Virus record (IMG/VR): IMGVR_UViG_3300027861_000020 | Length of the DNA: 64,000 nucleotides | Direction: 5' to 3' (one strand) | From: a virus | In this document: positions 1-64,000 of the stretch, in pieces | Layout of the letters: each line of letters begins with the position of its first letter | How positions within the stretch are numbered: position 1 is the first letter of the stretch | Notes under the pieces: model-generated | What the model was told of the DNA's origin: nothing | Databases searched by the model: none | The model's input: the letters and a program-made list of their open reading frames with translations, nothing else | Made by a program: the position numbers and the translations under genes

Positions 1-2
1 CT

Positions 3-146
3 AATCCTTATAATGCTACAAGAGCCAATGAAAGAGTGATTGAAGCTCAAAGAGTTTATGATGAATGGAAAGAAGTTAAAGATTTTGCAGTTGATACTTT
101 TTTAGATATGATAGATAAAGAGGAAAAAAATGAAGAAACTACTTAA
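3..146 (+). CDS. hypothetical protein, C-terminal fragment (5' end outside window)
   Basis: open frame from window edge to TAA 144-146. Confidence 0.35.
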   Translation, partial: NPYNATRANERVIEAQRVYDEWKEVKDFAVDTFLDMIDKEEKNEETT

Positions 147-264
147 AATTTTGGCTATGATTTTATATATTCCAGTTATGGTCATATTAATTCCAATCGT
201 AATTTTGTATTTACTTATATCTGTACCTTTGGTATGGATATTAAATACTCTTGATAATTAAAAT
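130..264 (+). CDS. small hydrophobic membrane peptide (44 aa); paralog of 11357 and 14574 products
   Basis: ATG after GAGGAAAAAA; motif ILxIPVMVILIPI shared with two other ORFs. Confidence 0.4.
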
Positions 265-290
265 ATTTTTTAAAGAAAGGAAATGAAAAA

Positions 291-707
291 ATGATACCAT
301 TACCAATAGTTATTGTATTAAGCTTAGTATTGATAGTAATAGGAGCTATCCTTACATCAGAATTTTCAGAAAAAATTGGAAGTTTTTTGATGATACTAGG
401 ACTTTCAATAGGTCTATATATATTTTTTGATAAACCTATAGTAGAAAATTCTATAGAGGGGTATTACAACATAAATACCGTAACAAATAAAGAAGTAACG
501 ACTCAAATTTGCGTTGTAAATGATAAGATTATGAATATAACAGATATTTCTGGTAGCATATTTCCAGAAGGAACAATAGCTCAAAGAAATCAGAAATCTT
601 ATAAAGTAAAACGCATAATAGATTGGTGCAAAAATGATGAATATTCTTATGAATACGTTTTATCGTCTGATAAAAAATATAATGAAATTTTAAAAGAAAG
701 GAATTAA
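291..707 (+). CDS. membrane-anchored hypothetical protein, tandem family A copy 1
   Basis: 138 aa ORF, SD AAAGGAAATG, N-term TM helix; paralog of next two ORFs (GYYNINTVTN...KKYNEILKE). Confidence 0.7.
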   Translation: MIPLPIVIVLSLVLIVIGAILTSEFSEKIGSFLMILGLSIGLYIFFDKPIVENSIEGYYNINTVTNKEVTTQICVVNDKIMNITDISGSIFPEGTIAQRNQKSYKVKRIIDWCKNDEYSYEYVLSSDKKYNEILKERN

Positions 708-711
708 AAAA

Positions 712-1128
712 ATGATACCATTTATTTTCTTTATCCTATTGGGTATATTACTTATTATTGCTGGCGTTGCTATCATGTCAGAATTCTCTGTCAAGGTAGG
801 ATTAACTATGCTACTTATTGGGATAATGTCATTGGTTACGTTGATAATAGATAAGCCTCAAAAGATTTTGGAAGTAGAGGGTTATTACAATATAAATACT
901 GTAACAAATAATGGAGTAATTGCCCAAGTCTGTATTATCGATGATGGAAGTTTAAATATTACAAGTTTATTCGGCAAGATTTTTCCGGAAGGGACAATAA
1001 TGGAGAAAACCATAAAATCTTATAAAAATGGACCCATAGTAGATTGGTTACTATCGTCCGAAGATGGTTATGAATGTATCTTACCAACTGATAAAAAATA
1101 TAATGAAATTTTAAAAGAAAAGGATTAA
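712..1128 (+). CDS. membrane-anchored hypothetical protein, family A copy 2
   Basis: 138 aa, SD AAAGGAATTAAAAAATG, ~55% identical to 291-707. Confidence 0.7.
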   Translation: MIPFIFFILLGILLIIAGVAIMSEFSVKVGLTMLLIGIMSLVTLIIDKPQKILEVEGYYNINTVTNNGVIAQVCIIDDGSLNITSLFGKIFPEGTIMEKTIKSYKNGPIVDWLLSSEDGYECILPTDKKYNEILKEKD

Positions 1129-1132
1129 AAAA

Positions 1133-1570
1133 ATGGGAATTTTAACAATAATTGCAATAGCATCGATATTAGTTATGTTGGTTCTAGGATTAGCTTTAGC
1201 AATGAGTGATGATGCTTGCGGTATCGTCTGTTTTATATTGATAGGACTTGTTATGTGGGGCATGGTGAAAGGCTCTAAAACAGAATGGAAAAAGGAACCT
1301 TTTAAATATTATCCTATAAAAGTACAAAAGCTAGAAGATGGGGCAGAGAGGCAGATATGTTTCATAGATAACAAGATAGAGAATCTAACACAAACATTTA
1401 ATAAAGTTTTGCCATCAGATGCTATCGTTGTCAAGAATAAAAATATACCTACTGAGGTAGGGGCGTTCAAATGGGGAATTGGCGAGAAGTATTTTTATTC
1501 TTATATTTTGCCAGAATCAAAAAATTATCAAAATGCTAAAGAGAATTTAGAGACACTAAATGTGGAGTAA
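1133..1570 (+). CDS. membrane-anchored hypothetical protein, family A copy 3 (divergent)
   Basis: 145 aa, SD AAAAGGATTAAAAAAATG, same architecture. Confidence 0.65.
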   Translation: MGILTIIAIASILVMLVLGLALAMSDDACGIVCFILIGLVMWGMVKGSKTEWKKEPFKYYPIKVQKLEDGAERQICFIDNKIENLTQTFNKVLPSDAIVVKNKNIPTEVGAFKWGIGEKYFYSYILPESKNYQNAKENLETLNVE

Positions 1571-1572
1571 TT

Positions 1573-1956
1573 ATGAATCTAGAAAATTTTAGAAAAGATG
1601 TTGATGAATTTAAAACATTATTTTTTACATCTGTTAATATCCTTAGGGCAAAGTATTATCCAGATTCATATGAGTGTACTTCTTATGAATTAGATTTAGA
1701 TTATTACAATCAAACTTATAAAAATATAATAGATGTTAATTTTTCTATCCACGAAGATGATGGAGGGAATTTATGGGTGTCTTTTCCTGATACGATTATC
1801 ACAGAAGAAGGATTAAATAAATATATAGAAGATAGAGATAATGAAATCCTTGAGGCAAAAAAGAAAAAAGAATTAAAAGAACAAGAAAGTGTTCTTTTCA
1901 AGCTTAGGGAAAGACTCAAAAAAGAAGAAAAAATCTATATTAAAATGAAGGGATAG
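1573..1956 (+). CDS. hypothetical protein
   Basis: 127 aa ORF, start 3 nt after previous stop, SD GTGGAG. Confidence 0.65.
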   Translation: MNLENFRKDVDEFKTLFFTSVNILRAKYYPDSYECTSYELDLDYYNQTYKNIIDVNFSIHEDDGGNLWVSFPDTIITEEGLNKYIEDRDNEILEAKKKKELKEQESVLFKLRERLKKEEKIYIKMKG

Positions 1957-1959
1957 TAA

Positions 1960-2547
1960 ATGGCTAAGAAATACGGAAAATTCACTTATATAGATATAGA
2001 AGATGATTTTACAGTTCTTTGGGGAAGAGAGGAATGCGGATGGGGAGAATTTACTTTCTTCCCCAAAGAAGGTGAGATACATTGCGATAATGAATGTATG
2101 TCTAAAGAATTTCTAAAAGAGACACTCTGCGAATTAGTAGATAGGTCAGAATTTAGATGGGACGAGAAAAAAGAGTTTAAAGATAAAGATGAATCGCTTA
2201 GTCATGTTGTTAAGGTCGTAAAAACTTATGAGTTTTATGATATTCCTCGTCTTTTTATAGGCAGAGATATAATGGGGAATTATTATATGGTTCTGAGTAT
2301 AGAAGAGACTAAAGATGAACTAACTTGGTTATATTCTAAATTAGATCTTTGGGTTTTATTTAAACTAGAAGGGAGCGTTATAGAGAAACCTACTCTTGAA
2401 CTTTATACATTCTTTAAGGAAAATGAAAATAGTTTTATCGTCAGGCAAAATCAAGAAGATGAAATTTCTATTAAAAGGATAACAGACATACCGGATAAAT
2501 GGTTGCCTGAAAAGGGAGTATTCTTGAAAAATAATAAAGAGGAATAA
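1960..2547 (+). CDS. hypothetical protein
   Basis: 195 aa ORF, SD GGGATAG, ends in TAA fused to TTTTCCAGCA cassette. Confidence 0.65.
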   Translation: MAKKYGKFTYIDIEDDFTVLWGREECGWGEFTFFPKEGEIHCDNECMSKEFLKETLCELVDRSEFRWDEKKEFKDKDESLSHVVKVVKTYEFYDIPRLFIGRDIMGNYYMVLSIEETKDELTWLYSKLDLWVLFKLEGSVIEKPTLELYTFFKENENSFIVRQNQEDEISIKRITDIPDKWLPEKGVFLKNNKEE

Positions 2548-2583
2548 TTTTCCAGCAAAATAATTTTTAATTTTAGGATAGTT
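2548..2583 (+). promoter_or_regulatory. short-form TTTTCCAGCA cassette (motif, A/T-rich TATAAT-like box, SD) upstream of 2584
   Basis: TTTTCCAGCAAAATAATTTTTAATTTTAGGATAG; motif fused to TAA of upstream gene. Confidence 0.55.
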
Positions 2584-2982
2584 ATGGATGATAAATATAT
2601 AACATTAGATGATGATATAATAAGTCAACTTAGTGCTTTTCCTAATTTAGTTGAAGATGGAGAAGTATCTAAAAAAGTATTAGATAGTATAGAGTACATA
2701 TTAGATGCTAATTATTTTATCAAAGATAAATCTCCTATAAATACCTTTAAAGGGCTGTTTGTAAAAAAAACATGTCATTATGCAGGAGTTGGGTTTAGGA
2801 CAGAAATAGGTTTAATATATCAAGATTATTATTCATCAGACGGTGAGACTCATTATGTTGATTATATTATAGTAGATGAAGAAACTAATCAATATATTGG
2901 TAATGCTGACAATTATGGCTTAAATCCGTATGGTCAATGGACTCTTTCCGCTGACATAGGGAATTTAGGATATTTAGGATAA
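2584..2982 (+). CDS. hypothetical protein
   Basis: 132 aa ORF, short-form cassette at 2548 then SD TAGGATAG. Confidence 0.65.
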   Translation: MDDKYITLDDDIISQLSAFPNLVEDGEVSKKVLDSIEYILDANYFIKDKSPINTFKGLFVKKTCHYAGVGFRTEIGLIYQDYYSSDGETHYVDYIIVDEETNQYIGNADNYGLNPYGQWTLSADIGNLGYLG

Positions 2983-2984
2983 TT

Positions 2985-3254
2985 ATGAATAAAAAACAAA
3001 ATAAAGAGAAATGGATTTGGCAACAGGAAAACTTAGCATTGCAAGTTGAATTGCATATTGACAAATTAATGTTACAAAGATTAGTGACTCCGACAGATCT
3101 ATCTATTAGATTAGGGAAAAAAAGAAATTATATTAGTAAATTAGATTATGGTAAATTAACCCTAAGACAAATATCTGATATATTTACTGCCTTAGATTCT
3201 ACCTTAACTGTTGATACTATTGATGGAACAGTTTTCCATACAAATATAAAATAA
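2985..3254 (+). CDS. hypothetical protein
   Basis: 89 aa ORF 3 nt after previous stop. Confidence 0.6.
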   Translation: MNKKQNKEKWIWQQENLALQVELHIDKLMLQRLVTPTDLSIRLGKKRNYISKLDYGKLTLRQISDIFTALDSTLTVDTIDGTVFHTNIK

Positions 3255-3274
3255 TTTTAATAAAGGAAATAATT

Positions 3275-3394
3275 ATGTACGAAGGTTTGCTAGATGGGAT
3301 AGGGGCGTTAATCAAATTTATGTTTATACTTCTTTTGGTAACAGTACCTCTTGGAATATGGAAGCTTGTTGATATCATTAGATGGATTTTTTAA
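3275..3394 (+). CDS. small membrane peptide (39 aa)
   Basis: SD AAAGGAAATAATTATG; one TM helix. Confidence 0.35.
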   Translation: MYEGLLDGIGALIKFMFILLLVTVPLGIWKLVDIIRWIF

Positions 3395-3639
3395 GAAAAG
3401 AAATAATTATGGAACAAAAAGAAACTATAAAAGTTTTAAAAAAAGCTTTAAACAATATCAGATTGGTAGCAAAAGTAAGTTCGACAGATAATCTTTTTCT
3501 AGATGGAACGATAGAAGACTTAAGAAAGAGTAGAATTGCTTTGTTTCATAATATGGAAGATATTGAAAAGTATTCTAAAGAAATTCTTGATGAATTAGAG
3601 GGTTGTAATTGTAATAATTGTACTTGCGGAAAGGATTAA
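3382..3639 (+). CDS. hypothetical protein
   Basis: 85 aa ORF, C-terminal Cys cluster CNCNNCTC. Confidence 0.55.
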   Translation: MDFLRKEIIMEQKETIKVLKKALNNIRLVAKVSSTDNLFLDGTIEDLRKSRIALFHNMEDIEKYSKEILDELEGCNCNNCTCGKD

Positions 3640-3828
3640 AATGGTATCTTTTATAGTGGCAATGGGTGTGATGATTTTTTGGGCTCTTGCAGTATGTTGT
3701 ATGTTAAAATATCTTAATGAATAAAATTAAAGCCTTATTGATAACAAGTAATAGGGTTTTTTTATTTTCCAGCAAAATAACATTATTTAACAGTATAAAT
3801 GTTAATAAATTAAATTAGAAAGATAATT

Positions 3829-4032
3829 ATGAATTCATTGAAAATAGATATTAAAGAAGGAACTAAAGTAGTTATGGAGGGGCCAGGACCTGAATCGGAA
3901 AGAGTTGTTACAGTTGTCGGAGGATTCGGTTCCTATGCAGATACAATGGGAACTGCTTTGTTTGTTAATTACAAAGGTGATGCTATCAGATTTGATTCTA
4001 TGGAGATAGAGAAACTTCATGAAGATAAATAA
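3829..4032 (+). CDS. hypothetical protein
   Basis: 67 aa ORF, cassette at 3767, SD AAAGATAATTATG. Confidence 0.55.
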   Translation: MNSLKIDIKEGTKVVMEGPGPESERVVTVVGGFGSYADTMGTALFVNYKGDAIRFDSMEIEKLHEDK

Positions 4033-4043
4033 CAGGAGTAATT

Positions 4044-4241
4044 ATGCCAAAAAAACATAAAAAATATAAAAAATGCAGAGAATGTAGATACCACTCTATT
4101 TTTTGTTATTGTAATCATGGTTATCTTTGTAAAGCTACAGAAACAACTCTCGATAGAATGAGGCTTTGCGAAGATTTAAATAAAAATGGTGATTGCGAAT
4201 TATATAAAACTGCATGGCTCCATAAAATTTTTAATTGGTAA
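4044..4241 (+). CDS. Cys/His-rich small protein
   Basis: 65 aa ORF, SD ACAGGAG; CRECRYHSIFCYCNHGYLC. Confidence 0.5.
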   Translation: MPKKHKKYKKCRECRYHSIFCYCNHGYLCKATETTLDRMRLCEDLNKNGDCELYKTAWLHKIFNW

Positions 4242-4316
4242 GGAATATGCAAAGATATCTTATTCAATGCAAAAATGATAGTATTGCCTATTTAGACGAA
4301 AGGAAGGGCAAATAAT

Positions 4317-4664
4317 ATGAATGGTACGGAAATATTATTGATAATCTTTTTAATATATATAGTTTCTATTATAGTAAATTATAAAATAACTATGGCTTGC
4401 CTTATGAATACGGATAATGAGACAGGCATAGAAGACAGTAAGGCGTATAGATCTTCCTTTTTTGCATTTTCAGCTATACCTGTATTTGGGTCTTTGATGA
4501 CTTGCGTTATATTAATTGTTACACTAAGAGATAAATGGGAATTATCAAAGAAAATAAAATCATTTAGTAATCTACTTCTTTTTATCCCTAAAAAGATACT
4601 TGAATTCGTTTTGTTTATAATCGAAATAATACCGCCTAACACAAGAATAAAAGAAAGGAAATAA
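4317..4664 (+). CDS. membrane protein, tandem family B copy 1
   Basis: 115 aa, SD AAGGAAGGG; 2 TM + conserved tail F.PKKI..F....I..IPPN. Confidence 0.6.
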   Translation: MNGTEILLIIFLIYIVSIIVNYKITMACLMNTDNETGIEDSKAYRSSFFAFSAIPVFGSLMTCVILIVTLRDKWELSKKIKSFSNLLLFIPKKILEFVLFIIEIIPPNTRIKERK

Positions 4665-4666
4665 AT

Positions 4667-4978
4667 ATGCTATTTTGGATAATCCTGTTGAGCTATATTT
4701 TATCTACTCTTATAATCTATAAATTAATGTCGATTCTTATGAAAGATGAAGTATATAGTAATTCTGATAAATATCTTATATTAGGGTTCGCGTCTTTGCC
4801 TATTGTTTCCTTATTACTTTTAATAGTTTTCGCAATAATGGCTATAAAAGATAAATGTAATTTAGTTTTTAAAAAAATAGGAAGTTTTACTATTTTTCTG
4901 CCTAAAAAAATAATATCATTTATTATGCATCTAATTGATGTTATACCTCCCAATACTAAATATAAAGAAAAGGAGTAA
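4667..4978 (+). CDS. membrane protein, family B copy 2
   Basis: 103 aa, SD AAAGGAAATAAATATG, paralog of 4317. Confidence 0.6.
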   Translation: MLFWIILLSYILSTLIIYKLMSILMKDEVYSNSDKYLILGFASLPIVSLLLLIVFAIMAIKDKCNLVFKKIGSFTIFLPKKIISFIMHLIDVIPPNTKYKEKE

Positions 4979-4980
4979 TT

Positions 4981-5310
4981 ATGCTATTTTGGATTTCAAT
5001 GTATATTTTACATGTTTTAATTAGTTATAAGTTATTTTGTATATCTTGGGCTTTAAGTTTTGACATAAAAGATAAAGATAGAATCTTTTTCCTAATTATT
5101 TCACTTATGCCTGTTATCGGAATTTCAGTTGGTCTTATTTTTCTAATTTTTGGTCTACTCGAAAATGATGAAACTAGAGGTAAAATAGGGAAATCCTTTA
5201 AGAAGCTTTTTTATTTTCCAGCAAAAATGATTAAATTTCTTTGGTCTATTGTAAGAGAGTTCTTAAAAGTAATTGAAAATATACCACCAAACCCAAATAA
5301 CGATATTTAA
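4981..5310 (+). CDS. membrane protein, family B copy 3
   Basis: 109 aa, SD AAAGGAGTAATTATG, paralog of 4317. Confidence 0.6.
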   Translation: MLFWISMYILHVLISYKLFCISWALSFDIKDKDRIFFLIISLMPVIGISVGLIFLIFGLLENDETRGKIGKSFKKLFYFPAKMIKFLWSIVREFLKVIENIPPNPNNDI

Positions 5311-5324
5311 AAGAAAGAAAAATT

Positions 5325-5762
5325 ATGTGCACATTAATAGATAATCTCAAATTGAGAAAACCCAAAACTAAAAAATTTATCGCATATAAAGTTTTTGATG
5401 GATGGGGCAATGAACCATATAGCTTTTGTGGGGATGTTAAGTTCGAATTCGGAACAACTGTATGGGATGAGGAAATAGCAAAACGAGATATTAATGATCA
5501 ATCTGGTTTCCAAATGTTTGCGTATAAAAAAGACGCAATGAAATACGCCGCATGTAGAGATTATGTATGTAAAGTAGAAGTTTTGACTAAAGATATTGCT
5601 AAAGTAGGATATGCTGGAATCTTCATGGGAAGTGCTGAAATCTTCATACGCATAAACGGTGAATTTAAATACGCTAAAGCATATGAAGTAAAAAAGTTTA
5701 AACTATTTAAAAAGAATTGGAACAAAAAAATAACAAAAATACAATTTTCGCGGAAAAAATAA
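5325..5762 (+). CDS. MC-family protein (N-terminal Met-Cys), paralog 1 of 5
   Basis: 145 aa, SD AAAGAAAGAAAAATTATG; motifs MCTL, AYKVF, GFQMF shared with 7768, 9535, 10975, 11936. Confidence 0.7.
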   Translation: MCTLIDNLKLRKPKTKKFIAYKVFDGWGNEPYSFCGDVKFEFGTTVWDEEIAKRDINDQSGFQMFAYKKDAMKYAACRDYVCKVEVLTKDIAKVGYAGIFMGSAEIFIRINGEFKYAKAYEVKKFKLFKKNWNKKITKIQFSRKK

Positions 5763-5763
5763 T

Positions 5764-5943
5764 ATGGATACAGAAAAAGAAATTATAAGATGTGTTGATA
5801 GCATAATAGAATCAAAAGATAATATTATTAAACAGTTAGAAGCTAAAATTTATCTACTAGAAGTAGAATTAATTCGTAAAGATGAAAAAATTGATCTTAC
5901 AAAATTAGCTTTAATTGATGCCTTGAAAGAGAGTAAAAAATGA
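5764..5943 (+). CDS. small coiled-coil protein (59 aa)
   Basis: ATG 2 nt after previous stop; ATGA overlap with next gene. Confidence 0.45.
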   Translation: MDTEKEIIRCVDSIIESKDNIIKQLEAKIYLLEVELIRKDEKIDLTKLALIDALKESKK

Positions 5944-6230
5944 TTAAAAGATTTAGAAAATATAGACCGTATGCATTATTCGATATAGATGATAAACTAT
6001 ATGTATTACTGCAAATAGGTATAGGATCTTGGGTTCTCGTAAATATTGATAAAAGATTGCTCAATAATGGAATGAATACGACTACTATTAATTATATAAA
6101 ATATAAAGATCTTATAAAATTAACAGAAACTGACAATTTTAAGTTTTTGGGTTATCTTGAATATTCCGTACCTGTAAACGAAATCCAGCAATATATATTT
6201 AAAATGCTTATTGAAAAGAGTAAAAAATGA
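5940..6230 (+). CDS. hypothetical protein
   Basis: 96 aa ORF, ATGA-coupled. Confidence 0.6.
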   Translation: MIKRFRKYRPYALFDIDDKLYVLLQIGIGSWVLVNIDKRLLNNGMNTTTINYIKYKDLIKLTETDNFKFLGYLEYSVPVNEIQQYIFKMLIEKSKK

Positions 6231-6622
6231 AAGATATAAATATAACAATTTCAGGACAAGTAGGAGCAGGAAAAACTCTTATTTGTCAAGTAATAGAAAA
6301 AGCATTAAAAAAACATAAGTTTAGTAATGTATCTATAAAAGGAGAAGAAGAAAACAACCTTGTAGAGGTAGAAAGACATTTTAAAGATAAAGTTAAAGAA
6401 AATAAAGATAAGATTAATGTCTCTATGACAACTCAAAATACAATAAAAGAAGTTGTTAAGAAATCTTGCCTTTATCATGAATCTTTTGTAGAATATCCAT
6501 TCCAAAAGAAAAGACCCGAACAAAGAGTAGAAGATTTTGTAGATGATATAGGGATAGATAATGTTATATCTATTTCAGAAATAGAACATAGAATTACAGT
6601 TTGGTATAGGAGGATGATATGA
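6227..6622 (+). CDS. small P-loop NTPase-like protein
   Basis: 131 aa; Walker A GQVGAGKT near N-terminus. Confidence 0.6.
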   Translation: MKDINITISGQVGAGKTLICQVIEKALKKHKFSNVSIKGEEENNLVEVERHFKDKVKENKDKINVSMTTQNTIKEVVKKSCLYHESFVEYPFQKKRPEQRVEDFVDDIGIDNVISISEIEHRITVWYRRMI

Positions 6623-6786
6623 TTTGGATAATGTTAATCGTAATTTACATACTGTCAGTTTCAATTTGTTCTCTTAATACTGATATGCTATTTGAAGGGA
6701 ATAAAATCTTAAAAGCCATAAGTTATGTTCCTGTCTTAAATACTATCTATGCTCTACTATTATCTTTACTAATCTATGCATGTTAA
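6619..6786 (+). CDS. small membrane protein (55 aa)
   Basis: ATGA-coupled to previous; 2 TM. Confidence 0.4.
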   Translation: MIWIMLIVIYILSVSICSLNTDMLFEGNKILKAISYVPVLNTIYALLLSLLIYAC

Positions 6787-6822
6787 TTTTCCAGCAATAT
6801 AATTTTAAATAATAGGTGAAAT
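6787..6822 (+). promoter_or_regulatory. short-form cassette (CCAGCA immediately followed by ATATAAT)
   Basis: TTTTCCAGCAATATAATTTTAAATAATAGGTGAAAT. Confidence 0.55.
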
Positions 6823-7044
6823 ATGAAAGCAAGAATAATAAAAAGAACATTCGTAGATGGCAGAGTAATATATGTCATTCAACAAAAACATTCTTTATTT
6901 AGATGGTGGTGGGTGGATGCTTGGATAAATAGTTGGGACGGAGCATATTGCGAAGATTCATTCTCAACTCTAGAAGAGGCTGAAAAGAACCTATGCTACT
7001 TCGATGGAACAAAATGTAAAGAAGAAGTTATTAAAAATTATTAA
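6823..7044 (+). CDS. hypothetical protein
   Basis: 73 aa; cassette at 6787, SD AGGTGAAATATG. Confidence 0.6.
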   Translation: MKARIIKRTFVDGRVIYVIQQKHSLFRWWWVDAWINSWDGAYCEDSFSTLEEAEKNLCYFDGTKCKEEVIKNY

Positions 7045-7062
7045 TTTTATCGAAAGAATAAA

Positions 7063-7380
7063 ATGACTCCAGATGAAGCAAAAAAAATAGCAAAAAAAAA
7101 CCTGTCTATTAATATCAGTAGAATAATTGATGAACTTATTATAAAAATAGATGAAATATTAGTAAGAGAAATAGATGGACTTCTTGAAGGAGGTTTTCAG
7201 AGCTTTAAAATGGACGATTTCTCCAAATATCATCTTACAAATAATGATTTAAATATGTATAGGAACAACAGAATGAGAGTAATAGAAGGAATTATAAGGA
7301 TTTATAATAACCAAGGATGGAAAGCTAGAAAATTAACAGATGTATGGACTATCGCTATAACAATAAGAAAGGCTGAATAA
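7063..7380 (+). CDS. hypothetical protein
   Basis: 105 aa ORF, SD GAAAGAATAAAATG. Confidence 0.6.
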   Translation: MTPDEAKKIAKKNLSINISRIIDELIIKIDEILVREIDGLLEGGFQSFKMDDFSKYHLTNNDLNMYRNNRMRVIEGIIRIYNNQGWKARKLTDVWTIAITIRKAE

Positions 7381-7766
7381 TGAGTAAATCTAAAGAAATG
7401 ATGGATTTAATAAAAGAGATTTCAAAAGAATATCTTGATGATATGAGACGGGCAGCAGATGGAAAAGAAAAAACTTTTGATGAATTGATAGATGAAATAA
7501 TTAAAATTGATACAGCAAAACTTAAACTGGATTTTATCTTTATGAATTCTATGGATGATTACCTATGTCTTACCTCTATGGCTTATTATCATAATATTAG
7601 AGGGGTATTAAATGATACCGGAAAAAATCTAACGGACTCGATACCTCTATTTCAAGAAACAGAAGGTTTCGATGCGATAAAAGGTCTTGAATCGGCTATG
7701 AGAATAATCGACAACACCAGATTAACTATGGAAAATCTATTAGAATCAGATAACAGAAAGGTTTAA
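7380..7766 (+). CDS. hypothetical protein
   Basis: 128 aa, TAATG overlap coupling. Confidence 0.6.
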   Translation: MSKSKEMMDLIKEISKEYLDDMRRAADGKEKTFDELIDEIIKIDTAKLKLDFIFMNSMDDYLCLTSMAYYHNIRGVLNDTGKNLTDSIPLFQETEGFDAIKGLESAMRIIDNTRLTMENLLESDNRKV

Positions 7767-7767
7767 A

Positions 7768-8265
7768 ATGTGTATAGAAAAACTAAACACCCCAAAAAAA
7801 CATCAAGAATTAGTAGGAAAATTGACTTTCCCTGTCACTATGTATAAAGTAGTATCTCTTAGGAATAATCATGTAGGACCGGCATACGGAAGAATAGGAG
7901 AGACGGAACTTAGTGAGCAAAAAAAGTTTAATATGTGTATCGGTAAAAATCATGCTATAGAAAATACGATTTATGTTGGGAGAAAGAAATCATATACCTC
8001 TGGATTTCATATTTTTAAGAGAAAAATAGATGCAGAAAGATTACTTGAACTTTTTAATAAAATTGAGAATAGTGGAAAACAGTCAGTTATGCCTGTAATA
8101 GTGGAAAAACCAGAACATTTGACTTGTTCGGGAATGGAAACTCCTAGGGTTTCTGTGTATTTTAGAGAAGCTACAGGAGATACCAAAAAAACAGTTTATG
8201 TAGCATCGGAAATTGAAATTGATAAAGAAGACTATAAAAAGGCTTTGAATAATGAAAACTCTTGA
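7768..8265 (+). CDS. MC-family protein, paralog 2 (divergent, 165 aa)
   Basis: starts MCIEK; YKVV and SGFHIF motifs as in other MC ORFs. Confidence 0.65.
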   Translation: MCIEKLNTPKKHQELVGKLTFPVTMYKVVSLRNNHVGPAYGRIGETELSEQKKFNMCIGKNHAIENTIYVGRKKSYTSGFHIFKRKIDAERLLELFNKIENSGKQSVMPVIVEKPEHLTCSGMETPRVSVYFREATGDTKKTVYVASEIEIDKEDYKKALNNENS

Positions 8266-8539
8266 TAATGAAAATGTAGAAATAGGAATGGATATTTTTA
8301 GTATCTATACCCCTTTTAAGGCTCTTAAAGTAGAGGGGATTAAAGATTCCTTAAAATACGTCACCGTAGGAGGATTAAAAACAAGCTTAACAGTAGATCT
8401 ACCTCCTGAAATATTCTGCAAATGTCAAAAAAATGCTATTAAAAATTCTCCGAATCTATTTAAGAAAAATATAGATGAAATAAAAAAACAATTGGAAGAA
8501 ATAGATAATAAAATGAAAATAATATTGGAACTTATCTAA
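8252..8539 (+). CDS. hypothetical protein
   Basis: 95 aa ORF overlapping previous by 14 nt. Confidence 0.55.
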   Translation: MKTLDNENVEIGMDIFSIYTPFKALKVEGIKDSLKYVTVGGLKTSLTVDLPPEIFCKCQKNAIKNSPNLFKKNIDEIKKQLEEIDNKMKIILELI

Positions 8540-8542
8540 GTT

Positions 8543-8582
8543 AAATAGATATCTAACATTTTAAAAAGTTAGATATCTATTT
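8543..8582. repeat. perfect 15-bp inverted repeat (hairpin / operator-like)
   Basis: AAATAGATATCTAAC-attttaaaaa-GTTAGATATCTATTT. Confidence 0.8.
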
Positions 8583-8733
8583 GATAAGATATTTCTGAAA
8601 AAACCTTATAAAGAAAGGTTATGAGTTTCTAATATTCTAAAAAATTTCAATAAATATTGGGTTCTAAAGGAAATAAACGGGATTTTAGGTTATAATCCTC
8701 ATTTTAATAAATATAAGGATTATAAGGCTGATT

Positions 8734-8979
8734 ATGATTAAATATGATAAATTTAAATACGAAGCTCTCGACTCTAAAGGGAATACAATAGAAGGAACAA
8801 TAGAAGCCCCTAACCAAAAAGATGCCATTTGTCAGATAAGAAATAAGGGACTATTCCCTACTAAAGTAAAAGGCATTTTGACCGTTTGTAGTAACCTTAA
8901 AATAGATAAACTTAAAAAACCTCTTATAAACTATATAGCTGATATATTCTTTGCTATAGGAAATTCAATTAAAAAGTAA
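8734..8979 (+). CDS. GspF/PilC N-terminal-domain-like fragment protein
   Basis: 81 aa; residues 7-45 FKYEALDSKGNTIEGTIEAPNQKDAICQIRNKGLFPTKV match the conserved N-terminus of T2SS GspF / T4P PilC (F.Y.A.D..G....G.IEA....A...LR..GL.P); no cassette upstream. Confidence 0.6.
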   Translation: MIKYDKFKYEALDSKGNTIEGTIEAPNQKDAICQIRNKGLFPTKVKGILTVCSNLKIDKLKKPLINYIADIFFAIGNSIKK

Positions 8980-9048
8980 TTTTCCAGCATTATATCATTA
9001 TTTTATGTGATAATTGTTAATAATAATGATTAGAAAGGGAATAACAAA

Positions 9049-9522
9049 ATGTGGATATATTACTATGCAACTCACGGACCAGGGCATCAATCAACGACAG
9101 CAGATTTTATGGAATTTTCAGATGATTATACAAGAGAAGGTATAAAAGATTATCTGTTCGATTATACTCTATCTGATCTATATAATATCTCTCTTAGATT
9201 CTGGAAAGTAGAAAGACCATCCAAGACTTTTCTTGATGATAAGATAAAATATATAAGAGAAGACATAGATAGACTTACAAAGCGACTTGAAACTCTAGAA
9301 CAACAAGGTGGCTTTCGTAAAATACAAACAGAAGATGCCGATGAAGATATAAAAAATGCATTAAAGAAAAGGCATAATGAGGATATCTTGTATTTGTTGC
9401 ATAAAGAAGGTTTTATGTACTCCCATGAAGATATCAAGAATTGGTATTGGGGAAAGAAAAGTCCTTCCAAAGACGATAGAAAAGAAGTATTAAAAATCAT
9501 AAAAAAAGTTAAATCTTACTAG
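9049..9522 (+). CDS. hypothetical protein
   Basis: 157 aa; cassette at 8980, SD AAAGGGAATAACAAAATG. Confidence 0.6.
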   Translation: MWIYYYATHGPGHQSTTADFMEFSDDYTREGIKDYLFDYTLSDLYNISLRFWKVERPSKTFLDDKIKYIREDIDRLTKRLETLEQQGGFRKIQTEDADEDIKNALKKRHNEDILYLLHKEGFMYSHEDIKNWYWGKKSPSKDDRKEVLKIIKKVKSY

Positions 9523-9534
9523 AAAGGATATAAG

Positions 9535-9954
9535 ATGTGTACATTTAGACATGACCAAAATATTAAGTTACCAGAAGAAAAAAAAGTAATTGCTTACAAG
9601 GTATTCAGCGAATACTTTGACGATCCTACACCTTTTTCTGATATTAACAAAAATACCCCTTTTAAATTTGGAAAAAATATATGGGATGAAAAAACAGGAA
9701 AAGGATTACATGATGATCAAGAAGGATTTCAAGTATTTGTCACAAAAGAACATGCTATTAAATGGATAACACAAGATGGGAAATGTGAAAATATTAGACA
9801 TATATTCCCTCTTTGCCCTGTGACCATATATACTAAAGATATAGTAAAAGTTACTGATGATTTTAATGATGCTTGGCTTGGACCTTATGAAGCTTATGAA
9901 GTAAAAAGCTTCTCTATCTATAAAAAAGACTGGAAAAATAGGCTTAAAAATTAA
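9535..9954 (+). CDS. MC-family protein, paralog 3
   Basis: 139 aa, MCTF..AYKVF..EGFQVF; SD AAAGGATATAAGATG. Confidence 0.7.
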   Translation: MCTFRHDQNIKLPEEKKVIAYKVFSEYFDDPTPFSDINKNTPFKFGKNIWDEKTGKGLHDDQEGFQVFVTKEHAIKWITQDGKCENIRHIFPLCPVTIYTKDIVKVTDDFNDAWLGPYEAYEVKSFSIYKKDWKNRLKN

Positions 9955-10020
9955 TTTTCCAGCAAAATAAAAGTTAATTAGGATAATAGTATAAAATGCC
10001 CATCATGTAAAAATGGAATA

Positions 10021-10197
10021 ATGAAAGAAGTAGTGATAGAAGACTACCAAGCAAGATTAAAAGGAATTACTTTTCCTGTAAAAAATGCAGAGTATAGAGA
10101 ATGCGATACTTGCGGAGAGAAATCTTATCATTGTAAAGAAATTAGAAGATGGGAACAACTATTAAAAAAATACCTAAAGGATAAAAATGAAAAATGA
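10021..10197 (+). CDS. zinc-ribbon protein; start uncertain (frame open from 9982 without ATG)
   Basis: frame encodes KCPSCKNG...CDTCGEK; first in-frame ATG at 10021 removes the first CxxC. Confidence 0.35.
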   Translation: MKEVVIEDYQARLKGITFPVKNAEYRECDTCGEKSYHCKEIRRWEQLLKKYLKDKNEK

Positions 10198-10417
10198 TAA
10201 AAAAAGAATCACCGAAATAAAAAAAGAGATATTTGAACTTGAATACGAACAAGAACAAATATTAGATAAACATCTTGGAAAAAACGAGGGACAATGGCAT
10301 AGAGTAGGAGAATGGGAATGCGAAAACTCTCCTGTAGGATTTTGCGTATATAACCCCTTTAAAGATAGAGCATTGGATAATTGTATCTTTTGCCACGAAC
10401 CACACGAAAGGAAGTAA
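10187..10417 (+). CDS. Cys/His-rich small protein
   Basis: 76 aa ORF, SD AAAGGATAAAAATG. Confidence 0.55.
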   Translation: MKNDKKRITEIKKEIFELEYEQEQILDKHLGKNEGQWHRVGEWECENSPVGFCVYNPFKDRALDNCIFCHEPHERK

Positions 10418-10418
10418 T

Positions 10419-10613
10419 ATGATAGCTTATAGTATATTTTGGATAATTTGGGGTTTTTGTTTTGGAATCTTTGAAATAACCTGTATAATGAATGGGCGTA
10501 ATTTGCCTTTACATATATCCGCACTTATTATTCATTGCATATGTCTTACAGGATGGAGTATTGCATTGAAAGGTCGCATTAAAAAGGGGAAAAATGACCA
10601 ATTTACCAGATGA
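10419..10613 (+). CDS. small membrane protein
   Basis: 64 aa, 2 TM, SD AAAGGAAGTAATATG. Confidence 0.5.
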   Translation: MIAYSIFWIIWGFCFGIFEITCIMNGRNLPLHISALIIHCICLTGWSIALKGRIKKGKNDQFTR

Positions 10614-10923
10614 AGAACTTGAAAAAACATTAACAGCTATGCAAATAGAAGATCTTGCAAAAGACTTTCTTAAAGAAGGAATGACCTTTGAAGACTTTAA
10701 AAAGTATATAAAAGAATCTCTAGATGGAGAAAAATGCTCTTATAATTTTCCAAATATAGAAAATGGAAATACCCACTCAGATGTTTCTCTTGCTAATGAA
10801 CTTATAAAAGAAATAAGAGAATGTAAGGGAGAAAAACATTTTAATAAACATCTAGAATTTCTAATAAAGACAGGTCTTAAACTATATAAAAAATACTATG
10901 ATAATCTACCCGATGAATTCTAA
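10594..10923 (+). CDS. hypothetical protein
   Basis: 109 aa ORF, SD AAAAAGGGGAAAAATG. Confidence 0.6.
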   Translation: MTNLPDEELEKTLTAMQIEDLAKDFLKEGMTFEDFKKYIKESLDGEKCSYNFPNIENGNTHSDVSLANELIKEIRECKGEKHFNKHLEFLIKTGLKLYKKYYDNLPDEF

Positions 10924-10974
10924 TTTTCCAGCAATATAATTCTTAATTATAATATAAATGAAAGGATAAAAATT
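10924..10974 (+). promoter_or_regulatory. short-form cassette
   Basis: TTTTCCAGCAATATAATTC...AAAGGATAAAAATT. Confidence 0.55.
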
Positions 10975-11367
10975 ATGTGTACTTTAAGAAATTCTAAAAA
11001 TGTCAAAATGCCCAAAACTAAGACTTTTACTGCTTATAAAGTCTTTAATAGAGAATATAGATCTATCCCCCACTGTTTTATGGGAACAACCAGTTTTAAG
11101 ATTGGGACTAACATATGGAATGTAAAAGAGGGGAGAGGGGAAAGGGGGGATCAAGATGGTTTTCAGGTCTTTGTGAATAAAAAAGATGCTAAAAGATATG
11201 CTTTCCAAGGGGATTTCTTATGCCCTGTTAAAATAGAGACAAAAAATGTCGTAAAAGCAGGACTTGCAGAAAATGGAGATCAAGCTTATGAAGTAAAAAA
11301 GTTTGTTTTAAGTAAAAAAACTTGGGAGAATAAAAAACAATCAAAAAAGGATAACTATGACTATTAA
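10975..11367 (+). CDS. MC-family protein, paralog 4
   Basis: 130 aa, MCTL..AYKVF..DGFQVF; cassette at 10924. Confidence 0.7.
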   Translation: MCTLRNSKNVKMPKTKTFTAYKVFNREYRSIPHCFMGTTSFKIGTNIWNVKEGRGERGDQDGFQVFVNKKDAKRYAFQGDFLCPVKIETKNVVKAGLAENGDQAYEVKKFVLSKKTWENKKQSKKDNYDY

Positions 11368-11557
11368 AAATATAATAAGACTAATACTATGGATATGCCT
11401 TTTACCAATTATTGTACCATTTATTCTGTTTATGCTTTCTATCCTAATAATTACAGATTCAATAGCTACAGTATTTAATTTTATGGTAGATAACGAGGAA
11501 ATTCCATTTAAACTAACTAGAGAATTATTTAAAGACCTAAAAAATACTAAAGGATAA
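11357..11557 (+). CDS. small hydrophobic membrane protein
   Basis: 66 aa; IIRLILWICLLPIIVPFILF, paralog of 14574 and 130 ORFs. Confidence 0.5.
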   Translation: MTIKNIIRLILWICLLPIIVPFILFMLSILIITDSIATVFNFMVDNEEIPFKLTRELFKDLKNTKG

Positions 11558-11559
11558 TT

Positions 11560-11727
11560 ATGACTACAAGAGAAATTAAAAATCAGACAGATGAAATATA
11601 TAATCATCTATACTCTAAAATAACAGTAACAAGCAATGATTATAGAGTAGAATGTATCAAAGCAACTGCCGAAATTATGAAAGCATTAATTATAGCGAAT
11701 ACAATAGAAAAAATCAAAGGAATATAA
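11560..11727 (+). CDS. small hypothetical protein (55 aa)
   Basis: SD AAAGGATAATTATG, ends TAA fused to TTTTCGCGAAAAA motif. Confidence 0.45.
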   Translation: MTTREIKNQTDEIYNHLYSKITVTSNDYRVECIKATAEIMKALIIANTIEKIKGI

Positions 11728-11751
11728 TTTTCGCGAAAAAATAAGGAATAA

Positions 11752-11934
11752 ATGGATAACCCACTAAGATACAAAACAATAACAACCGAAAAATGCGAAA
11801 AAACTCATAGAAAAAAAATTGATGAAGCTAAATTAGATACTACTATACAAATAGAAGAAATAAGAACTCTATATGATGTAGTAGATAATGGAATAGTATG
11901 GAAAAGTAGAATACTATATAGAATAAAGGATTAA
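11752..11934 (+). CDS. hypothetical protein
   Basis: 60 aa ORF, SD AAGGAATAAATG. Confidence 0.5.
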   Translation: MDNPLRYKTITTEKCEKTHRKKIDEAKLDTTIQIEEIRTLYDVVDNGIVWKSRILYRIKD

Positions 11935-11935
11935 T

Positions 11936-12358
11936 ATGTGCTTAAACACCAAATACGGCCTTAATAGAAAAAGAAAATTTATAGATGAAATACCAGAAGA
12001 AGGTATTAAAGTATATAAAGTAGTGAACAAATTGGGGAATGGGACTTATAGATCAATATTTCATTGTTCAGATTATCACGATGGACTTAATATCGCATAT
12101 AAAGAGGTGATAACAACTGATAGTTACTGGGGAATACCTAAAGAATATCTGTCAGGTTTCCATTTCTTCAAATCTAAAAGAACTGCTAACAAATATATCA
12201 GTTTCGCAAGTGGGAGATTAACATTTGGAATAGCAGTTGTTGTAGAAGCTATCGTTAAAAAAGGATGGGTTAATGAAGTCGGAGAAGATGGGCAACACTA
12301 CAAAAGTAGAAACCTAACAGTAGTAGCTAGTAAAGCAATTTTCAATCTAAAAGGCTAA
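11936..12358 (+). CDS. MC-family protein, paralog 5 (divergent)
   Basis: 140 aa, MCLN..VYKVV..SGFHFF. Confidence 0.65.
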   Translation: MCLNTKYGLNRKRKFIDEIPEEGIKVYKVVNKLGNGTYRSIFHCSDYHDGLNIAYKEVITTDSYWGIPKEYLSGFHFFKSKRTANKYISFASGRLTFGIAVVVEAIVKKGWVNEVGEDGQHYKSRNLTVVASKAIFNLKG

Positions 12359-12360
12359 TT

Positions 12361-12696
12361 ATGAAAAAACCAAACAATATAACTGATATAGTAGAAAAAA
12401 ATAAACTAGAAATAATAGAAGCATTAAAACCTATTATTGATAACTATCTAGAACGATATGCGGTAGAATTATCAGAGGAAGAAGAAGTGCATCTAAATCT
12501 AAATAATGCTATTTCATGTAATTTTAATATGTCAGATGAAAATCAAATATTTTATATCTACTCCAGAATGAGAACTAGTAAAATGGATATAGCAAATAGA
12601 TTAGCTGAAATATATGCTAAAAATGGTTGGACAACATCAACAAGAAATAAAGATAAATTAAACGAACCTTCTATAGTATTTTCTATTAAAACATAA
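12361..12696 (+). CDS. hypothetical protein
   Basis: 111 aa ORF 2 nt after previous stop. Confidence 0.6.
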   Translation: MKKPNNITDIVEKNKLEIIEALKPIIDNYLERYAVELSEEEEVHLNLNNAISCNFNMSDENQIFYIYSRMRTSKMDIANRLAEIYAKNGWTTSTRNKDKLNEPSIVFSIKT

Positions 12697-12784
12697 TTTT
12701 CCAGCAAATTAATCTTAATTTAGAAAGATAATATAATTGTAAATGCGTTTGAAATAATTAGCCGAAAAGCTTAGAAAGATTGAC

Positions 12785-13171
12785 ATGGATAAAAAAGATA
12801 TCAAAGAACTATATAAATCATGGGAAAATTGCCTAAAAATGTGGAAATGGGTAGCGGAAAATTACGAAAGAGGTATGAAGATTGAAGATATCCATGTACT
12901 TAAAAGACGATGGATAAATAAAAATCATACAGGAAAAAAACCAAAATTCGACTGTTTCTTCTGCGAATATGCTGATAATAAATTTGGGATGCTTATAAAT
13001 CATCCCAAAAAATTCAATGAGAGATATTGTCCTAAATGCCCCGGATATCTAGTATCAAAAGGGTTTAGTTGCGAAGATTACAAATCCTATTCATGGCACA
13101 TTAAACCAAAACAATTCTATAAAAAATTACTTAAACTACATAAAAAATACCAAGAATCTAAAACTAATTAA
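12785..13171 (+). CDS. Cys-rich zinc-finger-like protein
   Basis: 128 aa; CFFC...CPKCPGY...SCEDY. Confidence 0.6.
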   Translation: MDKKDIKELYKSWENCLKMWKWVAENYERGMKIEDIHVLKRRWINKNHTGKKPKFDCFFCEYADNKFGMLINHPKKFNERYCPKCPGYLVSKGFSCEDYKSYSWHIKPKQFYKKLLKLHKKYQESKTN

Positions 13172-13182
13172 TTTTTGAGGGA

Positions 13183-13584
13183 ATGATAATGAAACATAAT
13201 ACCTGTCAAGAACATAAAACTTCTGAACAAATTGAAGCAGAAGATCATCGCTCAATAGAAGAAAAAAGACTATTCTTCAAAATAGGAAATAAAATCAAAG
13301 CAAATGATGAATATAGAAGAATTATATCGAAAGAACCAGAATTTGAAGGCGGAATTATTATAGAATTTAAAGACCCATATGATTTTGATGAAAAAACAGC
13401 TAATTCAATAGCTAATGTAGAAATGCCTTGCGGTTGTACACATGTAATTAATACAGGATGGCTTGTTAAATTCTCAACTAATAACTGCAGCCAAGAAAAA
13501 CTCGACAGTCATAAATACATCCTAGAAAAACTAGACAGTGCAGACAAGCATCTTGAAAACGTAGAAAAGATAATAAGGAGTTGA
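13183..13584 (+). CDS. hypothetical protein
   Basis: 133 aa ORF, SD GAGGGAATGATAATG. Confidence 0.6.
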   Translation: MIMKHNTCQEHKTSEQIEAEDHRSIEEKRLFFKIGNKIKANDEYRRIISKEPEFEGGIIIEFKDPYDFDEKTANSIANVEMPCGCTHVINTGWLVKFSTNNCSQEKLDSHKYILEKLDSADKHLENVEKIIRS

Positions 13585-13585
13585 A

Positions 13586-13714
13586 ATGAATGTATTTGAA
13601 CTAATAGGAGCGTCTTTTGCTATATTTATAGGAGTTATAGTGTTAATTAATATAGTATTAATAGTTTCGGCAATTATATATGATAAATTAGGATATAAAG
13701 GGGAAAAACCATGA
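13586..13714 (+). CDS. small membrane peptide (42 aa)
   Basis: SD AAGGAGTTGAAATG; ATGA overlap with next. Confidence 0.35.
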   Translation: MNVFELIGASFAIFIGVIVLINIVLIVSAIIYDKLGYKGEKP

Positions 13715-14040
13715 TATCAGTAGAAAAAGCAAAAGAATCAGTAAAAGGAAGAATTATAAATGTAGCAGTTGTGATGAACTCTCACATAGATCAAGCATTA
13801 CAAGATAACATAACAAATCTAAACGATGGACTCCACCTAACTGTTTTTATAAGATCAATATTGGACAAAGAACTATCCGAGAACGGTAATACCTTTTCAA
13901 GACAAAATGAAAAAGAAATAGCAGAAGAAATAAAAAGAGAATACGAAAAAGGAGGATGGGAAATAAAACTCGCAGAAGTTAATCAGGAATTTAAGGGAGA
14001 AGGGATAGAATATTCTCTTATATTCTCACTACCAAAATAA
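13711..14040 (+). CDS. hypothetical protein
   Basis: 109 aa ORF, SD AAAGGGGAAAAACCATG. Confidence 0.6.
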   Translation: MISVEKAKESVKGRIINVAVVMNSHIDQALQDNITNLNDGLHLTVFIRSILDKELSENGNTFSRQNEKEIAEEIKREYEKGGWEIKLAEVNQEFKGEGIEYSLIFSLPK

Positions 14041-14209
14041 TTAATTTTCCAGCAATATAACTATTATTATCTTTATAATTGTTAATATTGTTCAATAAGG
14101 AATAAAAAATAAAGGCAACAGATCCTATTGGATATGACTTCGAAGATTATCCTTTCTGGATCAAAAAAATAGATATACTAGAAAATATTTAAAAAGAAAG
14201 AAATATGAT

Positions 14210-14572
14210 ATGAAAGCGTATAAAATTACAGTTAATGTCAAATTCGATGGTTGCGAGTATATAGTATCAAAAATCGGCTCACCTAAAATAGATAAAAGGA
14301 ATTGGGATATATGTCACCTTTGTAGAGAAACATATGAAGAAGTAATAGGAAAAGAAGTAGTAGGAGAAGTTACATTTATACTACGAAAAATCAAAGGAAA
14401 AGCAACAGATTATATTAATCCATTCCGTTTTTCAACAAATTCATTGCAAATACATGACGGAGAAGAATGGGATTATGCTAAAACTAGAGAAATATTATCA
14501 TTAGCTATAGATATGAAGAAACTAAGTAAATGGGCTAAAAAAGAAATGTTCTCTATAGAAACGGAATATTAA
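14210..14572 (+). CDS. hypothetical protein, family E paralog 1
   Basis: 120 aa; EVVGEVTFILRKIKGKATDY..PFRF...MFSIETEY closely parallels 29148 product. Confidence 0.65.
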   Translation: MKAYKITVNVKFDGCEYIVSKIGSPKIDKRNWDICHLCRETYEEVIGKEVVGEVTFILRKIKGKATDYINPFRFSTNSLQIHDGEEWDYAKTREILSLAIDMKKLSKWAKKEMFSIETEY

Positions 14573-14573
14573 T

Positions 14574-14783
14574 ATGAATATAATAAGAATAATAGTATGG
14601 ATAATGTTACTGCCAATAGCAATACCATTATTGATATTTGCCTTATCTTTCGCAGCGATAATAGATATAATGATATTATCTATGCAATTCTTATTTAAAG
14701 ACTGCTATGGACAACCACCATTCTTCTTTACAGTAGAAATAATAGAAAGTATAAGTGATTTCGTAACAGATCTATTTAATTAA
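14574..14783 (+). CDS. small hydrophobic membrane protein
   Basis: 69 aa; IIRIIVWIMLLPIAIPLLIF. Confidence 0.5.
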   Translation: MNIIRIIVWIMLLPIAIPLLIFALSFAAIIDIMILSMQFLFKDCYGQPPFFFTVEIIESISDFVTDLFN

Positions 14784-14805
14784 TTTTTTCGAGAAAATAA
14801 TTAAT

Positions 14806-14961
14806 ATGACATGTAAAAACAACTCAATGTATAATAAAGAAGAATGTTTCTGCGATAAATGTAATAAACAAAGAAACAATGATAACTTTATAGATGATTT
14901 ATCCCTATTATTCTATGGAATTATAATAATAACAATGGCTGTAATAGCTATTATAATCTAA
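14806..14961 (+). CDS. small Cys-rich membrane-anchored peptide (51 aa)
   Basis: preceded by TTTTTTCGAGAAAATAATTAAT; CFCDKC then TM. Confidence 0.4.
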   Translation: MTCKNNSMYNKEECFCDKCNKQRNNDNFIDDLSLLFYGIIIITMAVIAIII

Positions 14962-14977
14962 AAAGAAAGATAATATA

Positions 14978-15106
14978 ATGAAACAGATAACAACATATTG
15001 GTGGATATTCTGTGCATCAGCACTAGCATGGATAGGAAATCCAGAAGAAGGAATAATAATGGCAATAGGAGCAGTAGCTCTTGCAATTAATAATATAAAA
15101 GAATAA
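14978..15106 (+). CDS. small membrane peptide (42 aa)
   Basis: SD AAAGAAAGATAATATAATG. Confidence 0.4.
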   Translation: MKQITTYWWIFCASALAWIGNPEEGIIMAIGAVALAINNIKE

Positions 15107-15108
15107 TA

Positions 15109-15237
15109 ATGGGCTTTAAAAATGTTAAAAGATATGGACAATATTCTCCTTATAACTACTATGCTAAGACTAAATCAACTAAAAAAGAAAAATCCAGCAT
15201 TATAAAAAGATTTATGAGTATATTTAAGAAAGGGTAA
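15109..15237 (+). CDS. small basic peptide (42 aa)
   Basis: TAATAATG coupling; no strong SD. Confidence 0.35.
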   Translation: MGFKNVKRYGQYSPYNYYAKTKSTKKEKSSIIKRFMSIFKKG

Positions 15238-15238
15238 T

Positions 15239-15430
15239 ATGATAGGAACTATAATATGGATTAATGAAGAAAAAGAATTTGGATTTATAACTCCAGTATC
15301 AAATAATAATGATATTTTCTTCCAAAAATCAGGAATTATAGATTGTCAACTAAAAAAAGGACAAAAAGTAAATTTTGAAATTAGCAAAAATAAAGCTATT
15401 AATATAAGGAATAATGATGGAAAAAACTAA
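15239..15430 (+). CDS. cold-shock-domain (CspA-like) nucleic-acid-binding protein
   Basis: 63 aa; GTIIWINEEKEFGFITP...DIFF......KGQKVNFEI matches CSD RNP motifs (KGFGFI, VFVHF). Confidence 0.7.
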   Translation: MIGTIIWINEEKEFGFITPVSNNNDIFFQKSGIIDCQLKKGQKVNFEISKNKAINIRNNDGKN

Positions 15431-15644
15431 TAAATATATATATGTAGTACAATATACAGCAGATAATATAGTTCATAAAACAGCTTTCACTTCTGTTGAT
15501 AATATAATAGAAATGGCTGAAAAAAACTGGAAAGGATATTATACCAAAATTATCCTTAATTCAGGAAAAGAAGGAGCTATTGTAGGAAAAATGGACAATA
15601 GAGAAATGACACTGGGAATTATATATAAATTAAATATTATTTAA
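15414..15644 (+). CDS. hypothetical protein
   Basis: 76 aa ORF overlapping previous by 17 nt. Confidence 0.55.
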   Translation: MMEKTNKYIYVVQYTADNIVHKTAFTSVDNIIEMAEKNWKGYYTKIILNSGKEGAIVGKMDNREMTLGIIYKLNII

Positions 15645-15760
15645 TTTTTTCGCGAAAATAATTAAAACTCTTAAAATGTATATGTAGAAAAGAGAAAGGA
15701 CAATAAATAATGAATAGAGGACCACAAGGAACAAATCCAGATACAAAATGGGTGAGAAGA

Positions 15761-15922
15761 TGAAAGCACTAATAATAGAAGAAAAAGATATAAAAGTACT
15801 AGAAGAAAGATTAGAACTACAAAAACTTAAAATAAAAGAACAGGGACAAACTCCTTTAGAGCAAATACATAGACAGTTTAATTATATAATAAAAACATGG
15901 TTCGAAGAACAAGGAAGATAAA
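15761..15922 (+). CDS. small hypothetical protein (53 aa)
   Basis: follows TTTTTTCGCGAAAA motif and a 17-aa leader ORF MNRGPQG... Confidence 0.45.
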
Positions 15923-15925
15923 ATA

Positions 15926-16162
15926 ATGAAACAATTAACAGAAAAAGAGGCAATAGAATTTGCCAATAGTAAAAAATGGAAATCAATGACTTATCTAGAA
16001 AAAGCTTCTTTTCAAATAAATCAAGAATGTTTATGTATGCCTTTTGGAGTCTTTCAGGAAGCAGTAGAAAAAACACTTGATAGATCTGTATGGACTCATG
16101 AATTAGGAAACAAAGATAGTGTCGAGCTAATGAAAAAACAAATTGCTGAAATTAAAAATTAA
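15926..16162 (+). CDS. hypothetical protein
   Basis: 78 aa ORF, SD AAGGAAGATAAAATAATG. Confidence 0.6.
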   Translation: MKQLTEKEAIEFANSKKWKSMTYLEKASFQINQECLCMPFGVFQEAVEKTLDRSVWTHELGNKDSVELMKKQIAEIKN

Positions 16163-16540
16163 TTAATTTTTCGCGGAAAAAATGAAAACTCTTAAAATAA
16201 ATAGAGAGAAAGAAGATAATAATGAATAGAGGACCAACAGGATCACAAATAGATATAACCATAAAAAAACCTAGATATTAAGAATTATCTAATTATATAT
16301 AAGAAAGATAATAAAATGAAATATAAATGGATGAATCTGTTTAAACAGGATAATAGTAAATGGACTAATATTAAAGACAATTATTATACGTAACACCAAA
16401 TCAACTTACATTTTTAATCATAACACTAAATTCTTTATCATACTAACCAAATGATAATGACGTAGAATTTAGTTTATATAAATAGCCCATTAAAGAATTT
16501 TAAAGAGTATTTGCCCTTTTTAATACACTAAATGGGCTTT

Positions 16541-16600
16541 TTGTTATTCTAACAAGCTTTTTGTTATTCTAACAAGCTTTTTGTTATTCTAACAAGCTTT
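16541..16600. repeat. 3 x 20-bp perfect tandem direct repeat
   Basis: TTGTTATTCTAACAAGCTTT x3, inside 780-bp gene-poor region. Confidence 0.85.
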
Positions 16601-16949
16601 TTAAAATTATACAACACCAAATTAAAGAACCAGTATTTAAAGGGTTTTTAGGGACTATCGATGGATCTTTATACATAAGACATCTTTTGTCCTCAAATAT
16701 TTTTAAATAATCCATTTTCTCCCACTTTACACCACTTTCTGCCCTTTTCTTAAAAACAGGTTAAATTCTATGAATTAATTAATGTTTTATTAAATAGGGC
16801 AAATAATAAAATCGGTCTTTTTAGTCTAAAAATGAATTAAAAGTCACTTTGTCACGGGGCGAAAAGAGTTTAATTTTCCAGCAATATATAATTAAATAGC
16901 TGTATCACTGAATCGACTATAACACTAAATAACAGAAAGGAATTTAAAA

Positions 16950-17444
16950 ATGAATGAGATTATTTTAACATTAGGGATTATTGGCTTTATATTTATCTGG
17001 TTTTATTATGGATATAAAGGGGCTAATTTAGAGAAAGACAGCACTAAATACCTTTATTCTCTTGTATTACAAGAAAATGCTTGGAAGAAATCAGATCAAG
17101 TATTTTATTATTTTTGTATTATTTCAGGCTTAATATCTTATTTTTGTATTAGGTTATTGGGGGATGTAGATATATTAAAAGTCTATCTTGATAAGAAGTT
17201 TTATATAGGTATTGCTAAAGAATATGCAGATATGGCATCAAAATATAATGATAATAGTTATCTTAAGATCTCTAAAAGATATTTAGAAAGGATTGAGAAA
17301 TTTGAGCAAGAGATTGAGGCTCCTTATATGAAGAAATACAAGATAGATCCTTGTTCTTATTGTTCAAAAATTAAAGAATGTTGTTTCGAACATTATGACT
17401 TTAAGTTATGCAATGAGTTTAGGCATATTAGGGCACTGTATTAG
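16950..17444 (+). CDS. membrane protein with Cys-rich C-terminus, family F paralog 1
   Basis: 164 aa; cassette at 16874; tail IEAPYMKKYKIDPCSYC..C..HYDFKLC. Confidence 0.65.
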   Translation: MNEIILTLGIIGFIFIWFYYGYKGANLEKDSTKYLYSLVLQENAWKKSDQVFYYFCIISGLISYFCIRLLGDVDILKVYLDKKFYIGIAKEYADMASKYNDNSYLKISKRYLERIEKFEQEIEAPYMKKYKIDPCSYCSKIKECCFEHYDFKLCNEFRHIRALY

Positions 17445-17737
17445 ATTCTAGAGGTATTCAGTCTTAAAAGGCAAGATTTATCGATAAGAAGTAGTTTTTA
17501 TACTGATGGGCTAGCTGTGTTTTAGTATAGACGAATAATCTTTAATAGAGTATTCATCTGATGTTTTTCCTAGAATTAAAATTTCGTTATAGAATTTCCA
17601 TTCTATGAAAGATAGGTAATATCTTTTATTAATTTTCCAGCAAAAATAAATAAAAAAATAGGATATTTAGGAAAGTAAGTTAAAATTAATTATAGTAATT
17701 AGAGTTAAAACGTCTTAAAATAGGAAAGGAAGTAAAG

Positions 17738-18178
17738 ATGGTTTCATTTTTAATAACATTGGGTATCTTGGTAGTTTGGGGAATTTTTGGTCGTTTGGCT
17801 CATACTAGAGAGAGAGATTATTGTTTGTGGAAGTTTTATTTGTCTCTTGGTCCTTATTCTGCATGGGAAGAGGATAAATATATGTTAATTTTTATTCTGT
17901 ATATTCTTGGTCCAATGGGTTTTTTAATGGTGTATTCTTTAAATAGGACTAGTCCAGAAAAGATATTTGATATTTTAAACACTAAGAGTTTTACTAGTTA
18001 TGATTTAAAGTTTTATGAAGAGCATATTGAGAGACCTTATTATAAGAAATATAAGATAAATCCTTGTGATTATTGTGGTAAAAAGGATTGTAGAATAGAT
18101 GTTTATGATTTTTATGCTCCTTGTAAGATATTTGAAGAGGATCAGACAAGTCCTGTAGTAGGAAAAAGAAGATTTTAA
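17738..18178 (+). CDS. membrane protein with Cys-rich C-terminus, family F paralog 2
   Basis: 146 aa; tail ERPYYKKYKINPCDYCGKKDC..VYDFYAPC. Confidence 0.65.
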   Translation: MVSFLITLGILVVWGIFGRLAHTRERDYCLWKFYLSLGPYSAWEEDKYMLIFILYILGPMGFLMVYSLNRTSPEKIFDILNTKSFTSYDLKFYEEHIERPYYKKYKINPCDYCGKKDCRIDVYDFYAPCKIFEEDQTSPVVGKRRF

Positions 18179-18259
18179 TAATTATTAATTAATAATTATT
18201 AATTCAGTTATTAAATAAGTTAATCCTTTATTATAATTGATAAATTTTTAAGAAATGAT

Positions 18260-18360
18260 ATTGCTGGAATAAAATTTTTAATAAATAAAACCAGCAATAA
18301 TAGTTTTATTAATGAATTATTTTGCTGGAATAAAAATAACGTTTATAAATTCCAGCAAAA
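18260..18360. repeat. cluster of four CCAGCA motifs arranged as two inverted-repeat pairs
   Basis: ATTGCTGG...CCAGCAAT (8-bp arms) and TTTTGCTGGAAT-17nt-ATTCCAGCAAAA (12-bp arms). Confidence 0.75.
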
Positions 18361-18399
18361 AGTAAAGTTAACATAGGTTAAATAGAAAGGTTAGAAAAG

Positions 18400-18630
18400 A
18401 TGATTTATTGGATTTTAGGAGTAGTAATATGGTTTTTAACGGGTTATGTTGGTAGAATTATATTTAAAAGATATGTAATATCTAGATTTGGTTCTGAACT
18501 TTTTGATTTTAAGACTAATTTAATAAGTTGGTTTTGGGTTATTTATGGTCCTATGTCTTTAATTGTGATAATAGTTGCATTAATAATAGCAGATGCAACA
18601 TATATGAAGGAGTATAAAGATGAAAAATAA
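18400..18630 (+). CDS. small membrane protein
   Basis: 76 aa, 2 TM, SD AGAAAGGTTAGAAAAGATG. Confidence 0.55.
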   Translation: MIYWILGVVIWFLTGYVGRIIFKRYVISRFGSELFDFKTNLISWFWVIYGPMSLIVIIVALIIADATYMKEYKDEK

Positions 18631-19015
18631 TATATTTATAGAGTATAAAAGTCGTAGAACAGGTGGGGATCCATTATCAGATGAAAGATGGAGTTCTAGA
18701 GAAGATGAGCATACAGAAGTATCTTGGAAGTTGGCACACCGTGAACATCCAGGGGGTTTTCCAGAAACAGTAGAGGTTGATTTTGATCTTTCGGATTTAG
18801 AAGTAGTATTTTGGGTTGTCGTAAGGTATACTACTGGTGATACTTTTGGAACTAGTTATGGCAATTGGGAGAAGATAGGTTGTTATAAGAGTTTAAAAGA
18901 AGCTAGAGAAGTTAAGCAGTCTATAGAAGATGGGAGTTATAAAGGGTATAAATGTTGGGATGGATATTTTGAAGCATTAGAAGATATTGAGATTAACATA
19001 TTAGAATTGGAATAA
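18620..19015 (+). CDS. hypothetical protein
   Basis: 131 aa ORF, SD AAGGAGTATAAAGATG, GC-richer than surroundings. Confidence 0.6.
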   Translation: MKNNIFIEYKSRRTGGDPLSDERWSSREDEHTEVSWKLAHREHPGGFPETVEVDFDLSDLEVVFWVVVRYTTGDTFGTSYGNWEKIGCYKSLKEAREVKQSIEDGSYKGYKCWDGYFEALEDIEINILELE

Positions 19016-19148
19016 TTTATTAATAATTATTAATTAATAATTATTAATTCTATGAAAGATAGGTAATATCCTTTATTAATTTTCCAGCAAAAACAAATAA
19101 AAAAATGAATAAATTGTTAATATAGTTTATTTAGGAAAGGTATTTAAA

Positions 19149-19337
19149 ATGGAAGAGTCAAGTAATTATCATGTAAGATTAGTAGTTGAGCAGATTAATG
19201 AAGAAGGGTCCTATGAAGAAGTTTCGGATCACATTCTTAGAGAATTTCCTAATGATGTAGTTGATGATATGGAAGGTTTCAAGTCTGATACTTATTTTAA
19301 TAATGTAATTCGTCAATGTCAAAGGATATCTTATTAA
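19149..19337 (+). CDS. hypothetical acidic protein
   Basis: 62 aa; cassette at 19080, SD AGGAAAGGTATTTAAAATG. Confidence 0.5.
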   Translation: MEESSNYHVRLVVEQINEEGSYEEVSDHILREFPNDVVDDMEGFKSDTYFNNVIRQCQRISY

Positions 19338-19912
19338 GAAAGGTTTTTTCGAAAATGGGAGAGATTAATAAAGATTTTAGATTTCAGATATTTCGTCCGC
19401 GAAAAAATAAATATATTAAAATTCCCAAAGGCACTAAATGGGATTGTGGGTGTGAATGTTATTATTTTGACACCGAAAAGGGTGGATTGAAATTATATAA
19501 GGCTAGAAAAGAAGCTAAAAATGCTTTAAGAAGACAAAAGATAGCTAATAAAAAAGGTCTAGCACCGGATCTTCTTTCAGATGATATAATTATTATTAAT
19601 TTAAAAGAAGATCTCTCTGGTAATTTTTATGATAATAAACAATATAAAGAGCTTTTTTTTAAGAGAAGGACTGGTAAAAGACTTTATGGTTATTATACTG
19701 AGAAGGTCCAGATTTATCTTAGTATAAAATACTACGAAAGACCTAGAATCGATATAGAAAAATTAAGGCATTCATTGTCTAAACTTTATGGTAGGAATCA
19801 GTTTAGGGATTTAAGACCTTGTAATATTGGAGTTAAGAACGGAAATCCAATTGCTACTGATTTCGGAGAATGTTCATTTGAGAAAAAAGTAGCTGGATAT
19901 GAGGAACAATGA
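19316..19912 (+). CDS. hypothetical protein (start may be downstream ATG 19355)
   Basis: 198 aa ORF; CGCEC motif. Confidence 0.55.
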   Translation: MSKDILLRKVFSKMGEINKDFRFQIFRPRKNKYIKIPKGTKWDCGCECYYFDTEKGGLKLYKARKEAKNALRRQKIANKKGLAPDLLSDDIIIINLKEDLSGNFYDNKQYKELFFKRRTGKRLYGYYTEKVQIYLSIKYYERPRIDIEKLRHSLSKLYGRNQFRDLRPCNIGVKNGNPIATDFGECSFEKKVAGYEEQ

Positions 19913-20244
19913 AAAAGATAACAAATACAGACTTAACACCGAGTAAGGATTTAGTACCTAATGGGGTGGTATTATCCTTGGTATATTCTATTTTATTTAT
20001 GGATCTTGAAGGATATGAAGATGTTTATATGGTTGAAGTAGAATTAGAAAATGCGGAAGATAAAATGATATCAGGCGACTTTATATGTCATGTTGCACGT
20101 CATCAATTAAAATCAGTAGCTGAGCATTTATATGATGAAAAATGGATAGTCTTACATAAGAAAGATCCGATTTTCCATCAAATTAATAAGTTTAAAGTTG
20201 AAGAATTGTTAAGACAGTTAATTAAAGAAAAAGAAATAAATTAG
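19909..20244 (+). CDS. hypothetical protein
   Basis: 111 aa, ATGA-coupled. Confidence 0.6.
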   Translation: MKKITNTDLTPSKDLVPNGVVLSLVYSILFMDLEGYEDVYMVEVELENAEDKMISGDFICHVARHQLKSVAEHLYDEKWIVLHKKDPIFHQINKFKVEELLRQLIKEKEIN

Positions 20245-20257
20245 AAAGGATAGTTAA

Positions 20258-20404
20258 ATGAGTAAATTTGGTTCGATGATCGTGGCAAGTTTTATTAACG
20301 GTATGTTTTGGGGGTTTACGCTTCCCCTATTAGGATGTTCTGCATATGTAACTCTTCTGGTTGCTGTTGTTACTGGTTTCATGATAGGTGCGATTTTTTC
20401 ATAA
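20258..20404 (+). CDS. small membrane peptide (48 aa)
   Basis: SD AGAAAGGATAGTTAAATG; 2 TM. Confidence 0.4.
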   Translation: MSKFGSMIVASFINGMFWGFTLPLLGCSAYVTLLVAVVTGFMIGAIFS

Positions 20405-20434
20405 TTTTTAAATAATTTTAATGGAGATTAAAAA

Positions 20435-20764
20435 ATGTCAAATATCGATGCGATGATTAAACAGAGTTCAGAAGAAGATATTGTGGTAGAGAAGAAGCAT
20501 GAAAAGGGTAATCCAGATATTTTGGATTATTTGGAGAAAGAATATCCTGCTAAGAAGTATAATGCTGATTTCTGTAAATATATTTATAAATGGGGTAATC
20601 TTTATGGTATTAATTTTTGGGAAAAAGTTTATAAAGATGGTTGTAATAATCCTAGTAATAGGATTTTTAGGCGTATGATTTTGAAAGTTATTGAAACACC
20701 GGATGGGCCTTCTGTAGAAGTAGATACAGATGAAGGTGAATTCAAAGGATTTCCAGCAAATTAA
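20435..20764 (+). CDS. hypothetical protein
   Basis: 109 aa ORF, SD AATGGAGATTAAAAAATG; ends FPAN* with embedded CCAGCA motif. Confidence 0.6.
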   Translation: MSNIDAMIKQSSEEDIVVEKKHEKGNPDILDYLEKEYPAKKYNADFCKYIYKWGNLYGINFWEKVYKDGCNNPSNRIFRRMILKVIETPDGPSVEVDTDEGEFKGFPAN

Positions 20765-20784
20765 AATTTTAAAATAGGTAAGAT

Positions 20785-21000
20785 ATGGAAAATAAAGAAG
20801 AAAAAATATATTTTCAAATTGAGCAAAAAACATATGAAGAGATGATTAGTAACCAAGCGGTCCTATCTACTCTTGTAAGATTAATTGCTGATGAACAAGA
20901 TAAAAATAAACATCTATCAGCCCAAGATACTTATTATAAGATAATTCCTCTTTTAAGGAAATTAATTATAGAAGAAGAAAGGATTAGAAATGAGTACTAG
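20785..21000 (+). CDS. hypothetical protein
   Basis: 71 aa ORF, SD TAGGTAAGATATG. Confidence 0.55.
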   Translation: MENKEEKIYFQIEQKTYEEMISNQAVLSTLVRLIADEQDKNKHLSAQDTYYKIIPLLRKLIIEEERIRNEY

Positions 21001-21553
21001 ATGTCAAGTCCAAGTAATAGAAGATTATGCTAATGGTGATCAAGAAAAGGCAACATTATATCATCATTGTGATGGTTATCCGAGTAATATGTTAAGATTA
21101 TTTTGGGAATCATGGCAGGCCATGCATAATTATACCTATAAAATGTATAAAAAGATGGGGTATAAAAATGAAGATTGTAAAAGATATCAAGAATATAGCG
21201 GATATCAATTAGATCGATGTGGTTATGTTTCTTCTTTTTTATGTTTTGTTGATCCTACTGGTTATGGTCCTTTGGGTTATCATGATTTGCATGGAGATAT
21301 TGAATACTATTATAGGCTTTATACTGCTCCTGCTGTACAAGATAAAAGTATCTGGGAAGTAGAAGTTTATACATCCCACGGCAATAAGAGTTATTACGAA
21401 GATAAATGTACTAAAATGGAAAGTATGACTTTACTGATTCCTAGAACTCCTTTAGATGTTTTTATTACTAAAAGAACAGGAAAAGTTAACAAGAACTTTT
21501 TGAAGAAGCTAAAAAAGATGGAAGAGTTGATTAATTTCCAGCAAAATAGATAG
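20990..21553 (+). CDS. hypothetical protein, paralog of 21901 product
   Basis: 187 aa; TRCQVQVIEDY....LYHHCDGYP resembles TRGFIGVKIDG....YNHFDSYP. Confidence 0.6.
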   Translation: MSTRCQVQVIEDYANGDQEKATLYHHCDGYPSNMLRLFWESWQAMHNYTYKMYKKMGYKNEDCKRYQEYSGYQLDRCGYVSSFLCFVDPTGYGPLGYHDLHGDIEYYYRLYTAPAVQDKSIWEVEVYTSHGNKSYYEDKCTKMESMTLLIPRTPLDVFITKRTGKVNKNFLKKLKKMEELINFQQNR

Positions 21554-21590
21554 CAATTAGAAAATAGGTATAATTGTTAATTTATTTAAA

Positions 21591-21884
21591 ATGGAAAGGA
21601 CAGGAAACATGGAAAAGTTATTTGCGGCTAATTTACACATAAGGACGGGGGAAATGGAATTTGATTATCCCTTGGCTATAGAAGCTGAAAATTATGAAGA
21701 AGCAGATAAAAAAGCTCAAGAATATGCTAAAACTTTTTATGGAGAAAGTGAAAAAGACTCTCTAATAGGCGAAGGTTATTACGAGTTTGATTGTGGATGT
21801 ATAATAACAAATATTAGTTTTCTCCAAGAAGTTGCGGATCAAGGACAATGGTTGTCTAGATTCTGGACAAGGTTTAAAGTTTAA
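21591..21884 (+). CDS. hypothetical protein
   Basis: 97 aa ORF, SD AATGGAAAGGACAGGAAACATG. Confidence 0.55.
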   Translation: MERTGNMEKLFAANLHIRTGEMEFDYPLAIEAENYEEADKKAQEYAKTFYGESEKDSLIGEGYYEFDCGCIITNISFLQEVADQGQWLSRFWTRFKV

Positions 21885-21900
21885 AGAAAGGTTTATTAAG

Positions 21901-22470
21901 ATGGGTACAAGAGGTTTTATTGGCGTAAAAATTGACGGGAAAATCAAAGGGTCTTATAATCATTTTGATTCTTATCCAGACGGATTAGGTCAGGATGTAG
22001 TTGATTTTTGTAATAAAGTTAAAAAGGATAAAAAATGGTCGGATTTCAAAGAAGCCGTTAAAAAAGTAGAATTGGTAGACGAAAATTCTCATCCTAATTC
22101 TGAACAGATTAACAGATATAAGGGATATTCGGATTGTGGCGTAGGTTCTCAAAGTCTGGAAGATTGGTATTGTCTTTTGCGGGATGTTCAGGGTATTGCT
22201 ATGTTTGAAGAAACATTGAATTCAGTTTTGAGACATTGGATTGATGGCATTAATTTTCTTAAAGATAGTTTATTTTGTGAATATGCATATATTGTCAATG
22301 TAGATGATATGACTCTTGAATTTTATGAGGGTTTCAATCAGAAACCTGATAAAAATAGTCCTTTGCCTTTTGAGCAGGTTTGTAGTAGAGAATATTATCC
22401 TGTTTTGTTTAAAGGTTCTTGTCCTTTAAATAAGATTCCTGAGAATTTTGAAAAAGAATTTTACGGTTGA
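21901..22470 (+). CDS. hypothetical protein (track ORF 21832 trimmed to ATG with SD AAAGAAAGG)
   Basis: 189 aa; paralog of 20990 product. Confidence 0.6.
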   Translation: MGTRGFIGVKIDGKIKGSYNHFDSYPDGLGQDVVDFCNKVKKDKKWSDFKEAVKKVELVDENSHPNSEQINRYKGYSDCGVGSQSLEDWYCLLRDVQGIAMFEETLNSVLRHWIDGINFLKDSLFCEYAYIVNVDDMTLEFYEGFNQKPDKNSPLPFEQVCSREYYPVLFKGSCPLNKIPENFEKEFYG

Positions 22471-22495
22471 AAAGTGTTTAATTTTTTGGTATGAT
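22467..22495 (+). promoter_or_regulatory. canonical sigma70-type promoter (TTGAAA-17-TGgTATGAT) driving a ~65-nt hairpin RNA
   Basis: -35 TTGAAA 22467-72, 17-nt spacer, extended -10 TGGTATGAT 22487-95; differs from the cassette grammar used elsewhere. Confidence 0.45.
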
Positions 22496-22531
22496 AGCAT
22501 TACCCCGATGAGGACATAGGTGCCTCATCCG

Positions 22532-22566
22532 CCTGTCATTTTTCGGAATGGCAGGTATTTTTTTTA
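22532..22566 (+). terminator. intrinsic terminator
   Basis: CCTGTCATT-TTTCGG-AATGGCAGG then TATTTTTTTT. Confidence 0.6.
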
Positions 22567-22640
22567 TTTTCCAGCAAATTAAAATTTAATAAGATGGGTA
22601 ATATAAATAAGAAATATAATTTAGATAAGAAGGGAAGAAA

Positions 22641-22904
22641 ATGAAGAGTAGGATATTTATTACATTTTTATTGTTGCTAATTTTAGGAGTTATAGGATTT
22701 TTGTTTAATCAGTATTGGGCACCGGAGGTAAGCACTGACTTGGCTATCGCTCAGGTAACAGAAGACGCTTCTGGAGTAGCTGTTAGAGGAAGTTATGGAG
22801 TTATCAATACTGTTAACACCGCTTTGGTCTTTATAGGAGCATTCGGAGTTTCTGGTATTTGGTTTAAATCTATAAAGAAAGCACTAGTTGCATATTTTGA
22901 TTAA
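22641..22904 (+). CDS. small membrane protein upstream of SPFH gene (possible NfeD-like partner)
   Basis: 87 aa, 2 TM, cassette at 22567, SD AAGAAGGGAAGAAAATG. Confidence 0.6.
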   Translation: MKSRIFITFLLLLILGVIGFLFNQYWAPEVSTDLAIAQVTEDASGVAVRGSYGVINTVNTALVFIGAFGVSGIWFKSIKKALVAYFD

Positions 22905-22963
22905 TTAAAGAGTCTTAAATCGTTTAAGACTGAAAGTACAATGTTTTTATGAAAGGATGTAAA

Positions 22964-24019
22964 ATGAAGAAGAGTTTGATGTTGGTTTTGATGTTGGGTC
23001 TAGTAGCAGTTATGTTGGGTGGATGTCGTAAACCTCCTATGCTAGAGAAATTTAAAGAAGTTAAGAATAATGAGACTGCTTTTGTTCTCTCTCTTGAAGG
23101 CGATATGTCTAATCAGGGAAAGATGAAGTCTTTGGAACAACTGCAAAAGGCAAAAGTTGCAGTTAAAAGGATTAACATTCCTCTAAGGTATCAGAAAACT
23201 GGTCGATGGTGGTATCAGGCAAAATTGATTCCTACAGTTATGATTATCACAGTTGACCGAACACCAATGACTAGAGAATGGATCGCCGCTGAAGATAAGG
23301 GTTCTAATCGTAAAGATGATGCAATTTGGATTGAAAGTTCAGATTCTGTTACCTTTAGCACTGGCTTTACAGTTACAGCAATGATTGAGGAAGAAAATTC
23401 AGCACTGTTTTTGTATAAGTATACGAATAGTTCTCTAGCTAATGTAATGGACAAAGAAATACGAGCTAGGATTCAGGCACGTTCTGCGGAAGTCGCAACT
23501 AAGTATAATATGGACGAATTGCGAGAAAAGAAGATGGAAATTATCGAAGCTGTTAAAGCTGATATTATTCCTTATTTTGCGGACCGCGGGGTAACGATTA
23601 CTACTCTTGGAATGTTTGGCGGATTTAACTACGAGAATCCAGATATTCAGCAATCTATTGATAAGGTTTTCATTACTCAACAGGAAAAAGAAAATGCTAA
23701 GGCTATGCTTGAGGCTCAGACCGATAAGAATGCAAGGATTAAACTAGAAGCTACAGCTTTTGCAGATGCAGAAATTGAAAAGGCTAAGGGTAAAGCTCAG
23801 GCTATTGAGATCGAAGCTAAGGCAGAAGCAGGAGCGATTACAGCAGTAGCAGAAGCCGCGGAAAAAGCCAAATCTAATCCTGTATTCGTAACATTGAAAA
23901 ATATTGCAGTCGAAGAACAGCGAATTGAAAAATGGAATGGTCAGTATCCTAACTGGTATATGAGTTCAGGAATGGGCGAAAATGATATAGATATTCTAGT
24001 TAGTCCTCCACAGAATTAA
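22964..24019 (+). CDS. SPFH/band-7 (stomatin/prohibitin/HflK-like) lipoprotein
   Basis: 351 aa from ATG after SD AAAGGA; lipobox LGGC; SPFH core followed by Ala/Glu/Lys-rich coiled coil; GC-richer than genome. Confidence 0.8.
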   Translation: MKKSLMLVLMLGLVAVMLGGCRKPPMLEKFKEVKNNETAFVLSLEGDMSNQGKMKSLEQLQKAKVAVKRINIPLRYQKTGRWWYQAKLIPTVMIITVDRTPMTREWIAAEDKGSNRKDDAIWIESSDSVTFSTGFTVTAMIEEENSALFLYKYTNSSLANVMDKEIRARIQARSAEVATKYNMDELREKKMEIIEAVKADIIPYFADRGVTITTLGMFGGFNYENPDIQQSIDKVFITQQEKENAKAMLEAQTDKNARIKLEATAFADAEIEKAKGKAQAIEIEAKAEAGAITAVAEAAEKAKSNPVFVTLKNIAVEEQRIEKWNGQYPNWYMSSGMGENDIDILVSPPQN

Positions 24020-24047
24020 AAAGTCTTGTACTTTCATTTTAATAAAA

Positions 24048-24079
24048 GCCTCTTATCTTAACGGTAAGGGGCTTTTTTT
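24048..24079 (+). terminator. intrinsic terminator, conserved hairpin family (ATCTTAA loop)
   Basis: GCCTCTTATCTTAACGGTAAGGGGC + TTTTTTT. Confidence 0.6.
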
Positions 24080-24082
24080 CGT

Positions 24083-24148
24083 GTTTCCAGCAAAATAAAA
24101 ATAAATAAAGATATAATTGTTAATACTTTTTTAAAAAGGAAAATAAAA
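24083..24148 (+). promoter_or_regulatory. long-form cassette (CCAGCA ... TATAATTGTTAAT ... SD)
   Basis: GTTTCCAGCAAAATAAAAATAAATAAAGATATAATTGTTAATACTTTTTTAAAAAGGAAAATAAAA. Confidence 0.55.
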
Positions 24149-24877
24149 ATGACTGATAAATATAAAGATTGGACTCCAGTAGATCATGAGGTTAAATGGA
24201 TGTTAATGAACTATCCTTTTCTTTATTCTTCTAGAAATGATTGTAGACTTCATATGTTTTGTTCAGGTGGCACTGGATATGATTGGAATCTTGAAACAGG
24301 AGAATTTGAATGTGAACATTGGGAAGGTGATAAAACTTCTCCTGATTTTGAAGAAATAAAAGAAGATGATTGTGAATTTATTAGGATGAGAAAAGAAAGA
24401 ATAAATCTTTTAAGACAATTCGACTGGGATAATGTTGATTTGATGGTAAAAGATTTTTACGGAGATTGTTATAGTTCTTATAATTCTAAAACTGTACGTA
24501 GTATTCATAGTCTAAAATGGTATGAGGATAAAGATGAATATGAGGAATGGCTTTGGAGTCCTATACAGTATGCTTGTAAGTATAAAGATAAAATAGCAGA
24601 TCATTGGAGACATGAGATCAGGGATTTTTGTAAATGGGTTATAAAAGATATTAGAAGAATTTTTTATTGTCCTTCTATGAAAGATCCTCTAACTGATGAA
24701 GAGATAATAAAGAAGTTAGAGAAGATGGAATACCGTAAAGGTCGGGAATTAAAGGATGCTTATATAGCTGCGTTGAAAGGTTATAATGGTATTTTGACAG
24801 ATGAAGAGAAAAAAAAAGAAGAGAAGCACCGATTAAGAATGGTAAAAATGTTTGATGATATATTGAAGAAAGATTAA
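24149..24877 (+). CDS. hypothetical protein
   Basis: 242 aa; long-form cassette at 24083. Confidence 0.65.
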   Translation: MTDKYKDWTPVDHEVKWMLMNYPFLYSSRNDCRLHMFCSGGTGYDWNLETGEFECEHWEGDKTSPDFEEIKEDDCEFIRMRKERINLLRQFDWDNVDLMVKDFYGDCYSSYNSKTVRSIHSLKWYEDKDEYEEWLWSPIQYACKYKDKIADHWRHEIRDFCKWVIKDIRRIFYCPSMKDPLTDEEIIKKLEKMEYRKGRELKDAYIAALKGYNGILTDEEKKKEEKHRLRMVKMFDDILKKD

Positions 24878-24913
24878 TTTTCCAGCAAATTAAAAATTTA
24901 AAGGGATAGTATT

Positions 24914-25123
24914 ATGGCTAAAAACATAAATAAATACGTTACTTCTTTATCTAATATGTTATCAGTAAAAGAAGAAGATGTTAAAGAATGGATTATGAAT
25001 AATAACTATGAGAAATGGCAATTAAAAGTAATTTATAGGCAAGTATGGAATGATGATATTGAGATTCCTACTTTAAGAAAATCTATTATAGATAACACTA
25101 ATTATGAAATTTCATTATATTAA
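24914..25123 (+). CDS. hypothetical protein
   Basis: 69 aa, cassette at 24880, SD AAAGGGATAGTATTATG. Confidence 0.55.
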   Translation: MAKNINKYVTSLSNMLSVKEEDVKEWIMNNNYEKWQLKVIYRQVWNDDIEIPTLRKSIIDNTNYEISLY

Positions 25124-25138
25124 GAAAGGGGTTTTAAA

Positions 25139-25321
25139 ATGAATATGAGTTATTGTAGATTCCAAAACACCGATGCTGATTTGGATGATTGTTGGGATCA
25201 TTTTGATGATAATGATTTGTCAGATGATGAAAAAGAAGCTAGAGAAAGTCTCATTAACAGATGTATTGACATTGCTGTCGAATATGGTTACAAAGTTGAT
25301 AGAGAGGTAGAGGAATGTTAA
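25139..25321 (+). CDS. acidic small protein
   Basis: 60 aa, SD AAAGGGGTTTTAAAATG. Confidence 0.5.
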   Translation: MNMSYCRFQNTDADLDDCWDHFDDNDLSDDEKEARESLINRCIDIAVEYGYKVDREVEEC

Positions 25322-25527
25322 TATTAATTTATACATGTTTATCAGTACTTATGGGGGGCTTAGGTAGTATGTTGCTCCTAACAGACTATGAGACTAATAT
25401 TAATTTAGAATTGATAGGTATTTTATTTATATTTAGCTCTATTGGACATATTATTTCTTTAGGTAGAGAGTTAGACAGAGAAGAAGATATGTATAGGCAA
25501 AAAATAAAGGATAATAATAATGAATAG
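25315..25527 (+). CDS. small membrane protein
   Basis: 70 aa, 2 TM, overlaps previous by 7 nt. Confidence 0.5.
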   Translation: MLILIYTCLSVLMGGLGSMLLLTDYETNINLELIGILFIFSSIGHIISLGRELDREEDMYRQKIKDNNNE

Positions 25528-25750
25528 AATTAGATTATTTTTACATGCTTTTTTTTCTGTTAGATGTTCCAGATATATAGTTAAATTAAATAAAAAATAT
25601 TCTGATAAGAGTATTAAATTAGATACTTGGGGTAAAAAAGATTGTTCTTATTGGTTTAAATTTTGTTCTTATTGGGAATTTAAGTTAAGAGACAAAAGAT
25701 ATAGAACAACTATTACAGATATCAAAATTACTCGTCAAGAAAAAAGCTAA
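25520..25750 (+). CDS. basic small protein
   Basis: 76 aa ORF, ATGA overlap. Confidence 0.45.
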   Translation: MNRIRLFLHAFFSVRCSRYIVKLNKKYSDKSIKLDTWGKKDCSYWFKFCSYWEFKLRDKRYRTTITDIKITRQEKS

Positions 25751-25761
25751 GGATAATAATT

Positions 25762-25905
25762 ATGAATAAAGAACAAATTATAACTGAAAAACATCTAAAA
25801 AATAAAGATGCTGGATGGTATAACATACTTGACATTTACACTGACGGTTTTATGATTGTATGGGGCAGAGGTAATAGGACGTACACTAAATTCCTGAAGT
25901 ACTAG
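25762..25905 (+). CDS. small hypothetical protein (47 aa)
   Basis: SD AAGGATAATAATTATG. Confidence 0.4.
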   Translation: MNKEQIITEKHLKNKDAGWYNILDIYTDGFMIVWGRGNRTYTKFLKY

Positions 25906-26006
25906 CTCCATTAATCCTTTTTTGTTTTTAAAATTTAAATTTTCCAGCAAAATACAATTCTAATAGTTAAAAGTGTTAATACTATTTTTTAAAAAGGGAA
26001 ATAAAA

Positions 26007-26810
26007 ATGAGCAAACCACTTGGAATTATCGTCTATAAAGGTAAAAGCATGCTTGATGGAAAGCCTATTGTCGCTATTGCCACCGGAATAGATAAAAAAA
26101 CAGCTAATGAGAAAATAGGCGATATGATACCTATTTGGATTATGCGAGCCGATGAAAATCCTGTTAGGGCTCAAAAAATGGGGGACGATATTTCTGTTTG
26201 TCCTGATGATTGCAAACACAAACATTTCGGGTCTTGTTATGTAAATTTACATCATGGTCCTGGTAATGTTTATAGAGCATTCCATAATGATCGTTACGAA
26301 ATGCTTAATGATGAAAATATTAAGAAGTTTGAAGGTCGTAATATCCGTTTAGGAGCTTACGGTGACCCTACGGCAGTACCTTTGGATGTTTGGGATAGTA
26401 TTTGTTCTCTTTCTTCTGGTTATACTGCTTATACTCATAACTGGCGTAAAAAGCAATTTAATAGTTATAAGAAGTATTGTATGGCTTCTGTAGAAACGGA
26501 TAAAGAATCTCTACAAGCTACTTCTAAGGGTTTTAGGACTTTTAGAGCTAGAACTGCGGATGAAAAAGTTTCTAAAAAAGAGTTTGTATGTCCTGCTTCT
26601 AAAGAAGGAAAACAAGTTACAACATGTTCTAAATGTAAAGCTTGTTCAGGTACTGCAAGTAAAGGTAAATGTCCCACAATTATTGTCCATGGGGGCGGAG
26701 CTAATGGCTTTAGAGCTAAGAGGTTTATTGAAGGGATGAAAAAGGTACGGAATAAACAGAGATATAAAATCAATTATGCTGAAAGGCTAGAATTGATAAA
26801 TAGTCTTTAG
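26007..26810 (+). CDS. conserved hypothetical Cys-rich protein
   Basis: 267 aa; cassette at 25940; VCPDDCKHKHFGSCY...CSKCKACSG; GC-richer. Confidence 0.7.
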   Translation: MSKPLGIIVYKGKSMLDGKPIVAIATGIDKKTANEKIGDMIPIWIMRADENPVRAQKMGDDISVCPDDCKHKHFGSCYVNLHHGPGNVYRAFHNDRYEMLNDENIKKFEGRNIRLGAYGDPTAVPLDVWDSICSLSSGYTAYTHNWRKKQFNSYKKYCMASVETDKESLQATSKGFRTFRARTADEKVSKKEFVCPASKEGKQVTTCSKCKACSGTASKGKCPTIIVHGGGANGFRAKRFIEGMKKVRNKQRYKINYAERLELINSL

Positions 26811-26863
26811 TTTTCCAGCAAAATATAAATAATAGAAGTTTAATATGGTAAAAGGAATAAGAG

Positions 26864-27571
26864 TTATAGATGGGTATCTCTGGCTCTTATTTTTTTACTC
26901 CATAAAATCATTTTATCTCTTTTTTCAAAATTATCTTTTTCCCATAGAGGTTGAAGGTTATTTAAAGACCAACAATATTTGAATTCCACATCATCAGTAG
27001 AATTATACTCAAAAAATGATTGAGGTATTATATGGTCCATTACCCATCCATTTTTACCATAGTTATCCCAATTCATTCCATCAGTAAATAGAGATTCTAA
27101 ATGTCCTTTTAATTCTTGAATAGTATATCCAACTAAGTCCTCCCAGTGTCTACCATTTTTAGATAAATTTTGAGATTTTAAAGATCGCCCAATCCCTCCT
27201 GTGATACTATTTTTCATTTTTATTATTGGATTTTTATTTATTTTTCTTTGGTATTCTCTATTATTTATTTTTTTTCTTTTTTTTACTTCTGGTCTTTTTC
27301 TATACTCTATTTCTCTATTCTTTATTTTATCTTTATTTTTTTCTAGATATTCTCTGCCATACTTTTTCATTTTTTCTTTATTTTTTAAATAATAATTTTT
27401 TATTCTTGTCTTTTTTTCTTCTTTTGTAACTCTTCTTCTTTTTATACCACTGCATCGTCTACATAAACTATTATTTTTGATAGACCTATTAAGGATATAC
27501 TTACTGTTGTATACTATTGTTTCGTTACATTCTGGACATTCTTTTGTATATTCCATATTAATTTTCTCCAT
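26864..27571 (-). CDS. HNH homing-endonuclease-like protein with Lys-rich KEYxEKNKxKI repeats
   Basis: 235 aa on minus strand; C-terminal DHIIPQ...NLQPLWEKDN His-Me finger; N-terminal Cys4 (CPECNE...CRRC); 60% identical C-terminus to 37311-37955. Confidence 0.75.
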   Translation of the reverse strand: MEKINMEYTKECPECNETIVYNSKYILNRSIKNNSLCRRCSGIKRRRVTKEEKKTRIKNYYLKNKEKMKKYGREYLEKNKDKIKNREIEYRKRPEVKKRKKINNREYQRKINKNPIIKMKNSITGGIGRSLKSQNLSKNGRHWEDLVGYTIQELKGHLESLFTDGMNWDNYGKNGWVMDHIIPQSFFEYNSTDDVEFKYCWSLNNLQPLWEKDNFEKRDKMILWSKKIRARDTHL

Positions 27572-27810
27572 AAAAAAAGAGTAAATTCAATTACGGTAAC
27601 GACTCCGTAAAAGAAGATACTCTTTATACTATATATATCGACTTAACACCTTGAAAGTCGTTAGCAGATGTTAATACTATTATATACTGTAAAAGAATTT
27701 AATATCCTTTTTTATTTTAATAAATTCATTTTCCAGCAATATAAAAGTAATTAACTGACTAATTAATTAATAAGTCTTATTATTTATATGTTATTAAAAA
27801 GGGATTAAGA

Positions 27811-28122
27811 ATGCCAAAATTTTATATTTACAGTGGGGACTTGCAAGAAGTTGTTCAAGCTGATGATTACAAACAGGCTTTAATAAAAACTTTTTCAGTA
27901 AAGCCAGATGATAATATGATGTTATCTTCTTGTGTTTTTGTTAGTGAAAAAGGTTTTATGTTTGATAATAGTTTGGGTGGGACAGAAGATGATATAAATA
28001 GGCATAGAAAAAATGCCTGTAAGATGATAGAATTTTCTGATGATTTTATTTTACCACACGATAGTGATTTATTGTTAAAAACAGAATTGATTTTAGATAT
28101 TGTAAAGAAAGGGATGGAATGA
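27811..28122 (+). CDS. hypothetical protein
   Basis: 103 aa; cassette at 27727, SD AAAAGGGATTAAGAATG. Confidence 0.6.
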   Translation: MPKFYIYSGDLQEVVQADDYKQALIKTFSVKPDDNMMLSSCVFVSEKGFMFDNSLGGTEDDINRHRKNACKMIEFSDDFILPHDSDLLLKTELILDIVKKGME

Positions 28123-29081
28123 GTCATTTTACAGTTTTAGTAATTGGGGCGAAAAATGCAAAAGAAATAGATGAAAAACTCTATAAATTTTGGGAATTGG
28201 ATTTAAGTAGAGAAGAACTATTACTAGACCCAAGAGCAGAATTTAATTTTGAATATTCTCTAGAAGAAGCTATGGAAATGTATGCTAAATTTGTATATAC
28301 TGCACCGACTAAAGAGCAAATTGAATATGCTCATAAAAATCTTTTGAAGAATGTCAAGGGAGATTACAGCACTACTATTGAGGCCATTAACGAGGAAAGA
28401 TATCAAGAATGGATTAAGGCTGAAAATCTTTCTGAATCTGCTGTTAGGTATAAATGGGCTAAAGATAAGTATGAATCTTTTACCGACTATATGGAAGGTT
28501 ATCATGGATATTCTTATAGCATGGACGATGAAGGTTTTGGTTATCATAGTAATCCTAATGCTAAATGGGATTGGTTTCAGATTGGTGGGCGATGGTCTGG
28601 TTATTGGAAGCTTAAAGACAATAAAGATGGTCTGATGGGAGAAAAGAGTTGGGCTTGTGGGGATAAAGAAATTCCAGAAAACAGATGTGATATTGCTCGA
28701 ATTGGGGATATTGATTTTGAAGGAATGTTTCTTGATAAAAGGATTAAAGCCGAGAATAATTGGGTAGAATGTTGGGAAAAGTATCCTATTAAGATGAACG
28801 ATGATAGTAAAGATGAAAATGCTAGTCATAGATATTGGAATTATAATATCCGACAAGACGATGATACTCCAGAAAATAAAGAAAAGTATATTGATGGATT
28901 TTGTTCTTGTTCTACCTTTGCCGTATTAAAAGATGAAGAATGGTTTGAAAAAGGCAGTATGGGTTGGTGGGCTATGGTTGCTGATGAAAAAGGTCAGGAT
29001 AAATGGGACACTGAATTCAATGAGTTGATTAAGAATTTAGACCCTGATACGTATGTGGCTATTGTAGATTGTCATATTTAA
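28119..29081 (+). CDS. conserved hypothetical protein
   Basis: 320 aa, ATGA-coupled; DWFQIGGRWSGYW motif. Confidence 0.7.
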   Translation: MSHFTVLVIGAKNAKEIDEKLYKFWELDLSREELLLDPRAEFNFEYSLEEAMEMYAKFVYTAPTKEQIEYAHKNLLKNVKGDYSTTIEAINEERYQEWIKAENLSESAVRYKWAKDKYESFTDYMEGYHGYSYSMDDEGFGYHSNPNAKWDWFQIGGRWSGYWKLKDNKDGLMGEKSWACGDKEIPENRCDIARIGDIDFEGMFLDKRIKAENNWVECWEKYPIKMNDDSKDENASHRYWNYNIRQDDDTPENKEKYIDGFCSCSTFAVLKDEEWFEKGSMGWWAMVADEKGQDKWDTEFNELIKNLDPDTYVAIVDCHI

Positions 29082-29147
29082 TTTTCCAGCAAAAAATAAA
29101 GCAATAAGATTATAATTGTTAATAATATTTTAATAAAAGGGAATAAA
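29082..29147 (+). promoter_or_regulatory. long-form cassette
   Basis: TTTTCCAGCAAAAAATAAAGCAATAAGATTATAATTGTTAATAATATTTTAATAAAAGGGAATAAA. Confidence 0.55.
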
Positions 29148-29537
29148 ATGAAAAAAACAGATAAGAAAGAAATTACTGTAAATGTTAGAAAAGATAGATA
29201 CAGAGGTAGTTATAGGATATCTGGTCTTAAAACTCCGAATAGATACTGTTATCTTTGTCCGAGTATGTATGAAAAAATAATTGGGGCAGAAGTAGTAGGT
29301 AAAGTTAAATTTATTCTACGAAAAATAAAGGGAAAAGCTTCAAATTACGTTTTTCCTTTCCGCTTTGATGGAGGGGCATTAGAATCTTACTATATAGAGG
29401 AAGGAGAATTATCATATGCATGGAATTATCTAAAGTACGATGAGTTGCTTGGGGAGGCTATCAATATTAGATTATTGAAAAGATGGGCGGGAAAAAGTAT
29501 GTTTTCTATTGAGATGGAATATGAGGTAGAGATTTAA
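29148..29537 (+). CDS. hypothetical protein, family E paralog 2
   Basis: 129 aa; long-form cassette at 29082; paralog of 14210. Confidence 0.65.
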   Translation: MKKTDKKEITVNVRKDRYRGSYRISGLKTPNRYCYLCPSMYEKIIGAEVVGKVKFILRKIKGKASNYVFPFRFDGGALESYYIEEGELSYAWNYLKYDELLGEAINIRLLKRWAGKSMFSIEMEYEVEI

Positions 29538-29558
29538 AAGATTTTTATTTTCTTAAAA

Positions 29559-29592
29559 GGGTAGAATATTAAGTTATTCTGCCCTTTTTTTA
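29559..29592 (+). terminator. intrinsic terminator
   Basis: GGGTAGAAT-ATTAAGTT-ATTCTGCCC + TTTTTTT. Confidence 0.55.
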
Positions 29593-29681
29593 TTTTCCAT
29601 TTTAATATGAAATGATATTTCCAGCAATTTTATTTTTATTTTCTTTTTAATTGTTAATAACTTTATTTAAGGGATAAGATT

Positions 29682-30119
29682 ATGTTTGGACAGGGAATAA
29701 CAGGCAGTAATAAGAATGTACCGGAGTGGATCAGGGAGTTGGTATCTGAAATTGAAACTGATTATGGTTTTATGTTAAGGGATGTTTATTTTAAAGAGCC
29801 TACTAGGAATAAGAGTTATTATGGAGCTTGTTATTCTTCATATAGGAATAATATACAATTATATTTTTCCCGCGAAAAAAATGATATTAGAAAATGGATA
29901 GTATTACATGAATTAGGACACGCTATTCAGCATAAATGTTATCCTGAATCTTTGACTATAACTCCTCTTGGTAAAAATAATGTTAATCATAATAATGCTT
30001 TTTGGGATATAGTAGGGGAATTATTTGCTAAGTATAATGTATTAGATACTGCTATTGAAAGAGAATATAAAAAAGGAAGAAAGTATATTAAGAAGAATTT
30101 CCAGCAAGTAATAGTTTAA
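29682..30119 (+). CDS. SprT-like HExxH zinc metallopeptidase-like protein
   Basis: 145 aa; WIVLHELGHAIQH motif preceded by YYGACYSS..IQLYFS. Confidence 0.65.
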   Translation: MFGQGITGSNKNVPEWIRELVSEIETDYGFMLRDVYFKEPTRNKSYYGACYSSYRNNIQLYFSREKNDIRKWIVLHELGHAIQHKCYPESLTITPLGKNNVNHNNAFWDIVGELFAKYNVLDTAIEREYKKGRKYIKKNFQQVIV

Positions 30120-30132
30120 TAAGAATAATATT

Positions 30133-30261
30133 ATGAGTAATAAAAAGAAAAAAATTAGATTTGAAAAAATGCTTGGTAAAATGTTTAAATCTTATAGTTG
30201 TAAACGAGCGGTAAAAGATATAGAGAATAATAGAAAGCATAAACCGAAAGGGCAAAGATAA
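30133..30261 (+). CDS. small basic protein (42 aa)
   Basis: follows cassette fragment at 30096; weak SD. Confidence 0.4.
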   Translation: MSNKKKKIRFEKMLGKMFKSYSCKRAVKDIENNRKHKPKGQR

Positions 30262-30512
30262 TGAATACTGAAGATGTAACACCTACAATGGAAAGAATAG
30301 GAAGTCTGAAAGTAGGAGATTGTTTTTGGAAGAAAAGAGATAGATCTTTATATACGATAATGAAACAAAATTGTTACGAATGTAAGATTAGAGAAGATGG
30401 AAAAATAACAGTATATAATTTGTCTTTAAATCTAATAAGTCATATTGATGCCAACGAATGGGTTATCTTGGCTTATCACGTAAAAATAGAAACTCAAACA
30501 AGAAAAGGATAA
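30261..30512 (+). CDS. hypothetical protein
   Basis: 83 aa ORF, TAATG coupling. Confidence 0.55.
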   Translation: MNTEDVTPTMERIGSLKVGDCFWKKRDRSLYTIMKQNCYECKIREDGKITVYNLSLNLISHIDANEWVILAYHVKIETQTRKG

Positions 30513-30516
30513 GATA

Positions 30517-30951
30517 ATGTTAGATAGAATAGAAATATCAGAAGATATAAATTTTGGTAGTTTGTTGACAACTGTTGAAATTCCTTATCATAAAATTCTT
30601 CAGATGTTGGGAGAACCAAACGGGGAAACTGATGGTTATAAAACAGATGTAGAATGGCAATTTAAATTTGATGGAATTGAATTTTATCTTTATAATTATA
30701 AAGATGGAATCAATTATTGTGGTTCATCTGGACTTCCTGATGTTTGTCTTGCTGATTGGCATATTGGAGGAGAGGATAATGAGAAGGCTATTGAATTGGC
30801 TAATTATCTTTTGGACAATGAGCCTAATCCAGAGATAGATTTTCCAAAAGTAGAGAATCAAGATATTGAAGATATGATTCATAAAATAAGAAAATTGGGT
30901 TATGTTGAGTATATTCAAGTAAAGAATTTTCTAGAAGAGATTGGAGCTTAA
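30517..30951 (+). CDS. hypothetical protein
   Basis: 144 aa ORF, SD AAAAGGATAAGATAATG. Confidence 0.6.
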   Translation: MLDRIEISEDINFGSLLTTVEIPYHKILQMLGEPNGETDGYKTDVEWQFKFDGIEFYLYNYKDGINYCGSSGLPDVCLADWHIGGEDNEKAIELANYLLDNEPNPEIDFPKVENQDIEDMIHKIRKLGYVEYIQVKNFLEEIGA

Positions 30952-30953
30952 TA

Positions 30954-31169
30954 ATGGATAAAAAAGCAAAATTAGTTGAATTTAGTATTATGACAAGAGT
31001 TTTAGTTGATGATAAGGTTGATGGTCAAGCTCTTGAACTTCAGGCTTTTCATCTAGCTAAGAATAAGATATTAGATGATCCTAGGAGTTTCTTATACATA
31101 GAGAATATGATAGAGATTGAAGATGATGAAGAATGTCCTTATGATCCTGAATTTGATAAAGATTTGTAA
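30954..31169 (+). CDS. hypothetical acidic protein
   Basis: 71 aa ORF 2 nt after previous stop. Confidence 0.55.
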   Translation: MDKKAKLVEFSIMTRVLVDDKVDGQALELQAFHLAKNKILDDPRSFLYIENMIEIEDDEECPYDPEFDKDL

Positions 31170-31205
31170 AATTCCAGCAAATAAAAATTTAATAAGGAGT
31201 AAAAT

Positions 31206-31352
31206 ATGGATAACACAGAAATTAAATTTTTAAATCATTATTATTGTCCTGATTGCAATATAGAATGGGACGATGAATGGGACTCTACTTGCGATGATGA
31301 ATGTCCTGAATGTAGAAAAGAGTATTCACCTTATAAATCAGAGGATATATAA
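31206..31352 (+). CDS. zinc-ribbon small protein (48 aa)
   Basis: SD AAGGAGTAAAATATG; CPDC...CPEC. Confidence 0.5.
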   Translation: MDNTEIKFLNHYYCPDCNIEWDDEWDSTCDDECPECRKEYSPYKSEDI

Positions 31353-31774
31353 TGGATAATAAATATTTAATCAAATTGTTAAGAATGAATAATGAAAAAT
31401 TATACGCTATTGGCGATGGGGCTACATATATTGTTAAGGCAAATAACGAAATGATAGCAAAATTAACAGATGAAATTACAGATGTTATTACTGCTGAAAT
31501 AGTTATTGAAGGCGAAGATACTATAATTAAAGAATATCCAGAGATGGATTCTAATTCCGATTTTGAAGTTTTAGCATCTGATATTTGGGATAATATATTT
31601 GAAAAAGTTGATGATTATGAAAATAAAGATTTGTATATTACTTTTATGAACAAAAATAAGAATCTTTGGGGTTTCAATAACGGAAGTATAGATTTTTATC
31701 CTTGCGAATGCGGTAGAGGAATGATTTATGGAGGGGCTCATATGTGTTCTTGTTGTTGGGATGAAATGTCTTAA
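31352..31774 (+). CDS. hypothetical protein
   Basis: 140 aa, TAATG overlap; C-terminal CECGRG..CSCCWDE. Confidence 0.6.
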   Translation: MDNKYLIKLLRMNNEKLYAIGDGATYIVKANNEMIAKLTDEITDVITAEIVIEGEDTIIKEYPEMDSNSDFEVLASDIWDNIFEKVDDYENKDLYITFMNKNKNLWGFNNGSIDFYPCECGRGMIYGGAHMCSCCWDEMS

Positions 31775-31841
31775 TTTTCCAGCAAATTAAATTTTTTTAA
31801 GTAATAAAATGTTAATGATATTTCATAGAAAAGGATTAAAA

Positions 31842-32141
31842 ATGGGAGCTTGTTTTGATAGTGATTTTATTAAAGACCCTGAATTAAAAATGACTGATAA
31901 AGAACTTGTGATGAAAGCAAGGGATATCTTTGAAGAATCTGCTTACATGAATGGTCATGGCGGTTATTCTGGGACTTTAGCTGAAAAGAATAGTATTCAT
32001 ATTCATAGGCATAAGGTTTGTAAGAATCCCGCAGAGGCTTGGGATTATATGGATGAACTGGATAGCGACAAATGGGGGCCAGCGGATTGCGTACCTGTTA
32101 AAGGTGAAGGTTGGGCTATTGGCGGATATTGTTCAAGTTAA
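31842..32141 (+). CDS. hypothetical protein (track ORF 31809 trimmed to SD-supported ATG)
   Basis: 99 aa; SD AAAAGGATTAAAAATG. Confidence 0.6.
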   Translation: MGACFDSDFIKDPELKMTDKELVMKARDIFEESAYMNGHGGYSGTLAEKNSIHIHRHKVCKNPAEAWDYMDELDSDKWGPADCVPVKGEGWAIGGYCSS

Positions 32142-32257
32142 AGGAGAACAAGAATGAGTAAAAAAGATATTATATTTGTAGTTTTTTGGTTTGTTCTTTT
32201 TTCGTTAGTTTTTATGGGTTATTGTTTTAGTTGGTGTAATTAAAAAGGGAAAATAAT

Positions 32258-32542
32258 ATGTTTGATGATGACAATATAAATCAGCAGGACGTTGATAGGT
32301 CTATAACTACGCAGAAAGCCCAGCACTACTCTACTTATCATTTTGCCTATAAGAACATTGAAAGGCTTAATAATGATAGATTAAGAGGTAGTGGAGCAAT
32401 TATAACCATTACCCATTTAAATGGGAAGGCTTGCGTTGAACCTGTTATGATTAAGGACGGTTTAAGCGATGAAACTATAAAAGCGATACAGGCTGATTTA
32501 AAAAGAAGTCAGCAAAGTATGGATGTTTTTAAAATTAAATAA
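32258..32542 (+). CDS. hypothetical protein
   Basis: 94 aa ORF, SD AAAAGGGAAAATAATATG. Confidence 0.55.
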   Translation: MFDDDNINQQDVDRSITTQKAQHYSTYHFAYKNIERLNNDRLRGSGAIITITHLNGKACVEPVMIKDGLSDETIKAIQADLKRSQQSMDVFKIK

Positions 32543-32581
32543 AGAATTTCCAGCAATTTAAAAAATAAAAGGGATAAAGAT

Positions 32582-32725
32582 ATGGAAAAAGAAAAAATTG
32601 ATAAGATGGTTGATGAAATAAAAGACATGTTGACAGAAGTAGGATATGATGCTAAGTTTGCTGATGATAAACTTAAGAAACATTCTGCTAAAACAATAGA
32701 TTCTATTTATAAAATCTTAACTTAG
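32582..32725 (+). CDS. small hypothetical protein (47 aa)
   Basis: cassette at 32546, SD AAAGGGATAAAGATATG. Confidence 0.45.
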   Translation: MEKEKIDKMVDEIKDMLTEVGYDAKFADDKLKKHSAKTIDSIYKILT

Positions 32726-32737
32726 AAGGGAAATAAA

Positions 32738-33253
32738 ATGGTTTTTATAATATTATCAATAATTTTAATAACAGTTATAGTCTGGGGCGTAGATAAGAGC
32801 GAAAAAATTCCAGCATTTTTGGGGATGTCATTTTTATGTACAATTGTCAGTCTGATGTTGATGATGCTATTTAGTATTCCTCATCAAGTATCAGATGGGA
32901 CTTTATCAGTTGATATAGTTCAACTCAAATCTGATGTTCAAGGAGAGGCAAGGGGAGCGGGTTGTTTTCTTGGATGGAGTGTTTCTGGGGGAAAACAACA
33001 ATATGTAGTTATGGAAAGAAAAAATGAGATAATGAGAAGAGTTTTTCTTAATCAAGACTCAACTTATATTGTAGAATCAGATTCTAGTCCTAGAGTTGAA
33101 TATCAAGCTTATAAAGACAAATTATATAAATTTCAAACATGGTTTTGTTTTCCTACTTCAGAACAGGAATCTAAACAATATTATTATACTAAAGAAGCAA
33201 TTATATATGTTCCTAAAGGTACTGTAGTTCAAGATTATCAACAAATTAAATAA
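32738..33253 (+). CDS. membrane-anchored hypothetical protein
   Basis: 171 aa, SD GAAGGGAAATAAAATG, N-terminal TM pair. Confidence 0.6.
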   Translation: MVFIILSIILITVIVWGVDKSEKIPAFLGMSFLCTIVSLMLMMLFSIPHQVSDGTLSVDIVQLKSDVQGEARGAGCFLGWSVSGGKQQYVVMERKNEIMRRVFLNQDSTYIVESDSSPRVEYQAYKDKLYKFQTWFCFPTSEQESKQYYYTKEAIIYVPKGTVVQDYQQIK

Positions 33254-33264
33254 GAGGAAATAAG

Positions 33265-33774
33265 ATGCAAGGATATGAAGGAATTTTAAGAGTTGTAAAG
33301 GGTGATGTTACTAATCCTCAAAGAGCAAAAGATAATGAAATAGTTATTATCCCTCATTGTTGCAATAATAAAAAAATATGGGGTGGAGGTTTTGTAATTG
33401 CTTTATCTAAGAAATGGAAAGAGCCGGAAAAAATATATAGAGACTTCTTTAATCAACAATATCCTACATTAGGTCACGTTTGCTATGCAGAAGTAAATAA
33501 AAGACTTATAGTTGCTAATATGATCGGGCAAGATGGTATTATGGCAGACACAAACCCTAAACCCATTAAATACAGGGATTTAGCGAATGCTATGTATAAT
33601 GTCTTTGAATATGTAGAGATGGTAAAATCTAGAACTTCTGACCCCGTAGCAATACACGCCCCCAAATTTGGAAGTTTAAGGGCAGGAGGGAACTGGAATT
33701 TTCTATTAGATTTGATAGCTGAAATATGGATTCAGAACGGGATAGACGTAACAATTTATGAATTTGAAGAATAA
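33265..33774 (+). CDS. macro-domain (ADP-ribose-binding / ADP-ribosyl hydrolase family) protein
   Basis: 169 aa; VKGDVT..(17)..EIVIIPHCCNNKKIWGGGFVIAL matches macro motif GDIT...AIVNAAN..L.GGGV..AI; distal IHAPKFGSLRAGGNW ~ IAFP.IGTG.YG. Confidence 0.75.
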   Translation: MQGYEGILRVVKGDVTNPQRAKDNEIVIIPHCCNNKKIWGGGFVIALSKKWKEPEKIYRDFFNQQYPTLGHVCYAEVNKRLIVANMIGQDGIMADTNPKPIKYRDLANAMYNVFEYVEMVKSRTSDPVAIHAPKFGSLRAGGNWNFLLDLIAEIWIQNGIDVTIYEFEE

Positions 33775-33983
33775 ATAAACTATCAACTAATCATTTCAAA
33801 AAACGAAGTGATAAAAGAAAAAATAATTTTCCATCAAATAAAAATTTAATAAGAATAAGATTAGTAGTTTAAGTGCTAAAATGATGATTGAAGCTCTGTC
33901 CAAAATTTGAAGTTTGTATCTTCTCTAACAAGATGGGGAATCGAAACCCCCTAATTTTATTCTTTTTTATTGAAAGTAAAATA

Positions 33984-34364
33984 ATGAAACAAGAAAATAA
34001 AATACATATTAAATATTCTCCACAAGGTCTTGCTTTAGCTGATGCAAGAGCAGAATTTCTTGTTATTGATCTTATTGAGTTTTATAAGATGGATGGTTTT
34101 TCTTATGCTCATGTGAGTACTGAAAATGTTATTCAATTTATGTTAACTCATATTATTGAAGATAATTTGGGTGAGATTGTCATATTTGAGTATGATGGAG
34201 ATATTTTAATTCCTAATTCTTATGGGGCTTTGCATGATTGGCCTAAAGGTTTTTGTGATTATACTCATAAAGCTATGACTAAAAGATTAAGAATGGCTGT
34301 TAAAAGGGCAAAAGCAGAAAGGAAAGAAAAAGAGAATGGAAAAGAAGAAACTAGAATTATATGA
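33984..34364 (+). CDS. hypothetical protein (track ORF 33888 trimmed; start uncertain)
   Basis: 126 aa from ATG after GAAAGTAAAATA; upstream part of the track ORF looks non-coding. Confidence 0.5.
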   Translation: MKQENKIHIKYSPQGLALADARAEFLVIDLIEFYKMDGFSYAHVSTENVIQFMLTHIIEDNLGEIVIFEYDGDILIPNSYGALHDWPKGFCDYTHKAMTKRLRMAVKRAKAERKEKENGKEETRII

Positions 34365-34590
34365 GGGTGATAAAGTATTCGACCATTTTAGATTTTGGTT
34401 AGGATATGATTTATCATGGATTGCTATTAGTTCTTTAATATTATTTTTTAATATTTGTGAAACTACAAAGATGACTCGAATAAATTGGGCAAATATTATC
34501 GTTTTTGGTTTCTTATTTTTACTGTTTTTTAGTGATCTGATATGGGGTTTTATAAGAATAATTTCCAGCAAATTTAAAAATAATAACTGA
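34336..34590 (+). CDS. small membrane protein
   Basis: 84 aa, 2 TM, SD AAAGGAAAGAAAAAGAGAATG; ends in CCAGCA motif. Confidence 0.45.
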   Translation: MEKKKLELYEGDKVFDHFRFWLGYDLSWIAISSLILFFNICETTKMTRINWANIIVFGFLFLLFFSDLIWGFIRIISSKFKNNN

Positions 34591-34622
34591 TAAAATGTTA
34601 ATATCATTTTAAGGGTTTTATA

Positions 34623-34964
34623 ATGGATAGTATTTTAAGAGTTGAACATAAGGATAGTAAATTAGGCCCATACAGAGGGTCTTATAATATGGAAAAAACT
34701 AGATCAGTAACTGATATACATTGTTTCCGTTCTAGTTCGTATGATTATCCTGCTCCTTGCGATGATATTGGCATTGAAAGAAAACCGCATGATTATGAAT
34801 TTTGTGGATTTAAAGATATTCATCAGTTAAAAAAATGGTTTAATTCAAAAGAACTAGCTACTATGGAGGAAGATGGTTTTGTCGTCAAAAGATTATCTTT
34901 AGAAGATGTTGAAGTTACGGATATTGGCGAAAGACAATTATTGTTTTGTTATAGACCAAAATAA
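34623..34964 (+). CDS. hypothetical protein
   Basis: 113 aa; cassette at 34561, SD TAAGGGTTTTATAATG. Confidence 0.6.
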   Translation: MDSILRVEHKDSKLGPYRGSYNMEKTRSVTDIHCFRSSSYDYPAPCDDIGIERKPHDYEFCGFKDIHQLKKWFNSKELATMEEDGFVVKRLSLEDVEVTDIGERQLLFCYRPK

Positions 34965-35030
34965 TTTCCAGCAAATTTAAGAACAATAACTGATAGATTG
35001 TTAATATTATTTTAAAAAAGAAAGACAAAA

Positions 35031-35384
35031 ATGACACAACTTAAACAAGATTTGTTTGAACTTCTCGTATCTATTATTATAGTTGCTATTATTATAGTTG
35101 CTGCATCTGTAGGATTTATAAAGCTTTATGGTATGCATGATGAATTTATGGAAAAAAAACAGATTAAAGATGACGCAAGAGAAGTTTATAATGCAAGATT
35201 TCCAAAAGTTGGAGATAGAATAGAACTTGACGGGAAAGAAATAGTTATAATGAAAGAATATGCTTGGTGCAAGAACAGGACTTTCAGGGTTCGACTTCCT
35301 AATGGAGAACTGACAGATATTCTTAGGGGGGAAACGATTGACATTAAACCTATAAAGAAGGATTTCCAGCAAAACAAAATTTAA
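35031..35384 (+). CDS. membrane-anchored hypothetical protein
   Basis: 117 aa, cassette at 34964; one TM. Confidence 0.6.
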   Translation: MTQLKQDLFELLVSIIIVAIIIVAASVGFIKLYGMHDEFMEKKQIKDDAREVYNARFPKVGDRIELDGKEIVIMKEYAWCKNRTFRVRLPNGELTDILRGETIDIKPIKKDFQQNKI

Positions 35385-35425
35385 TAACTGTATAATTGTT
35401 AATATTATTTTTCAGAGGTATTGTA

Positions 35426-35650
35426 ATGTTGATTGGTAAAGTTTTTAGGATAAAATATAAGACAGTAGATAATCGCCCATGGACTAAGAGAGTTAAAGTA
35501 TTTACTCAAGCATTGAAATTTGCTAAAAAGAAATGTAAAAATGAGAGAGTAGCTTTTATAGAAGAAATTCTTATTTATTCCGAAGACAAAGAAAGAGTTA
35601 ATACTAAATGGGTAGTAACTGATAAAAGTCATTTTATAATTATAATTTAA
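35426..35650 (+). CDS. hypothetical protein (track ORF 35396 begins at TTG inside cassette; trimmed to ATG)
   Basis: 74 aa, SD GAGGTATTGTAATG. Confidence 0.5.
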   Translation: MLIGKVFRIKYKTVDNRPWTKRVKVFTQALKFAKKKCKNERVAFIEEILIYSEDKERVNTKWVVTDKSHFIIII

Positions 35651-35783
35651 ATGGGTATTCAAAGAAGGTAAATGTTTCGAGAAAGAAGCAAACATAAGTT
35701 TTGACTAATTTTTAAGATTTCCAGCAAATTAAAAGGAAATAACTGATAAAATGTCAATATTATTTAATAGAAAGGAAATAAAA

Positions 35784-36095
35784 ATGTCAGAATCAATAAC
35801 AAAAGAGAAACAAGAAGAAATTCAAAAAAATAATGATGAGTTCTTTAATCTAATGTATGATGTTGTTGAACATATAGATAAAAGAATAATATCAGAAGAA
35901 TTAACTAAAGGCAGTTATGCAAATGACATAGTAAGAGAACTGTCAAAAAATAAAACAGATGATAAAGATATTCAAAAATTAATGATTAGATACAAAGAGT
36001 GTGAAGCAAAAATAATTACATATAAAAATAATAGAGAAATGTTAATAGATACAATGCATCGTAATAAAAATTTATTGATCGTTGTATCTAATTAA
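35784..36095 (+). CDS. hypothetical protein
   Basis: 103 aa, SD AAAGGAAATAAAAATG (track 35751 start is cassette TTG artifact). Confidence 0.6.
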   Translation: MSESITKEKQEEIQKNNDEFFNLMYDVVEHIDKRIISEELTKGSYANDIVRELSKNKTDDKDIQKLMIRYKECEAKIITYKNNREMLIDTMHRNKNLLIVVSN

Positions 36096-36199
36096 TTTTC
36101 CAGCAAAATAGAATTTAATAATATGTTAGATATAATTGTTAATTAAAAAATAAATATTGTCTCCTTTTGTTTGTTAAGGTTGTTGTTTGCATATTATAG

Positions 36200-36232
36200 G
36201 GAAATCGGAGTTTTGGTTTCCCTATTTTTTTA
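36200..36232 (+). terminator. intrinsic terminator inside a 260-nt leader
   Basis: GGGAAATCGGAGTTTTGGTTTCCC + TATTTTTTT. Confidence 0.5.
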
Positions 36233-36363
36233 TACTTTAATTCTGGAGATAACAGCTAGTTAAAATAGGTAAAATAAAAAGAATAAATAATTAAGGAAAG
36301 ATAGGCAAGGATGTTTATCTTTATAATTTTAATGGATTTTAATTTAGTAGAAAGGATAGTAAA

Positions 36364-36603
36364 ATGAAGAATGTAATTAGTTTGGTAGTATTGGTTATGG
36401 TAGTTGTTTCTGTTTGTGGGTGTAACGCTGTGGATGGCATCCTACAAGACACGGCAGGTATGGCAAACGCCGCAAGGCAGATTACAACTCCTATGGCTGA
36501 CAAGGCACAGGCTCGTGATGCAAGTTATTCAGGAGCTAGATTGTCTCGTTATCATGCTGAACAGGCAGGTCGTTTTGCCTCGTTTAACAATAAGGAACAA
36601 TAA
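36364..36603 (+). CDS. small lipoprotein, weakly entericidin-like
   Basis: 79 aa; signal peptide + VCGC lipobox; mature part GC-rich (Ala/Gln-rich); SD AGAAAGGATAGTAAAATG. Confidence 0.65.
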   Translation: MKNVISLVVLVMVVVSVCGCNAVDGILQDTAGMANAARQITTPMADKAQARDASYSGARLSRYHAEQAGRFASFNNKEQ

Positions 36604-36604
36604 G

Positions 36605-36862
36605 ATGAATAGGATAGTCATTATTTTAATATTATTGGGTAGCTTATTCTGTTTAAGTGGCTGTATAGAAATAAGTTATAAAACAGAAGCTAAAATATCT
36701 TTTGGTGGGAAAAAGACACCACCAAGACCAAGAATAATTGATAATGGCTATCCTTATTCACCTAAAACTATTCCTGCTATATATGCAGAATCTGTATCTA
36801 TTTCAAAGGTAGAAACAAAAAAACGTAGAGGTTTTAAGAAATTTACTAAAAAGGAGATTTAA
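36605..36862 (+). CDS. small lipoprotein
   Basis: 85 aa from ATG 2 nt after previous stop; signal peptide + LSGC lipobox (track shows fused 36404 frame). Confidence 0.6.
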   Translation: MNRIVIILILLGSLFCLSGCIEISYKTEAKISFGGKKTPPRPRIIDNGYPYSPKTIPAIYAESVSISKVETKKRRGFKKFTKKEI

Positions 36863-36864
36863 TT

Positions 36865-37029
36865 ATGTTTACTTTAATAAATGGTGGTTTTAATCTAACA
36901 ATAAATGAATTGGTAACATTGGATTTTTCATGGCTTTTTATGTTTTGTTCGGTAGTTACTATGAATATTCTATTAATAATCAGAAAGATTGTTAATTGGG
37001 GTAATAAAGATACAAAAAATAAGAAATAG
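36865..37029 (+). CDS. small membrane protein (54 aa), holin-like topology
   Basis: SD AAAGGAGATTTAATTATG; one TM + basic C-tail. Confidence 0.45.
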   Translation: MFTLINGGFNLTINELVTLDFSWLFMFCSVVTMNILLIIRKIVNWGNKDTKNKK

Positions 37030-37098
37030 CATTTTCCAGCAAATTAAAAATTTTTAATAGATAAGATGTTAATACTATTAAAAAAAGGATAAATAAAA

Positions 37099-37314
37099 AT
37101 GGAATCTAAACCTAGACAGATAGACGATCATCTAAAATCTTTAAGTAAAGATGATATTAAAAGGTTGATAGTAGAAGCTTGTTTTAATCAGCTTGGGAAA
37201 AATAGAGAAGAAGAAATGAGTGATACTTCTCCAGAATCTGCGGTTATGTTTGCTATGTTCTGGAATGACCCAGAAGAAGCTCTTAAATATATGTTAGATA
37301 ATGCGAAAGGTTAA
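37099..37314 (+). CDS. hypothetical protein
   Basis: 71 aa; cassette at 37032, SD AAAAGGATAAATAAAAATG. Confidence 0.55.
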   Translation: MESKPRQIDDHLKSLSKDDIKRLIVEACFNQLGKNREEEMSDTSPESAVMFAMFWNDPEEALKYMLDNAKG

Positions 37315-37955
37315 AAAATATTTCTAGCATTAACTTCTTTACCCCATAAAATAATTTTGTCTTTTTTAGAATTATTGTCTTTTTCCCATAAAGGTTGAAG
37401 ATTATTTAAAGACCAACAATATAAAAATTCAACATCATTAGTGGAATTGTATTTAAAGAATGTTTGAGGGATAATATGATCTATCACCCAATCTCCATAA
37501 TTGTCCCAATTCATTCTTTTGGTAAATAGAGATTCTAAATGATCTATTAGCTCTTGAAGAGTATATCCGATAATATCTTCCCAACGTTTTTTATTTTTAG
37601 ATAATTTATTAGATTTTAAAGAATTTCTTATATTTGTAGAAAAATTATGAGAAATCCTTACCATTGAATCTTTTCTGTATTCTTTTAAATATTTTCTTCT
37701 TTTTTCTTTATTTTCAAGTTGATTAGCATATTCTTTTATATATGCTTTTTTTCTTTCTTTAACTTCTGGTTTATTATCATATTCTTTTCTTTTTTTTCGA
37801 AATTCTGGGTCCTTAAGATCTTCTTTGTATTTTTTCTTTTGTCTCTCACTTATCTTTTTTTTATTTTTTTCAGCATATATTTTTCTTTGTTTTAATATCT
37901 TATCTTTATTTTTTAAATAATATTCTTTTTTATTTTCTTTTTCGTTGTAGCTCAT
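37311..37955 (-). CDS. HNH homing-endonuclease-like protein with Lys-rich repeats (paralog of 26864-27571)
   Basis: 214 aa on minus strand; DHIIPQT...NLQPLWEKDN; convergent with 37099 gene. Confidence 0.75.
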   Translation of the reverse strand: MSYNEKENKKEYYLKNKDKILKQRKIYAEKNKKKISERQKKKYKEDLKDPEFRKKRKEYDNKPEVKERKKAYIKEYANQLENKEKRRKYLKEYRKDSMVRISHNFSTNIRNSLKSNKLSKNKKRWEDIIGYTLQELIDHLESLFTKRMNWDNYGDWVIDHIIPQTFFKYNSTNDVEFLYCWSLNNLQPLWEKDNNSKKDKIILWGKEVNARNIF

Positions 37956-38190
37956 ATTAATTTACTCCATTAAAAAAGGCTCATAAGCAAACGGAGACAG
38001 CCGTTTAGCCTACAAACCTTATATTTTAAGTATATTATAGATCCTGTCTAATCTATAACTATATATTACAGATTACTTAATCGATACCCTTTTTATTATA
38101 TCGAAATTTTTTAAGTTTTTCCAGCAAAATAAAATTTTTAAACTAATAAAATGTTAATAAATAATAATACTTTTTTGAAAGGAATGTAAA

Positions 38191-38976
38191 ATGGAAGGTC
38201 TATGTACGAAAAATAGAGTAAGTATTGAACAAGTTAAAGCCGTTCCCGTTCCAGAAGGAACACGGACATGGAAACCTATTAGTCACTTTGATTTGATTCA
38301 AGAAGCTAAGAAATCTGCTGAAAAAATGGGATTGATTATTGGTAACGAAAGTTACGGTCTAAGCAAAGAAAATAATCAAGTATTTGGGGTTATTGAAGTT
38401 CTTAATCATGATCACTTCGATAATGAGGTACGTCTTATGATGGGAATCAGGAATAGCATTGACAAGAGCCTATCAGCAGGAGTTTGTTTTGGCTCTAAGG
38501 TTTTTGTTTGCGACAACCTATGCTGGTCTGCTCAAGACACAGAGCTTGGAGAATCATTCTTGACTTCTCGTAAACATACTCGTTTTATCGAGGAAGATTT
38601 GCCACAACGTCTTGATCATGGCATGAGCCGTTTTGCTTTTGCAAAGCGTTATCAGGAAAAGCTTTATGGAGGTCTTAAAGGGTCTGCATTGAGCCTGATG
38701 CATGTTCACGATATTCTTGTTAAAGCTTCTCTTGCAGGGGCAATTCCTAATAAGGATATTCCGAAAGTAAGAGATGAGTATCTTTTCCATCTTCATACTC
38801 CTGAAACAGAAGAGCAGGCGAATAAATGGCAAGAGAGTTTTTCCGAGCCTACCGCTTGGAGTTTGTTTAATGCTTTCACAGAAAATAGCAAGGTCTATCA
38901 GGCTAAGAATAGTCTTGTTTCTTCTGACAGGATGATTAAGCTTACTAAACTATTCCAACAGGAATTTATAAGTTAA
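38191..38976 (+). CDS. conserved phage/plasmid-type hypothetical protein (possibly DUF932-like)
   Basis: 261 aa; cassette at 38117; GC-richer; family assignment from memory only. Confidence 0.65.
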   Translation: MEGLCTKNRVSIEQVKAVPVPEGTRTWKPISHFDLIQEAKKSAEKMGLIIGNESYGLSKENNQVFGVIEVLNHDHFDNEVRLMMGIRNSIDKSLSAGVCFGSKVFVCDNLCWSAQDTELGESFLTSRKHTRFIEEDLPQRLDHGMSRFAFAKRYQEKLYGGLKGSALSLMHVHDILVKASLAGAIPNKDIPKVRDEYLFHLHTPETEEQANKWQESFSEPTAWSLFNAFTENSKVYQAKNSLVSSDRMIKLTKLFQQEFIS

Positions 38977-38987
38977 TTAGTCTTTAT

Positions 38988-39019
38988 AGGGCAGGGTATT
39001 TAATACTCTGCCCTATTTT
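38988..39019 (+). terminator. intrinsic terminator
   Basis: AGGGCAGGGTATTTAATACTCTGCCCT + ATTTT. Confidence 0.55.
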
Positions 39020-39078
39020 CCAGCAAATTAAAAATTTTTAAGTAATAAGATGTTAATACTATTTAAAAAGGAATTAAG

Positions 39079-39369
39079 ATGAAACGTACAATAACTTTAG
39101 AAGATGATTATGCCGTTTATGGGAATAGAAAAATAGGTTATCTTGTATCTAATATTAGATTATGTTTTGGGCTAAAAAATAATAGAAAATATAAAATAAT
39201 TATTGTAGAGGGGACTGAATTTTCTATCTGTAAAGATAGCAGAGACTATACTATTTGGGATAAAAACCAATATTTAGGCATGATTTGTCGAAAAAAGTTT
39301 GAAAAATTGTTTTTCACTTTTGATGTAAATAAAAAATATGATATTATTGTCGAAGAAATAGAGGAATAA
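39079..39369 (+). CDS. hypothetical protein
   Basis: 96 aa; cassette at 39016 after terminator, SD AAAAAGGAATTAAGATG. Confidence 0.55.
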   Translation: MKRTITLEDDYAVYGNRKIGYLVSNIRLCFGLKNNRKYKIIIVEGTEFSICKDSRDYTIWDKNQYLGMICRKKFEKLFFTFDVNKKYDIIVEEIEE

Positions 39370-39373
39370 AATT

Positions 39374-39790
39374 ATGGGAATGGAAACATCTGCTTGCCAT
39401 GCTGATATTGTAGACGAAAGTTTTGTAAAAGAAATAAGTCCAAAAGCTTTTAAAAGGCTTAAAGAACTTGTAGATAATGCTGATTATGAAGGATTTTCTA
39501 TAGAATTACTATCTATTCAGACTAATTATGAAGGAGATATTGAAAACGAACTAGCTATGGATTTAGGCGATGAAGATGCTTGTCTTATTTCTAATGCTTA
39601 TCAATTTCTTTGTATGGATTTTCAAAATAAATCAGGTCTTAGTCTTGATTTAAAATATCATGCAAAAGAAGATAGAGGTGATGAAGTTGACGGATATTTC
39701 TGGGCGGTTGGCGGGGTTTATGAATTGTCTGCCGCAGGCAAGAAATATAAAAATAAAATCGAACGTAAATTTTGGACAGTTTGGGGTTAA
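39374..39790 (+). CDS. hypothetical acidic protein
   Basis: 138 aa ORF, SD GAGGAATAAAATTATG. Confidence 0.6.
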   Translation: MGMETSACHADIVDESFVKEISPKAFKRLKELVDNADYEGFSIELLSIQTNYEGDIENELAMDLGDEDACLISNAYQFLCMDFQNKSGLSLDLKYHAKEDRGDEVDGYFWAVGGVYELSAAGKKYKNKIERKFWTVWG

Positions 39791-39794
39791 TATT

Positions 39795-39896
39795 ATGGGT
39801 TGGATAATTGCAGGTATAATTTGTTGGAATATAGGGCATGGTTTTTTTGGGACTATTTTTATAATGATTGGGGCTGTTCAGATAATCTCTGATTAA
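39795..39896 (+). CDS. small hydrophobic peptide (33 aa), pinholin/holin candidate
   Basis: SD TTGGGGTTAATATTATG; MGWIIAGIICWNIGHGFFGTIFIMIGAVQIISD; ~90 nt upstream of endolysin gene. Confidence 0.4.
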   Translation: MGWIIAGIICWNIGHGFFGTIFIMIGAVQIISD

Positions 39897-39988
39897 AATT
39901 TCCATCTTGATATGAAATAGAATATTTCCAGCAAATAAATTTTTATTTTCTATAAAATTGTTAATAATAATTTTAGAAAGGATTTAAA

Positions 39989-40678
39989 ATGAATAATAAA
40001 AAGAATGAATTTTGGAAAGCTTTAATTTGTATCATTATAGTTTGTATAGGTTTTTATTGTCTATTAAAACCTAGACATGTAGCTATACCACTAAATCAAT
40101 ATGACAGTGCTTTTGTAGTCAATATAGAGCCTCGATCTATTGAGCAGTACAAAGCTGATAAAAGGGTAATAGCTAAGAATCAGGGGTTTGGAGATATAAT
40201 TTCTATACCATCAAAAAGGATTAAAGATTCTCTTAGAGAGCATGAGGGATATAGGCATACTGCTTATTATGACACAAGAGGAAACCCTACTATTGGAATT
40301 GGTTTTAATCTGATGAAAAACGGAGCAAAGCCTAGAATTGAATCTTTGGGTTTGAATTATAAAGATGTTCTTAATAAAGAAGTATCTTTAACGGACGAAC
40401 AGATAAATACTTTATTTGAATATGATTTACTGATAGCGACAAGTGATGCAATCTCTTTCTTGCCGAACCTTGTAGAACAACCTGATGAAGTTAAGATTGT
40501 TATAATTGATATGGTTTTTAATATGGGCTTAACAAGATTGAATAAGTTTAAAAGATTCAGACAAGCTTTATTTGACGAGAAATACGGAACAGCAGTTATT
40601 GAAATGAAAGATTCAAAATGGTATCACCAAGTCGGGAATAGGTCGAAAAATTTAGTCAAGATTATGGAAAGCATTTAA
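39989..40678 (+). CDS. T4-type (GH24) lysozyme/endolysin with N-terminal transmembrane anchor
   Basis: 229 aa; catalytic-region REHEGYRHTAYYDTRGNPTIGIGFNL (Glu, Asp, Thr triad as in T4 E) plus C-lobe WYHQVGNRSKNLVKIM; N-term FWKALICIIIVCIGFYCLL. Confidence 0.85.
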   Translation: MNNKKNEFWKALICIIIVCIGFYCLLKPRHVAIPLNQYDSAFVVNIEPRSIEQYKADKRVIAKNQGFGDIISIPSKRIKDSLREHEGYRHTAYYDTRGNPTIGIGFNLMKNGAKPRIESLGLNYKDVLNKEVSLTDEQINTLFEYDLLIATSDAISFLPNLVEQPDEVKIVIIDMVFNMGLTRLNKFKRFRQALFDEKYGTAVIEMKDSKWYHQVGNRSKNLVKIMESI

Positions 40679-40774
40679 AAAAATACCAATGAAGAAAAAG
40701 TTACGGATAGATTTACCCTTTATCTTGTAGCTTTTTCTTTTTCCAGCAAATTAAAATTTTTAAGGGATAATAAT

Positions 40775-40957
40775 ATGAATAATGGTATATGTCCTAAATG
40801 CGGAAATAAAGAACCCGATTCTTGGGAAGACGAAGAGACTTTCCGTTATCGTAATGTGGAAGTAGGAGATAATGAGGTAAAAAGAACCATGAAATGTCTT
40901 AAATGTAATTCTGAATTAGAAGAAACTTATACTTTCCAGCAAATTAAAAAAATTTAA
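40775..40957 (+). CDS. zinc-ribbon small protein
   Basis: 60 aa; CPKC...CLKC; cassette at 40739. Confidence 0.5.
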   Translation: MNNGICPKCGNKEPDSWEDEETFRYRNVEVGDNEVKRTMKCLKCNSELEETYTFQQIKKI

Positions 40958-40996
40958 GTAATAGGATGTAAATGCTATTTAAAAAGAAAGATAAAA

Positions 40997-41314
40997 ATGA
41001 CTATTGAAGAAGTAATGACAATTACAGAAACAGAACTTAAAATTAAGTGGAATGAAGGTCTGGAGATATTTCAAGTTTCTTTGCGAGACTATGTTGGAGT
41101 AGGTCATGGATACGGAATAGAAACAATTGAGAATAAAGGTTCTGGAATATTGACAGGAACTTGGGGTGGCGGTAAGACTAAAAAACAGGCTATATTGAAT
41201 TATTGTAGTCGAATTGAAGGTCTTATTCTTGTTAAAGATGGTATGGATAGGTATAAAAGACGAGAATATCCTATGCCCGATAGAATTACTTGTCCGAAAA
41301 TTCCAGCAAATTAA
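40997..41314 (+). CDS. hypothetical protein
   Basis: 105 aa ORF, SD AAAAGAAAGATAAAAATG. Confidence 0.55.
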   Translation: MTIEEVMTITETELKIKWNEGLEIFQVSLRDYVGVGHGYGIETIENKGSGILTGTWGGGKTKKQAILNYCSRIEGLILVKDGMDRYKRREYPMPDRITCPKIPAN

Positions 41315-41403
41315 AATTATATGAGTGATAAATCAAGAGAATATAAAAGAAAACGAAATATCAAACTAGCTAAAAGACATGAGTTTTTTGGAAGGATAAA
41401 GAA

Positions 41404-41823
41404 ATGGATATTACAGCTGCTCAAATAAGAATTGACAAATTCAATAAGAAAGTTGAAGATTTTAAGAAACTTTTTAATAAAATAAATGAATTTTTTAAAA
41501 CTAATTTAAAATTGGATGAAGAAGATTTGAGTTATAAAAATGATCTTCAAAAAGAATTTATTCCTTATGGTGAAGAAGTTGGTTTTTCTATTATGGATTT
41601 CGGACATGGAATATTTATTAATGTTTTTAATATTAAGTATTATCCTGCTACAAGAGAAGAACCAGAAGATTGTGAATATTATGATGAATGTTCAATAGAT
41701 GGGGATGATATGCTTGAAGCATTGATAGAGTTTCACAAGAGACGTATCACTTTTAATATAAATAATATCTCAGAAGAGATGGCATATTTTGAATTAGAAG
41801 AAAGTATATTAGATGATAATTGA
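41404..41823 (+). CDS. hypothetical acidic protein
   Basis: 139 aa ORF, SD GGAAGGATAAAGAAATG. Confidence 0.6.
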   Translation: MDITAAQIRIDKFNKKVEDFKKLFNKINEFFKTNLKLDEEDLSYKNDLQKEFIPYGEEVGFSIMDFGHGIFINVFNIKYYPATREEPEDCEYYDECSIDGDDMLEALIEFHKRRITFNINNISEEMAYFELEESILDDN

Positions 41824-41902
41824 TTTTTATTTTCCAGCAATATTTATTTTATTTCTTTGTTTAATAAAGAAATATAGTTAATAAAATTTAAGGAATAAAA
41901 AA

Positions 41903-42076
41903 ATGAAGATTAGAAGAACTAAATTGAGAACTCTCCGAGAAGAAATTGTTGATGAAAAAGTTATTGAACATTACCAAGAACAGGGGTTTTTTGCCGTTGA
42001 TAATGCTCTTGAATGGATTAAAGATGGAGAAGTTATTTATTCTGATTTTAGTAAATTTGAATTAGTAAAGGAATAA
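41903..42076 (+). CDS. small hypothetical protein (57 aa)
   Basis: cassette at 41830, SD TTAAGGAATAAAAAAATG. Confidence 0.45.
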   Translation: MKIRRTKLRTLREEIVDEKVIEHYQEQGFFAVDNALEWIKDGEVIYSDFSKFELVKE

Positions 42077-42078
42077 TT

Positions 42079-42369
42079 ATGAGTACAAATTATTATATAA
42101 AAGGTTACGATACTCCTGAAATAAATGAAAATAGTCCTAAATGGCATTTGGGAAAAAGATATTCTGCTGGCAATGGTAAATTAGGCTTTATCTGGGCTAT
42201 AGATATGACGGTAGTTGAGTTTGCTGAAAGAATTGAAGAACTAGAGCTTTTTGCTGATAGTTGTATTGTTAATGAATATGGAGAAGAATTCTCTGTTTTA
42301 GAATTTATGAATTTAGCTTTGGGTTGCGACGTTCAAGATACAGATTCTATCGGAAAGGAATTTTGTTAA
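42079..42369 (+). CDS. hypothetical protein
   Basis: 96 aa ORF, ATGA-type coupling. Confidence 0.55.
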   Translation: MSTNYYIKGYDTPEINENSPKWHLGKRYSAGNGKLGFIWAIDMTVVEFAERIEELELFADSCIVNEYGEEFSVLEFMNLALGCDVQDTDSIGKEFC

Positions 42370-42405
42370 TTTTCCAGCAAATTAATTTTTTTTAAGGAAT
42401 AAAAT

Positions 42406-42825
42406 ATGAATACTTATCAATTTACAGTAATGGCTTATGACAAAAATGAAGATAAAGATATTCGAATCATTCTTGGAGAAGCTGATGGCATAGATAAAGA
42501 AGATGCCTTTAAGAATCTTATCGCTGAAAAGGAAATAGATTCTAAGACGATAGATGATGAATATTACAAGATGAATACAGTTAAATCTTCTATTGTATCT
42601 TTTGAAACTAAAGAAATGGAAGATAAAGATATTGATTATGAATTTCTAGCAAAAGAATCTGAAATAGAGATTTTAAAAAATGATAGCAATTTCTACGATT
42701 GGCTATTGGAAAAAGCTCAGGAAGAAATAAGTTGTTGGGATGTTGAGGGGCTTTTTGATTTTGTAAAAGATTCTTTAAATACTGATGATGATGGCATAGT
42801 TGATGACTATAGGATGCAATACTAA
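42406..42825 (+). CDS. hypothetical acidic protein
   Basis: 139 aa; cassette at 42370. Confidence 0.6.
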   Translation: MNTYQFTVMAYDKNEDKDIRIILGEADGIDKEDAFKNLIAEKEIDSKTIDDEYYKMNTVKSSIVSFETKEMEDKDIDYEFLAKESEIEILKNDSNFYDWLLEKAQEEISCWDVEGLFDFVKDSLNTDDDGIVDDYRMQY

Positions 42826-43154
42826 TGATAAATCTATATGTAGATGACGAAAGAACCCCACCGAATGATAATATATATAATTGGGTTGTTGTTAGAAATT
42901 ATCTAGATGCTATTAAAATTCTGGAAGAAGAAGAAGGTAACATTGAAAGGTTATCTTTAGACCATGATTTAGGTAATATTGGGGCAACTGGATATGACAT
43001 AAGCGTTTGGATAGAGGAACAAGTTAGTAAAAGGCAGTATAAAGCTCCTAAGCGTTTATACTGCCATTCGCAGAACCCTGTTGGAAAATCTAAAATCAAA
43101 GCATGTTATCAATCTATAAAAAGGATAGAAAGAGAAAGAGAAACTAATCTCTAG
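42825..43154 (+). CDS. receiver(CheY)-like fold small protein (tentative)
   Basis: 109 aa; LYVDDER ... AIKILEE ... IERLSLDHDLG ... GYDISVWI mirrors beta1/acid pocket, beta3 phospho-Asp and beta4-alpha4 of REC domains. Confidence 0.5.
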   Translation: MINLYVDDERTPPNDNIYNWVVVRNYLDAIKILEEEEGNIERLSLDHDLGNIGATGYDISVWIEEQVSKRQYKAPKRLYCHSQNPVGKSKIKACYQSIKRIERERETNL

Positions 43155-43223
43155 CTCTTACTTCTTTCCCCCATAAAATTATTTTATCGCTTTTTTTATT
43201 ATTATCATTTTCCCATAAGGTCG
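43149..43223 (-). pseudogene. decayed 3' remnant of HNH endonuclease gene (third copy)
   Basis: reverse strand translates PTLWENDNNKKSDKIILWGKEVRAR, matching the C-terminus QPLWEKDNNSKKDKIILWGKEVNAR of 37311-37955; no upstream ORF. Confidence 0.6.
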
Positions 43224-43370
43224 GAATTTTTTACGGCATTAAGTTTTACTGGAATTATAATATCTATTTTTGTTATATTTTCTAATATGTTAGTTTAGTT
43301 TTTCCAGCAAATAAAAGTTTAATTGCTTTTTAATTGTTAATAATAATTTAATTTAATAAAGGATAGAAAA

Positions 43371-43505
43371 ATGAGTGAAGTATTAGGAATTGCGAATATC
43401 GGTCTGGGCATCTTAAATCTTGTCCTATGGAATTACAATAAATCAGGTTTCAATTTGGCGGCGGGTCTGTTTGCCCTATCTGTCGGAATTATACTTTCAG
43501 TTTAA
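43371..43505 (+). CDS. small membrane peptide (44 aa)
   Basis: cassette at 43310, SD AAAGGATAGAAAAATG. Confidence 0.4.
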   Translation: MSEVLGIANIGLGILNLVLWNYNKSGFNLAAGLFALSVGIILSV

Positions 43506-43512
43506 TAAGGAT

Positions 43513-43656
43513 ATGATTATGATTATGTATATTTTAGCAACACTAAATTTTATTTTGGTCTTTGCAAATCTTAAATGGTGGTTTGAAGATAATTCTATAT
43601 TAAATTTAGTAGTAAGCGGAATGTGTTTAGCAACAGGAATACGTTTATTAGTTTAA
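43513..43656 (+). CDS. small membrane peptide (47 aa)
   Basis: SD AAGGATATGATTATG; track ORF 43420 is an out-of-frame extension. Confidence 0.4.
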   Translation: MIMIMYILATLNFILVFANLKWWFEDNSILNLVVSGMCLATGIRLLV

Positions 43657-43692
43657 ATTTTCCAGCAAATTTTAATTAATAAGGATATAAAA

Positions 43693-43992
43693 ATGAGTAA
43701 TAGAGCATATATAGAAACATTATCGATCACAAAGACTTACGATAAGGATAGAAGTTATTTCGCTATCAATGTCTTTGATGATTATAATGATGTTTATATC
43801 GAAGTCGATGAAATTCCTGATAACGATATTGATATTTTTAGACTACTGATTGAAGAACAAGAAGAAAATCATAATGAGTCGGTATATTGGATTTTGTATA
43901 ATATGCAAGAATATAAAAGAGGTATAACTATCAATAGAAATTATCTTGAGTCTCATGAAACTAATAGAATCATAAAAGAATATGAGGACTAA
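43693..43992 (+). CDS. hypothetical acidic protein
   Basis: 99 aa; cassette at 43658, SD AAGGATATAAAAATG. Confidence 0.55.
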   Translation: MSNRAYIETLSITKTYDKDRSYFAINVFDDYNDVYIEVDEIPDNDIDIFRLLIEEQEENHNESVYWILYNMQEYKRGITINRNYLESHETNRIIKEYED

Positions 43993-43993
43993 A

Positions 43994-44287
43994 ATGAATA
44001 CAATGCAAAAGATAGAAAAAGCAGTCAAAGCTAAATTTTTAGAGCAGAAGTTGAACAAAGAAGAATTTAGTCAAAATATTACTTCTTTCGATTGTGTAGC
44101 TCAAAGGGCTATGGTTATTTTTGATGATTGTAGACTTGAAAGAACTTATATTCTTGTCGGGTTGTGTGTTAATGCTAATAAAGATTGGGAAGTTATTTAC
44201 TTTAAAAATAGTGCAGAAACAATCGGGGCAGGACATTTCGATGGTATTGATGCTATGTCTGATGCTGATACTTTTTTAAATTATTAA
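43994..44287 (+). CDS. hypothetical protein
   Basis: 97 aa from ATG after GAGGA. Confidence 0.55.
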   Translation: MNTMQKIEKAVKAKFLEQKLNKEEFSQNITSFDCVAQRAMVIFDDCRLERTYILVGLCVNANKDWEVIYFKNSAETIGAGHFDGIDAMSDADTFLNY

Positions 44288-44533
44288 AAGGAGAATATTA
44301 TGTTCTTATTTTTTTATTTTTGAATATATGTCTTTTTGGGGCAAATATGGTTATTTCTATAACGTATGCTTTAAAAGATGAATGGGATTGGGCAGTATTT
44401 CATATATTCTGTATGTGTTGTTCTTCTCTCGGAATTGTTCTTATGTTGGATTGTATAATAAACTAATTTTCCAGCATTTTAATTATTATTTCTTTTTATA
44501 ATATAAGAAATAATAATTAAAAAAGGAAACAAT

Positions 44534-44839
44534 ATGAATATGTTAGTTAAAGATAAGCCTCATTATGAGAATCATTGCGAACATTCTAAAGACGAATTTG
44601 TTGGTTCTATACTATCGGTAGTAGGGAAAGATATAAAATCAATTGATGTTTATATCTTTAAGCATGAAGGTTTTAAAACTCAAGATGTTTGCATAAGGTT
44701 TGGGGAGAAACCAGAAGATTATTATTCAGCCGGAGAACTTTTTGATTTTATTCTTAGAGCTAATAATAGTCCAAAATGTTATCAAGATGCCGTTTATGTC
44801 ATTTCTCAAATGGGAAATATAGAATTTTCCAGCAAATAA
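44534..44839 (+). CDS. hypothetical protein
   Basis: 101 aa; cassette at 44467, SD AAAAAGGAAACAATATG. Confidence 0.55.
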   Translation: MNMLVKDKPHYENHCEHSKDEFVGSILSVVGKDIKSIDVYIFKHEGFKTQDVCIRFGEKPEDYYSAGELFDFILRANNSPKCYQDAVYVISQMGNIEFSSK

Positions 44840-44860
44840 AAATTTTTTAAGGCATAAAGT

Positions 44861-45106
44861 ATGGGATTATATAAAGAAAAATATAAAGGTTATGCAATCT
44901 GGCAAGATACTAAATCCAAAGATTGTAGAAACAAAATATCAGGTCATGAATGGACGGAAGATACTCCTATTAACAAATACTATATAGTAGGATTAGGGGT
45001 ATCTTGTTTAAAACAGTTTGGTACTATTAAAGGATGTAAAAAACATATAGATTTTCTTATTAGAAATAATTTAAATATTGACTATTATAATTCAAAGGTG
45101 AAATAA
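44861..45106 (+). CDS. hypothetical protein
   Basis: 81 aa; cassette at 44825. Confidence 0.55.
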   Translation: MGLYKEKYKGYAIWQDTKSKDCRNKISGHEWTEDTPINKYYIVGLGVSCLKQFGTIKGCKKHIDFLIRNNLNIDYYNSKVK

Positions 45107-45267
45107 TGGAATTATCTGGAGAAGAAAAATGTTTAATATTAGATGCTTTATCCTTATTGAAAATTAAAAGTAATGAATGTTTAAGATTTTCAGTAGTTAA
45201 TGATGCGGAAAAGAAAGTATTAGAAGATACAGTAATAAAAGTAGATAAATTGTTTGAAAGATTTTGA
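45106..45267 (+). CDS. small hypothetical protein (53 aa)
   Basis: TAATG coupling with SD AAAGGTGAAATAATG. Confidence 0.45.
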   Translation: MELSGEEKCLILDALSLLKIKSNECLRFSVVNDAEKKVLEDTVIKVDKLFERF

Positions 45268-45318
45268 AATTAGGAATAATTTAAATATAGATTATTATAA
45301 TATTAAAAAGGTTTAATT

Positions 45319-45507
45319 ATGAATAAAGATAAAGAATTTGAAGCATGGAAAAAAGAGAAATTAGATTATATAGATGGACTATGTAATCCTAAAGTTGGGG
45401 ATCTAGTAGAAGTTATGATAGATTATGCTTATACAGCAGGTGCCAATAAAGGCGTTAAAGATTCTGTAAAAAATATGAAAAAGCTATTGGAGGAATATAA
45501 TGGCTGA
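45319..45507 (+). CDS. hypothetical protein
   Basis: 62 aa, SD AAAAGGTTTAATTATG. Confidence 0.5.
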   Translation: MNKDKEFEAWKKEKLDYIDGLCNPKVGDLVEVMIDYAYTAGANKGVKDSVKNMKKLLEEYNG

Positions 45508-45736
45508 TAGAAAAAAACAAATAAGAATATTTAATAACACCTTTTCAATTACTTCTAAACCTTTAATGAGGGATGGTAAACAATTAGGATGGGAAATAAC
45601 TATTATTCTATATAAAGATAATGAGAAAATAAAAGAAACTTATCAGGACTTTGCTAAAGATGTTGTTTATGCAGAAGAGGCAAGTTTTGGATATTTTCTT
45701 GGAACTCATTGCGAAGGGGGTATATTTTGGAATTAG
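45500..45736 (+). CDS. hypothetical protein
   Basis: 78 aa ORF overlapping previous by 8 nt. Confidence 0.5.
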   Translation: MADRKKQIRIFNNTFSITSKPLMRDGKQLGWEITIILYKDNEKIKETYQDFAKDVVYAEEASFGYFLGTHCEGGIFWN

Positions 45737-45993
45737 AATTTGAATGTCCTAAATGTTCTGGAACAGAACTGATACAAAAATGCAAAACCTATAAGTATAT
45801 TCCTGTTTCTCAAATAATAGATGATGGAAGTAAATTTGGAGATGTAGAATTTGATTATGCTAATATGACAGAAGATGATCTTGAACCTATAGTTTTTTGT
45901 TGCGGTTGTTGTGGACATGAATTAGTAGATGCGATAGGCGAAGAAATATGGGATATATCGGATATACCTAATTGGGTTAAAGAGAATTGTTAA
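45727..45993 (+). CDS. zinc-ribbon protein (probable TTG start)
   Basis: CPKCSG...CCGCCGHE; SD GAAGGGGG 8 nt before TTG. Confidence 0.45.
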   Translation: MELEFECPKCSGTELIQKCKTYKYIPVSQIIDDGSKFGDVEFDYANMTEDDLEPIVFCCGCCGHELVDAIGEEIWDISDIPNWVKENC

Positions 45994-46057
45994 TTTTCCA
46001 GCATTTTAAATCTTATTCATTGTAAAATTGTTAATAATAATTTTGAAAGGAATAACA

Positions 46058-46771
46058 ATGAATGATAGACTAAAATTTTATGTAGAATTCCCAATAGCTC
46101 AAACATGGGAAGAGGCTGTTAAATGTATCATAGATGGCGGTTCTTGTCATCAAGAAGATTCTAACGATTGGCCTAACTGCGGAGGCTTTGATGATTTGAT
46201 AGTTTTTCTTGAAAATTTCCCAGAAGAAGAAAAAGATGAATTTGATTTCTCTCTTTTTGATGTTCATATGGTTCCAAAAGGGGAAGAAGATGCTATCGCA
46301 GAGCCTTTTAAGGTCGGAGAAATGGTATGGTCATCTAAGGACATTGAAAGAGTTGCTTTGGATAATCCTGTTTACGCAGGGACGGGACTTAAAATCGAAA
46401 GAATATGTATCGATGGAACTCTGATTTTTGAAAAATCTTTCAAGTCAAATGGAAAAGACATTAAACTTGGTTTTAATCCTCAAAATTTTATCAGGGATGG
46501 AAAAGAAGAAAAAGAAGATAAGAAAGTCTATATTCTAGTTGATACATCAGAAGGTAATCTGGATATGGATTCTACTTTTACTTCTATGACTTCTCTTAAG
46601 AACTTTGTAGATGATAATAAGATTCTTTGGTCTGATGAAGATGATTTTGAAGAGATTTTGGATTCATTAGGTATTTTAAATGATTATTCTGGAACTAATT
46701 GGGATTATGAAGGAGTCCATAAGGTTACTGGAGAAGTTGTTTATGCAGTCCAAATATCTTTTCTAAAGTAA
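46058..46771 (+). CDS. hypothetical acidic protein
   Basis: 237 aa; cassette at 45994, SD GAAAGGAATAACAATG. Confidence 0.65.
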   Translation: MNDRLKFYVEFPIAQTWEEAVKCIIDGGSCHQEDSNDWPNCGGFDDLIVFLENFPEEEKDEFDFSLFDVHMVPKGEEDAIAEPFKVGEMVWSSKDIERVALDNPVYAGTGLKIERICIDGTLIFEKSFKSNGKDIKLGFNPQNFIRDGKEEKEDKKVYILVDTSEGNLDMDSTFTSMTSLKNFVDDNKILWSDEDDFEEILDSLGILNDYSGTNWDYEGVHKVTGEVVYAVQISFLK

Positions 46772-46838
46772 TTTTCCAGCATTTTAATTATTATTATCAT
46801 TATAATTGTTAATAATAAACTTTTTAAGGGTAATAAAA

Positions 46839-47024
46839 ATGAATAATAAAGAAAAAGCTCAAAAATTATGGGCTGAACTTGAAAATATTCCAATAAATGA
46901 ATATGAAGAAATAGATATAGATTGGAATAATTTCGATAAAGGAACTCATATTCAAGATATATGGCATTGGTTTGAAGAAAAATTCGATATATCAGTTGCT
47001 AAAGATTTAATGAAAATTATTTAA
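46839..47024 (+). CDS. hypothetical protein
   Basis: 61 aa; cassette at 46772. Confidence 0.5.
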   Translation: MNNKEKAQKLWAELENIPINEYEEIDIDWNNFDKGTHIQDIWHWFEEKFDISVAKDLMKII

Positions 47025-47186
47025 TAATAAAGGATATTTTTCTTGATTCGTATAATATATAATTATTAGATACTTGAATCCGATAATTAAGTATCAGTAA
47101 TTTATATATTATAGAGTAATTTTCTTTCCTTTAGTCGGATTCAGGATTGATTTTTGCTCTTTTTTTTCGCGAATAAGGAGAATACA

Positions 47187-48014
47187 ATGAAAAAAGAGAA
47201 TCCGACTATTAAATGTGCTTGTGGATGTGGAGAAGAGTTTAAACTTTATAGTAAATGGGGGAAAAAAAGAAAATATGTAAGTGGGCATAATAGAAGATTA
47301 AATAAGAAACAATCGATTATTAAATGCGATTGTGGATGTGGAGAAGAACTAGAACTTTACGATATAGAGGGAAGAAAACGTAGATATATAAATGGGCATA
47401 ATAATAGAAAATACGATGATCCTAACCAACATAAAAGAGAATGGAATAAAAGAAATAAGAAAAAAAGATATGAAACAAAAAATAATAGATTATTTAGAAT
47501 TAAGTCAGAGTTAATAACTAAAAAAGGAGGATGTTGTTTAGAATGTAAAATTAAATATAATGGAGTTAATTCTAATATATTTGATTTTCATCATGTTAAT
47601 CCTGAAGAAAAACTTTTTAATATAATGCAGGGTCTTAATTGTAAAAGACTAGAAGATGTGTATAAAGAAATAAAAAAATGTATATTATTATGTTCAAATT
47701 GCCATAGGATAAAGCATCATAAATTTATTTTTGATGGTAAAATATACAAAGAAGTTCATATAATAAGAGAAAATTTAATCTTAGAAGCAGGAGATTGCTG
47801 TTCTAAGTGCAAAATTAAACGTAATGAATATAATTCAAGTATATTTGATTTCCATCATACCACCCCCGAAAACAAAAAATTTCAATTAAGTAAAAGCGGT
47901 ATTGCATACAAAAGCATAAAAGATATTAATTTAGAATTTAAAAAATGTATATTATTATGCTCAAATTGTCATCGGATAATAAAACATTCAGAAATCCAGC
48001 AAAAATCAAAATAA
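47187..48014 (+). CDS. tandem-HNH endonuclease-like protein
   Basis: 275 aa; N-terminal CACGCG/CDCGCG zinc knuckles then two repeats FDFHH..NP(E)..N...CILLCSNCHRIKHH (HNH signature); SD AAGGAGAATACAATG. Confidence 0.75.
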   Translation: MKKENPTIKCACGCGEEFKLYSKWGKKRKYVSGHNRRLNKKQSIIKCDCGCGEELELYDIEGRKRRYINGHNNRKYDDPNQHKREWNKRNKKKRYETKNNRLFRIKSELITKKGGCCLECKIKYNGVNSNIFDFHHVNPEEKLFNIMQGLNCKRLEDVYKEIKKCILLCSNCHRIKHHKFIFDGKIYKEVHIIRENLILEAGDCCSKCKIKRNEYNSSIFDFHHTTPENKKFQLSKSGIAYKSIKDINLEFKKCILLCSNCHRIIKHSEIQQKSK

Positions 48015-48055
48015 TAATTAAGTTATTATAATAATAATTTTAATCAGGAGAATTT

Positions 48056-49303
48056 ATGATATACTTTGTAAACAATGAAAATAAAAAGCCTATTAAGTCT
48101 TGGTGCGAGCATGTAGAGCCTGAGGCTATGGCACAAGCCAGTAATCTTGCTAACCTACCATTTCTATATAAATGGGTCGTGCTAGAGCCGGATTGCCACC
48201 TAGGATACGGAATGCCTATAGGAGGAGTTATAGCGTTAGAAAATGCAGTAATTCCTAACGCGGTTGGCGTGGATATTGGATGTGGGATGTCCTGTTTCAA
48301 AACTTCTATAAAATCTAATAATATTTCTAAGCAACAACTAAGAAGTATTATAGAAGAAGTTAAGAAACAAATTCCTCTAGGAATGAGCCACCATTCTCAT
48401 AGTTCTAAGCAATTCAAAGAAAATTTTAAGTATTTTGAAAGAATTGAAGAGAGAATTACGCAGAAACAGTATGCGAGATTTTTTAATATTTTTGGAAAAG
48501 GAAAAACCAAAAAGGAATTGAACAAATATTTTTCTGAAAGTCTTGGTACACTGGGTGGCGGAAATCATTTTATTGAGGTACAAACAGATGAAGAAGATAA
48601 TATTTGGCTAATGATACATTCTGGATCTAGAAATGTTGGTTATAAAGTAGCTAATTATTATCATAAAAAGGCTTTGGAATTAAATAAGAAATGGCACTCA
48701 AATATTTCTAATGATGATTTAGCTTTTTTACCATCAGATTCAGAAGAAGGCATACATTATATTAAAGATATGAATTTTGCTTTGAAATATGCGGAAGAAA
48801 ATAGACGTTTAATAATGGAATCTTTTAAATCTTCTATTACTAAAGTTTTAGGAGATGTAGAGTTTAAAGATGAGATAAATATACATCATAATTTTGCGGC
48901 ATTAGAGAATCATTATGGTAAGAATGTATGGGTACACCGAAAAGGAGCTACATCAGCTAAAAAAGGTCAATTAGGTATTATTCCTGGTTCTATGGGAACT
49001 GCATCTTATATTGTTAAAGGTCTTGGAAATCCAGAATCATTTATGAGTTGTTCTCATGGAGCAGGTCGTATAATGGGTAGAAAACAGGCATCTATATCTT
49101 TAGGCAAGCAAGAATGCGAAAACTCTATGCAGGGTATTGTTTATGATGGTTTTCAAATGATTAAAGATAGAAAAGGTAAAGAGATGTTAGACTTGGGCGA
49201 AGCTCCAATGGCGTATAAGAATATCGATAATGTCATTAAATCAGAATCAGACTTAATAGAGCCTGTTGTTAGGTTAAGACCTTTAGCAGTTATTAAAGGA
49301 TAA
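48056..49303 (+). CDS. rtcB: RtcB-family RNA 3'-phosphate/2',3'-cyclic-phosphate ligase
   Basis: 415 aa; all RtcB signature motifs: GVDIGCGM, GGGNHFIE, HSGSRNVG, NIHHNF, SCSHGAGR; SD AGGAGAATTTATG. Confidence 0.9.
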   Translation: MIYFVNNENKKPIKSWCEHVEPEAMAQASNLANLPFLYKWVVLEPDCHLGYGMPIGGVIALENAVIPNAVGVDIGCGMSCFKTSIKSNNISKQQLRSIIEEVKKQIPLGMSHHSHSSKQFKENFKYFERIEERITQKQYARFFNIFGKGKTKKELNKYFSESLGTLGGGNHFIEVQTDEEDNIWLMIHSGSRNVGYKVANYYHKKALELNKKWHSNISNDDLAFLPSDSEEGIHYIKDMNFALKYAEENRRLIMESFKSSITKVLGDVEFKDEINIHHNFAALENHYGKNVWVHRKGATSAKKGQLGIIPGSMGTASYIVKGLGNPESFMSCSHGAGRIMGRKQASISLGKQECENSMQGIVYDGFQMIKDRKGKEMLDLGEAPMAYKNIDNVIKSESDLIEPVVRLRPLAVIKG

Positions 49304-49369
49304 TTTTCCAGCAATAAATAAATTATTTTCTTTATAATTGTTAATGATAATTATAGAAAGGTTATAAAA

Positions 49370-49642
49370 ATGGAAATAATGATAATGGTTCTTTTGGGTA
49401 TTTTTTGGACATGTTTTTTGGTCTTTGTTTGTTTTTGGGATGGATATGAACCTAAACAAAAACAAATAAAAGAAAAACAATATTATTGTGAACGATGTGG
49501 AGCTAAATCAACTTTTAGACCTAATTTAGTAGATAAAGATATAATTCTTTTTTCTATCTGTACTCGTTGTGAAGAAGAGATTGAAGATAGAGTAAGAGAA
49601 GAAGTAAGGCAAGAGATTATTGATAGTATTTCCAGCAAGTAA
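49370..49642 (+). CDS. membrane-anchored zinc-ribbon protein
   Basis: 90 aa; cassette at 49304; TM then CERCG...CTRCE. Confidence 0.55.
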   Translation: MEIMIMVLLGIFWTCFLVFVCFWDGYEPKQKQIKEKQYYCERCGAKSTFRPNLVDKDIILFSICTRCEEEIEDRVREEVRQEIIDSISSK

Positions 49643-49692
49643 AATTTTATTTATTGTATGATTGTTAATAATAATTATTTAAGGAATAGAAA

Positions 49693-50031
49693 ATGAATAC
49701 GACAATAATACTTAATAGAGAAGATGTTAATAATCCTCTTCATCCTAATCTTTGGGAAGACTTTATGGATACTTTGGGTCTGGATCATGAAACAACAGAA
49801 GTTTGTCTTGAAAAATCTAAACATGATGATAATAAAGTAATTAAAACTAAAAAGTTTAAAGTTGGGGATTGTGTTACCCTTTCAAATAATACAACCCTTG
49901 TCTGCGGGACAATTACAGCAATTGATTTTAATGGAGAACAAAATACTTATTATGTTGAATGGGATGATGTTCTTCATTATGGAGGAAGCATCACCGAAAA
50001 CTGGTATGATGAAGATGATTTAAAAATATAA
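49693..50031 (+). CDS. hypothetical protein
   Basis: 112 aa ORF, SD TTAAGGAATAGAAAATG. Confidence 0.55.
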   Translation: MNTTIILNREDVNNPLHPNLWEDFMDTLGLDHETTEVCLEKSKHDDNKVIKTKKFKVGDCVTLSNNTTLVCGTITAIDFNGEQNTYYVEWDDVLHYGGSITENWYDEDDLKI

Positions 50032-50060
50032 TGCTTGCTTGCTTTTTTTTGTTGCGGATA

Positions 50061-50088
50061 GCCCTTATCTTAATTGATAGGGGCTTTT
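50061..50088 (+). terminator. intrinsic terminator, conserved hairpin family
   Basis: GCCCTTATCTTAATTGATAGGGGC + TTTT. Confidence 0.55.
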
Positions 50089-50144
50089 CCAGCATTTTAT
50101 TCTTTAATTTCTTTATAATTGTTAATAAATTAAGGGATATAAAA

Positions 50145-50327
50145 ATGGCTAAAAGTAAAAAACAAAAAAAAATAGAAAAGACAATGAAGAAAAGGGCTGA
50201 AAGACCTGATATTATGAATATTAGGAAGTCTATGCCCTGTCCCACCGGAACTAAAGTTATTAAAGATAAGAAAAAAGAACAAAATAAAAAACAATGTCGA
50301 AATAAGGATATTAAGAATGAAGAATAG
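50145..50327 (+). CDS. basic small protein
   Basis: 60 aa from SD-supported ATG (track 50031 ORF is an upstream read-through of terminator+cassette). Confidence 0.5.
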   Translation: MAKSKKQKKIEKTMKKRAERPDIMNIRKSMPCPTGTKVIKDKKKEQNKKQCRNKDIKNEE

Positions 50328-50427
50328 AAAAGGTTTTCCAGATAAAAAAATACCTGAATAATTTTCCAGCAAATAGTATTTTATTATCATTATAATTGTT
50401 GATAATAAAGTTTTAAGGAATAAAAAG

Positions 50428-50622
50428 ATGGCAAAAAAGAAAAGTAAAAGAAGAAGAATTAGTAAAGATATTTTAGATTTAAGAAAACAATTTGAAATGG
50501 ATAATACAGATTCTGTTTTTGTATCACCAAAAGCATTAAAAGAAAAAGTACCTAATAGAAAAGAAAGAAAAGATTATTTAAGAGCAATAGTAAATGAATT
50601 TGATAGAATGTTAGCTGTTTAA
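50428..50622 (+). CDS. basic small protein
   Basis: 64 aa; cassette at 50362, SD TTAAGGAATAAAAAGATG. Confidence 0.5.
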   Translation: MAKKKSKRRRISKDILDLRKQFEMDNTDSVFVSPKALKEKVPNRKERKDYLRAIVNEFDRMLAV

Positions 50623-50629
50623 TTGATAT

Positions 50630-50765
50630 ATGGGTATAGCTCAGTCAGGTTAGAGCGTTCGTTTGACATCCTTAACGTATTTACTAGTAATACGGGAAGC
50701 GTACCATTTAGGATCCTTTGGTACGAGTTGGCGAAAGGTCGCAAGTTCGAATCTTGCTACTCATT
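50630..50765 (+). tRNA. tRNA gene (anticodon region GAC, Val?) carrying a 61-nt insertion in the anticodon loop
   Basis: hand fold: acceptor ATGGGTA/TACTCAT, U8A9, D-arm GCTC-AGTCAGGTTA-GAGC, anticodon stem TTCGT/GCGAA split by 50669-50729, variable AGGTC, T-arm GCAAG-TTCGAAT-CTTGC, discriminator T. Confidence 0.6.
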
Positions 50766-50942
50766 GCTTTTATTGTAGATACTAAATGTATTGAATAACG
50801 AGGCATCATAGTCGTAAGGACTAAAATCTATCCACGCCTACAATCCGAAAGGAAGAGAATAAAAGGGGTAGTTATATTAAGATTTTCCAGCAAATAAGAT
50901 TTTATTATCTTTATAATTGTTAATAATTTAAGGAATAAAAAA

Positions 50943-51068
50943 ATGATAGTTAATTGGGAAAATAGATGTCTTATATGTGATTATATATGGGATTCTGAAT
51001 CATGCACCGAATCATGTCCAGAATGTGGAGAAACAGATGATATTTATTCAGAAGAGGTAGAAGAATAA
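50943..51068 (+). CDS. zinc-ribbon peptide (41 aa)
   Basis: cassette at 50883; CLIC...CPEC. Confidence 0.45.
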   Translation: MIVNWENRCLICDYIWDSESCTESCPECGETDDIYSEEVEE

Positions 51069-51151
51069 TTTTCCAGCAAGTAAGAAAATAATTCGATAAG
51101 TAATATAAGTAAGTAATTTAATTAAGTTAATATTTTTTAAGGAAGAAAAGA

Positions 51152-51301
51152 ATGACCAGAGTATGTCCAGTATGTAAAAGACCTTGTAATGATTATAATG
51201 CAGATTATTGCCTTTGTGGGGCTGATTTGCCTGACCCTAAGTTTGCTTCAAGAGATAATAGCAATTTTAGGTCTAGGGATGATAATTATGATGATTATTG
51301 A
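51152..51301 (+). CDS. Cys-rich small protein (49 aa)
   Basis: SD TTAAGGAAGAAAAGAATG; CPVCKRPC...CLCG. Confidence 0.45.
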   Translation: MTRVCPVCKRPCNDYNADYCLCGADLPDPKFASRDNSNFRSRDDNYDDY

Positions 51302-51345
51302 CTATGTCCTATTTATTAAGGGTTAAATAGAGTATAATAGATGAA

Positions 51346-51390
51346 TTTAATAAAGGAGGAAATACGACCTATAATGGCTATTTCCTCCGC
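51346..51390 (+). terminator. intrinsic terminator
   Basis: GGAGGAAATACGACCTATAATGGCTATTTCCTCC...CCCTTTTTT. Confidence 0.55.
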
Positions 51391-51410
51391 CCTTTTTTAA
51401 GGATAATAAA

Positions 51411-51620
51411 ATGGCTTGTCAAAATTGTGAAGTTTGCGAGTATAAAAATCTTGAAACAGGAGATAAAGAAGAAGGCTTTTGTTATATGTTTAAAGATAAA
51501 CCAGATGGAAAATGTGGACAATTCTCACCGATAGCTCCACCACTTCCTATTGCAATGGCTCCACCACCGAATCAAAAAAAAATTCAAGCAATAATATTGA
51601 ATCTGTTAAGAAGGCGATAA
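51411..51620 (+). CDS. Cys-rich small protein
   Basis: 69 aa, follows terminator at 51346; SD TAAGGATAATAAAATG. Confidence 0.5.
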   Translation: MACQNCEVCEYKNLETGDKEEGFCYMFKDKPDGKCGQFSPIAPPLPIAMAPPPNQKKIQAIILNLLRRR

Positions 51621-51684
51621 TTTTCCAGCAAATAAATTTTTATTTTCTTTATAATTGTTAATAAATTTTTTAAGGAATAATAAA

Positions 51685-52008
51685 ATGAGTTTTGATCTAA
51701 TGGAAACAGTAAAAATCCCTAGCGATATGTCTAAAAGAGAATTTTTTGTCACCGATACATGTATGTTTGTTCTTATAACAGGACTAAATGAACGTAATCA
51801 GATTTGCGTATTTGATGATGATTTAACAGACAAAGCTAGAGAGTATGCAGATGAAAATACTCCAGAATTAAATGTTTCATATTCAAACAGGGATAAGTTT
51901 GGTTTTGTAAACAAAGAGAGAATAGAATACTGGAGTAAATTATTCCACTTCTTTATCTGGGAATGGCTAGAAAAGAATAATACAATTTGTTTTATGAAAA
52001 GTCCATAA
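51685..52008 (+). CDS. hypothetical protein
   Basis: 107 aa; long-form cassette at 51621. Confidence 0.6.
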   Translation: MSFDLMETVKIPSDMSKREFFVTDTCMFVLITGLNERNQICVFDDDLTDKAREYADENTPELNVSYSNRDKFGFVNKERIEYWSKLFHFFIWEWLEKNNTICFMKSP

Positions 52009-52026
52009 TCTTTTTAAGGGGAAATA

Positions 52027-52245
52027 ATGATATTAGATAAAATAATAACTAAAATAATAACTATAATAATGGCTATTGTATGGACTTTTGGGGCTGTTTT
52101 TTATATAGGGGCAGGGATTGTAGTTGCTAAAACAGCTAGTACAAGTTGTTTATTCATAATCTTCGGGGGATTCTGTATATTAGGGGGAGTTCTTATCTTG
52201 TTTATGACAGTAGCAATGTTAATAGAGAATTTTTCCAGCAAATAA
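52027..52245 (+). CDS. small membrane protein
   Basis: 72 aa, 2 TM, SD TAAGGGGAAATAATG. Confidence 0.5.
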   Translation: MILDKIITKIITIIMAIVWTFGAVFYIGAGIVVAKTASTSCLFIIFGGFCILGGVLILFMTVAMLIENFSSK

Positions 52246-52296
52246 ACTTTTATTTTCTTCATAATTGTTAATAATAAACTTTTTAAGGAATAAAAA
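52231..52296 (+). promoter_or_regulatory. long-form cassette (near-identical ~66-bp block)
   Basis: TTTTCCAGCAAATAAACTTTTATTTTCTTCATAATTGTTAATAATAAACTTTTTAAGGAATAAAAA. Confidence 0.6.
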
Positions 52297-52656
52297 ATGT
52301 TGACAATTAAAAAGAATAATCCAAAAACATTAAGAGAAAAACTAGAAAGTTTTAATATGTCGTTTGTTAGTATGACGACCATTGAAGAATGCGTAAATGC
52401 TTTTGATAAATATGAAAAACTTCCGCAAGCAACAAAAGATTCGGTTCAAGTAATTGCCGATATGTATAATCTTTTCTTTACTTTCGCACAAAAGCGAAAC
52501 AAGATGATGCTTGTCGGAATAGGCCAACCATATATAAGGGACGTTTATCTTTTTCCAGATGAAAAACTTGACAATTCTCAAAAATTCTTAAAGAATGCTC
52601 CCCAGTATATCTTGAATCCATTCGCTAGAAATAAGCTAGAGAAAATAGAGGACTAA
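52297..52656 (+). CDS. hypothetical protein
   Basis: 119 aa; long-form cassette at 52231. Confidence 0.6.
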   Translation: MLTIKKNNPKTLREKLESFNMSFVSMTTIEECVNAFDKYEKLPQATKDSVQVIADMYNLFFTFAQKRNKMMLVGIGQPYIRDVYLFPDEKLDNSQKFLKNAPQYILNPFARNKLEKIED

Positions 52657-52720
52657 TTTTCCAGCATTATAAGCTTTATTCTCTTTATAATTGTTAATAA
52701 TAAACTTTAAGGAATAAAAA

Positions 52721-53011
52721 ATGAGTTTAGATGTAAACAACGAAAAGCAATGGAAAGCTATAAATATAGATAATTCTGATTATGTTGGTATTATCGAAAT
52801 AAATGATTCTGTTTTTGAGATTGTCAAAACAGATAAACATCTGGTTTTTGGTTCGTCTACAAATATCGGATTATTGCAGTCTGGTTATATGGAAATAGAT
52901 GATTATTTCAGTATAGATGAAAATTTGCAAGCCCTTATTGAAAATATAGAAGTTTTTTATAGTTCCGGTTCATTATATGCGGTAGATATTGTATGCAATG
53001 AACGTATGTAG
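52721..53011 (+). CDS. hypothetical protein
   Basis: 96 aa; cassette at 52657. Confidence 0.55.
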   Translation: MSLDVNNEKQWKAINIDNSDYVGIIEINDSVFEIVKTDKHLVFGSSTNIGLLQSGYMEIDDYFSIDENLQALIENIEVFYSSGSLYAVDIVCNERM

Positions 53012-53080
53012 AATTTTCCAGCAAAGTAAGTCTAATTTTCTTTATAATTGTTAATAATAATAACTTTTAAGGAATTAAAA

Positions 53081-53761
53081 ATGCAGACAAAAACAGCAAC
53101 AACAAAAACAGTCAAGACAACAAAAACAGTTAAGCCAGTAGTTATTACAGACCAGAATGCTTTGCTTGCTATGCTGTTAAGGACTAACGGGGCTACTTTT
53201 GTCCAGTTAGAAACCGTAACAGAGCCAAAAATGAACAAAAGAGGTAATCCTTATCTTGATAACATCGAAATCGTTGCTAATAGCAATGTAATGATTGGAA
53301 TGTCTTACGAGAATGTCGTCAATAACGCAAGAGTTAGGGATGCAATCGCAGAAGCTGAACAAGAGGGAATTGATAAAGAAACTCTTAATTCTGTAATGGC
53401 TTTTCTGGGAACATCAGTTGCCGACTATGTAGAGGATTTTACTCCTAAAGAACATCGTTGGGCTGACCATGCAAAAACTGAGGACGGTAATATAAGCCGT
53501 ATTATCATGGAAAAAAGGTCGGATAGGTCTTGTAAGTATGTTCAGGTTTGGGTATTGAATACTAAGGATTATACTTATCGTTTTAAAGATTCTAAAAAAG
53601 AATTGAATGAGCAAGAAATCGAAATTATGAAAGATTTTATGCCTAAAAAGTCCAGTAATAAGGCTCATCAGGGCTTGAAAAAAGAAGTTAAAATCAGGGA
53701 TTATTCGATAGATAGCATTAAGGTTATTACTATGAATAAAACCCAGTATTTCATCAGGTAA
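53081..53761 (+). CDS. hypothetical protein
   Basis: 226 aa; cassette at 53014; Thr/Lys-rich N-terminus; GC-richer; terminator follows. Confidence 0.65.
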   Translation: MQTKTATTKTVKTTKTVKPVVITDQNALLAMLLRTNGATFVQLETVTEPKMNKRGNPYLDNIEIVANSNVMIGMSYENVVNNARVRDAIAEAEQEGIDKETLNSVMAFLGTSVADYVEDFTPKEHRWADHAKTEDGNISRIIMEKRSDRSCKYVQVWVLNTKDYTYRFKDSKKELNEQEIEIMKDFMPKKSSNKAHQGLKKEVKIRDYSIDSIKVITMNKTQYFIR

Positions 53762-53776
53762 TAAAAGATATTTAAA

Positions 53777-53806
53777 GCCCTTATCTTAATCGGTAAGGGC
53801 TTTTTT
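53777..53806 (+). terminator. intrinsic terminator, conserved hairpin family
   Basis: GCCCTTATCTTAATCGGTAAGGGC + TTTTTT. Confidence 0.6.
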
Positions 53807-53875
53807 ATTTTCCAGCGTTATAAACTTTATTCTCTTTATAATTGTTAATAGCAATAACTTTTAAGGAATAAAAAA

Positions 53876-54223
53876 ATGTCAAATATAAATGAAATGACAA
53901 TGAAGTTGTTAAGGCAGTATAAACTACAAGATGAATTCCTAATAACAGCTATGGCTGACCAGATGTTTGAAGAGCTTATATTACTTGTCGAGGGGCAAGA
54001 GGAAAAAGAGCTAAGAAATCTTTTTTATCATGGAGTCAGAGAAGACGTTAGCGAGTATTTTGACCTTGTTAATAGGTATGCCGTAATGGAATTGGGATAT
54101 GAATTATCTCAAGAGGAAGTAGATGCAATTGTATCTATATGCGATGGATATGATAAAGGTAATTGGGGGGAAGAACATCTACAAGTAGCCTTGTCTGATT
54201 ATAAACAGACTCTTAAAATGTAA
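53876..54223 (+). CDS. hypothetical acidic protein
   Basis: 115 aa; cassette at 53808. Confidence 0.6.
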   Translation: MSNINEMTMKLLRQYKLQDEFLITAMADQMFEELILLVEGQEEKELRNLFYHGVREDVSEYFDLVNRYAVMELGYELSQEEVDAIVSICDGYDKGNWGEEHLQVALSDYKQTLKM

Positions 54224-54430
54224 AAGGAATAATTTTCCAGCATTTTAAAGTTAATTAACAGTATAAGAGTAACGGACGTAAAACAGTTTCCTATTTATTA
54301 GGTTGCCGTACCATCGGGGCAGACCCGTACCGAGTATGACGGGATAGCCCGATATCGGGGCAATGAAGTTAAGCCCAAAATGGCTGTTTTTGTAGATAAT
54401 ATGTATCTAACAGCTAAACCCTATTAGGGA

Positions 54431-54471
54431 GGGAAAGTCATTGACTATATGATATGGCTTTCCCTATTTTT
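54431..54471 (+). terminator. intrinsic terminator ending a GC-rich structured non-coding segment
   Basis: GGGAAAGTCATTGACTATATGATATGGCTTTCCC + TATTTTT. Confidence 0.5.
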
Positions 54472-54519
54472 CCAGCGTTATAAACTTTATTTACTGAATA
54501 ATTGTAAGGAATAAATAAA

Positions 54520-54789
54520 ATGGATTATGGTAAATATATAATTGTAGAGTCGAATTGTTCTCAAGCTATTCTTTTTGATAATACAATGTCCCATGATGAC
54601 TTTCTGGCTATGTTTAATAAAGATATAATTAAATCGGCAGGATTTTTTATCGTATCGGGAACAGGGTCTGAACATGACCAAGAAGATATAGAAGTAACTG
54701 TATTCGGAAAAAGTATTACTCTTGGATTAAAATCAGATGAAAAAGATGCATATTATATTAAAAGAATATTAAGAAAATCTCAATATTAA
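54520..54789 (+). CDS. hypothetical protein
   Basis: 89 aa; cassette at 54468 (short variant). Confidence 0.55.
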   Translation: MDYGKYIIVESNCSQAILFDNTMSHDDFLAMFNKDIIKSAGFFIVSGTGSEHDQEDIEVTVFGKSITLGLKSDEKDAYYIKRILRKSQY

Positions 54790-54858
54790 ATTTTCCAGCG
54801 TTATAAACTTTATTCTCTTTATAATTGTTAATAGCAATAACTTTTAAGGAATAAAAAA

Positions 54859-55551
54859 ATGTCAGTAATAGAAAAAGCAACTGAATTAAATAGACTTAGA
54901 AGAATTAAATTCCCTAAAACAGATGAACAAGGGGGAATGACGATTGATAAAGTCGTTAATGAATATAAGAAAAATATTTCTATTATTCTGGATGTCGTTC
55001 TATGGAAAATATGGGGAATCCAAGGGAAAGAAGTTATTGGATATAAGGGAAATGAAATATTTATAGACCCAATAAGACTAGAAAATTCTATTGATAAATC
55101 TATTGAGTTCTATGAAGAGGAATTAGGTCTTGAAAATATCAGAGAATGTGCTATTTGCGGTACATTAAGTCGTATATATTATCTTTGCGACCATTGCGAT
55201 ACCGCTGAAACAGGTCCAGTTTGTGCTGATTGCGTAGATTGGGAACGATTCGATGATTCTTATTTTTGCAAGGCTTGTCCAGATAGAAGCGATGTAAAAT
55301 GGGCTAAAAAGACTATAGACGGGCTATCTGCATCTAATGGGTATCTTTGCAATAGAAAAGTTGTAAAGTTGATTATGGACGAATATGGAGGCTCTATCGT
55401 CAAATGGGGAACAAAGTATTGGATTCAATTCGAACCAGCGTATAGGGCTTATTCAGACTTTGTTTATAAAGAGAAAAACTGTACCAGAGATGATTATAGA
55501 GTTTGGATAAATCAAGCCTCTATGTATAAGAAATGTCGAGAATGGAAGTAA
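54859..55551 (+). CDS. Cys-rich (multi zinc-finger-like) protein
   Basis: 230 aa; CAICG..CDHCD..CADC..CKAC; cassette at 54791. Confidence 0.65.
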   Translation: MSVIEKATELNRLRRIKFPKTDEQGGMTIDKVVNEYKKNISIILDVVLWKIWGIQGKEVIGYKGNEIFIDPIRLENSIDKSIEFYEEELGLENIRECAICGTLSRIYYLCDHCDTAETGPVCADCVDWERFDDSYFCKACPDRSDVKWAKKTIDGLSASNGYLCNRKVVKLIMDEYGGSIVKWGTKYWIQFEPAYRAYSDFVYKEKNCTRDDYRVWINQASMYKKCREWK

Positions 55552-55618
55552 TTTTCCAGCGTTATAATTTTTATTCTCTATATAATTGTAAGGAATAACT
55601 TATTTAAGGAATAAGAAA

Positions 55619-56140
55619 ATGACTGATAATGAGATAAAACATAGACTTTGGGATGTCTATACAGAGCTTAAAAAAGAACATGATTTTGCTCTTGGGGCTT
55701 TATTTATCAAAGTATCAAAAAGACTAAGGAGTTCGGCAGGTAAATGTTTGTCTTATCCGAAACAAGACGTACATACGATTACAATGTCAAAGCCTTTACT
55801 GGACGAATTCGGTTGGGAAAGATTTGAAAAGAATTTCCGTCATGAATTGGCTCATGCTTATTGCTCAAAGAAATATGGAAAATGCAATCATAACCATATA
55901 TTTAAGAGAACTTGTGTCGCTTTTGGAGGTTCAATGAATCCTTCAATGGCAGGTTATGCATATAAAGAGGCCGCAACTACGGAATACGTAAAGACTATTA
56001 AAAAATATAAATATACTTGCCTTTGCGGAATAAGTATGGAATATGCTAAAAGAATGTCCGTAAAGATTAGAAATAGTCAGCGTCATACTTGTAGAAAATG
56101 TAAAACTCCAGTTGCTAAATGGAAAGAGGAAATGATTTAA
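55619..56140 (+). CDS. SprT-like zinc metallopeptidase-domain protein
   Basis: 173 aa; SSAGKCLSYPKQDVHTITMS...FRHELAHAY (SprT-like core with HExxH) plus C-terminal Cys/His zinc ribbon. Confidence 0.7.
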   Translation: MTDNEIKHRLWDVYTELKKEHDFALGALFIKVSKRLRSSAGKCLSYPKQDVHTITMSKPLLDEFGWERFEKNFRHELAHAYCSKKYGKCNHNHIFKRTCVAFGGSMNPSMAGYAYKEAATTEYVKTIKKYKYTCLCGISMEYAKRMSVKIRNSQRHTCRKCKTPVAKWKEEMI

Positions 56141-56207
56141 TTTTCCAGCAAATAGACTTTTATTTTTATTATAAATGTTAATAATAATAACTTTTAAGGA
56201 ATTAAAA

Positions 56208-56543
56208 ATGGGTCAATTATTGAATGAAATTTTTGAAGGACTAAAAGAGATTGTACTCTTTTCTGAAGATGTTGAAGCTCAGGAAAAGGCTCTTAAGATG
56301 TTGCTTAAGGTTCATCTAGAAACAAGCGGAATTATTGAAATTGACAATTTCCGTATTCCTAAAGCTGTTTATCAGGATGCCATTGCTCATATGAAAAATG
56401 GAGAAAAGATATCATGTATCAAGGTTCTCCGAAATGGTATTTTGAGAAACAATGAAGTCCTTGGTCTTAAAGAGGCTAAGCTATTGTCGGAAAGAATATC
56501 CATTATAGAGAAAATTCCTATGTCAAAAGGATATGAAGTATAA
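56208..56543 (+). CDS. hypothetical protein
   Basis: 111 aa; cassette at 56141. Confidence 0.6.
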   Translation: MGQLLNEIFEGLKEIVLFSEDVEAQEKALKMLLKVHLETSGIIEIDNFRIPKAVYQDAIAHMKNGEKISCIKVLRNGILRNNEVLGLKEAKLLSERISIIEKIPMSKGYEV

Positions 56544-56554
56544 AGACCTTTAAA

Positions 56555-56584
56555 GCCCTTATCTTAATTGATAGGGGCTTTTTT
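56555..56584 (+). terminator. intrinsic terminator, conserved hairpin family
   Basis: GCCCTTATCTTAATTGATAGGGGC + TTTTTT. Confidence 0.6.
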
Positions 56585-56647
56585 CCAGCATTTTAAATTT
56601 TATTTTCTTTATAATTGTTAATAATAATAACTTTTAAGGAATTGAAA
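56581..56647 (+). promoter_or_regulatory. long-form cassette
   Basis: TTTTCCAGCATTTTAAATTTTATTTTCTTTATAATTGTTAATAATAATAACTTTTAAGGAATTGAAA. Confidence 0.6.
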
Positions 56648-57079
56648 ATGCCAAAGAATATAATCAGCCATTGCCTTAAACCTCTTAATCGCAAAGCCGA
56701 AAATATCTTTTTTAAGATTATTGAAGGCGTAAAATGGGATGCCGCTAAATATATTGGCGAAAAAGGCAAAGCGTTTATGCAGGTTGTTGTCAAAAGAATA
56801 CCACACGATGCCATTTATGGTAAAGTATATGCAGTAGGTCATTATTATACACAAATGGGCGATAGAATGTCCGACCCTGAAATGACTTTCCTTGTTAATA
56901 CAGTTGATGGTAGAGTTTATCCTCTTTCTTTTGAACAACATGGGACGTTTGCAACTTACGAAACATCAGCGGTTTTTAAAGACGGAGAATATGTAGGCAA
57001 GTATAAAAAGATGAACAATGACCACAAAAACTTCGCTAATGGTTGGATGGAAAACATTAAACATCAGCAAAGTCTATAA
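56648..57079 (+). CDS. hypothetical protein
   Basis: 143 aa; cassette at 56581; terminator follows. Confidence 0.6.
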   Translation: MPKNIISHCLKPLNRKAENIFFKIIEGVKWDAAKYIGEKGKAFMQVVVKRIPHDAIYGKVYAVGHYYTQMGDRMSDPEMTFLVNTVDGRVYPLSFEQHGTFATYETSAVFKDGEYVGKYKKMNNDHKNFANGWMENIKHQQSL

Positions 57080-57093
57080 TAAACATTTCAAAA

Positions 57094-57144
57094 AGGAGGA
57101 AATCGTTTCCCTTATTCCTTAGCGGTTTCCTCCTCTTCTTTTTT
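57094..57144 (+). terminator. intrinsic terminator
   Basis: AGGAGGAAATCG...GGTTTCCTCCT + CTTCTTTTTT. Confidence 0.55.
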
Positions 57145-57210
57145 CCAGCATTTTAAGTTTTATTTTCATTATAATTGTTAGTAATAATAATAACTTTAAG
57201 GAATAAAAAA
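57141..57210 (+). promoter_or_regulatory. long-form cassette
   Basis: CCAGCA 57145-50, TATAAT 57170-75, SD AAGGAATAAAAAAATG. Confidence 0.6.
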
Positions 57211-57465
57211 ATGGATAATGATAATCTTCTCATATTACGGGTTCAAAGCAATTTTGGGATATTTCATATTTACCCAGTATGTCAAAAATCAAGAGCCTTT
57301 GCTCATATCGCAAACAAGAAAACTTTATCACCAAATGATTTAAAAGATATCGCTTTTATCGGCTTTCGTATTGCGTTTAATAATCTCCCAACGGAGAAAA
57401 CAGAACCTTATAACCAGAATGGATATAAAGGGTTTCAAAAGTTTTTAGATAATTGGAATGGTTAA
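57211..57465 (+). CDS. hypothetical protein
   Basis: 84 aa; cassette at 57141. Confidence 0.55.
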   Translation: MDNDNLLILRVQSNFGIFHIYPVCQKSRAFAHIANKKTLSPNDLKDIAFIGFRIAFNNLPTEKTEPYNQNGYKGFQKFLDNWNG

Positions 57466-57538
57466 AAAACATTTTCCAGCGTTGTTAGTTTTATTTTCTT
57501 TATAATTGTTAATAATAATAACTTTAAGGAATAATAAA

Positions 57539-57742
57539 ATGGAAGATAATCAGGTAAAAGTAGTTGCTCAAGTAAATAGAAAAGAAGGTACTTATAATCA
57601 TACCAGACAAATTCCTACATTTTTTGTCAATGCTTATTGTTTTGTCACCGCAAAGAGTATTGTAAAAGATATATTTAAAGGACAAAATATGTCTGGTCAA
57701 ATGGAAGATTCTAAAGGATATATGAAGAATTTTAACTTTTAA
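57539..57742 (+). CDS. hypothetical protein
   Basis: 67 aa; cassette at 57472. Confidence 0.5.
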   Translation: MEDNQVKVVAQVNRKEGTYNHTRQIPTFFVNAYCFVTAKSIVKDIFKGQNMSGQMEDSKGYMKNFNF

Positions 57743-57753
57743 GGAATAAAAAA

Positions 57754-58056
57754 ATGGGAAAAACAAACATTCCTGTAAAATGCGGTTGCGGTTGCGATGA
57801 ATATTTGGTAGACGATATTTCAGAAGAATTTCCAACGGCTGTAAAAGCAGAACAAAAGGGTAAGAATATCCTTATTCTTAGAAATATCAATCCCATAAAA
57901 CGGCTTGATGGAAAAATGGCTACTTATTCTCTTGAACATTGTTGGTTAAGAGATATTAAAGATACAACATCGGTATTAGGTAATGATTATTCCTATTGGC
58001 AGAAAAAAGAGCTAAACTGGAAAGAAAGTTTATTCGATCAAGTAAATCTTTTTTAA
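57754..58056 (+). CDS. hypothetical protein
   Basis: 100 aa, SD TTAAGGAATAAAAAAATG; CGCGC motif. Confidence 0.55.
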   Translation: MGKTNIPVKCGCGCDEYLVDDISEEFPTAVKAEQKGKNILILRNINPIKRLDGKMATYSLEHCWLRDIKDTTSVLGNDYSYWQKKELNWKESLFDQVNLF

Positions 58057-58126
58057 GATTTTCCAGCAAATAAACTCTTATTTTCTTTATAATTGTTAAT
58101 AATAATAACTTTTAAGGAATAAAAAA

Positions 58127-58354
58127 ATGGCAGACAAAGAAGTTTCAAAAGCAATAATAATTGATACGGAAGAAGGAATTAAGGGTTACAGAATTTTAGC
58201 TTTAAGGTCGGCTCTGAAACTTGAAGTTTTGGGAATGAAAAGACGGGGGCAATCGGTTTATTCTATCGTCAAACAAGAATTCGGTTTCAAGGGAAATAAA
58301 AAGAAAGTTCTGGATCAATTAAATAAGTATATTGAAGATAATTATAATCTTTAA
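58127..58354 (+). CDS. hypothetical protein
   Basis: 75 aa; cassette at 58059. Confidence 0.55.
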   Translation: MADKEVSKAIIIDTEEGIKGYRILALRSALKLEVLGMKRRGQSVYSIVKQEFGFKGNKKKVLDQLNKYIEDNYNL

Positions 58355-58553
58355 TACTAATAGAAGGGAAAGTCTGTTCCGGATAGGCTTTCTCTTCTTC
58401 TATTTTCCAGCATTTTATCTTTTAATTCCTTTATAATTGTTAATAGTAATAACTTTTAAGGAGTTAGAAATGAATGGTATGGATTTTTATACAGCAAGTT
58501 TTATATGTTTGTTTTTATGGGGTTTTTGGAAAATAACAGCTTAGGGGAAAATA

Positions 58554-58709
58554 ATGGATATAAATTTTGACGAAGCTCAAGAAATAATAAATCTAATGAA
58601 ACAAGACCCAGAAGCTTATCAAGAATTCATAGAGGATTTGGCTCTTAAAAGATTAGCAGTAAATGAAGGAGTAAGAAAATCATGGCAATTATGGTTTAAA
58701 ATACAATAA
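58554..58709 (+). CDS. small hypothetical protein (51 aa)
   Basis: SD TTAGGGGAAAATAATG; preceded by 24-aa membrane peptide ORF 58470-58544. Confidence 0.45.
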   Translation: MDINFDEAQEIINLMKQDPEAYQEFIEDLALKRLAVNEGVRKSWQLWFKIQ

Positions 58710-58801
58710 TTTTCCATCTTGATATGAAATGGAATTTCCAGCGTTGTAAGTTTTATTTTCTTTATAATTGTTAATAATAATAACTTTTAAGGAATAAAAA
58801 A

Positions 58802-59281
58802 ATGAATAAAGCTCTCCTTATTATAGATATGCAAACGGGATTTAAAACAGCCCATGATGAAAAAACAATCGAAAATGTCCTTAAGCAAATAGATGAAGCC
58901 TATGAGAATGATTTGCCAATATTTATTTTAGAACATACAATAGATAGATTCGGATATACTTTGGAAATAATACGAGAATATTTAGACGATTATGATAATA
59001 AATATTACATAGAAAAATTTGAAGATGATGGAGGGGATGAACTAATTGAATATATTACAGAGGAAGATTATTCTATTGATGAATTTATTACTTGCGGAGT
59101 TAATATATCTTATTGCGTAGGAAAGACAATAAACAGCTTGGTAAAAGAATACAAAAAGATGATAACGCTTATATATGACGCTTGTAACTGTACTAATAAC
59201 AAAGATGACGCTTTCGATGGCTGTTATTGCGGTTATTTTTATAGCGATATATTTGAATCAGATAAAGTTTTAATACAATAA
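58802..59281 (+). CDS. hypothetical acidic protein
   Basis: 159 aa; cassette at 58734. Confidence 0.6.
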   Translation: MNKALLIIDMQTGFKTAHDEKTIENVLKQIDEAYENDLPIFILEHTIDRFGYTLEIIREYLDDYDNKYYIEKFEDDGGDELIEYITEEDYSIDEFITCGVNISYCVGKTINSLVKEYKKMITLIYDACNCTNNKDDAFDGCYCGYFYSDIFESDKVLIQ

Positions 59282-59372
59282 TTTTCCATCTTGATATGAA
59301 AAGAATTTTCCAGCATTTTAATTTTTATTTTCATTATAATTGTTAATAATAATAACTTTTAAGGAATTGAAA

Positions 59373-59564
59373 ATGACGACTAAAAAAATGATTGATGGCA
59401 AGGTTTACGAAATTGATGTTGACGAATTTGATATTGAAGCTGAAAAAGCAAGCAAGGCAATCAGGACTATGGCAGGCTTTGGTACTATCAAAAAGACTAT
59501 TAAAAAACGTCCTCCACAATGTTTCGCTATTACGGAATCGGCAATCAATAGATATTCAAAGTAA
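59373..59564 (+). CDS. hypothetical protein
   Basis: 63 aa; cassette at 59306. Confidence 0.5.
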   Translation: MTTKKMIDGKVYEIDVDEFDIEAEKASKAIRTMAGFGTIKKTIKKRPPQCFAITESAINRYSK

Positions 59565-59664
59565 TTAAAGGGGGCGAAAGTCCCCATTTTTATTTAATTT
59601 TCCAGCGTTATAAGTTTTATTTTCTTTATAATTGTTAATGATAATAACTTTTAAGGAATGAAAA

Positions 59665-59847
59665 ATGTCAAGAAAAATGCAAAGTTTCATCAAAGAAAAC
59701 AGAAAAGAAATTACAAAAAGAATCATTGAACTACATCCTGATACAGAAGCTCTTAAATCTATCAATGATGACGAACGCAGGGTAATGATTCTGAATGAGC
59801 CTGAATTGACAAAATGGGCAAGAAGTCAAGGAGTTGTAATCGACTAA
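59665..59847 (+). CDS. hypothetical protein
   Basis: 60 aa; cassette at 59598. Confidence 0.5.
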   Translation: MSRKMQSFIKENRKEITKRIIELHPDTEALKSINDDERRVMILNEPELTKWARSQGVVID

Positions 59848-59906
59848 ATAGTCAGGGAAAGTCCTTTATCAGGGGCTTTCTCTTTTTTCTTTTTAAGGAA
59901 ATAATA

Positions 59907-60089
59907 ATGTCAGAAAGAGAAGAAAACGATAAAGAAGGTATAATTGACTGTCATTACTTTGCAGATGGTTCTGGAATTATCTGTATGGTTACTCAAGTTA
60001 TTGATAGAGAATTTCCAAGCGACAATTTACTTTGTAGAGGGTATGGAAATACCTATAAAGAAGCTCGACAAAGTGCCTTAGAAGACTAA
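59907..60089 (+). CDS. hypothetical protein
   Basis: 60 aa after terminator; SD TTAAGGAAATAATAATG. Confidence 0.5.
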   Translation: MSEREENDKEGIIDCHYFADGSGIICMVTQVIDREFPSDNLLCRGYGNTYKEARQSALED

Positions 60090-60157
60090 TTTTCCAGCAT
60101 TTTAAACTTTATTTTCTTTATAATTGTTAATGATAATAACTTTTAAGGAATAAAAAG
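60090..60157 (+). promoter_or_regulatory. long-form cassette
   Basis: TTTTCCAGCATTTTAAACTTTATTTTCTTTATAATTGTTAATGATAATAACTTTTAAGGAATAAAAAG. Confidence 0.6.
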
Positions 60158-60325
60158 ATGGATATGAGTCTAAGAAATGCTTTAATTGCAAGCCAAGACC
60201 TAAACGAAATTGAAGCTAATGCTCTTATTGAAGAAATGAGAGAGAGAATTATTGAAGGAGAAAATCCTGAAGAGGTTTTATACAGCGAAGGTCTTGAACC
60301 TGATTATATTTTTGATTTAATTTAA
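60158..60325 (+). CDS. small acidic protein, family G paralog 1
   Basis: 55 aa; EEVLYSEGLEPDYIFDL shared with 60996 product. Confidence 0.5.
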   Translation: MDMSLRNALIASQDLNEIEANALIEEMRERIIEGENPEEVLYSEGLEPDYIFDLI

Positions 60326-60465
60326 TCCTTATTCAATAAACGGATAAGAACCATACAATCTCTATCTACTAAACGGATAGGGATTGTATTTTATTATTTT
60401 CCAGCGTTTTATCTTTTATTTACTTTATAATTGTTAATGATGATAAACTTTTAAGGAATAAAAAA

Positions 60466-60600
60466 ATGAATTTGCTAATAACTAACGAAAAAGATAACGA
60501 ATCATATGAAAAACAATTCAATTCATATACAGATGCAAGGAATTGGATCATAAATCATCTGGACTTGTCGAAAAAATGGTCATGTACTGATATGGGATAG
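60466..60600 (+). CDS. small hypothetical protein (44 aa)
   Basis: cassette at 60397. Confidence 0.4.
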   Translation: MNLLITNEKDNESYEKQFNSYTDARNWIINHLDLSKKWSCTDMG

Positions 60601-60693
60601 TTTTCCAGCATTTTACAGTTTATTTTCTTTATAATTGTTAATGATAATAACTTTTAAGTAAATCAGAGATTTAATTTAAAAAGGAATTGAAAA

Positions 60694-60942
60694 ATGTTTA
60701 TAATAGAGAGAATCACAAATAAAAGAGAATTTTTAAGGACTAGCTTAGGAACTGTAATAAACTTTGCAACCAAAAAAGAAGCCATAGAATGTCTTGAAAG
60801 ACAACCTAATCATGAAGCCTTCCATGTTAGAAGACCTATAAAATCCGATTTTAAAGTTCGGAGTTTTAGAATGACTTTCAAAAAAGGATTTTATAGGTTG
60901 TATCTAAAGAATTCAATTAGCAATATTTCTCCAGCAATTTAA
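60694..60942 (+). CDS. hypothetical basic protein
   Basis: 82 aa; cassette at 60601 plus extra leader, SD AAAAAGGAATTGAAAAATG. Confidence 0.5.
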   Translation: MFIIERITNKREFLRTSLGTVINFATKKEAIECLERQPNHEAFHVRRPIKSDFKVRSFRMTFKKGFYRLYLKNSISNISPAI

Positions 60943-60995
60943 AGTTTATTCTCTTTATAATTGTTAATGATAATAACTTGTTTAAGGAATAAAAA

Positions 60996-61169
60996 ATGTC
61001 TGAATTGAAAAAAGCTTTAATGAGTAGTCAAGGTATTACTGGATCAGAAGCTGATGAAATTATTGAAGAGATGAAAAATAGAGTTCTTGACGAGGGGCAA
61101 GATCCAGAAGAAGTTCTGTACGAAGAAGGTCTTGAACCTGATTATGTTTTTGATCTTCTTGATTTTTAG
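60996..61169 (+). CDS. small acidic protein, family G paralog 2
   Basis: 57 aa; EEVLYEEGLEPDYVFDLL. Confidence 0.5.
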   Translation: MSELKKALMSSQGITGSEADEIIEEMKNRVLDEGQDPEEVLYEEGLEPDYVFDLLDF

Positions 61170-61188
61170 TTTTCTTTTGTCATATTTA

Positions 61189-61229
61189 GGAGGGAGTAAT
61201 GCTTTAATTATTCCCTCCGCCTTTCTTTT
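61189..61229 (+). terminator. intrinsic terminator
   Basis: GGAGGGAGTAATGCTTTAATTATTCCCTCC + GCCTTTCTTTT. Confidence 0.55.
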
Positions 61230-61295
61230 CCAGCAATTTAAAGTTTATTCTCTTTATAATTGTTAATGATAATAACTTGTTTAAGGAATAAAAAA

Positions 61296-61472
61296 ATGAA
61301 TATTTATGATGATGATTTTGATGATGTAGATAACTTTGAAGAGACTGATGATTATTATGATGACGAAAATGAATCGTCTCTTGAAGAACTTTATGAAAAT
61401 GAGGATTTTGCTCAAGATGGAGATTTTCATAATATGGAATATGACTCCGAAATGGGATGTTGGGGGTCTTGA
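61296..61472 (+). CDS. highly acidic small protein
   Basis: 58 aa, Asp/Glu-rich; cassette at 61226. Confidence 0.5.
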   Translation: MNIYDDDFDDVDNFEETDDYYDDENESSLEELYENEDFAQDGDFHNMEYDSEMGCWGS

Positions 61473-61498
61473 TTAAAATACATGTTTTTACTTTTCAG

Positions 61499-61534
61499 GG
61501 GGAAGTAAGCTACGCGATTACTTCCCCCATTTTC
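61499..61534 (+). terminator. intrinsic terminator
   Basis: GGGGGAAGTAAGCTACGCGATTACTTCCCCC + ATTTT. Confidence 0.6.
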
Positions 61535-61596
61535 CAGCATTTTAAACTTTATTTTCTTTATAATTGTTAATGATAATAACTTTTAAGGAATAAAAA
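61530..61596 (+). promoter_or_regulatory. long-form cassette
   Basis: identical over ~60 bp to the 60090 copy. Confidence 0.6.
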
Positions 61597-61839
61597 ATGA
61601 GAGCCGATTTTATCAAAGTAGAATACAAAACTTATCTTTTTAATGGCGAAAAATTTACTGTCCGAAAAGACTTTTGGGATTATTTTGATGCCTGTCCTGA
61701 TTGCTCTGTCATAACAAAAACGCCTATTAGCTTTGGGGTTGGTAGAGATGACTTTACCCAAAATGAGAGCAATCTGGGCGTTGTATGGGCTGATGGCGAT
61801 AAAGATATGATGTTAATCTCAAGACCTCGTATGTATTAA
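61597..61839 (+). CDS. hypothetical protein
   Basis: 80 aa; cassette at 61530. Confidence 0.55.
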   Translation: MRADFIKVEYKTYLFNGEKFTVRKDFWDYFDACPDCSVITKTPISFGVGRDDFTQNESNLGVVWADGDKDMMLISRPRMY

Positions 61840-61961
61840 GAGCCCAAGGGTCTTGAACCCCTAACAACCTCCTTATTCTGAAAAGAGTAAGGGGGTTTTC
61901 CAGCATTTTGATTCTTATTCCCTTTATAATTGTTAATAATAAACTTTTTAAGGAAAATAAA

Positions 61962-62171
61962 ATGTTTAATAAAAATAAATTCCCCAAAGCCCCAAAACTT
62001 GATGGTTGTTTTCCGGTTTTCCCGAAAAAGAAAAGACAATTTAAATTGTTTAAAAAAATGCTTTGTCTAATTGGTATTCATGATAGAGAAACTATTGAAT
62101 ATTGGGAAGACGAAAGTAGTTCAGATAATTTCGATCAATGTAAACATTGTAAAAAATTATTGCCATGGTAA
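61962..62171 (+). CDS. hypothetical protein
   Basis: 69 aa; cassette at 61896; C-terminal CKHCKK. Confidence 0.5.
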   Translation: MFNKNKFPKAPKLDGCFPVFPKKKRQFKLFKKMLCLIGIHDRETIEYWEDESSSDNFDQCKHCKKLLPW

Positions 62172-62240
62172 TTTTCCAGCGTTTTAAACTTTATTCTCTT
62201 TATAATTGTTAATGATGATAAACTTTTAAGGAATAAAAAA
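62172..62240 (+). promoter_or_regulatory. long-form cassette (CCAGCG variant)
   Basis: TTTTCCAGCGTTTTAAACTTTATTCTCTTTATAATTGTTAATGATGATAAACTTTTAAGGAATAAAAAA. Confidence 0.6.
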
Positions 62241-62570
62241 ATGGCTAAAAGAATAAAAGTAAAAAATTCATTGTTTGATGTTAATTCAGCTCAAAACTTA
62301 GTAGACCGCCTAAGGTCAGAACTCGATTTTTCTTTTATATCAGCGAGTATGAGTATGCTAGGCGGAAAAGATAATATAACAATCATGCTAGCGGTATCAA
62401 TAGAAGCAAAAGAGAATTGGCCAGGAGATATTTTTGAGAACTCAAATTACAGGCGTTTCTCTATCTTTAATGATGGGACTGTCGAAAACTTTACGACTTC
62501 TGGACTCTCGAAAGTCAGAAAGTTTACAGCAAAATCAGTTGATGACTTAATAGCTCGATTAAATAAATAA
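62241..62570 (+). CDS. hypothetical protein
   Basis: 109 aa; cassette at 62172. Confidence 0.55.
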   Translation: MAKRIKVKNSLFDVNSAQNLVDRLRSELDFSFISASMSMLGGKDNITIMLAVSIEAKENWPGDIFENSNYRRFSIFNDGTVENFTTSGLSKVRKFTAKSVDDLIARLNK

Positions 62571-62655
62571 TAACTTTTCCAGCGTTTTCACTTTTAATTG
62601 CTTATATATTATAAGGGTTATCTAATTTTACTTCTGTTTTACGAAAGGTTTTACT

Positions 62656-62754
62656 ATGAAAAGAATCATGAATAACGATCCAACTATCGAACTTGAAGCA
62701 AGCAATCTCGACAATTATGATCAAAAAGAAGTAAGGAGTATTTTCGGAGATTAG
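62656..62754 (+). CDS. small peptide (32 aa), doubtful
   Basis: SD ACGAAAGG; followed by terminator hairpin 62765-62793. Confidence 0.3.
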   Translation: MKRIMNNDPTIELEASNLDNYDQKEVRSIFGD

Positions 62755-62764
62755 AAGTCGTAAA

Positions 62765-62793
62765 ACCCTTCGGGTCAAACCGAGGGGTTTTAT
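62765..62793 (+). terminator. intrinsic terminator
   Basis: CCCTTCGGGTCAAACCGAGGGG + TTTTATCTTTTT. Confidence 0.55.
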
Positions 62794-63150
62794 CTTTTTA
62801 TATTAAATTAAAATTCCAGCAAATTGAATGTTAATTATATATAATTATAAGAAGTAATTAAATCGAAAGGAGAATTAAACCAATCAATTAAAATACTTAA
62901 TAAAATATATATGACATAGACTATATAGAGAATTAAAAATACAAAAAATAGGAAGGGTTTAAAAATGAAGTAATTTATTTGATTGTGTAATAGAAGAGTA
63001 TATAATAATAAATAGTTGACTATAAAGCAACTGTTAATAGAGAAGAGAAAGTAGATGAGTTATGTTCTAATTGAATACTATCTACTTTCCTTTTCTATCT
63101 TTTATATCTTGAATGAATTTCCAGCATGTTAAATCTTATTTAGGTATATA

Positions 63151-63220
63151 GGGTAAGGGTAGAACATAGGGTAGGGGGCTCAGGGGAAACATTGATTAGT
63201 ACACCCCCCCAGCCTACCCA
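63151..63220. repeat. G-run/C-run GC-rich element (G-quadruplex-type motif plus imperfect inverted repeat)
   Basis: GGGTAAGGGTAGAACATAGGGTAGGGGG ... ACACCCCCCCAGCCTACCC; GGGTAGG/CCTACCC arms. Confidence 0.6.
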
Positions 63221-63422
63221 GTGCGTGTGAACACCTTTTAACTCAGAAAGGAGTCTCTAAAAAGCTCTTTTCCACACACACATTTTTTTGCTAAAATATT
63301 TTTTAGTTTTTCAAGTTATTAGAGAATATTAAAAGAAATTGAAAAGTGTAATGTTTTATGTCATAATTGCCATTCGAAATTGCATAATAAATTAATTTTT
63401 AATTAGAAAGGAAATAAATTAA

Positions 63423-63824
63423 ATGAGTTATAACTCAACACCTATTGTATTGTACGGAATAGAAATATCTCTTATAGATTTTTACAGCTATGTAAAAAAT
63501 GTCTCAGATGTTAAATCTTCTTATAAATGGGTTTCCGAAGAAGGTATTCAGACAGAACAGGAAGATATTCTCGAAGAAGTTTTTTTTGGAGAAATAGGCC
63601 CTTATGAAACTTTTGATGAATTTAAAAGAGAATTAGAGATAGTAAGTCATGTATACTGTTGTGGAGATCGAGATAGTCGTAGACTGTGGATCGGAGAAGA
63701 TTATAAATGCATGAGAGAAGATGAAACGAAATCTCAATTTCAAAAAACGATTGAAGATTTAATTCTTAAAATTTTTGGGGAAGAATACAAATGCTCAAAA
63801 ATAGAAGAGTGTATAGAGGTTTAA
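63423..63824 (+). CDS. hypothetical acidic protein
   Basis: 133 aa, SD AGAAAGGAAATAAATTAAATG, follows 660-bp non-coding region. Confidence 0.55.
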   Translation: MSYNSTPIVLYGIEISLIDFYSYVKNVSDVKSSYKWVSEEGIQTEQEDILEEVFFGEIGPYETFDEFKRELEIVSHVYCCGDRDSRRLWIGEDYKCMREDETKSQFQKTIEDLILKIFGEEYKCSKIEECIEV

Positions 63825-63838
63825 AAAGGAATATTTAA

Positions 63839-64000
63839 ATGACTGAATCTTGGTATAAAGAATGGTGTCCTCATTGTGATGCTCATAATTGGGTTTGTAA
63901 TGGAGATGAAAATGATCTATCACAAATAGATATAGAAGGAATAAAATGCAGAAAATGCAAAAAGATATTTCCTCTTGGCGAAATGCCATATGATGTAGAA
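63839..64000 (+). CDS. zinc-ribbon protein, N-terminal part (runs off window)
   Basis: SD AAAAAGGAATATTTAAATG; CPHCDAH...CRKCKK. Confidence 0.5.
   Translation, partial: MTESWYKEWCPHCDAHNWVCNGDENDLSQIDIEGIKCRKCKKIFPLGEMPYDVE

What the first reader, a model, noticed from the sequence alone, without database searches (positions are those of the whole stretch)
49304..62240. A ~70-bp cassette repeated before ~30 consecutive genes in the 3' third of the window
- From ~49.3 kb onward the sequence between stop codon and next ATG is essentially the same block: TTTTCCAGCRTTTTAARYTTTATTTTCTTTATAATTGTTAATRATAATAACTTTTAAGGAATAAAAAATG.
- Only a few substitutions separate copies. Copies at 60090 and 61530 are identical over about 60 bp.
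- The ORF-finder artefact (M)LIIITFKELKM is this cassette read from its internal TTG.
- Such long identical repeats every 300-700 bp provide ideal substrates for homologous recombination. They may serve to shuffle, duplicate or swap gene cassettes, as in a promoter-gene-terminator module library.
- The many paralog families in the window are consistent with this.
Basis: seen in the sequence. Interest (0 to 1): 0.6.

Follow-up and report, generated by a model that had tools for sequence, protein, structure and literature searches.

The report
Repeated promoter cassette that shuffles phage genes
An uncultivated, AT-rich phage places nearly the same ~65-base "stop, promoter, ribosome-site" block in front of dozens of small genes, and related genomes have gained, lost and reordered genes exactly at these blocks; this resembles the PeSL cassettes of T4-type phages but uses a different, undescribed promoter box (TTCCAGC).

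Summary
The ~65-70 nt cassette occurs 32-33 times in 49.3-62.3 kb. Its core TTCCAGC occurs 82 times on the + strand of the whole window and 3 times on the minus strand. TTTTCCAGC occurs 62 times against 0.7 expected.

Anatomy: stop codon TAA, often fused to the core; sometimes a terminator hairpin; TTCCAGC; exactly 20 nt; TATAAT; TGTTAAT; an A/T leader; AAGGA; ATG.

The core-to-TGTTAAT distance is invariant: 44/49 copies here and 81/85 in relatives. The leader length varies.

Two distant lineages keep TTCCAGC but use 17- or 18-nt spacers to TATAAT/TAAAAT. I read this as a two-part promoter plus a translation start, which makes each ORFan gene its own transcription unit.

Related metagenome contigs show indels and reorderings bounded by cassettes. 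Two 99.3%-identical contigs differ by exactly one cassette plus one 90-aa gene, with the crossover inside TTTTCCAGCATTTTA.

The closest known system is the PeSL of T4-type phages. This element lacks a sigma-70 -35 box and an integral stem-loop, so it is a variant, not a member.

Unresolved: what reads TTCCAGC, and why about 10 "short" copies have the core but no TGTTAAT. The paralog argument is weak: 7 families, one of them in the region.

The parts
49304..49372 (+). long-form cassette; core 49306, TATAAT 49333, TGTTAAT 49339, ATG 49370
49628..49695 (+). long-form cassette; the upstream ORF reads through the core; ATG 49693
50085..50147 (+). long-form cassette directly after a hairpin; ATG 50145
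50362..50430 (+). long-form variant (TGTTGAT); ATG 50428
50883..50945 (+). long-form cassette; ATG 50943
51069..51154 (+). core with atypical downstream part; ATG 51152
51621..51687 (+). long-form cassette; ATG 51685
52231..52299 (+). long-form cassette (CATAAT); the upstream ORF reads through the core; ATG 52297
52657..52723 (+). long-form cassette; left boundary of the gene 52721-53011 unit that is absent from L124
53014..53083 (+). long-form cassette; right boundary of that unit; ATG 53081
53808..53878 (+). long-form cassette after terminator 53774-53803; ATG 53876
54233..54270 (+). core, 20 nt, then TATAAG/AGTAAC in front of a GC-rich non-coding segment that has its own terminator
54468..54522 (+). 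shortened cassette: core, AATAAT, TGT, then AAGGAA directly; ATG 54520
54791..54861 (+). long-form cassette, identical to the copy at 53808 over the whole cassette, in front of an unrelated gene; ATG 54859
55552..55621 (+). variant cassette (TATAAT, TGTAAGG, second SD); ATG 55619
56141..56210 (+). long-form cassette (TATAAA, internal ATG gives the MLIIITFKELKM artefact); ATG 56208
56581..56650 (+). long-form cassette after a hairpin; ATG 56648
57141..57213 (+). long-form variant (TGTTAGT) after a hairpin; ATG 57211
57472..57541 (+). long-form cassette; ATG 57539
57731..57756 (+). 3' part of the cassette alone (AACTTTTAAGGAATAAAAAAATG) fused to the end of the upstream ORF; no core, no hexamer
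   Evidence: read from the sequence
58059..58129 (+). long-form cassette; ATG 58127
58403..58473 (+). long-form cassette after terminator 58362-58398; ATG 58471 (24-aa ORF)
58711..58804 (+). long-form cassette with the extra upstream module TTTCCATCTTGATATGAAATGGAA; ATG 58802
59283..59375 (+). long-form cassette with the same extra upstream module; ATG 59373
59598..59667 (+). long-form cassette after terminator 59570-59585; ATG 59665
60397..60468 (+). long-form cassette after terminator 60353-60389; ATG 60466
60601..60696 (+). long-form cassette with a longer leader; ATG 60694
60927..60998 (+). long-form cassette with a mutated core (TTCTCCAGC) that the upstream ORF reads through; ATG 60996
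61226..61298 (+). long-form cassette after terminator 61189-61218; apart from the core mutation, identical to the copy at 60927 from the core to the SD, in front of an unrelated gene; ATG 61296
61530..61599 (+). long-form cassette, identical to the copy at 60090 for 67 nt; ATG 61597
61896..61964 (+). long-form cassette after a hairpin; ATG 61962
62172..62243 (+). long-form cassette; ATG 62241
62575..62620 (+). core with a TATATTATAAGGG-type downstream part; only a 32-aa ORF follows
62812..62860 (+). core (AATTCCAGC) with a TATAATTATAAGAAGTAA downstream part; no ORF follows
63117..63165 (+). last core of the field, followed by a GC-rich non-coding segment
3765..3831 (+). long-form cassette (TATAAA) after a hairpin
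8980..9051 (+). long-form cassette (GATAAT)
14045..14092 (+). long-form cassette (TATAAT)
19080..19151 (+). long-form cassette (weak hexamer)
24083..24151 (+). long-form cassette (TATAAT) after a hairpin
29082..29150 (+). long-form cassette (TATAAT)
29594..29684 (+). long-form cassette with the extra upstream TTTCCAT...GAAA module
31775..31844 (+). long-form cassette, TAAAAT-type hexamer shifted by 1 nt
34561..34625 (+). long-form cassette, TAAAAT type
34964..35033 (+). long-form cassette (weak hexamer ATAGAT)
35362..35428 (+). long-form cassette (TATAAT)
35717..35786 (+). long-form variant (TGTCAAT)
37032..37101 (+). long-form cassette, TAAGAT type; lies upstream of the minus-strand nuclease gene
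38117..38193 (+). long-form cassette; first + strand unit after the minus-strand nuclease gene
39016..39081 (+). long-form cassette, TAAGAT type, after a hairpin
39899..39991 (+). long-form cassette with the extra upstream module; in front of the lysozyme gene
40932..40999 (+). long-form cassette (TGTAAAT); the upstream ORF reads through the core
43300..43373 (+). long-form cassette (TTTAAT)
45994..46060 (+). long-form cassette (TAAAAT)
2548..2586 (+). short form: TAA, TT, core, 13 nt, SD-like G run, ATG at offset 34
6787..6825 (+). short form, ATG at offset 34
20749..20787 (+). short form, ATG at offset 34; the upstream ORF reads through the core
24878..24916 (+). short form, ATG at offset 34
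30097..30135 (+). short-form-like, weak SD, ATG at offset 34
31170..31208 (+). short form, ATG at offset 34
32546..32584 (+). short form, ATG at offset 34; orthologous short form in L143
40739..40777 (+). short form directly after a strong hairpin (z = -5.5)
42370..42408 (+). short form, ATG at offset 34
43658..43695 (+). short form, ATG at offset 33
44825..44863 (+). short form, ATG at offset 34
5214..5222 (+). core inside an ORF (possibly chance or a relic)
9955..9963 (+). core after TAA, atypical downstream part
10924..10932 (+). core after TAA, atypical downstream part
12697..12705 (+). core after TAA; TATAATTGTAAAT lies 6 nt further downstream than usual
16874..16882 (+). core at the end of a ~700-nt non-coding stretch
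17633..17641 (+). core, atypical downstream part
18348..18356 (+). core (AATTCCAGC); two minus-strand cores lie just upstream at 18269 and 18330
21534..21542 (+). core read through by the upstream ORF; TATAATTGTTAAT lies 6 nt further downstream than usual
22567..22575 (+). core after a hairpin, atypical downstream part
25940..25948 (+). core followed by GTGTTAAT, 1 nt closer than usual
26811..26819 (+). core at the 3' end of gene 26007-26810, followed by the convergent minus-strand nuclease gene
27729..27737 (+). core in front of the first + strand gene after the minus-strand nuclease gene
32806..32814 (+). core inside an ORF
36096..36104 (+). core; TATAATTGTTAAT lies 6 nt further downstream than usual
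41299..41307 (+). core at the end of an ORF
41830..41838 (+). core, atypical downstream part
44467..44475 (+). core followed by TTTATAATATAAGAAAT, a variant also seen in L144, L147 and L141
53774..53803 (+). terminator-like hairpin whose T run merges into TTTTCCAGC
58362..58398 (+). terminator-like hairpin directly upstream of a core
59570..59585 (+). terminator-like hairpin directly upstream of a core
59854..59883 (+). terminator-like hairpin followed by SD and ATG 59907, with no core
60353..60389 (+). terminator-like hairpin directly upstream of a core
61189..61218 (+). terminator-like hairpin directly upstream of a core
62760..62793 (+). terminator-like hairpin upstream of the core at 62814

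Best explanation
The block is a composite expression cassette of an uncultivated lytic-type phage, probably with a bacterial host.

Anatomy, reading 5' to 3':
- A built-in stop codon: TAA two bases before the core.
- In about a third of copies, an intrinsic-terminator hairpin whose U tract is the TTTT of the motif.
- An invariant upstream box, TTCCAGC.
- A spacer of fixed length: 20 nt in this lineage.
- A -10-type hexamer, TATAAT.
- A conserved start region, TGTTAAT. I predict the transcription start inside it or just after it.
- An A/T-rich leader of variable length.
- A Shine-Dalgarno AAGGA, then ATG 7-8 nt later.

Each small ORFan gene thereby becomes its own transcription and translation unit. 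I infer, without having shown it, that TTCCAGC takes the role of a -35 element.

Because about 45 nt of each copy is nearly the same, the cassettes also act as portable homology. Recombination between two cassettes deletes a 'gene + cassette' unit, and the reverse reaction inserts one. Related genomes show exactly such events.

Shown: the anatomy, the geometry, its conservation across lineages, and the cassette-bounded indels and reorderings.
For: Motif statistics and strand bias.

Position: the core lies in 74 of 88 intergenic gaps of at least 30 nt. The order is always stop, hairpin, core, hexamer, SD, ATG. Seven + strand terminator-like hairpins were found in 46-64 kb; six lie just upstream of a core, and the seventh (59854-59883) is followed directly by SD and ATG without one.

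Rigid geometry:
- TGTWAAT lies exactly 33 nt after the first T of the core in 44/49 copies here and 81/85 in relatives. The hexamer is TATAAT in 30/44.
- The distance from TGTTAAT to the SD varies.

Conservation across lineages:
- At about 51% protein identity the core is unchanged.
- The spacer is 17 nt in L155 (10/14 copies, TATAAT in 13/14, often preceded by TGT as in an extended -10).
- It is 18 nt in L158 (9/12 copies, mostly TAAAAT).
- It is 20 nt in the window clade (29/34 and 25/29).
- 17-18 nt is the canonical -35/-10 distance (established knowledge of sigma-70 promoters).

Other points:
- A core, 20 nt, then TATAAG also precedes a GC-rich non-coding segment that ends in its own terminator, at 54235-54465.
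- The cassette RNA has no structure of its own, z about 0.

Recombination:
- L162 against L161/L160.
- L124 hybrid cassette.
- L150/L128 shared alternative order, and the L151, L148 and L143 arrangements.
- Identical cassettes in front of unrelated genes: 53808/54791; 60927/61226 apart from one core base.
- Spacer length is lineage-specific but uniform across dozens of copies within each genome, which implies homogenisation.
Against: - There is no transcript data, so promoter activity and the start site are inferred.
- The simple sigma-70 scan finds no excess of -35/-10 pairs (97 against 98.7 expected). TTCCAGC does not resemble TTGACA.
- In this lineage the spacer is 20 nt, or 21 nt if the box is taken as the hexamer TTCCAG; either is long for a sigma-70-type promoter.
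- About 10 short-form copies have the core 13 nt before an SD, with ATG at offset 34. A start site set by a hexamer at the usual place would fall inside the ORF. One of these copies directly follows a strong hairpin. The core therefore has, or also has, a role that does not need the TGTTAAT half.
- In shortened copies (54470; L155:764) only 3-4 nt separate the hexamer from the SD, which is awkward for canonical start-site spacing.
- Spacer identity within a genome set is only slightly higher than between sets (0.71 against 0.64-0.69).
- All relatives are short-read metagenome contigs. Only some junctions are replicated in independent samples.
Confidence: 0.6

Rival explanations
1. TTCCAGC is not part of the promoter. 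It is the asymmetric binding site of a phage regulator (a 'stoperator'-like road-block or shut-off site), or an RNA-level signal in read-through transcripts (a processing or translational operator site). The TATAAT/T-rich part alone is a -10-only host promoter.
For: - Core-only and short-form copies exist without TGTTAAT, and at least one is conserved in a divergent relative: L143:2565, orthologous to 32548.
- The core is strictly oriented with transcription.
- It sits exactly 2 nt after the stop codon in 24 copies and is read through by the upstream ORF in about 10.
- The core is invariant across lineages while the downstream block is lineage-specific.
Against: - The spacing between core and hexamer has no indels across more than 120 copies, even though the spacer is made of A/T runs, whereas the leader length varies freely. 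Two independent elements would not need that.
- Where a terminator precedes the cassette, the core lies after the U tract and before the predicted start. It would then be absent from both the upstream and the downstream RNA.
- No repressor or integrase was found in the window.
Confidence: 0.2
2. TAATTTTCCAGCAAAT is itself a compact promoter for a phage-encoded RNA polymerase that starts a few bases downstream of the core. The TATAAT/TGTTAAT block is a second, host-type promoter, so long-form genes have tandem early and late promoters and short-form genes have only the phage one.
For: - It explains the short forms, including 40741, which directly follows a strong hairpin yet must be transcribed.
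- The conserved stretch is about 14-17 nt, with an A/T flank on each side of a GC-containing centre. That layout recalls T7-type promoters (from memory).
Against: - It does not explain the fixed core-to-hexamer distance or its lineage-specific value.
- No RNA polymerase gene was found in the window or in the 10 kb downstream. The rest of the genome is unknown.
Confidence: 0.12
3. The cassettes are sites of a dedicated site-specific recombination system (integron-like attC sites or similar). The gene units are moved by a recombinase, not by general homologous recombination.
For: - The array consists of single-gene units in one orientation, each bounded by the same site.
- The one well-resolved crossover lies within the 15 nt that contain the invariant core.
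Against: - The cassette has no inverted-repeat or hairpin structure.
- No integrase or recombinase family was hit in the window.
- Each unit carries its own promoter-like part, unlike integron cassettes.
- The L124 hybrid suggests a crossover further inside the cassette, although that comparison is between sequences about 80% identical.
Confidence: 0.04
4. The apparent shuffling is an assembly artefact: short-read assemblers joined unrelated segments through the shared ~65-nt repeat.
For: All relatives are short contigs of 1-5 kb, and many end inside a cassette, which shows that the repeat disturbs assembly.
Against: - The same alternative arrangements recur in independent samples and assemblies. 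L160 (ENA) and L161 (JGI) are 99.96% identical over 2.4 kb spanning several cassettes. L128 and L150 share a junction at 82% identity.
- The ENA contigs carry the k141 prefix. From my own knowledge of MEGAHIT naming, that means a final k-mer of 141, which is longer than the repeat.
Confidence: 0.04

Closest known systems
PeSL (promoter-early stem-loop) cassettes of T4-type phages (Arbiol et al. 2010, PMC2839356; Comeau et al. 2014, PMC4122927)
   Same: - Repeated intergenic blocks that run from the stop codon of the upstream gene through a promoter to the SD and start codon of the next gene.
- Concentrated in front of ORFans in plastic regions, with about 50 per genome.
- Indels between close relatives are bounded by the blocks: one genome has cassette, ORFan, cassette where the other has a single cassette.

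   Different: - PeSLs contain the E. coli sigma-70 -35/-10 consensus. Here the -35 place is taken by TTCCAGC at 20 nt from the hexamer (17-18 nt in other lineages).
- PeSLs have a stem-loop as an integral part. Here the hairpin is optional, lies upstream of the core and varies in sequence.
- Density is higher here: 82 cores in 60 kb, and 33 one-gene units in 13 kb.
- Core-only short forms exist here.
- The phage is not shown to be T4-like.
- Mini-circles were not tested.
Host-takeover module in the terminal redundancy of Bacillus phage SPO1 (Stewart et al. 1998; from memory)
   Same: A run of about two dozen very small early genes, each or nearly each with its own strong promoter and strong ribosome-binding site, in one orientation.
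   Different: The SPO1 promoters are ordinary host sigma-A promoters. No shared 65-nt cassette and no cassette-bounded shuffling have been described there.
T4 middle promoters (MotA box plus sigma-70 -10, 'sigma appropriation'; from memory)
   Same: A phage-specific box replaces the -35 element at a fixed distance from an ordinary -10 hexamer.
   Different: The MotA box (TGCTTtA) is centred at -30. TTCCAGC lies further upstream. No MotA or AsiA homologue was found in the part of the genome that is available.
Stoperators of cluster A mycobacteriophages and start-associated sequences of cluster K (Brown et al. 1997; Pope et al. 2011; from memory)
   Same: Short asymmetric motifs, dozens per genome, all oriented with transcription, in short intergenic spaces at or overlapping stop and start codons.
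   Different: Those are 13-bp repressor sites (or SD-linked motifs) in temperate phages and are not tied at a fixed distance to a -10 hexamer. Here there is no repressor, no integrase, and rigid coupling to TATAAT.
Integron gene-cassette arrays (from memory)
   Same: A one-orientation array of single-gene units separated by a recurring site, with gain, loss and reordering of units.
   Different: attC sites are imperfect palindromes recombined by IntI, and integron cassettes lack promoters. Here the site is unstructured and promoter-like, and no integrase is present.

Membership tests
PeSL cassettes (T4-type phages) | Repeated intergenic motif, mostly upstream of ORFans in variable regions | tested here: met
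   82 cores, present in 74/88 gaps of at least 30 nt. Nearly all flanking genes have no family assignment.
PeSL cassettes (T4-type phages) | Contains a sigma-70 consensus promoter: a -35 TTGACA-like box, about 17 nt, then TATAAT | tested here: not met
   TATAAT is present, but no TTGACA-like hexamer lies 16-18 nt upstream. The sigma-70 scan shows no excess (97 against 98.7). TTCCAGC occupies that side, 20 nt away.
PeSL cassettes (T4-type phages) | A stem-loop (terminator/attenuator) is a constituent of the motif | tested here: not met
   The conserved cassette does not fold (z -0.5 to +0.5). Hairpins occur upstream of about 12 of 32 copies in 49-62 kb and differ in sequence.
PeSL cassettes (T4-type phages) | Bounded 5' by the upstream stop codon and 3' by the SD and start codon | tested here: met
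   TAA lies exactly 2 nt before the core in 24 copies. AAGGA lies 7-8 nt before the ATG.
PeSL cassettes (T4-type phages) | Indels and replacements between close relatives are bounded by the motif | tested here: met
   L162 against L161/L160; L124; L150/L128; L151.
PeSL cassettes (T4-type phages) | Excised mini-circles carrying one gene and one chimeric cassette | not testable with these tools
   Needs outward-facing PCR or long reads on phage DNA.
PeSL cassettes (T4-type phages) | Host genome is a T4-type myovirus | tested here: inconclusive
   No DNA match to any deposited phage. Protein matches are only distant and scattered. No structural or replication genes are available.
Integron attC array | The site is an imperfect inverted repeat that folds as a hairpin | tested here: not met
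   No structure beyond shuffles.
Integron attC array | Adjacent tyrosine recombinase (IntI) | tested here: not met
   No integrase family among the window proteins scanned or in the precomputed Pfam hits. The rest of the genome has not been seen.
Stoperator-type repressor sites | Asymmetric site, one orientation relative to transcription, in short intergenic spaces near stop codons | tested here: met
   82 on + against 3 on -.
Stoperator-type repressor sites | Bound by a phage repressor; temperate life style | not testable with these tools
   No repressor or integrase was detected in the window. Binding cannot be tested here.
Sigma-70-family bipartite promoter (generic) | Two conserved elements at a fixed 16-18 nt distance, with a TAnnnT hexamer downstream | tested here: inconclusive
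   Met in lineages L155 (17 nt) and L158 (18 nt). In the window clade the distance is fixed at 20 nt.
Sigma-70-family bipartite promoter (generic) | Transcripts start 5-9 nt after the hexamer | not testable with these tools
   No transcript data.

The most novel reading that the evidence does not exclude
TTCCAGC defines a so far undescribed promoter class, read by a phage-specified factor (a sigma-like protein or an appropriator of the host polymerase). The factor co-evolves with a lineage-specific spacer of 17, 18 or 20 nt. The 60-kb field of more than 80 units would then be a phage 'ORFan library' that turns over by cassette-to-cassette recombination. In effect it would be an integron-like gene-capture array that needs no integrase and in which every captured gene arrives with its own expression signals.
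Probability: 0.3. Interest if true: 0.6.

Novelty: new variant of a known kind. Interest (0 to 1): 0.45.

Why it matters
- It extends the PeSL idea beyond T4-type coliphages and vibriophages to an unrelated, uncultivated phage group. In that idea, phage expression signals double as portable recombination sites that let accessory genes be swapped without breaking expression. The group was found in at least 13 metagenome samples (8 JGI sets in the DNA scan, 4 more via protein look-ups, 3 ENA assemblies, 1 Logan run).
- It offers an unusually clean natural experiment: two 99.3%-identical genomes that differ by one gene-plus-cassette unit.
- The invariant TTCCAGC box, with its lineage-specific spacer, gives a concrete handle for finding the transcription factor or polymerase that reads it.
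- The cassette is a ready-made compact promoter/RBS module for low-GC hosts.
- Practically, such arrays break short-read assemblies, so this kind of phage region is probably under-represented in viral catalogues. No copy was found in IMG/VR.

Tried and rejected
Searches that found nothing useful:
- Megablast of the region against 50,697 phage records: no match.
- tblastn of three proteins: only distant hits.
- IMG/VR pattern scans: two strict patterns gave nothing. One loose pattern gave 120 single chance hits, loci L002-L121, which should be ignored.
- GTDB genome scan: one chance hit in a Treponema MAG, with no array there.
- L127 (OKTE01) from the metagenome scan is also a chance hit.
- Full-text search for the motif strings: only primers and unrelated sequences.
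- Rfam found only the tRNA.
- Walking off the ends of the window: the first protein is not on record and another gave only a 1.2-kb contig. Proteins outside the window cannot be looked up.

Readings considered and rejected:
- Archaeal BRE/TATA. It is attractive because of the tRNA intron and RtcB. I rejected it because the phage has a membrane-anchored GH24 lysozyme, its RtcB is closest to bacterial ones, L155's box after the core (AAAAGAAAA) is not TATA-like, and the SD would be cut by the predicted start.
- Leaderless mRNAs for the short forms. Rejected for this lineage because all of them keep an SD-like G run 8-13 nt before the ATG.
- Mini-ORF or leader peptide starting at the internal ATG/TTG. 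Rejected because that codon overlaps the hexamer and would lie upstream of the predicted start.
- Chi-like sites or nick sites. Rejected because the position relative to stop codon, hexamer and SD is too exact.
- Strong concerted evolution of the spacer sequence. The signal is only weak. The clearer signal is the lineage-specific spacer length.

Full report
**1. What is there**

The window is 29% G+C, and almost all genes are on the + strand.
- The repeat finder returns 32-33 in-register copies between 49304 and 62240.
The copies at 60090 and 61530 are identical for 67 nt.
- The (M)LIIITFKELKM ORFs arise where the cassette's internal ATG/TTG is in frame with the real ATG.

The element is larger than reported.
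- Its core TTCCAGC occurs 82 times on the + strand between 2.5 and 63.1 kb, and 3 times on the minus strand.
- TTTTCCAGC occurs 62 times against 0.72 expected.
- The core lies in 74 of 88 intergenic gaps of at least 30 nt and in 2 of 60 shorter gaps. It therefore punctuates the whole region into about 80 units.
- The field stops at 63.1 kb. The next 10 kb, read from an overlapping ENA contig (L152), hold one copy.

**2. Anatomy**

Three forms share the core.
- Long form, 44 copies, including nearly all in 49-62 kb: TTCCAGC, 20 nt, TATAAT, TGTTAAT, 12-20 nt of A/T leader, AAGGA, 7-8 nt, ATG.
- Short form, about 10 copies: TTCCAGC, 13 nt, an SD-like G run, ATG at offset 33-34, and no TGTTAAT.
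- Atypical, 28 copies. Four of these (54235, 62577, 62814, 63119) have a TATAAG/TATATA-type element at the hexamer position and stand in front of segments with no ORF, or only a 32-aa one.

Upstream of the core:
- TAA lies exactly 2 nt before the core in 24 copies, so TAATTTTCCAGC carries a built-in stop.
- In about 10 copies the upstream ORF reads through the core.
- Terminator-like hairpins, where present, lie upstream of the core, and their T run merges with the TTTT of the motif. About 12 of the 32 copies in 49-62 kb have one.
- The cassette itself has no secondary structure beyond shuffled controls.

**3. Geometry**

- TGTWAAT lies exactly 33 nt after the first T of the core in 44 of 49 window copies. 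The same holds in 81 of 85 copies in related contigs.
- The hexamer in front of it is TATAAT in 30 of 44 copies.
- The 20-nt spacer consists of A/T runs but has no length variation, whereas the leader between TGTTAAT and the SD varies by up to 8 nt. This argues that the core and the hexamer/start region are read together.

**4. Relatives**

Where relatives were not found:
- No deposited phage resembles the region.
- IMG/VR holds no copy of the cassette.
- One hit in 185,579 genomes is chance.

Where relatives were found:
- A strict pattern scan of JGI metagenomes found 29 true contigs of 1-5 kb from 8 metagenome sets.
- Protein-based look-ups added 8 more contigs from ENA and JGI.
- Their genes are 50-87% identical in protein to window genes. 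All carry the cassette in front of nearly every gene.

Conservation of the cassette:
- TTCCAGC is invariant in every lineage.
- The closer relatives (Ga0233412/5, Ga0307992, Ga0102934) keep the 20-nt spacer and TATAATTGTTAAT.
- Two distant lineages at about 51% protein identity differ. L155 has TTCCAGC, 17 nt, TATAAT, often with TGT in front as in an extended -10. L158 has TTCCAGC, 18 nt, TAAAAT.
- A distance of 17-18 nt is the canonical -35/-10 spacing of sigma-70-family promoters (established knowledge).
- Spacer length is uniform across the dozen or more copies of each genome but differs between lineages. That requires either homogenisation of copies or co-evolution with the reading protein.
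- Spacer sequence shows only a weak lineage signal: 0.71 identity within sets against 0.64-0.69 between sets, with 0.44 expected by chance.

**5. Recombination at the cassettes**

- **L162 against L161/L160.** L162 (ENA ERZ27250502, the sample that also holds the window's own sequence) and L161 (JGI Ga0233412) are 99.3% identical on both sides of a 340-bp difference. L160 (ENA ERZ27250271) has the L161 arrangement at 99.96% identity. L162 has cassette, 90-aa gene, cassette where L161 and L160 have one cassette. The single cassette matches L162's left copy in the upstream flank and its right copy from the first variable site onward. The crossover therefore lies within TTTTCCAGCATTTTA. The extra gene is a 61%-identical homologue of window gene 54520-54789, which sits elsewhere in the window's order.
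- **L124.** It joins the homologues of genes 52297 and 53081 through one cassette. The 5' part of that cassette resembles the window's 52657 copy, and its 3' part (AATAATAATAAC) resembles the 53014 copy. The window has gene 52721-53011 between them.
- **L150 and L128.** They come from different metagenomes, are 82% identical, and share the order 56648 > 57539 > 57211. The window has 56648 > 57211 > 57539.
- **L148 and L151.** L148/L161 has 53081 > 57754 > new gene > 55619. L151 lacks seven window genes between 58.1 and 62.2 kb and has a 52297 homologue inserted after 57754.
- **Identical cassettes before unrelated genes.** Within the window, the same cassette precedes unrelated genes at 53808/54791 (identical copies) and at 60927/61226 (identical apart from one core base).

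Assembly chimeras cannot be excluded for every contig. However, arrangements recur across samples and assemblers. The ENA contigs also carry the k141 prefix, which from my own knowledge of MEGAHIT naming means a k-mer longer than the repeat.

**6. Interpretation**

The simplest reading is a composite expression cassette whose homology also makes it a recombination site.
- For the long forms that make up the finding, I take TTCCAGC as the upstream (-35-like) element, TATAAT as the -10, and the start at or just after TGTTAAT.
- This gives a leader of about 25 nt that holds the SD.
TTCCAGC is unlike TTGACA, the generic sigma-70 scan sees nothing, and 20 nt is a long spacer. A phage-specified factor, or a host with an unusual -35 preference, is therefore plausible.

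Observations that do not fit cleanly:
- The short forms. One of them (40741) directly follows a strong hairpin.
- Shortened copies in which the SD begins 3-4 nt after the hexamer (54470; L155:764).

These keep two rivals alive: the core as an independent regulator or RNA site, and the core as a compact promoter for a phage polymerase. A site-specific, integron-like system is unlikely, because the site has no palindrome and no recombinase was found.

**7. Host and phage**

Evidence on the host:
- The window encodes RtcB, whose nearest homologues (57-58% identity) are bacterial.
- It encodes a GH24 lysozyme with an N-terminal hydrophobic segment.
- SD-led genes and hairpin/T-run terminators also point to a bacterial host.

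Other proteins in the window:
- An SPFH/Band-7 protein and a cold-shock-domain protein.
- HNH and endonuclease VII-like nucleases.
- Roughly 140 proteins have no family assignment.

No sigma factor, RNA polymerase, MotA/AsiA, repressor or integrase was found in the 64 kb window or in the 10 kb downstream. The rest of the genome has not been seen.

**8. Comparison with known systems**

PeSLs of T4-type phages are the closest match (PMC2839356, PMC4122927).
- Shared: the stop-to-start layout, the preference for ORFans in plastic regions, and the 'cassette, ORFan, cassette against single cassette' polymorphism.
- Not met here: two defining PeSL features, the sigma-70 consensus -35/-10 pair and an integral stem-loop.

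I therefore file this element as a variant of that kind, not as a member. Resemblances to the SPO1 host-takeover module, T4 MotA-dependent promoters, mycobacteriophage stoperators and integrons are from memory. They serve as analogies only.

**9. Verdict**

The primary role of the cassette is most likely gene expression.
- Interest is moderate. The principle has been known since 2010. The promoter box, its lineage-specific geometry, the density of the array and the very clean indel are new.

Noticed in passing
window 50630-50765 (+); L160:1303-1438: tRNA-Val(GAC) interrupted by a 61-63 nt insert in the anticodon loop. Rfam tRNA scores 52 bits. ARAGORN finds it only with the intron option. At the orthologous place, L160 has a tRNA-like gene with the same 5' half but a different insert and T arm, called Arg(CCG) with a 47-nt intron. 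A short intron at this position is typical of archaea and eukaryotes, not bacteria or phages. The RtcB RNA ligase gene lies 1.3 kb upstream (48056-49303).
   Followed up: partly
window 50766-50884 (+); L160:1439-1553: The non-coding stretch after the tRNA is 92.5% identical to L160. That is more conserved than neighbouring genes of other relatives (about 70-85%). No Rfam match. It may be part of a larger RNA together with the split tRNA.
   Followed up: partly
window 54262-54465 (+): A GC-rich (~45%) non-coding segment behind a core, 20 nt, then TATAAG, ending in its own terminator hairpin. It folds better than shuffles (z = -2.4). No Rfam match and no homologue in the related contigs held. 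Candidate small RNA.
   Followed up: partly
window 62575-63420 (+); L151, L144: The end of the motif field: three cores with no ORF, or only a 32-aa one, behind them; a GC-rich segment at 63140-63260; then a ~160-nt A/T-rich gap. After that comes a tightly packed operon without cassettes (NADAR, NUDIX, RNase H and PRTase in L152). The stretch is conserved in L151 and L144 at 75-86%. It may be a module boundary, an origin or a genome end.
   Followed up: partly
window 26864-27571 (-) and 37311-37955 (-): The only convincing minus-strand genes are two 51%-identical paralogues that hit PHROG 'endonuclease VII' (His-Me/HNH-like) and no Pfam family. Each is flanked by + strand cores, as if inserted into an intergenic spacer. 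They are likely free-standing homing endonuclease genes.
   Followed up: partly
window 47187-48014 (+): A 275-aa protein with two tandem HNH endonuclease domains (PHROG E = 2e-32; 72% DNA self-similarity between the halves), directly upstream of RtcB.
   Followed up: partly
window 29594, 39899, 58711, 59283 (+); also L161:1360 and L162:1182: A sub-family of cassettes carries an extra ~30-nt module before the core, TTTCCATCTTGATATGAAA(T)GGAA, which contains a small inverted repeat (TTCCAT..ATGGAA) and a degenerate core-like TTTTCCAT. The copies are dispersed over 30 kb and are present in relatives.
   Followed up: no
window 2550, 6789, 20751, 24880, 30099, 31172, 32548, 40741, 42372, 43660, 44827: Short forms place the ATG at offset 33-34 from the core. 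That is within 1-2 nt of where long forms have the G of TGTTAAT. Most have a TAnnnT hexamer right before the ATG. In lineage L158 two such units lack any SD. This may be a coincidence of descent or a hint of a common start point. Unexplained.
   Followed up: partly
window 291-1570, 4317-5310, 5325/9535/10975, 16950/17738: Tandem or dispersed paralogue families of small membrane-like or Cys-rich proteins lie in the 5' half. Most are not separated by cassettes, so they arose by a route other than cassette recombination.
   Followed up: partly
window 18269 and 18330 (-), 18350 (+): Two of the three minus-strand cores lie within 80 nt of a + strand core, forming an inverted arrangement in a ~220-nt gap between genes. 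Not examined.
   Followed up: no
L001 / L152 against the window: Two ENA contigs from one sample (k141_4144202 and k141_2375551) carry the window sequence; L001 is 99.98% identical to it. The first ends at window position 53546 and the second starts near 53400, so this assembly broke inside the cassette array. Many related contigs end inside a cassette.
   Followed up: yes

What the first reader, a model, noticed from the sequence alone, without database searches (positions are those of the whole stretch)
50630..50765. tRNA gene split in its anticodon loop by a 61-nt structured, non-group-I insertion
The fold:
- 50630-50765 folds as a canonical tRNA only if 50669-50729 is removed.
- Acceptor stem ATGGGTA/TACTCAT (one G-U), then U8 A9.
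- D-arm GCTC-AGTCAGGTTA-GAGC with G18G19.
- Anticodon stem TTCGT/GCGAA, variable loop AGGTC.
- T-arm GCAAG-TTCGAAT-CTTGC (canonical GTTCGAATC), discriminator T, no encoded CCA.
- The anticodon loop reads TTGACA | insert | G. That gives anticodon GAC (Val) if the insert sits 3' of position 37, the site used by protein-spliced archaeal/eukaryal tRNA introns.

The insert:
- It folds into two hairpins, CGTATT-TACTAGT-AATACG and CGTACC-ATTTAGGATCCTTT-GGTACG.
- The hairpin loops carry the palindromes ACTAGT and GGATCC.
- Known bacterial and phage tRNA introns are self-splicing group I introns longer than 200 nt. A 61-nt insert cannot be one.

Context and possible explanations:
- An RtcB ligase gene lies 1.3 kb upstream. 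RtcB joins the 2',3'-cyclic-P and 5'-OH ends made by splicing endonucleases or anticodon nucleases.
- The insert could be an endonuclease+RtcB-spliced tRNA intron in a phage.
- It could be an anticodon-masked tRNA that escapes host anticodon nucleases until processed.
- It could be a tRNA pseudogene hit by a tiny palindromic mobile insert.
Basis: partly seen in the sequence, partly recalled or inferred. Interest (0 to 1): 0.85.

Follow-up and report, generated by a model that had tools for sequence, protein, structure and literature searches.

The report
Phage tRNA-shaped RNA with two-hairpin insert
A phage carries a conserved tRNA-shaped RNA, derived from a valine tRNA, whose anticodon loop is interrupted and paired up by a 61-base two-hairpin module, and related phages suggest it works as a structured non-decoding RNA, not as a tRNA waiting to be spliced.

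Summary
Window 50630-50765 (+) scores 52.3 bits on the Rfam tRNA model (cut-off 29), with about 61 extra bases in the anticodon loop. ARAGORN finds it only in intron mode, as tRNA-Val(GAC) with a 61-nt insert. RtcB lies 1.3 kb upstream.

The insert most likely sits between tRNA positions 38 and 39 (50670-50730). A bacterial tRNA-Val has the same 32 bases uninterrupted across that point.

I found three orthologs in related metagenomic phages. The flanks are nearly identical, while the body has diverged with many compensatory changes. All keep the same fold:
- a tRNA body;
- an anticodon stem lengthened by pairing of the former anticodon with the 3' end of the insert;
- a three-way junction with two hairpins.

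Two orthologs carry a second version of the module and cannot give a canonical anticodon loop by any excision. Their tRNA tertiary pair 15:48 still covaries.

There is no bulge-helix-bulge motif, no group I core and no splicing endonuclease. The insert is single-copy in the window.

Best reading (about 0.5): a non-decoding, tRNA-scaffolded RNA, encoded between a small basic protein gene and another conserved structured RNA. Protein-dependent splicing with RtcB is not excluded (about 0.2). The biochemical function is unknown.

The parts
50630..50765 (+). Whole tRNA-shaped RNA gene (136 nt; no encoded CCA; discriminator U)
   Evidence: Rfam tRNA at 52.3 bits. ARAGORN -i calls tRNA-Val(GAC) with a 61-nt intron. 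Orthologs L143, L138 and L144 score 48-51 bits. My own model R1 gives 144 bits for the window copy only.
50630..50669 (+). 5' tRNA part: acceptor 5' strand, U8 A9, D arm (GCUC-AGUCAGGUUA-GAGC), anticodon stem 5' strand UUCGU (50658-50662), former anticodon loop UUGACAU (50663-50669)
   Evidence: The arm is identical to that of a bacterial tRNA-Val (L137).
50670..50730 (+). 61-nt inserted module, between tRNA positions 38 and 39
   Evidence: ARAGORN register. L137 reads ...GACAT-GCGAA... uninterrupted. The two hairpin sequences that make up most of it occur once each in the window.
50663..50667 (+). 5' strand of the extension helix: U32, bulged U33, G34 A35 C36 (the former anticodon)
   Evidence: Pairs with 50727-50730 in the MFE fold. 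Covariation: U.G/A-U/C-G at 32:38' and C-G<->U-A at 36.
50671..50699 (+). Hairpin 1: CUU/AAG, AA/GG internal loop, CGUAUU/AAUACG, 7-nt loop UACUAGU
   Evidence: MFE fold. Three pairs changed on both sides among the orthologs. The loop YACUAGU is conserved in both module types.
50700..50725 (+). Hairpin 2: CGUACCA/UGGUACG with a 12-nt loop holding GGAUCC
   Evidence: MFE fold. Three pairs changed on both sides (G-C/A-U/U-A, A-U<->U-A, C-G<->U-A).
50727..50730 (+). 3' strand of the extension helix (GUU G), the last bases of the insert
   Evidence: In L143 the change G->U here compensates U32->A.
50731..50765 (+). 3' tRNA part: anticodon stem 3' strand GCGAA, variable loop AGGUC, T arm GCAAG-UUCGAAU-CUUGC, acceptor 3' strand, discriminator U
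   Evidence: The T stem covaries in L138, and the 15:48 pair covaries there as well (G15:C48 -> A15:U48).
50428..50622 (+). 64-aa very basic protein gene ending 8 nt before the RNA; always linked to it
   Evidence: Present directly upstream in all four loci. No family hit. Model: three short helices and a disordered Lys/Arg-rich N-terminus.
50766..50871 (+). Conserved structured non-coding RNA directly after the tRNA-shaped gene; probably the same transcript
   Evidence: Nearly invariant in four loci while the neighbouring coding DNA diverges. In the consensus fold all changes fall in loops or compensate: U.G/A-U/C-G in helix CUAUCC/GGGUAG, and GAAA<->GUAA in a tetraloop. No Rfam match.
50363..50397 (+). 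Promoter-like element upstream of the 64-aa gene (TTTCCA ... TATCAT/TATAAT)
   Evidence: Consensus scan only. The same ~65-nt element recurs before many small genes. No terminator-like site lies between it and 51100.
48056..49303 (+). RtcB RNA ligase (context; link to the RNA not shown)
   Evidence: Pfam at 393 bits, PHROG 'tRNA splicing ligase'. The named nearest homologs are bacterial.
42825..43154 (+). cREC_REC domain protein (context: cyclic-phosphate processing receiver domain)
   Evidence: PF20274, E 1.8e-23.

Best explanation
The locus encodes a conserved tRNA-shaped non-coding RNA that descends from a tRNA-Val(GAC) gene.

Anatomy:
- A 61-nt module (63 nt in the second type) sits exactly between positions 38 and 39.
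- Its last four bases pair with the former anticodon loop (32, 34-36). This lengthens the anticodon stem to 8-9 pairs.
- The rest forms two adjacent hairpins on a three-way junction.

What is shown:
- The tRNA body and this module fold are both maintained by selection in four phage variants.
- The anticodon loop itself is not maintained.

What is inferred:
- The RNA is transcribed with the upstream 64-aa basic protein gene and the downstream structured RNA.
- It is cut out by the host's tRNA-processing enzymes (RNase P at the 5' end, an RNase Z-type cut after the discriminator) and stabilised by its tRNA shape.
- It acts through the displayed two-hairpin module, not by decoding.
- The most likely role is as a protein-binding or decoy/adaptor RNA in the tRNA damage-and-repair conflict that the nearby RtcB and cREC genes point to. 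The 64-aa basic protein is a candidate partner.
- The self-complementary hairpin loops (ACUAGU, GGAUCC) would allow loop-loop dimerisation.

The confidence of 0.5 applies to 'non-decoding structured tRNA-like RNA'. The specific role is much less certain.
For: - tRNA body: 52.3 bits on the Rfam model, 48-51 bits in the three orthologs.
- Orthologs L143, L138 and L144 have almost identical flanks but a diverged body, all with the same architecture.
- On the structural alignment, 93.7% of 174 cells are standard pairs. 12 of 44 pairs changed on both sides, against 0-2 when partners are slid. The covariation score is 0.405 against 0.18 in shuffles.
- Within-type compensations: window to L143, U32.G -> A-U and G-C -> A-U in hairpin 2. 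L138 to L144, C-G -> A-U in hairpin 1.
- Thirteen G.U cells make the pairing specific to + strand RNA.
- Type B copies (L138, L144) have CGAUGUU or UGAUGUU on the 5' side and AGAAUUG on the 3' side, so no excision gives a loop with U33. Yet L138 still covaries the T stem and the tertiary pair G15:C48 -> A15:U48.
- L138 folds with z = -4.3.
- Descent from tRNA-Val: a 32-nt identity across the junction with L137.
- Discriminator U in all four copies. From established knowledge, A73 is a ValRS identity element in E. coli.
- Constant linkage to the 64-aa gene and the structured 3' RNA.
Against: - There are only four sequences in two lineages, so the independent covariation events are few.
- I fitted the alignment to the structure by hand, using N padding.
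- The window's own version is a flawless tRNA-Val once the insert is removed, which is what an intron would look like.
- An anticodon-intron helix is also typical of genuine archaeal and eukaryal pre-tRNAs, so that helix alone does not argue against splicing.
- No binding partner, target or phenotype is known.
- The link to RtcB is proximity only, and could not be checked in the orthologs because their contigs are too short.
- No expression data exist.
Confidence: 0.5

Rival explanations
1. A true intron-bearing tRNA-Val. [quoted passage not shown] Type B copies would be derivatives that lost decoding.
For: - The exons rebuild a canonical tRNA-Val(GAC), with a 32-nt identity to a bacterial tRNA-Val across the junction.
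- The insertion is precise, with no loss of tRNA bases.
- The anticodon pairs with the insert, as in known pre-tRNAs.
- RtcB lies 1.3 kb upstream and a cREC cyclic-phosphate domain protein 7.5 kb upstream.
- L143 still has a 7-nt loop with U33, A37 and a Val anticodon AAC.
Against: - No bulge-helix-bulge motif yields the mature tRNA.
- No EndA, HEPN or other RNase family appears among 145 ORFs in Pfam, PHROGs or NCBIfam.
- Type B orthologs keep the fold but have no usable anticodon loop.
- The L143 loop changes track the pairing partner. Any change at position 34 keeps Val, so it carries no information.
- The discriminator is U, not A.
- Phage RtcB has an ordinary explanation, repair of tRNAs cut by host anticodon nucleases (established knowledge).
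- No short protein-spliced tRNA intron in bacteria or phages turned up in the library searches I ran.
Confidence: 0.2
2. A tRNA-shaped processing signal only. The element exists so that RNase P and RNase Z cut the polycistronic early transcript, separating the 64-aa gene's mRNA from the downstream structured RNA. The module has no function of its own.
For: - The gene starts 8 nt after the stop codon of the 64-aa gene and abuts a conserved structured RNA.
- No terminator-like site lies in between.
- tRNA-like punctuation is known elsewhere, for example mascRNA, the MHV68 tRNA-miRNA RNAs and mitochondrial transcripts (established knowledge).
Against: - A pure processing signal does not need a 61-63-nt module whose two hairpins covary, nor a hairpin-1 loop (YACUAGU) conserved across both module types.
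- An ordinary tRNA would do the same job.
Confidence: 0.12
3. A dead tRNA gene disrupted by a small palindromic mobile element, or a DNA-level element (a protein operator or recombination site made of two palindromes) that happens to lie in a tRNA gene.
For: - Both hairpins are near-perfect DNA palindromes with the restriction-site-like centres ACTAGT and GGATCC.
- An HNH homing-type endonuclease gene lies 2.6 kb upstream.
- The sharp boundary between identical flanks and a diverged core suggests cassette exchange.
Against: - Neither hairpin sequence has another copy in 64 kb, even with 3 mismatches, and no similar hairpins occur elsewhere.
- The stems change sequence while keeping complementarity. 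That is the signature of a folded strand, not of a protein half-site.
- Thirteen G.U cells would be C.A mismatches on the other strand.
- The tRNA body, including the tertiary 15:48 pair, is still under selection.
Confidence: 0.06

Closest known systems
Archaeal/eukaryal protein-spliced pre-tRNA introns (bulge-helix-bulge, EndA/Sen endonuclease, RtcB ligase)
   Same: - A short insert next to the 3' side of the anticodon.
- The anticodon is paired with the insert.
- An RtcB-family ligase is encoded nearby.
- The exons are otherwise canonical.
   Different: - No bulge-helix-bulge motif.
- The insertion is most parsimoniously at 38/39, not 37/38.
- No endonuclease gene was found.
- The host looks bacterial: T4-type lysozyme, bacterial-type RtcB, sigma-70-like promoters.
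- Orthologs lack an anticodon.
Group I introns in bacterial and phage tRNA genes
   Same: They interrupt the anticodon loop of a tRNA gene in a bacterial or phage genome. In the 38/39 register the 5' exon ends in U and the insert ends in G.
   Different: The insert is 61 nt, against more than 200 nt for group I introns. It has no catalytic core, and there is no Rfam intron hit anywhere in the window. PMC3984707 and PMC13011429 describe only group I introns in bacterial tRNA genes.
Bacterial and phage Y-RNA-like YrlA/Yrn1 tRNA mimics (rsr-yrlA-rtcBA operons; PMC4201824)
   Same: A non-decoding RNA with genuine tRNA D/T-arm architecture, joined to a second functional module, found in phages as well as bacteria and encoded near RtcB.
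   Different: - In YrlA the RNA's ends form the Ro-binding stem at the anticodon-arm position, and the 'acceptor' stem is closed by a loop. Here the ends form a normal acceptor stem.
- No TROVE/Ro60 gene appears among the window ORFs.
- There is no Rfam Y-RNA hit.
tRNA-scaffolded or tRNA-linked RNAs (engineered tRNA scaffolds; MHV68 tRNA-miRNA RNAs; MALAT1 mascRNA)
   Same: A tRNA shape is used to get an attached structured RNA processed and stabilised. Further hairpins follow the tRNA-like unit.
   Different: Those examples are eukaryotic, viral or artificial. Here the module replaces the anticodon loop in a natural phage gene, and no processing has been shown.

Membership tests
tRNA (Rfam RF00005) | Covariance-model score above the gathering threshold over the full model | tested here: met
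   52.3 bits against 29, model positions 1-71. Orthologs score 48-51 bits.
tRNA (Rfam RF00005) | 7-nt anticodon loop with U33 and a purine at 37 in the primary transcript | tested here: not met
   68-70 nt lie between the anticodon-stem strands. A canonical loop is recoverable only by excision in the window copy (canonical) and in L143 (A32, A34), and not at all in L138 or L144.
tRNA (Rfam RF00005) | Conserved tertiary-interaction nucleotides (U8, A14, G18G19, T-loop UUCRAnY, 15:48 pair) | tested here: met
   All are present. G15:C48 changes to A15:U48 in L138.
Functional tRNA-Val | Val identity set (A35, C36 and discriminator A73, as established for E. coli ValRS) | tested here: inconclusive
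   A35 and C36 are present in the window copy, but the discriminator is U in all four copies. Phage tRNAs can deviate, and aminoacylation is not testable here.
Protein-spliced (BHB) tRNA intron | hBHBh' motif: two 3-nt bulges separated by a 4-bp helix, with cuts that yield the mature tRNA | tested here: not met
   A strict search gives four motifs, none producing a tRNA-sized product with an intact cloverleaf. The only near hit needs a mismatch and gives an 8-nt loop in the wrong register.
Protein-spliced (BHB) tRNA intron | Splicing endonuclease (EndA/Sen family) available | tested here: not met
   No such family among 145 ORFs of the window in Pfam, PHROGs or NCBIfam. The rest of the phage and the host could not be examined.
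Protein-spliced (BHB) tRNA intron | Removal of the insert in vivo | not testable with these tools
   Needs RNA data.
Group I intron | Catalytic core (P3-P9) and a length of roughly 200 nt or more | tested here: not met
   The insert is 61 nt. There is no Rfam intron match at gathering score in 64 kb, or at E<=1 in 50500-50900.
YrlA / bacterial Y RNA | Match to the family model and an adjacent Ro60 (TROVE) gene | tested here: not met
   No Rfam hit. No TROVE domain among the window ORFs. Only 64 kb of the phage was examined.
Miniature palindromic mobile element (MITE/REP-like) | Multiple dispersed copies | tested here: not met
   One copy of each hairpin sequence in the window with up to 3 mismatches. 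No similar GC-containing hairpins elsewhere.
RNA anti-CRISPR / solitary CRISPR-repeat mimic | Hairpin matches a CRISPR repeat of a bacterial genome | tested here: not met
   The degenerate 31-nt pattern for type B hairpin 1 gave 0 hits in 185,579 species genomes. Only exact-pattern matching was possible, and only that one hairpin was tried.

The most novel reading that the evidence does not exclude
The window's version is a real split tRNA-Val. Its 61-nt intron would be removed by a protein endonuclease that recognises the three-way junction, not a bulge-helix-bulge, and its exons (and perhaps the circularised intron) would be joined by the phage's own RtcB. That would be the first protein-dependent tRNA splicing pathway in a bacterial virus.
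Probability: 0.15. Interest if true: 0.9.

Novelty: new variant of a known kind. Interest (0 to 1): 0.62.

Why it matters
The only introns reported in bacterial and phage tRNA genes are self-splicing group I introns. The only well-described non-decoding tRNA mimics near RtcB are the Y-RNA-like YrlA RNAs.

This element fits neither. It has an ordinary tRNA body whose anticodon loop carries a small, evolving two-hairpin module. The fold is kept by selection in several related phages, in two exchangeable versions.

- If it is a scaffolded effector RNA, it adds a new kind of phage non-coding RNA to the tRNA damage-and-repair arms race.
- If it is spliced, it would extend protein-dependent tRNA splicing to bacterial viruses.

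Either outcome can be tested with one small-RNA experiment.

The finding also warns that default tRNA finders miss such genes. About ten other phage tRNA candidates with 20-70-nt inserts turned up in roughly 1.2 Mb of viral contigs, and the Rfam tRNA model supports eight of them.

Tried and rejected
- **Bulge-helix-bulge motif.** Checked by hand and by script in strict and relaxed forms. Nothing gives the mature tRNA.
- **Known ribozyme or other RNA family in the insert or the 3' element.** No Rfam hit at E<=1 to 5. A hand check for HDV-like/theta topology and for the hammerhead core in the 3' element was negative (reasoning only; motif background from PMC10879173).
- **Mobile palindromic element.** No second copy of either hairpin sequence in the window.
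- **CRISPR-repeat mimic.** Type B hairpin 1 starts GUUUU and ends AAAAC, but the pattern had 0 hits in species genomes.
- **Host clue from the tRNA-Val arm.** 0 hits in species genomes. One metagenomic bacterial contig matched (L137).
- **Close relatives in GenBank phages and IMG/VR.** None. RtcB-based IMG/VR loci are at most 53% identical and lack the element.
- **RtcB next to other insert-bearing phage tRNAs.** None within the DNA held.
- **Model R1 of the whole element on the window plus 99 viral loci.** Only the window copy scores as a full member. L108 scores no better than ordinary tRNAs.
- **Recoded stop codon as the reason for the short ORFs.** Not supported.
- **Structure of the 64-aa protein.** Three short helices at moderate confidence, which is uninformative.
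- **Further orthologs through neighbouring small proteins.** Contigs L140-L142 and L145-L148 do not reach or do not contain the element.

Full report
**1. The observation**

Window 50630-50765 (+) is the only match to any Rfam family in the 64 kb. It is tRNA at 52.3 bits (gathering score 29, E 2.3e-08). The full model is aligned, and 63 nt sit where two loop positions should be. ARAGORN in default mode finds no tRNA in the window. With introns allowed it reports tRNA-Val(GAC), 75 nt mature, with a 61-nt intron.

The two hairpins appear in the minimum-free-energy fold, which also pairs the GAC triplet with GUU at the 3' end of the insert. The fold energy of this copy alone is not unusual (z = -1.3).

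RtcB is confirmed at 48056-49303 (Pfam 393 bits). An HNH endonuclease-like gene lies just before it. A cREC_REC 'cyclic-phosphate processing receiver' domain protein is at 42825-43154.

**2. What kind of genome this is**

- The window is 29% G+C, and almost all genes are on the + strand. There are many small ORFs that a recoded stop codon does not explain.
- It encodes a T4-type lysozyme and several PHROG families.
- Among the nearest RtcB homologs that carry a name, all are bacterial, at about 57% identity.
- A sigma-70-like promoter element with a Shine-Dalgarno-like AAGGA recurs before many small genes.

I take it to be a large phage of a low-G+C bacterium. This is inferred, not proven. It has no close relative in GenBank phages or IMG/VR.

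**3. Where exactly the insert sits**

A metagenomic bacterial contig (L137) carries an ordinary tRNA-Val(GAC) that reads GGTTAGAGCGTTCGTTTGACATGCGAAAGGTC. The window has the same 32 bases, split after ...GACAT. The parsimonious DNA-level event is therefore a precise 61-nt insertion between positions 38 and 39 (50670-50730). That is the ARAGORN register, not the canonical 37/38 site. It also shows that the element descends from a tRNA-Val gene.

**4. Orthologs**

Searching with the small neighbouring proteins gave three short metagenomic contigs that carry the same locus:

| Locus | Coordinates | Length |
|---|---|---|
| L143 | 778-913 | 136 nt |
| L138 | 1303-1438 | 136 nt |
| L144 | 349-486 | 138 nt |

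- All three hit the tRNA model at 48-51 bits, with 68-70 nt in place of the loop.
- The 30 nt upstream, the first 14 nt of the gene and more than 100 nt downstream are almost invariant. The body of the gene is strongly diverged.
- L143 has the window's module (type A) with a few changes.
- L138 and L144 share a second module (type B). L144 combines a type B module with the window's T arm, so the gene is mosaic.

**5. The shared fold**

All four copies have these parts:
- acceptor stem, D arm and T arm;
- a 5-bp anticodon stem;
- a pair between position 32 and the last base of the insert;
- three more pairs between the former anticodon (34-36) and the insert's 3' end;
- a 3-4-nt linker;
- hairpin 1, a helix of 11-12 aligned positions (9-10 of them base-paired) with the conserved loop YACUAGU;
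- hairpin 2, with 6-7 pairs and a 12-14-nt loop;
- one A.

Counts on a structure-registered alignment, which I forced by N padding and which therefore leans to the structure:

| Measure | Structure as given | Controls |
|---|---|---|
| Cells forming standard pairs (of 174) | 93.7% | 38-46% when partners are slid |
| Pairs changed on both sides (of 44) | 12 | 0-2 when slid |
| Covariation score | 0.405 | 0.18 in shuffles |

Compensatory changes also occur within each type:
- Window to L143: U32.G -> A-U, and G-C -> A-U in hairpin 2.
- L138 to L144: C-G -> A-U in hairpin 1.

Thirteen G.U cells make the pairing specific to RNA read from the + strand. L138 folds far better than shuffled controls (z = -4.3). 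In L138 the T stem has two compensatory changes, and the tertiary Levitt pair changes from G15:C48 to A15:U48. The L-shaped tRNA body is therefore still selected in a type B copy.

**6. Is it an intron?**

*For:*
- The window's exons make a perfect tRNA-Val.
- The insertion is precise.
- The anticodon-insert helix resembles that of real pre-tRNAs.
- RtcB is near.

*Against:*
- No bulge-helix-bulge motif gives the mature product.
- The insert is far too small for group I, and nothing in Rfam matches.
- No splicing endonuclease, HEPN or other RNase family is found among 145 ORFs in three libraries.
- The discriminator is U in all copies, whereas A73 is a known Val identity element (established knowledge).
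- Most tellingly, type B copies have no U33 and no canonical 7-nt loop under any excision (5' side CGAUGUU or UGAUGUU, 3' side AGAAUUG). They nonetheless keep the whole fold under selection.
- In L143 the loop is AUAACAU. Its two changes either compensate with the pairing partner or improve that pair. Any base at position 34 keeps a Val anticodon, so this says nothing for decoding.

Selection is visible on the fold, not on the anticodon loop.

**7. Best reading**

This is a tRNA-Val-derived, non-decoding, tRNA-shaped RNA that displays a two-hairpin module.
- It always lies 8 nt after a 64-aa very basic protein gene.
- It lies directly before a ~106-nt conserved RNA whose helices are supported by loop-restricted and compensatory changes.
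- No terminator-like site separates them, so one transcript is likely (inferred).

Maturation by RNase P and RNase Z-type enzymes, and action through the module as a protein-binding, decoy or adaptor RNA in the RtcB/cREC tRNA-repair context, are inferences by analogy with YrlA Y-RNA-like tRNA mimics (PMC4201824) and tRNA scaffolds.

The hairpin loops are self-complementary:
- ACUAGU in both types;
- GGAUCC in type A;
- CCGG/GGCC in type B.

That is unlikely by chance (my rough estimate is below 1% for the window) and would allow loop-loop dimerisation. This is untested.

**8. Rivals**

| Reading | Probability |
|---|---|
| Spliced tRNA-Val using RtcB | about 0.2 |
| Pure processing signal | about 0.12 |
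| Dead gene, mobile insert or DNA palindromes | about 0.06 |

The last is disfavoured by single-copy status, covariation, G.U pairs and the selected tRNA body.

**9. Comparison with known systems**

The element is a member of none of the families considered: BHB introns, group I introns, YrlA, MITEs and CRISPR-repeat mimics all fail a defining feature (see the membership table). It most resembles a tRNA mimic or tRNA-scaffolded RNA in how it probably works. The literature searches found only group I introns in bacterial and phage tRNA genes and no description of this architecture.

**10. Breadth**

Among 120 unrelated IMG/VR loci fetched through a shared T-arm pattern, ARAGORN in intron mode and the Rfam tRNA model flagged further tRNAs with 30-70-nt inserts. 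One of them, L108, has a Val-like UAGACAU loop followed by two hairpins with palindromic loops. They are heterogeneous, and my model of the window's element does not recognise them as members. In a different phage (L002), a marginal tRNA with a roughly 21-nt hairpin insert lies directly upstream of RtcB. These were not followed further.

**11. Verdict**

- This is a real, conserved and previously undescribed variant of a phage tRNA-like RNA.
- Its function is unknown, and the splicing hypothesis is still open but less likely.
- Interest: 0.62.

Noticed in passing
window 50766-50871 (orthologs L143 914-1019, L138 1439-1544, L144 487-592): A ~106-nt non-coding stretch right after the tRNA-shaped gene is almost invariant in four phage variants. 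It folds into a long hairpin, a 5-bp hairpin with a GUAAN pentaloop (boxB-like), a UCC-GNRA-GGA hairpin (GAAA<->GUAA) and a long-range helix CUAUCC/GGGUAG with U.G/A-U/C-G covariation. No Rfam family matches.
   Followed up: partly
window 50428-50622: A 64-aa protein with a Lys/Arg-rich N-terminus (MAKKKSKRRR...) is always encoded 8 nt upstream of the RNA. It matches no family. Its N-terminus recalls the arginine-rich RNA-binding motifs of phage N-type antiterminators (a resemblance from memory, not tested).
   Followed up: partly
L144 1-76 and 522-598: The 598-nt contig has an identical stretch of about 76 nt at both ends. The unit promoter / 64-aa gene / tRNA-shaped RNA / 3' element may therefore be tandemly repeated in that phage, or the contig may be a circular assembly artefact.
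   Followed up: no
window 42825-43154: A 109-aa protein made of a cREC_REC domain (PF20274, 'cyclic-phosphate processing receiver domain', E 1.8e-23). With RtcB, this suggests an RNA-repair gene set in this phage.
   Followed up: no
window 50335-50427 and 50886-50942, and many other intergenic sites: A repeated ~65-nt intergenic element (TTTCCAGC...TATAAT...TTTAAGGAATAAAAAAATG) precedes many small genes. It also recurs in related contigs L138, L140 and L142, so it is presumably a phage promoter plus ribosome-binding site.
   Followed up: no
L002 6077-6166 (IMGVR_UViG_3300018080_000064): In an unrelated G+C-rich phage, a marginal tRNA (33.9 bits) with a ~21-nt hairpin inserted at the 5' edge of a CUUUAAU loop (anticodon UUA, possibly an ochre suppressor) lies about 15 nt upstream of the start codon of that phage's RtcB gene.
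   Followed up: partly
L106 1008-1108; L091 1842-1957, 1965-2082, 2091-2217; L065 4284-4390; L129 4690-4809; L108 7141-7267; L029 8202-8346; L117 965-1098; L100 1633-1753: Other viral contigs carry tRNA candidates with 30-70-nt inserts in the anticodon region. Seven pass the Rfam tRNA threshold, and default ARAGORN run on four of these loci (L029, L091, L108, L117) missed theirs. The three tandem ones in L091 and the one in L100 share a CAGCAA(U/C) motif. L108 has a Val-like UAGACAU loop followed by two hairpins with palindromic loops (UAGCUA, GUUUAAAC).
   Followed up: partly
window 47154-48014: An HNH homing-endonuclease-like gene sits immediately upstream of RtcB. Such genes can drive local cassette exchange, which might relate to the sharply bounded divergence of the tRNA-shaped gene.
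   Followed up: no
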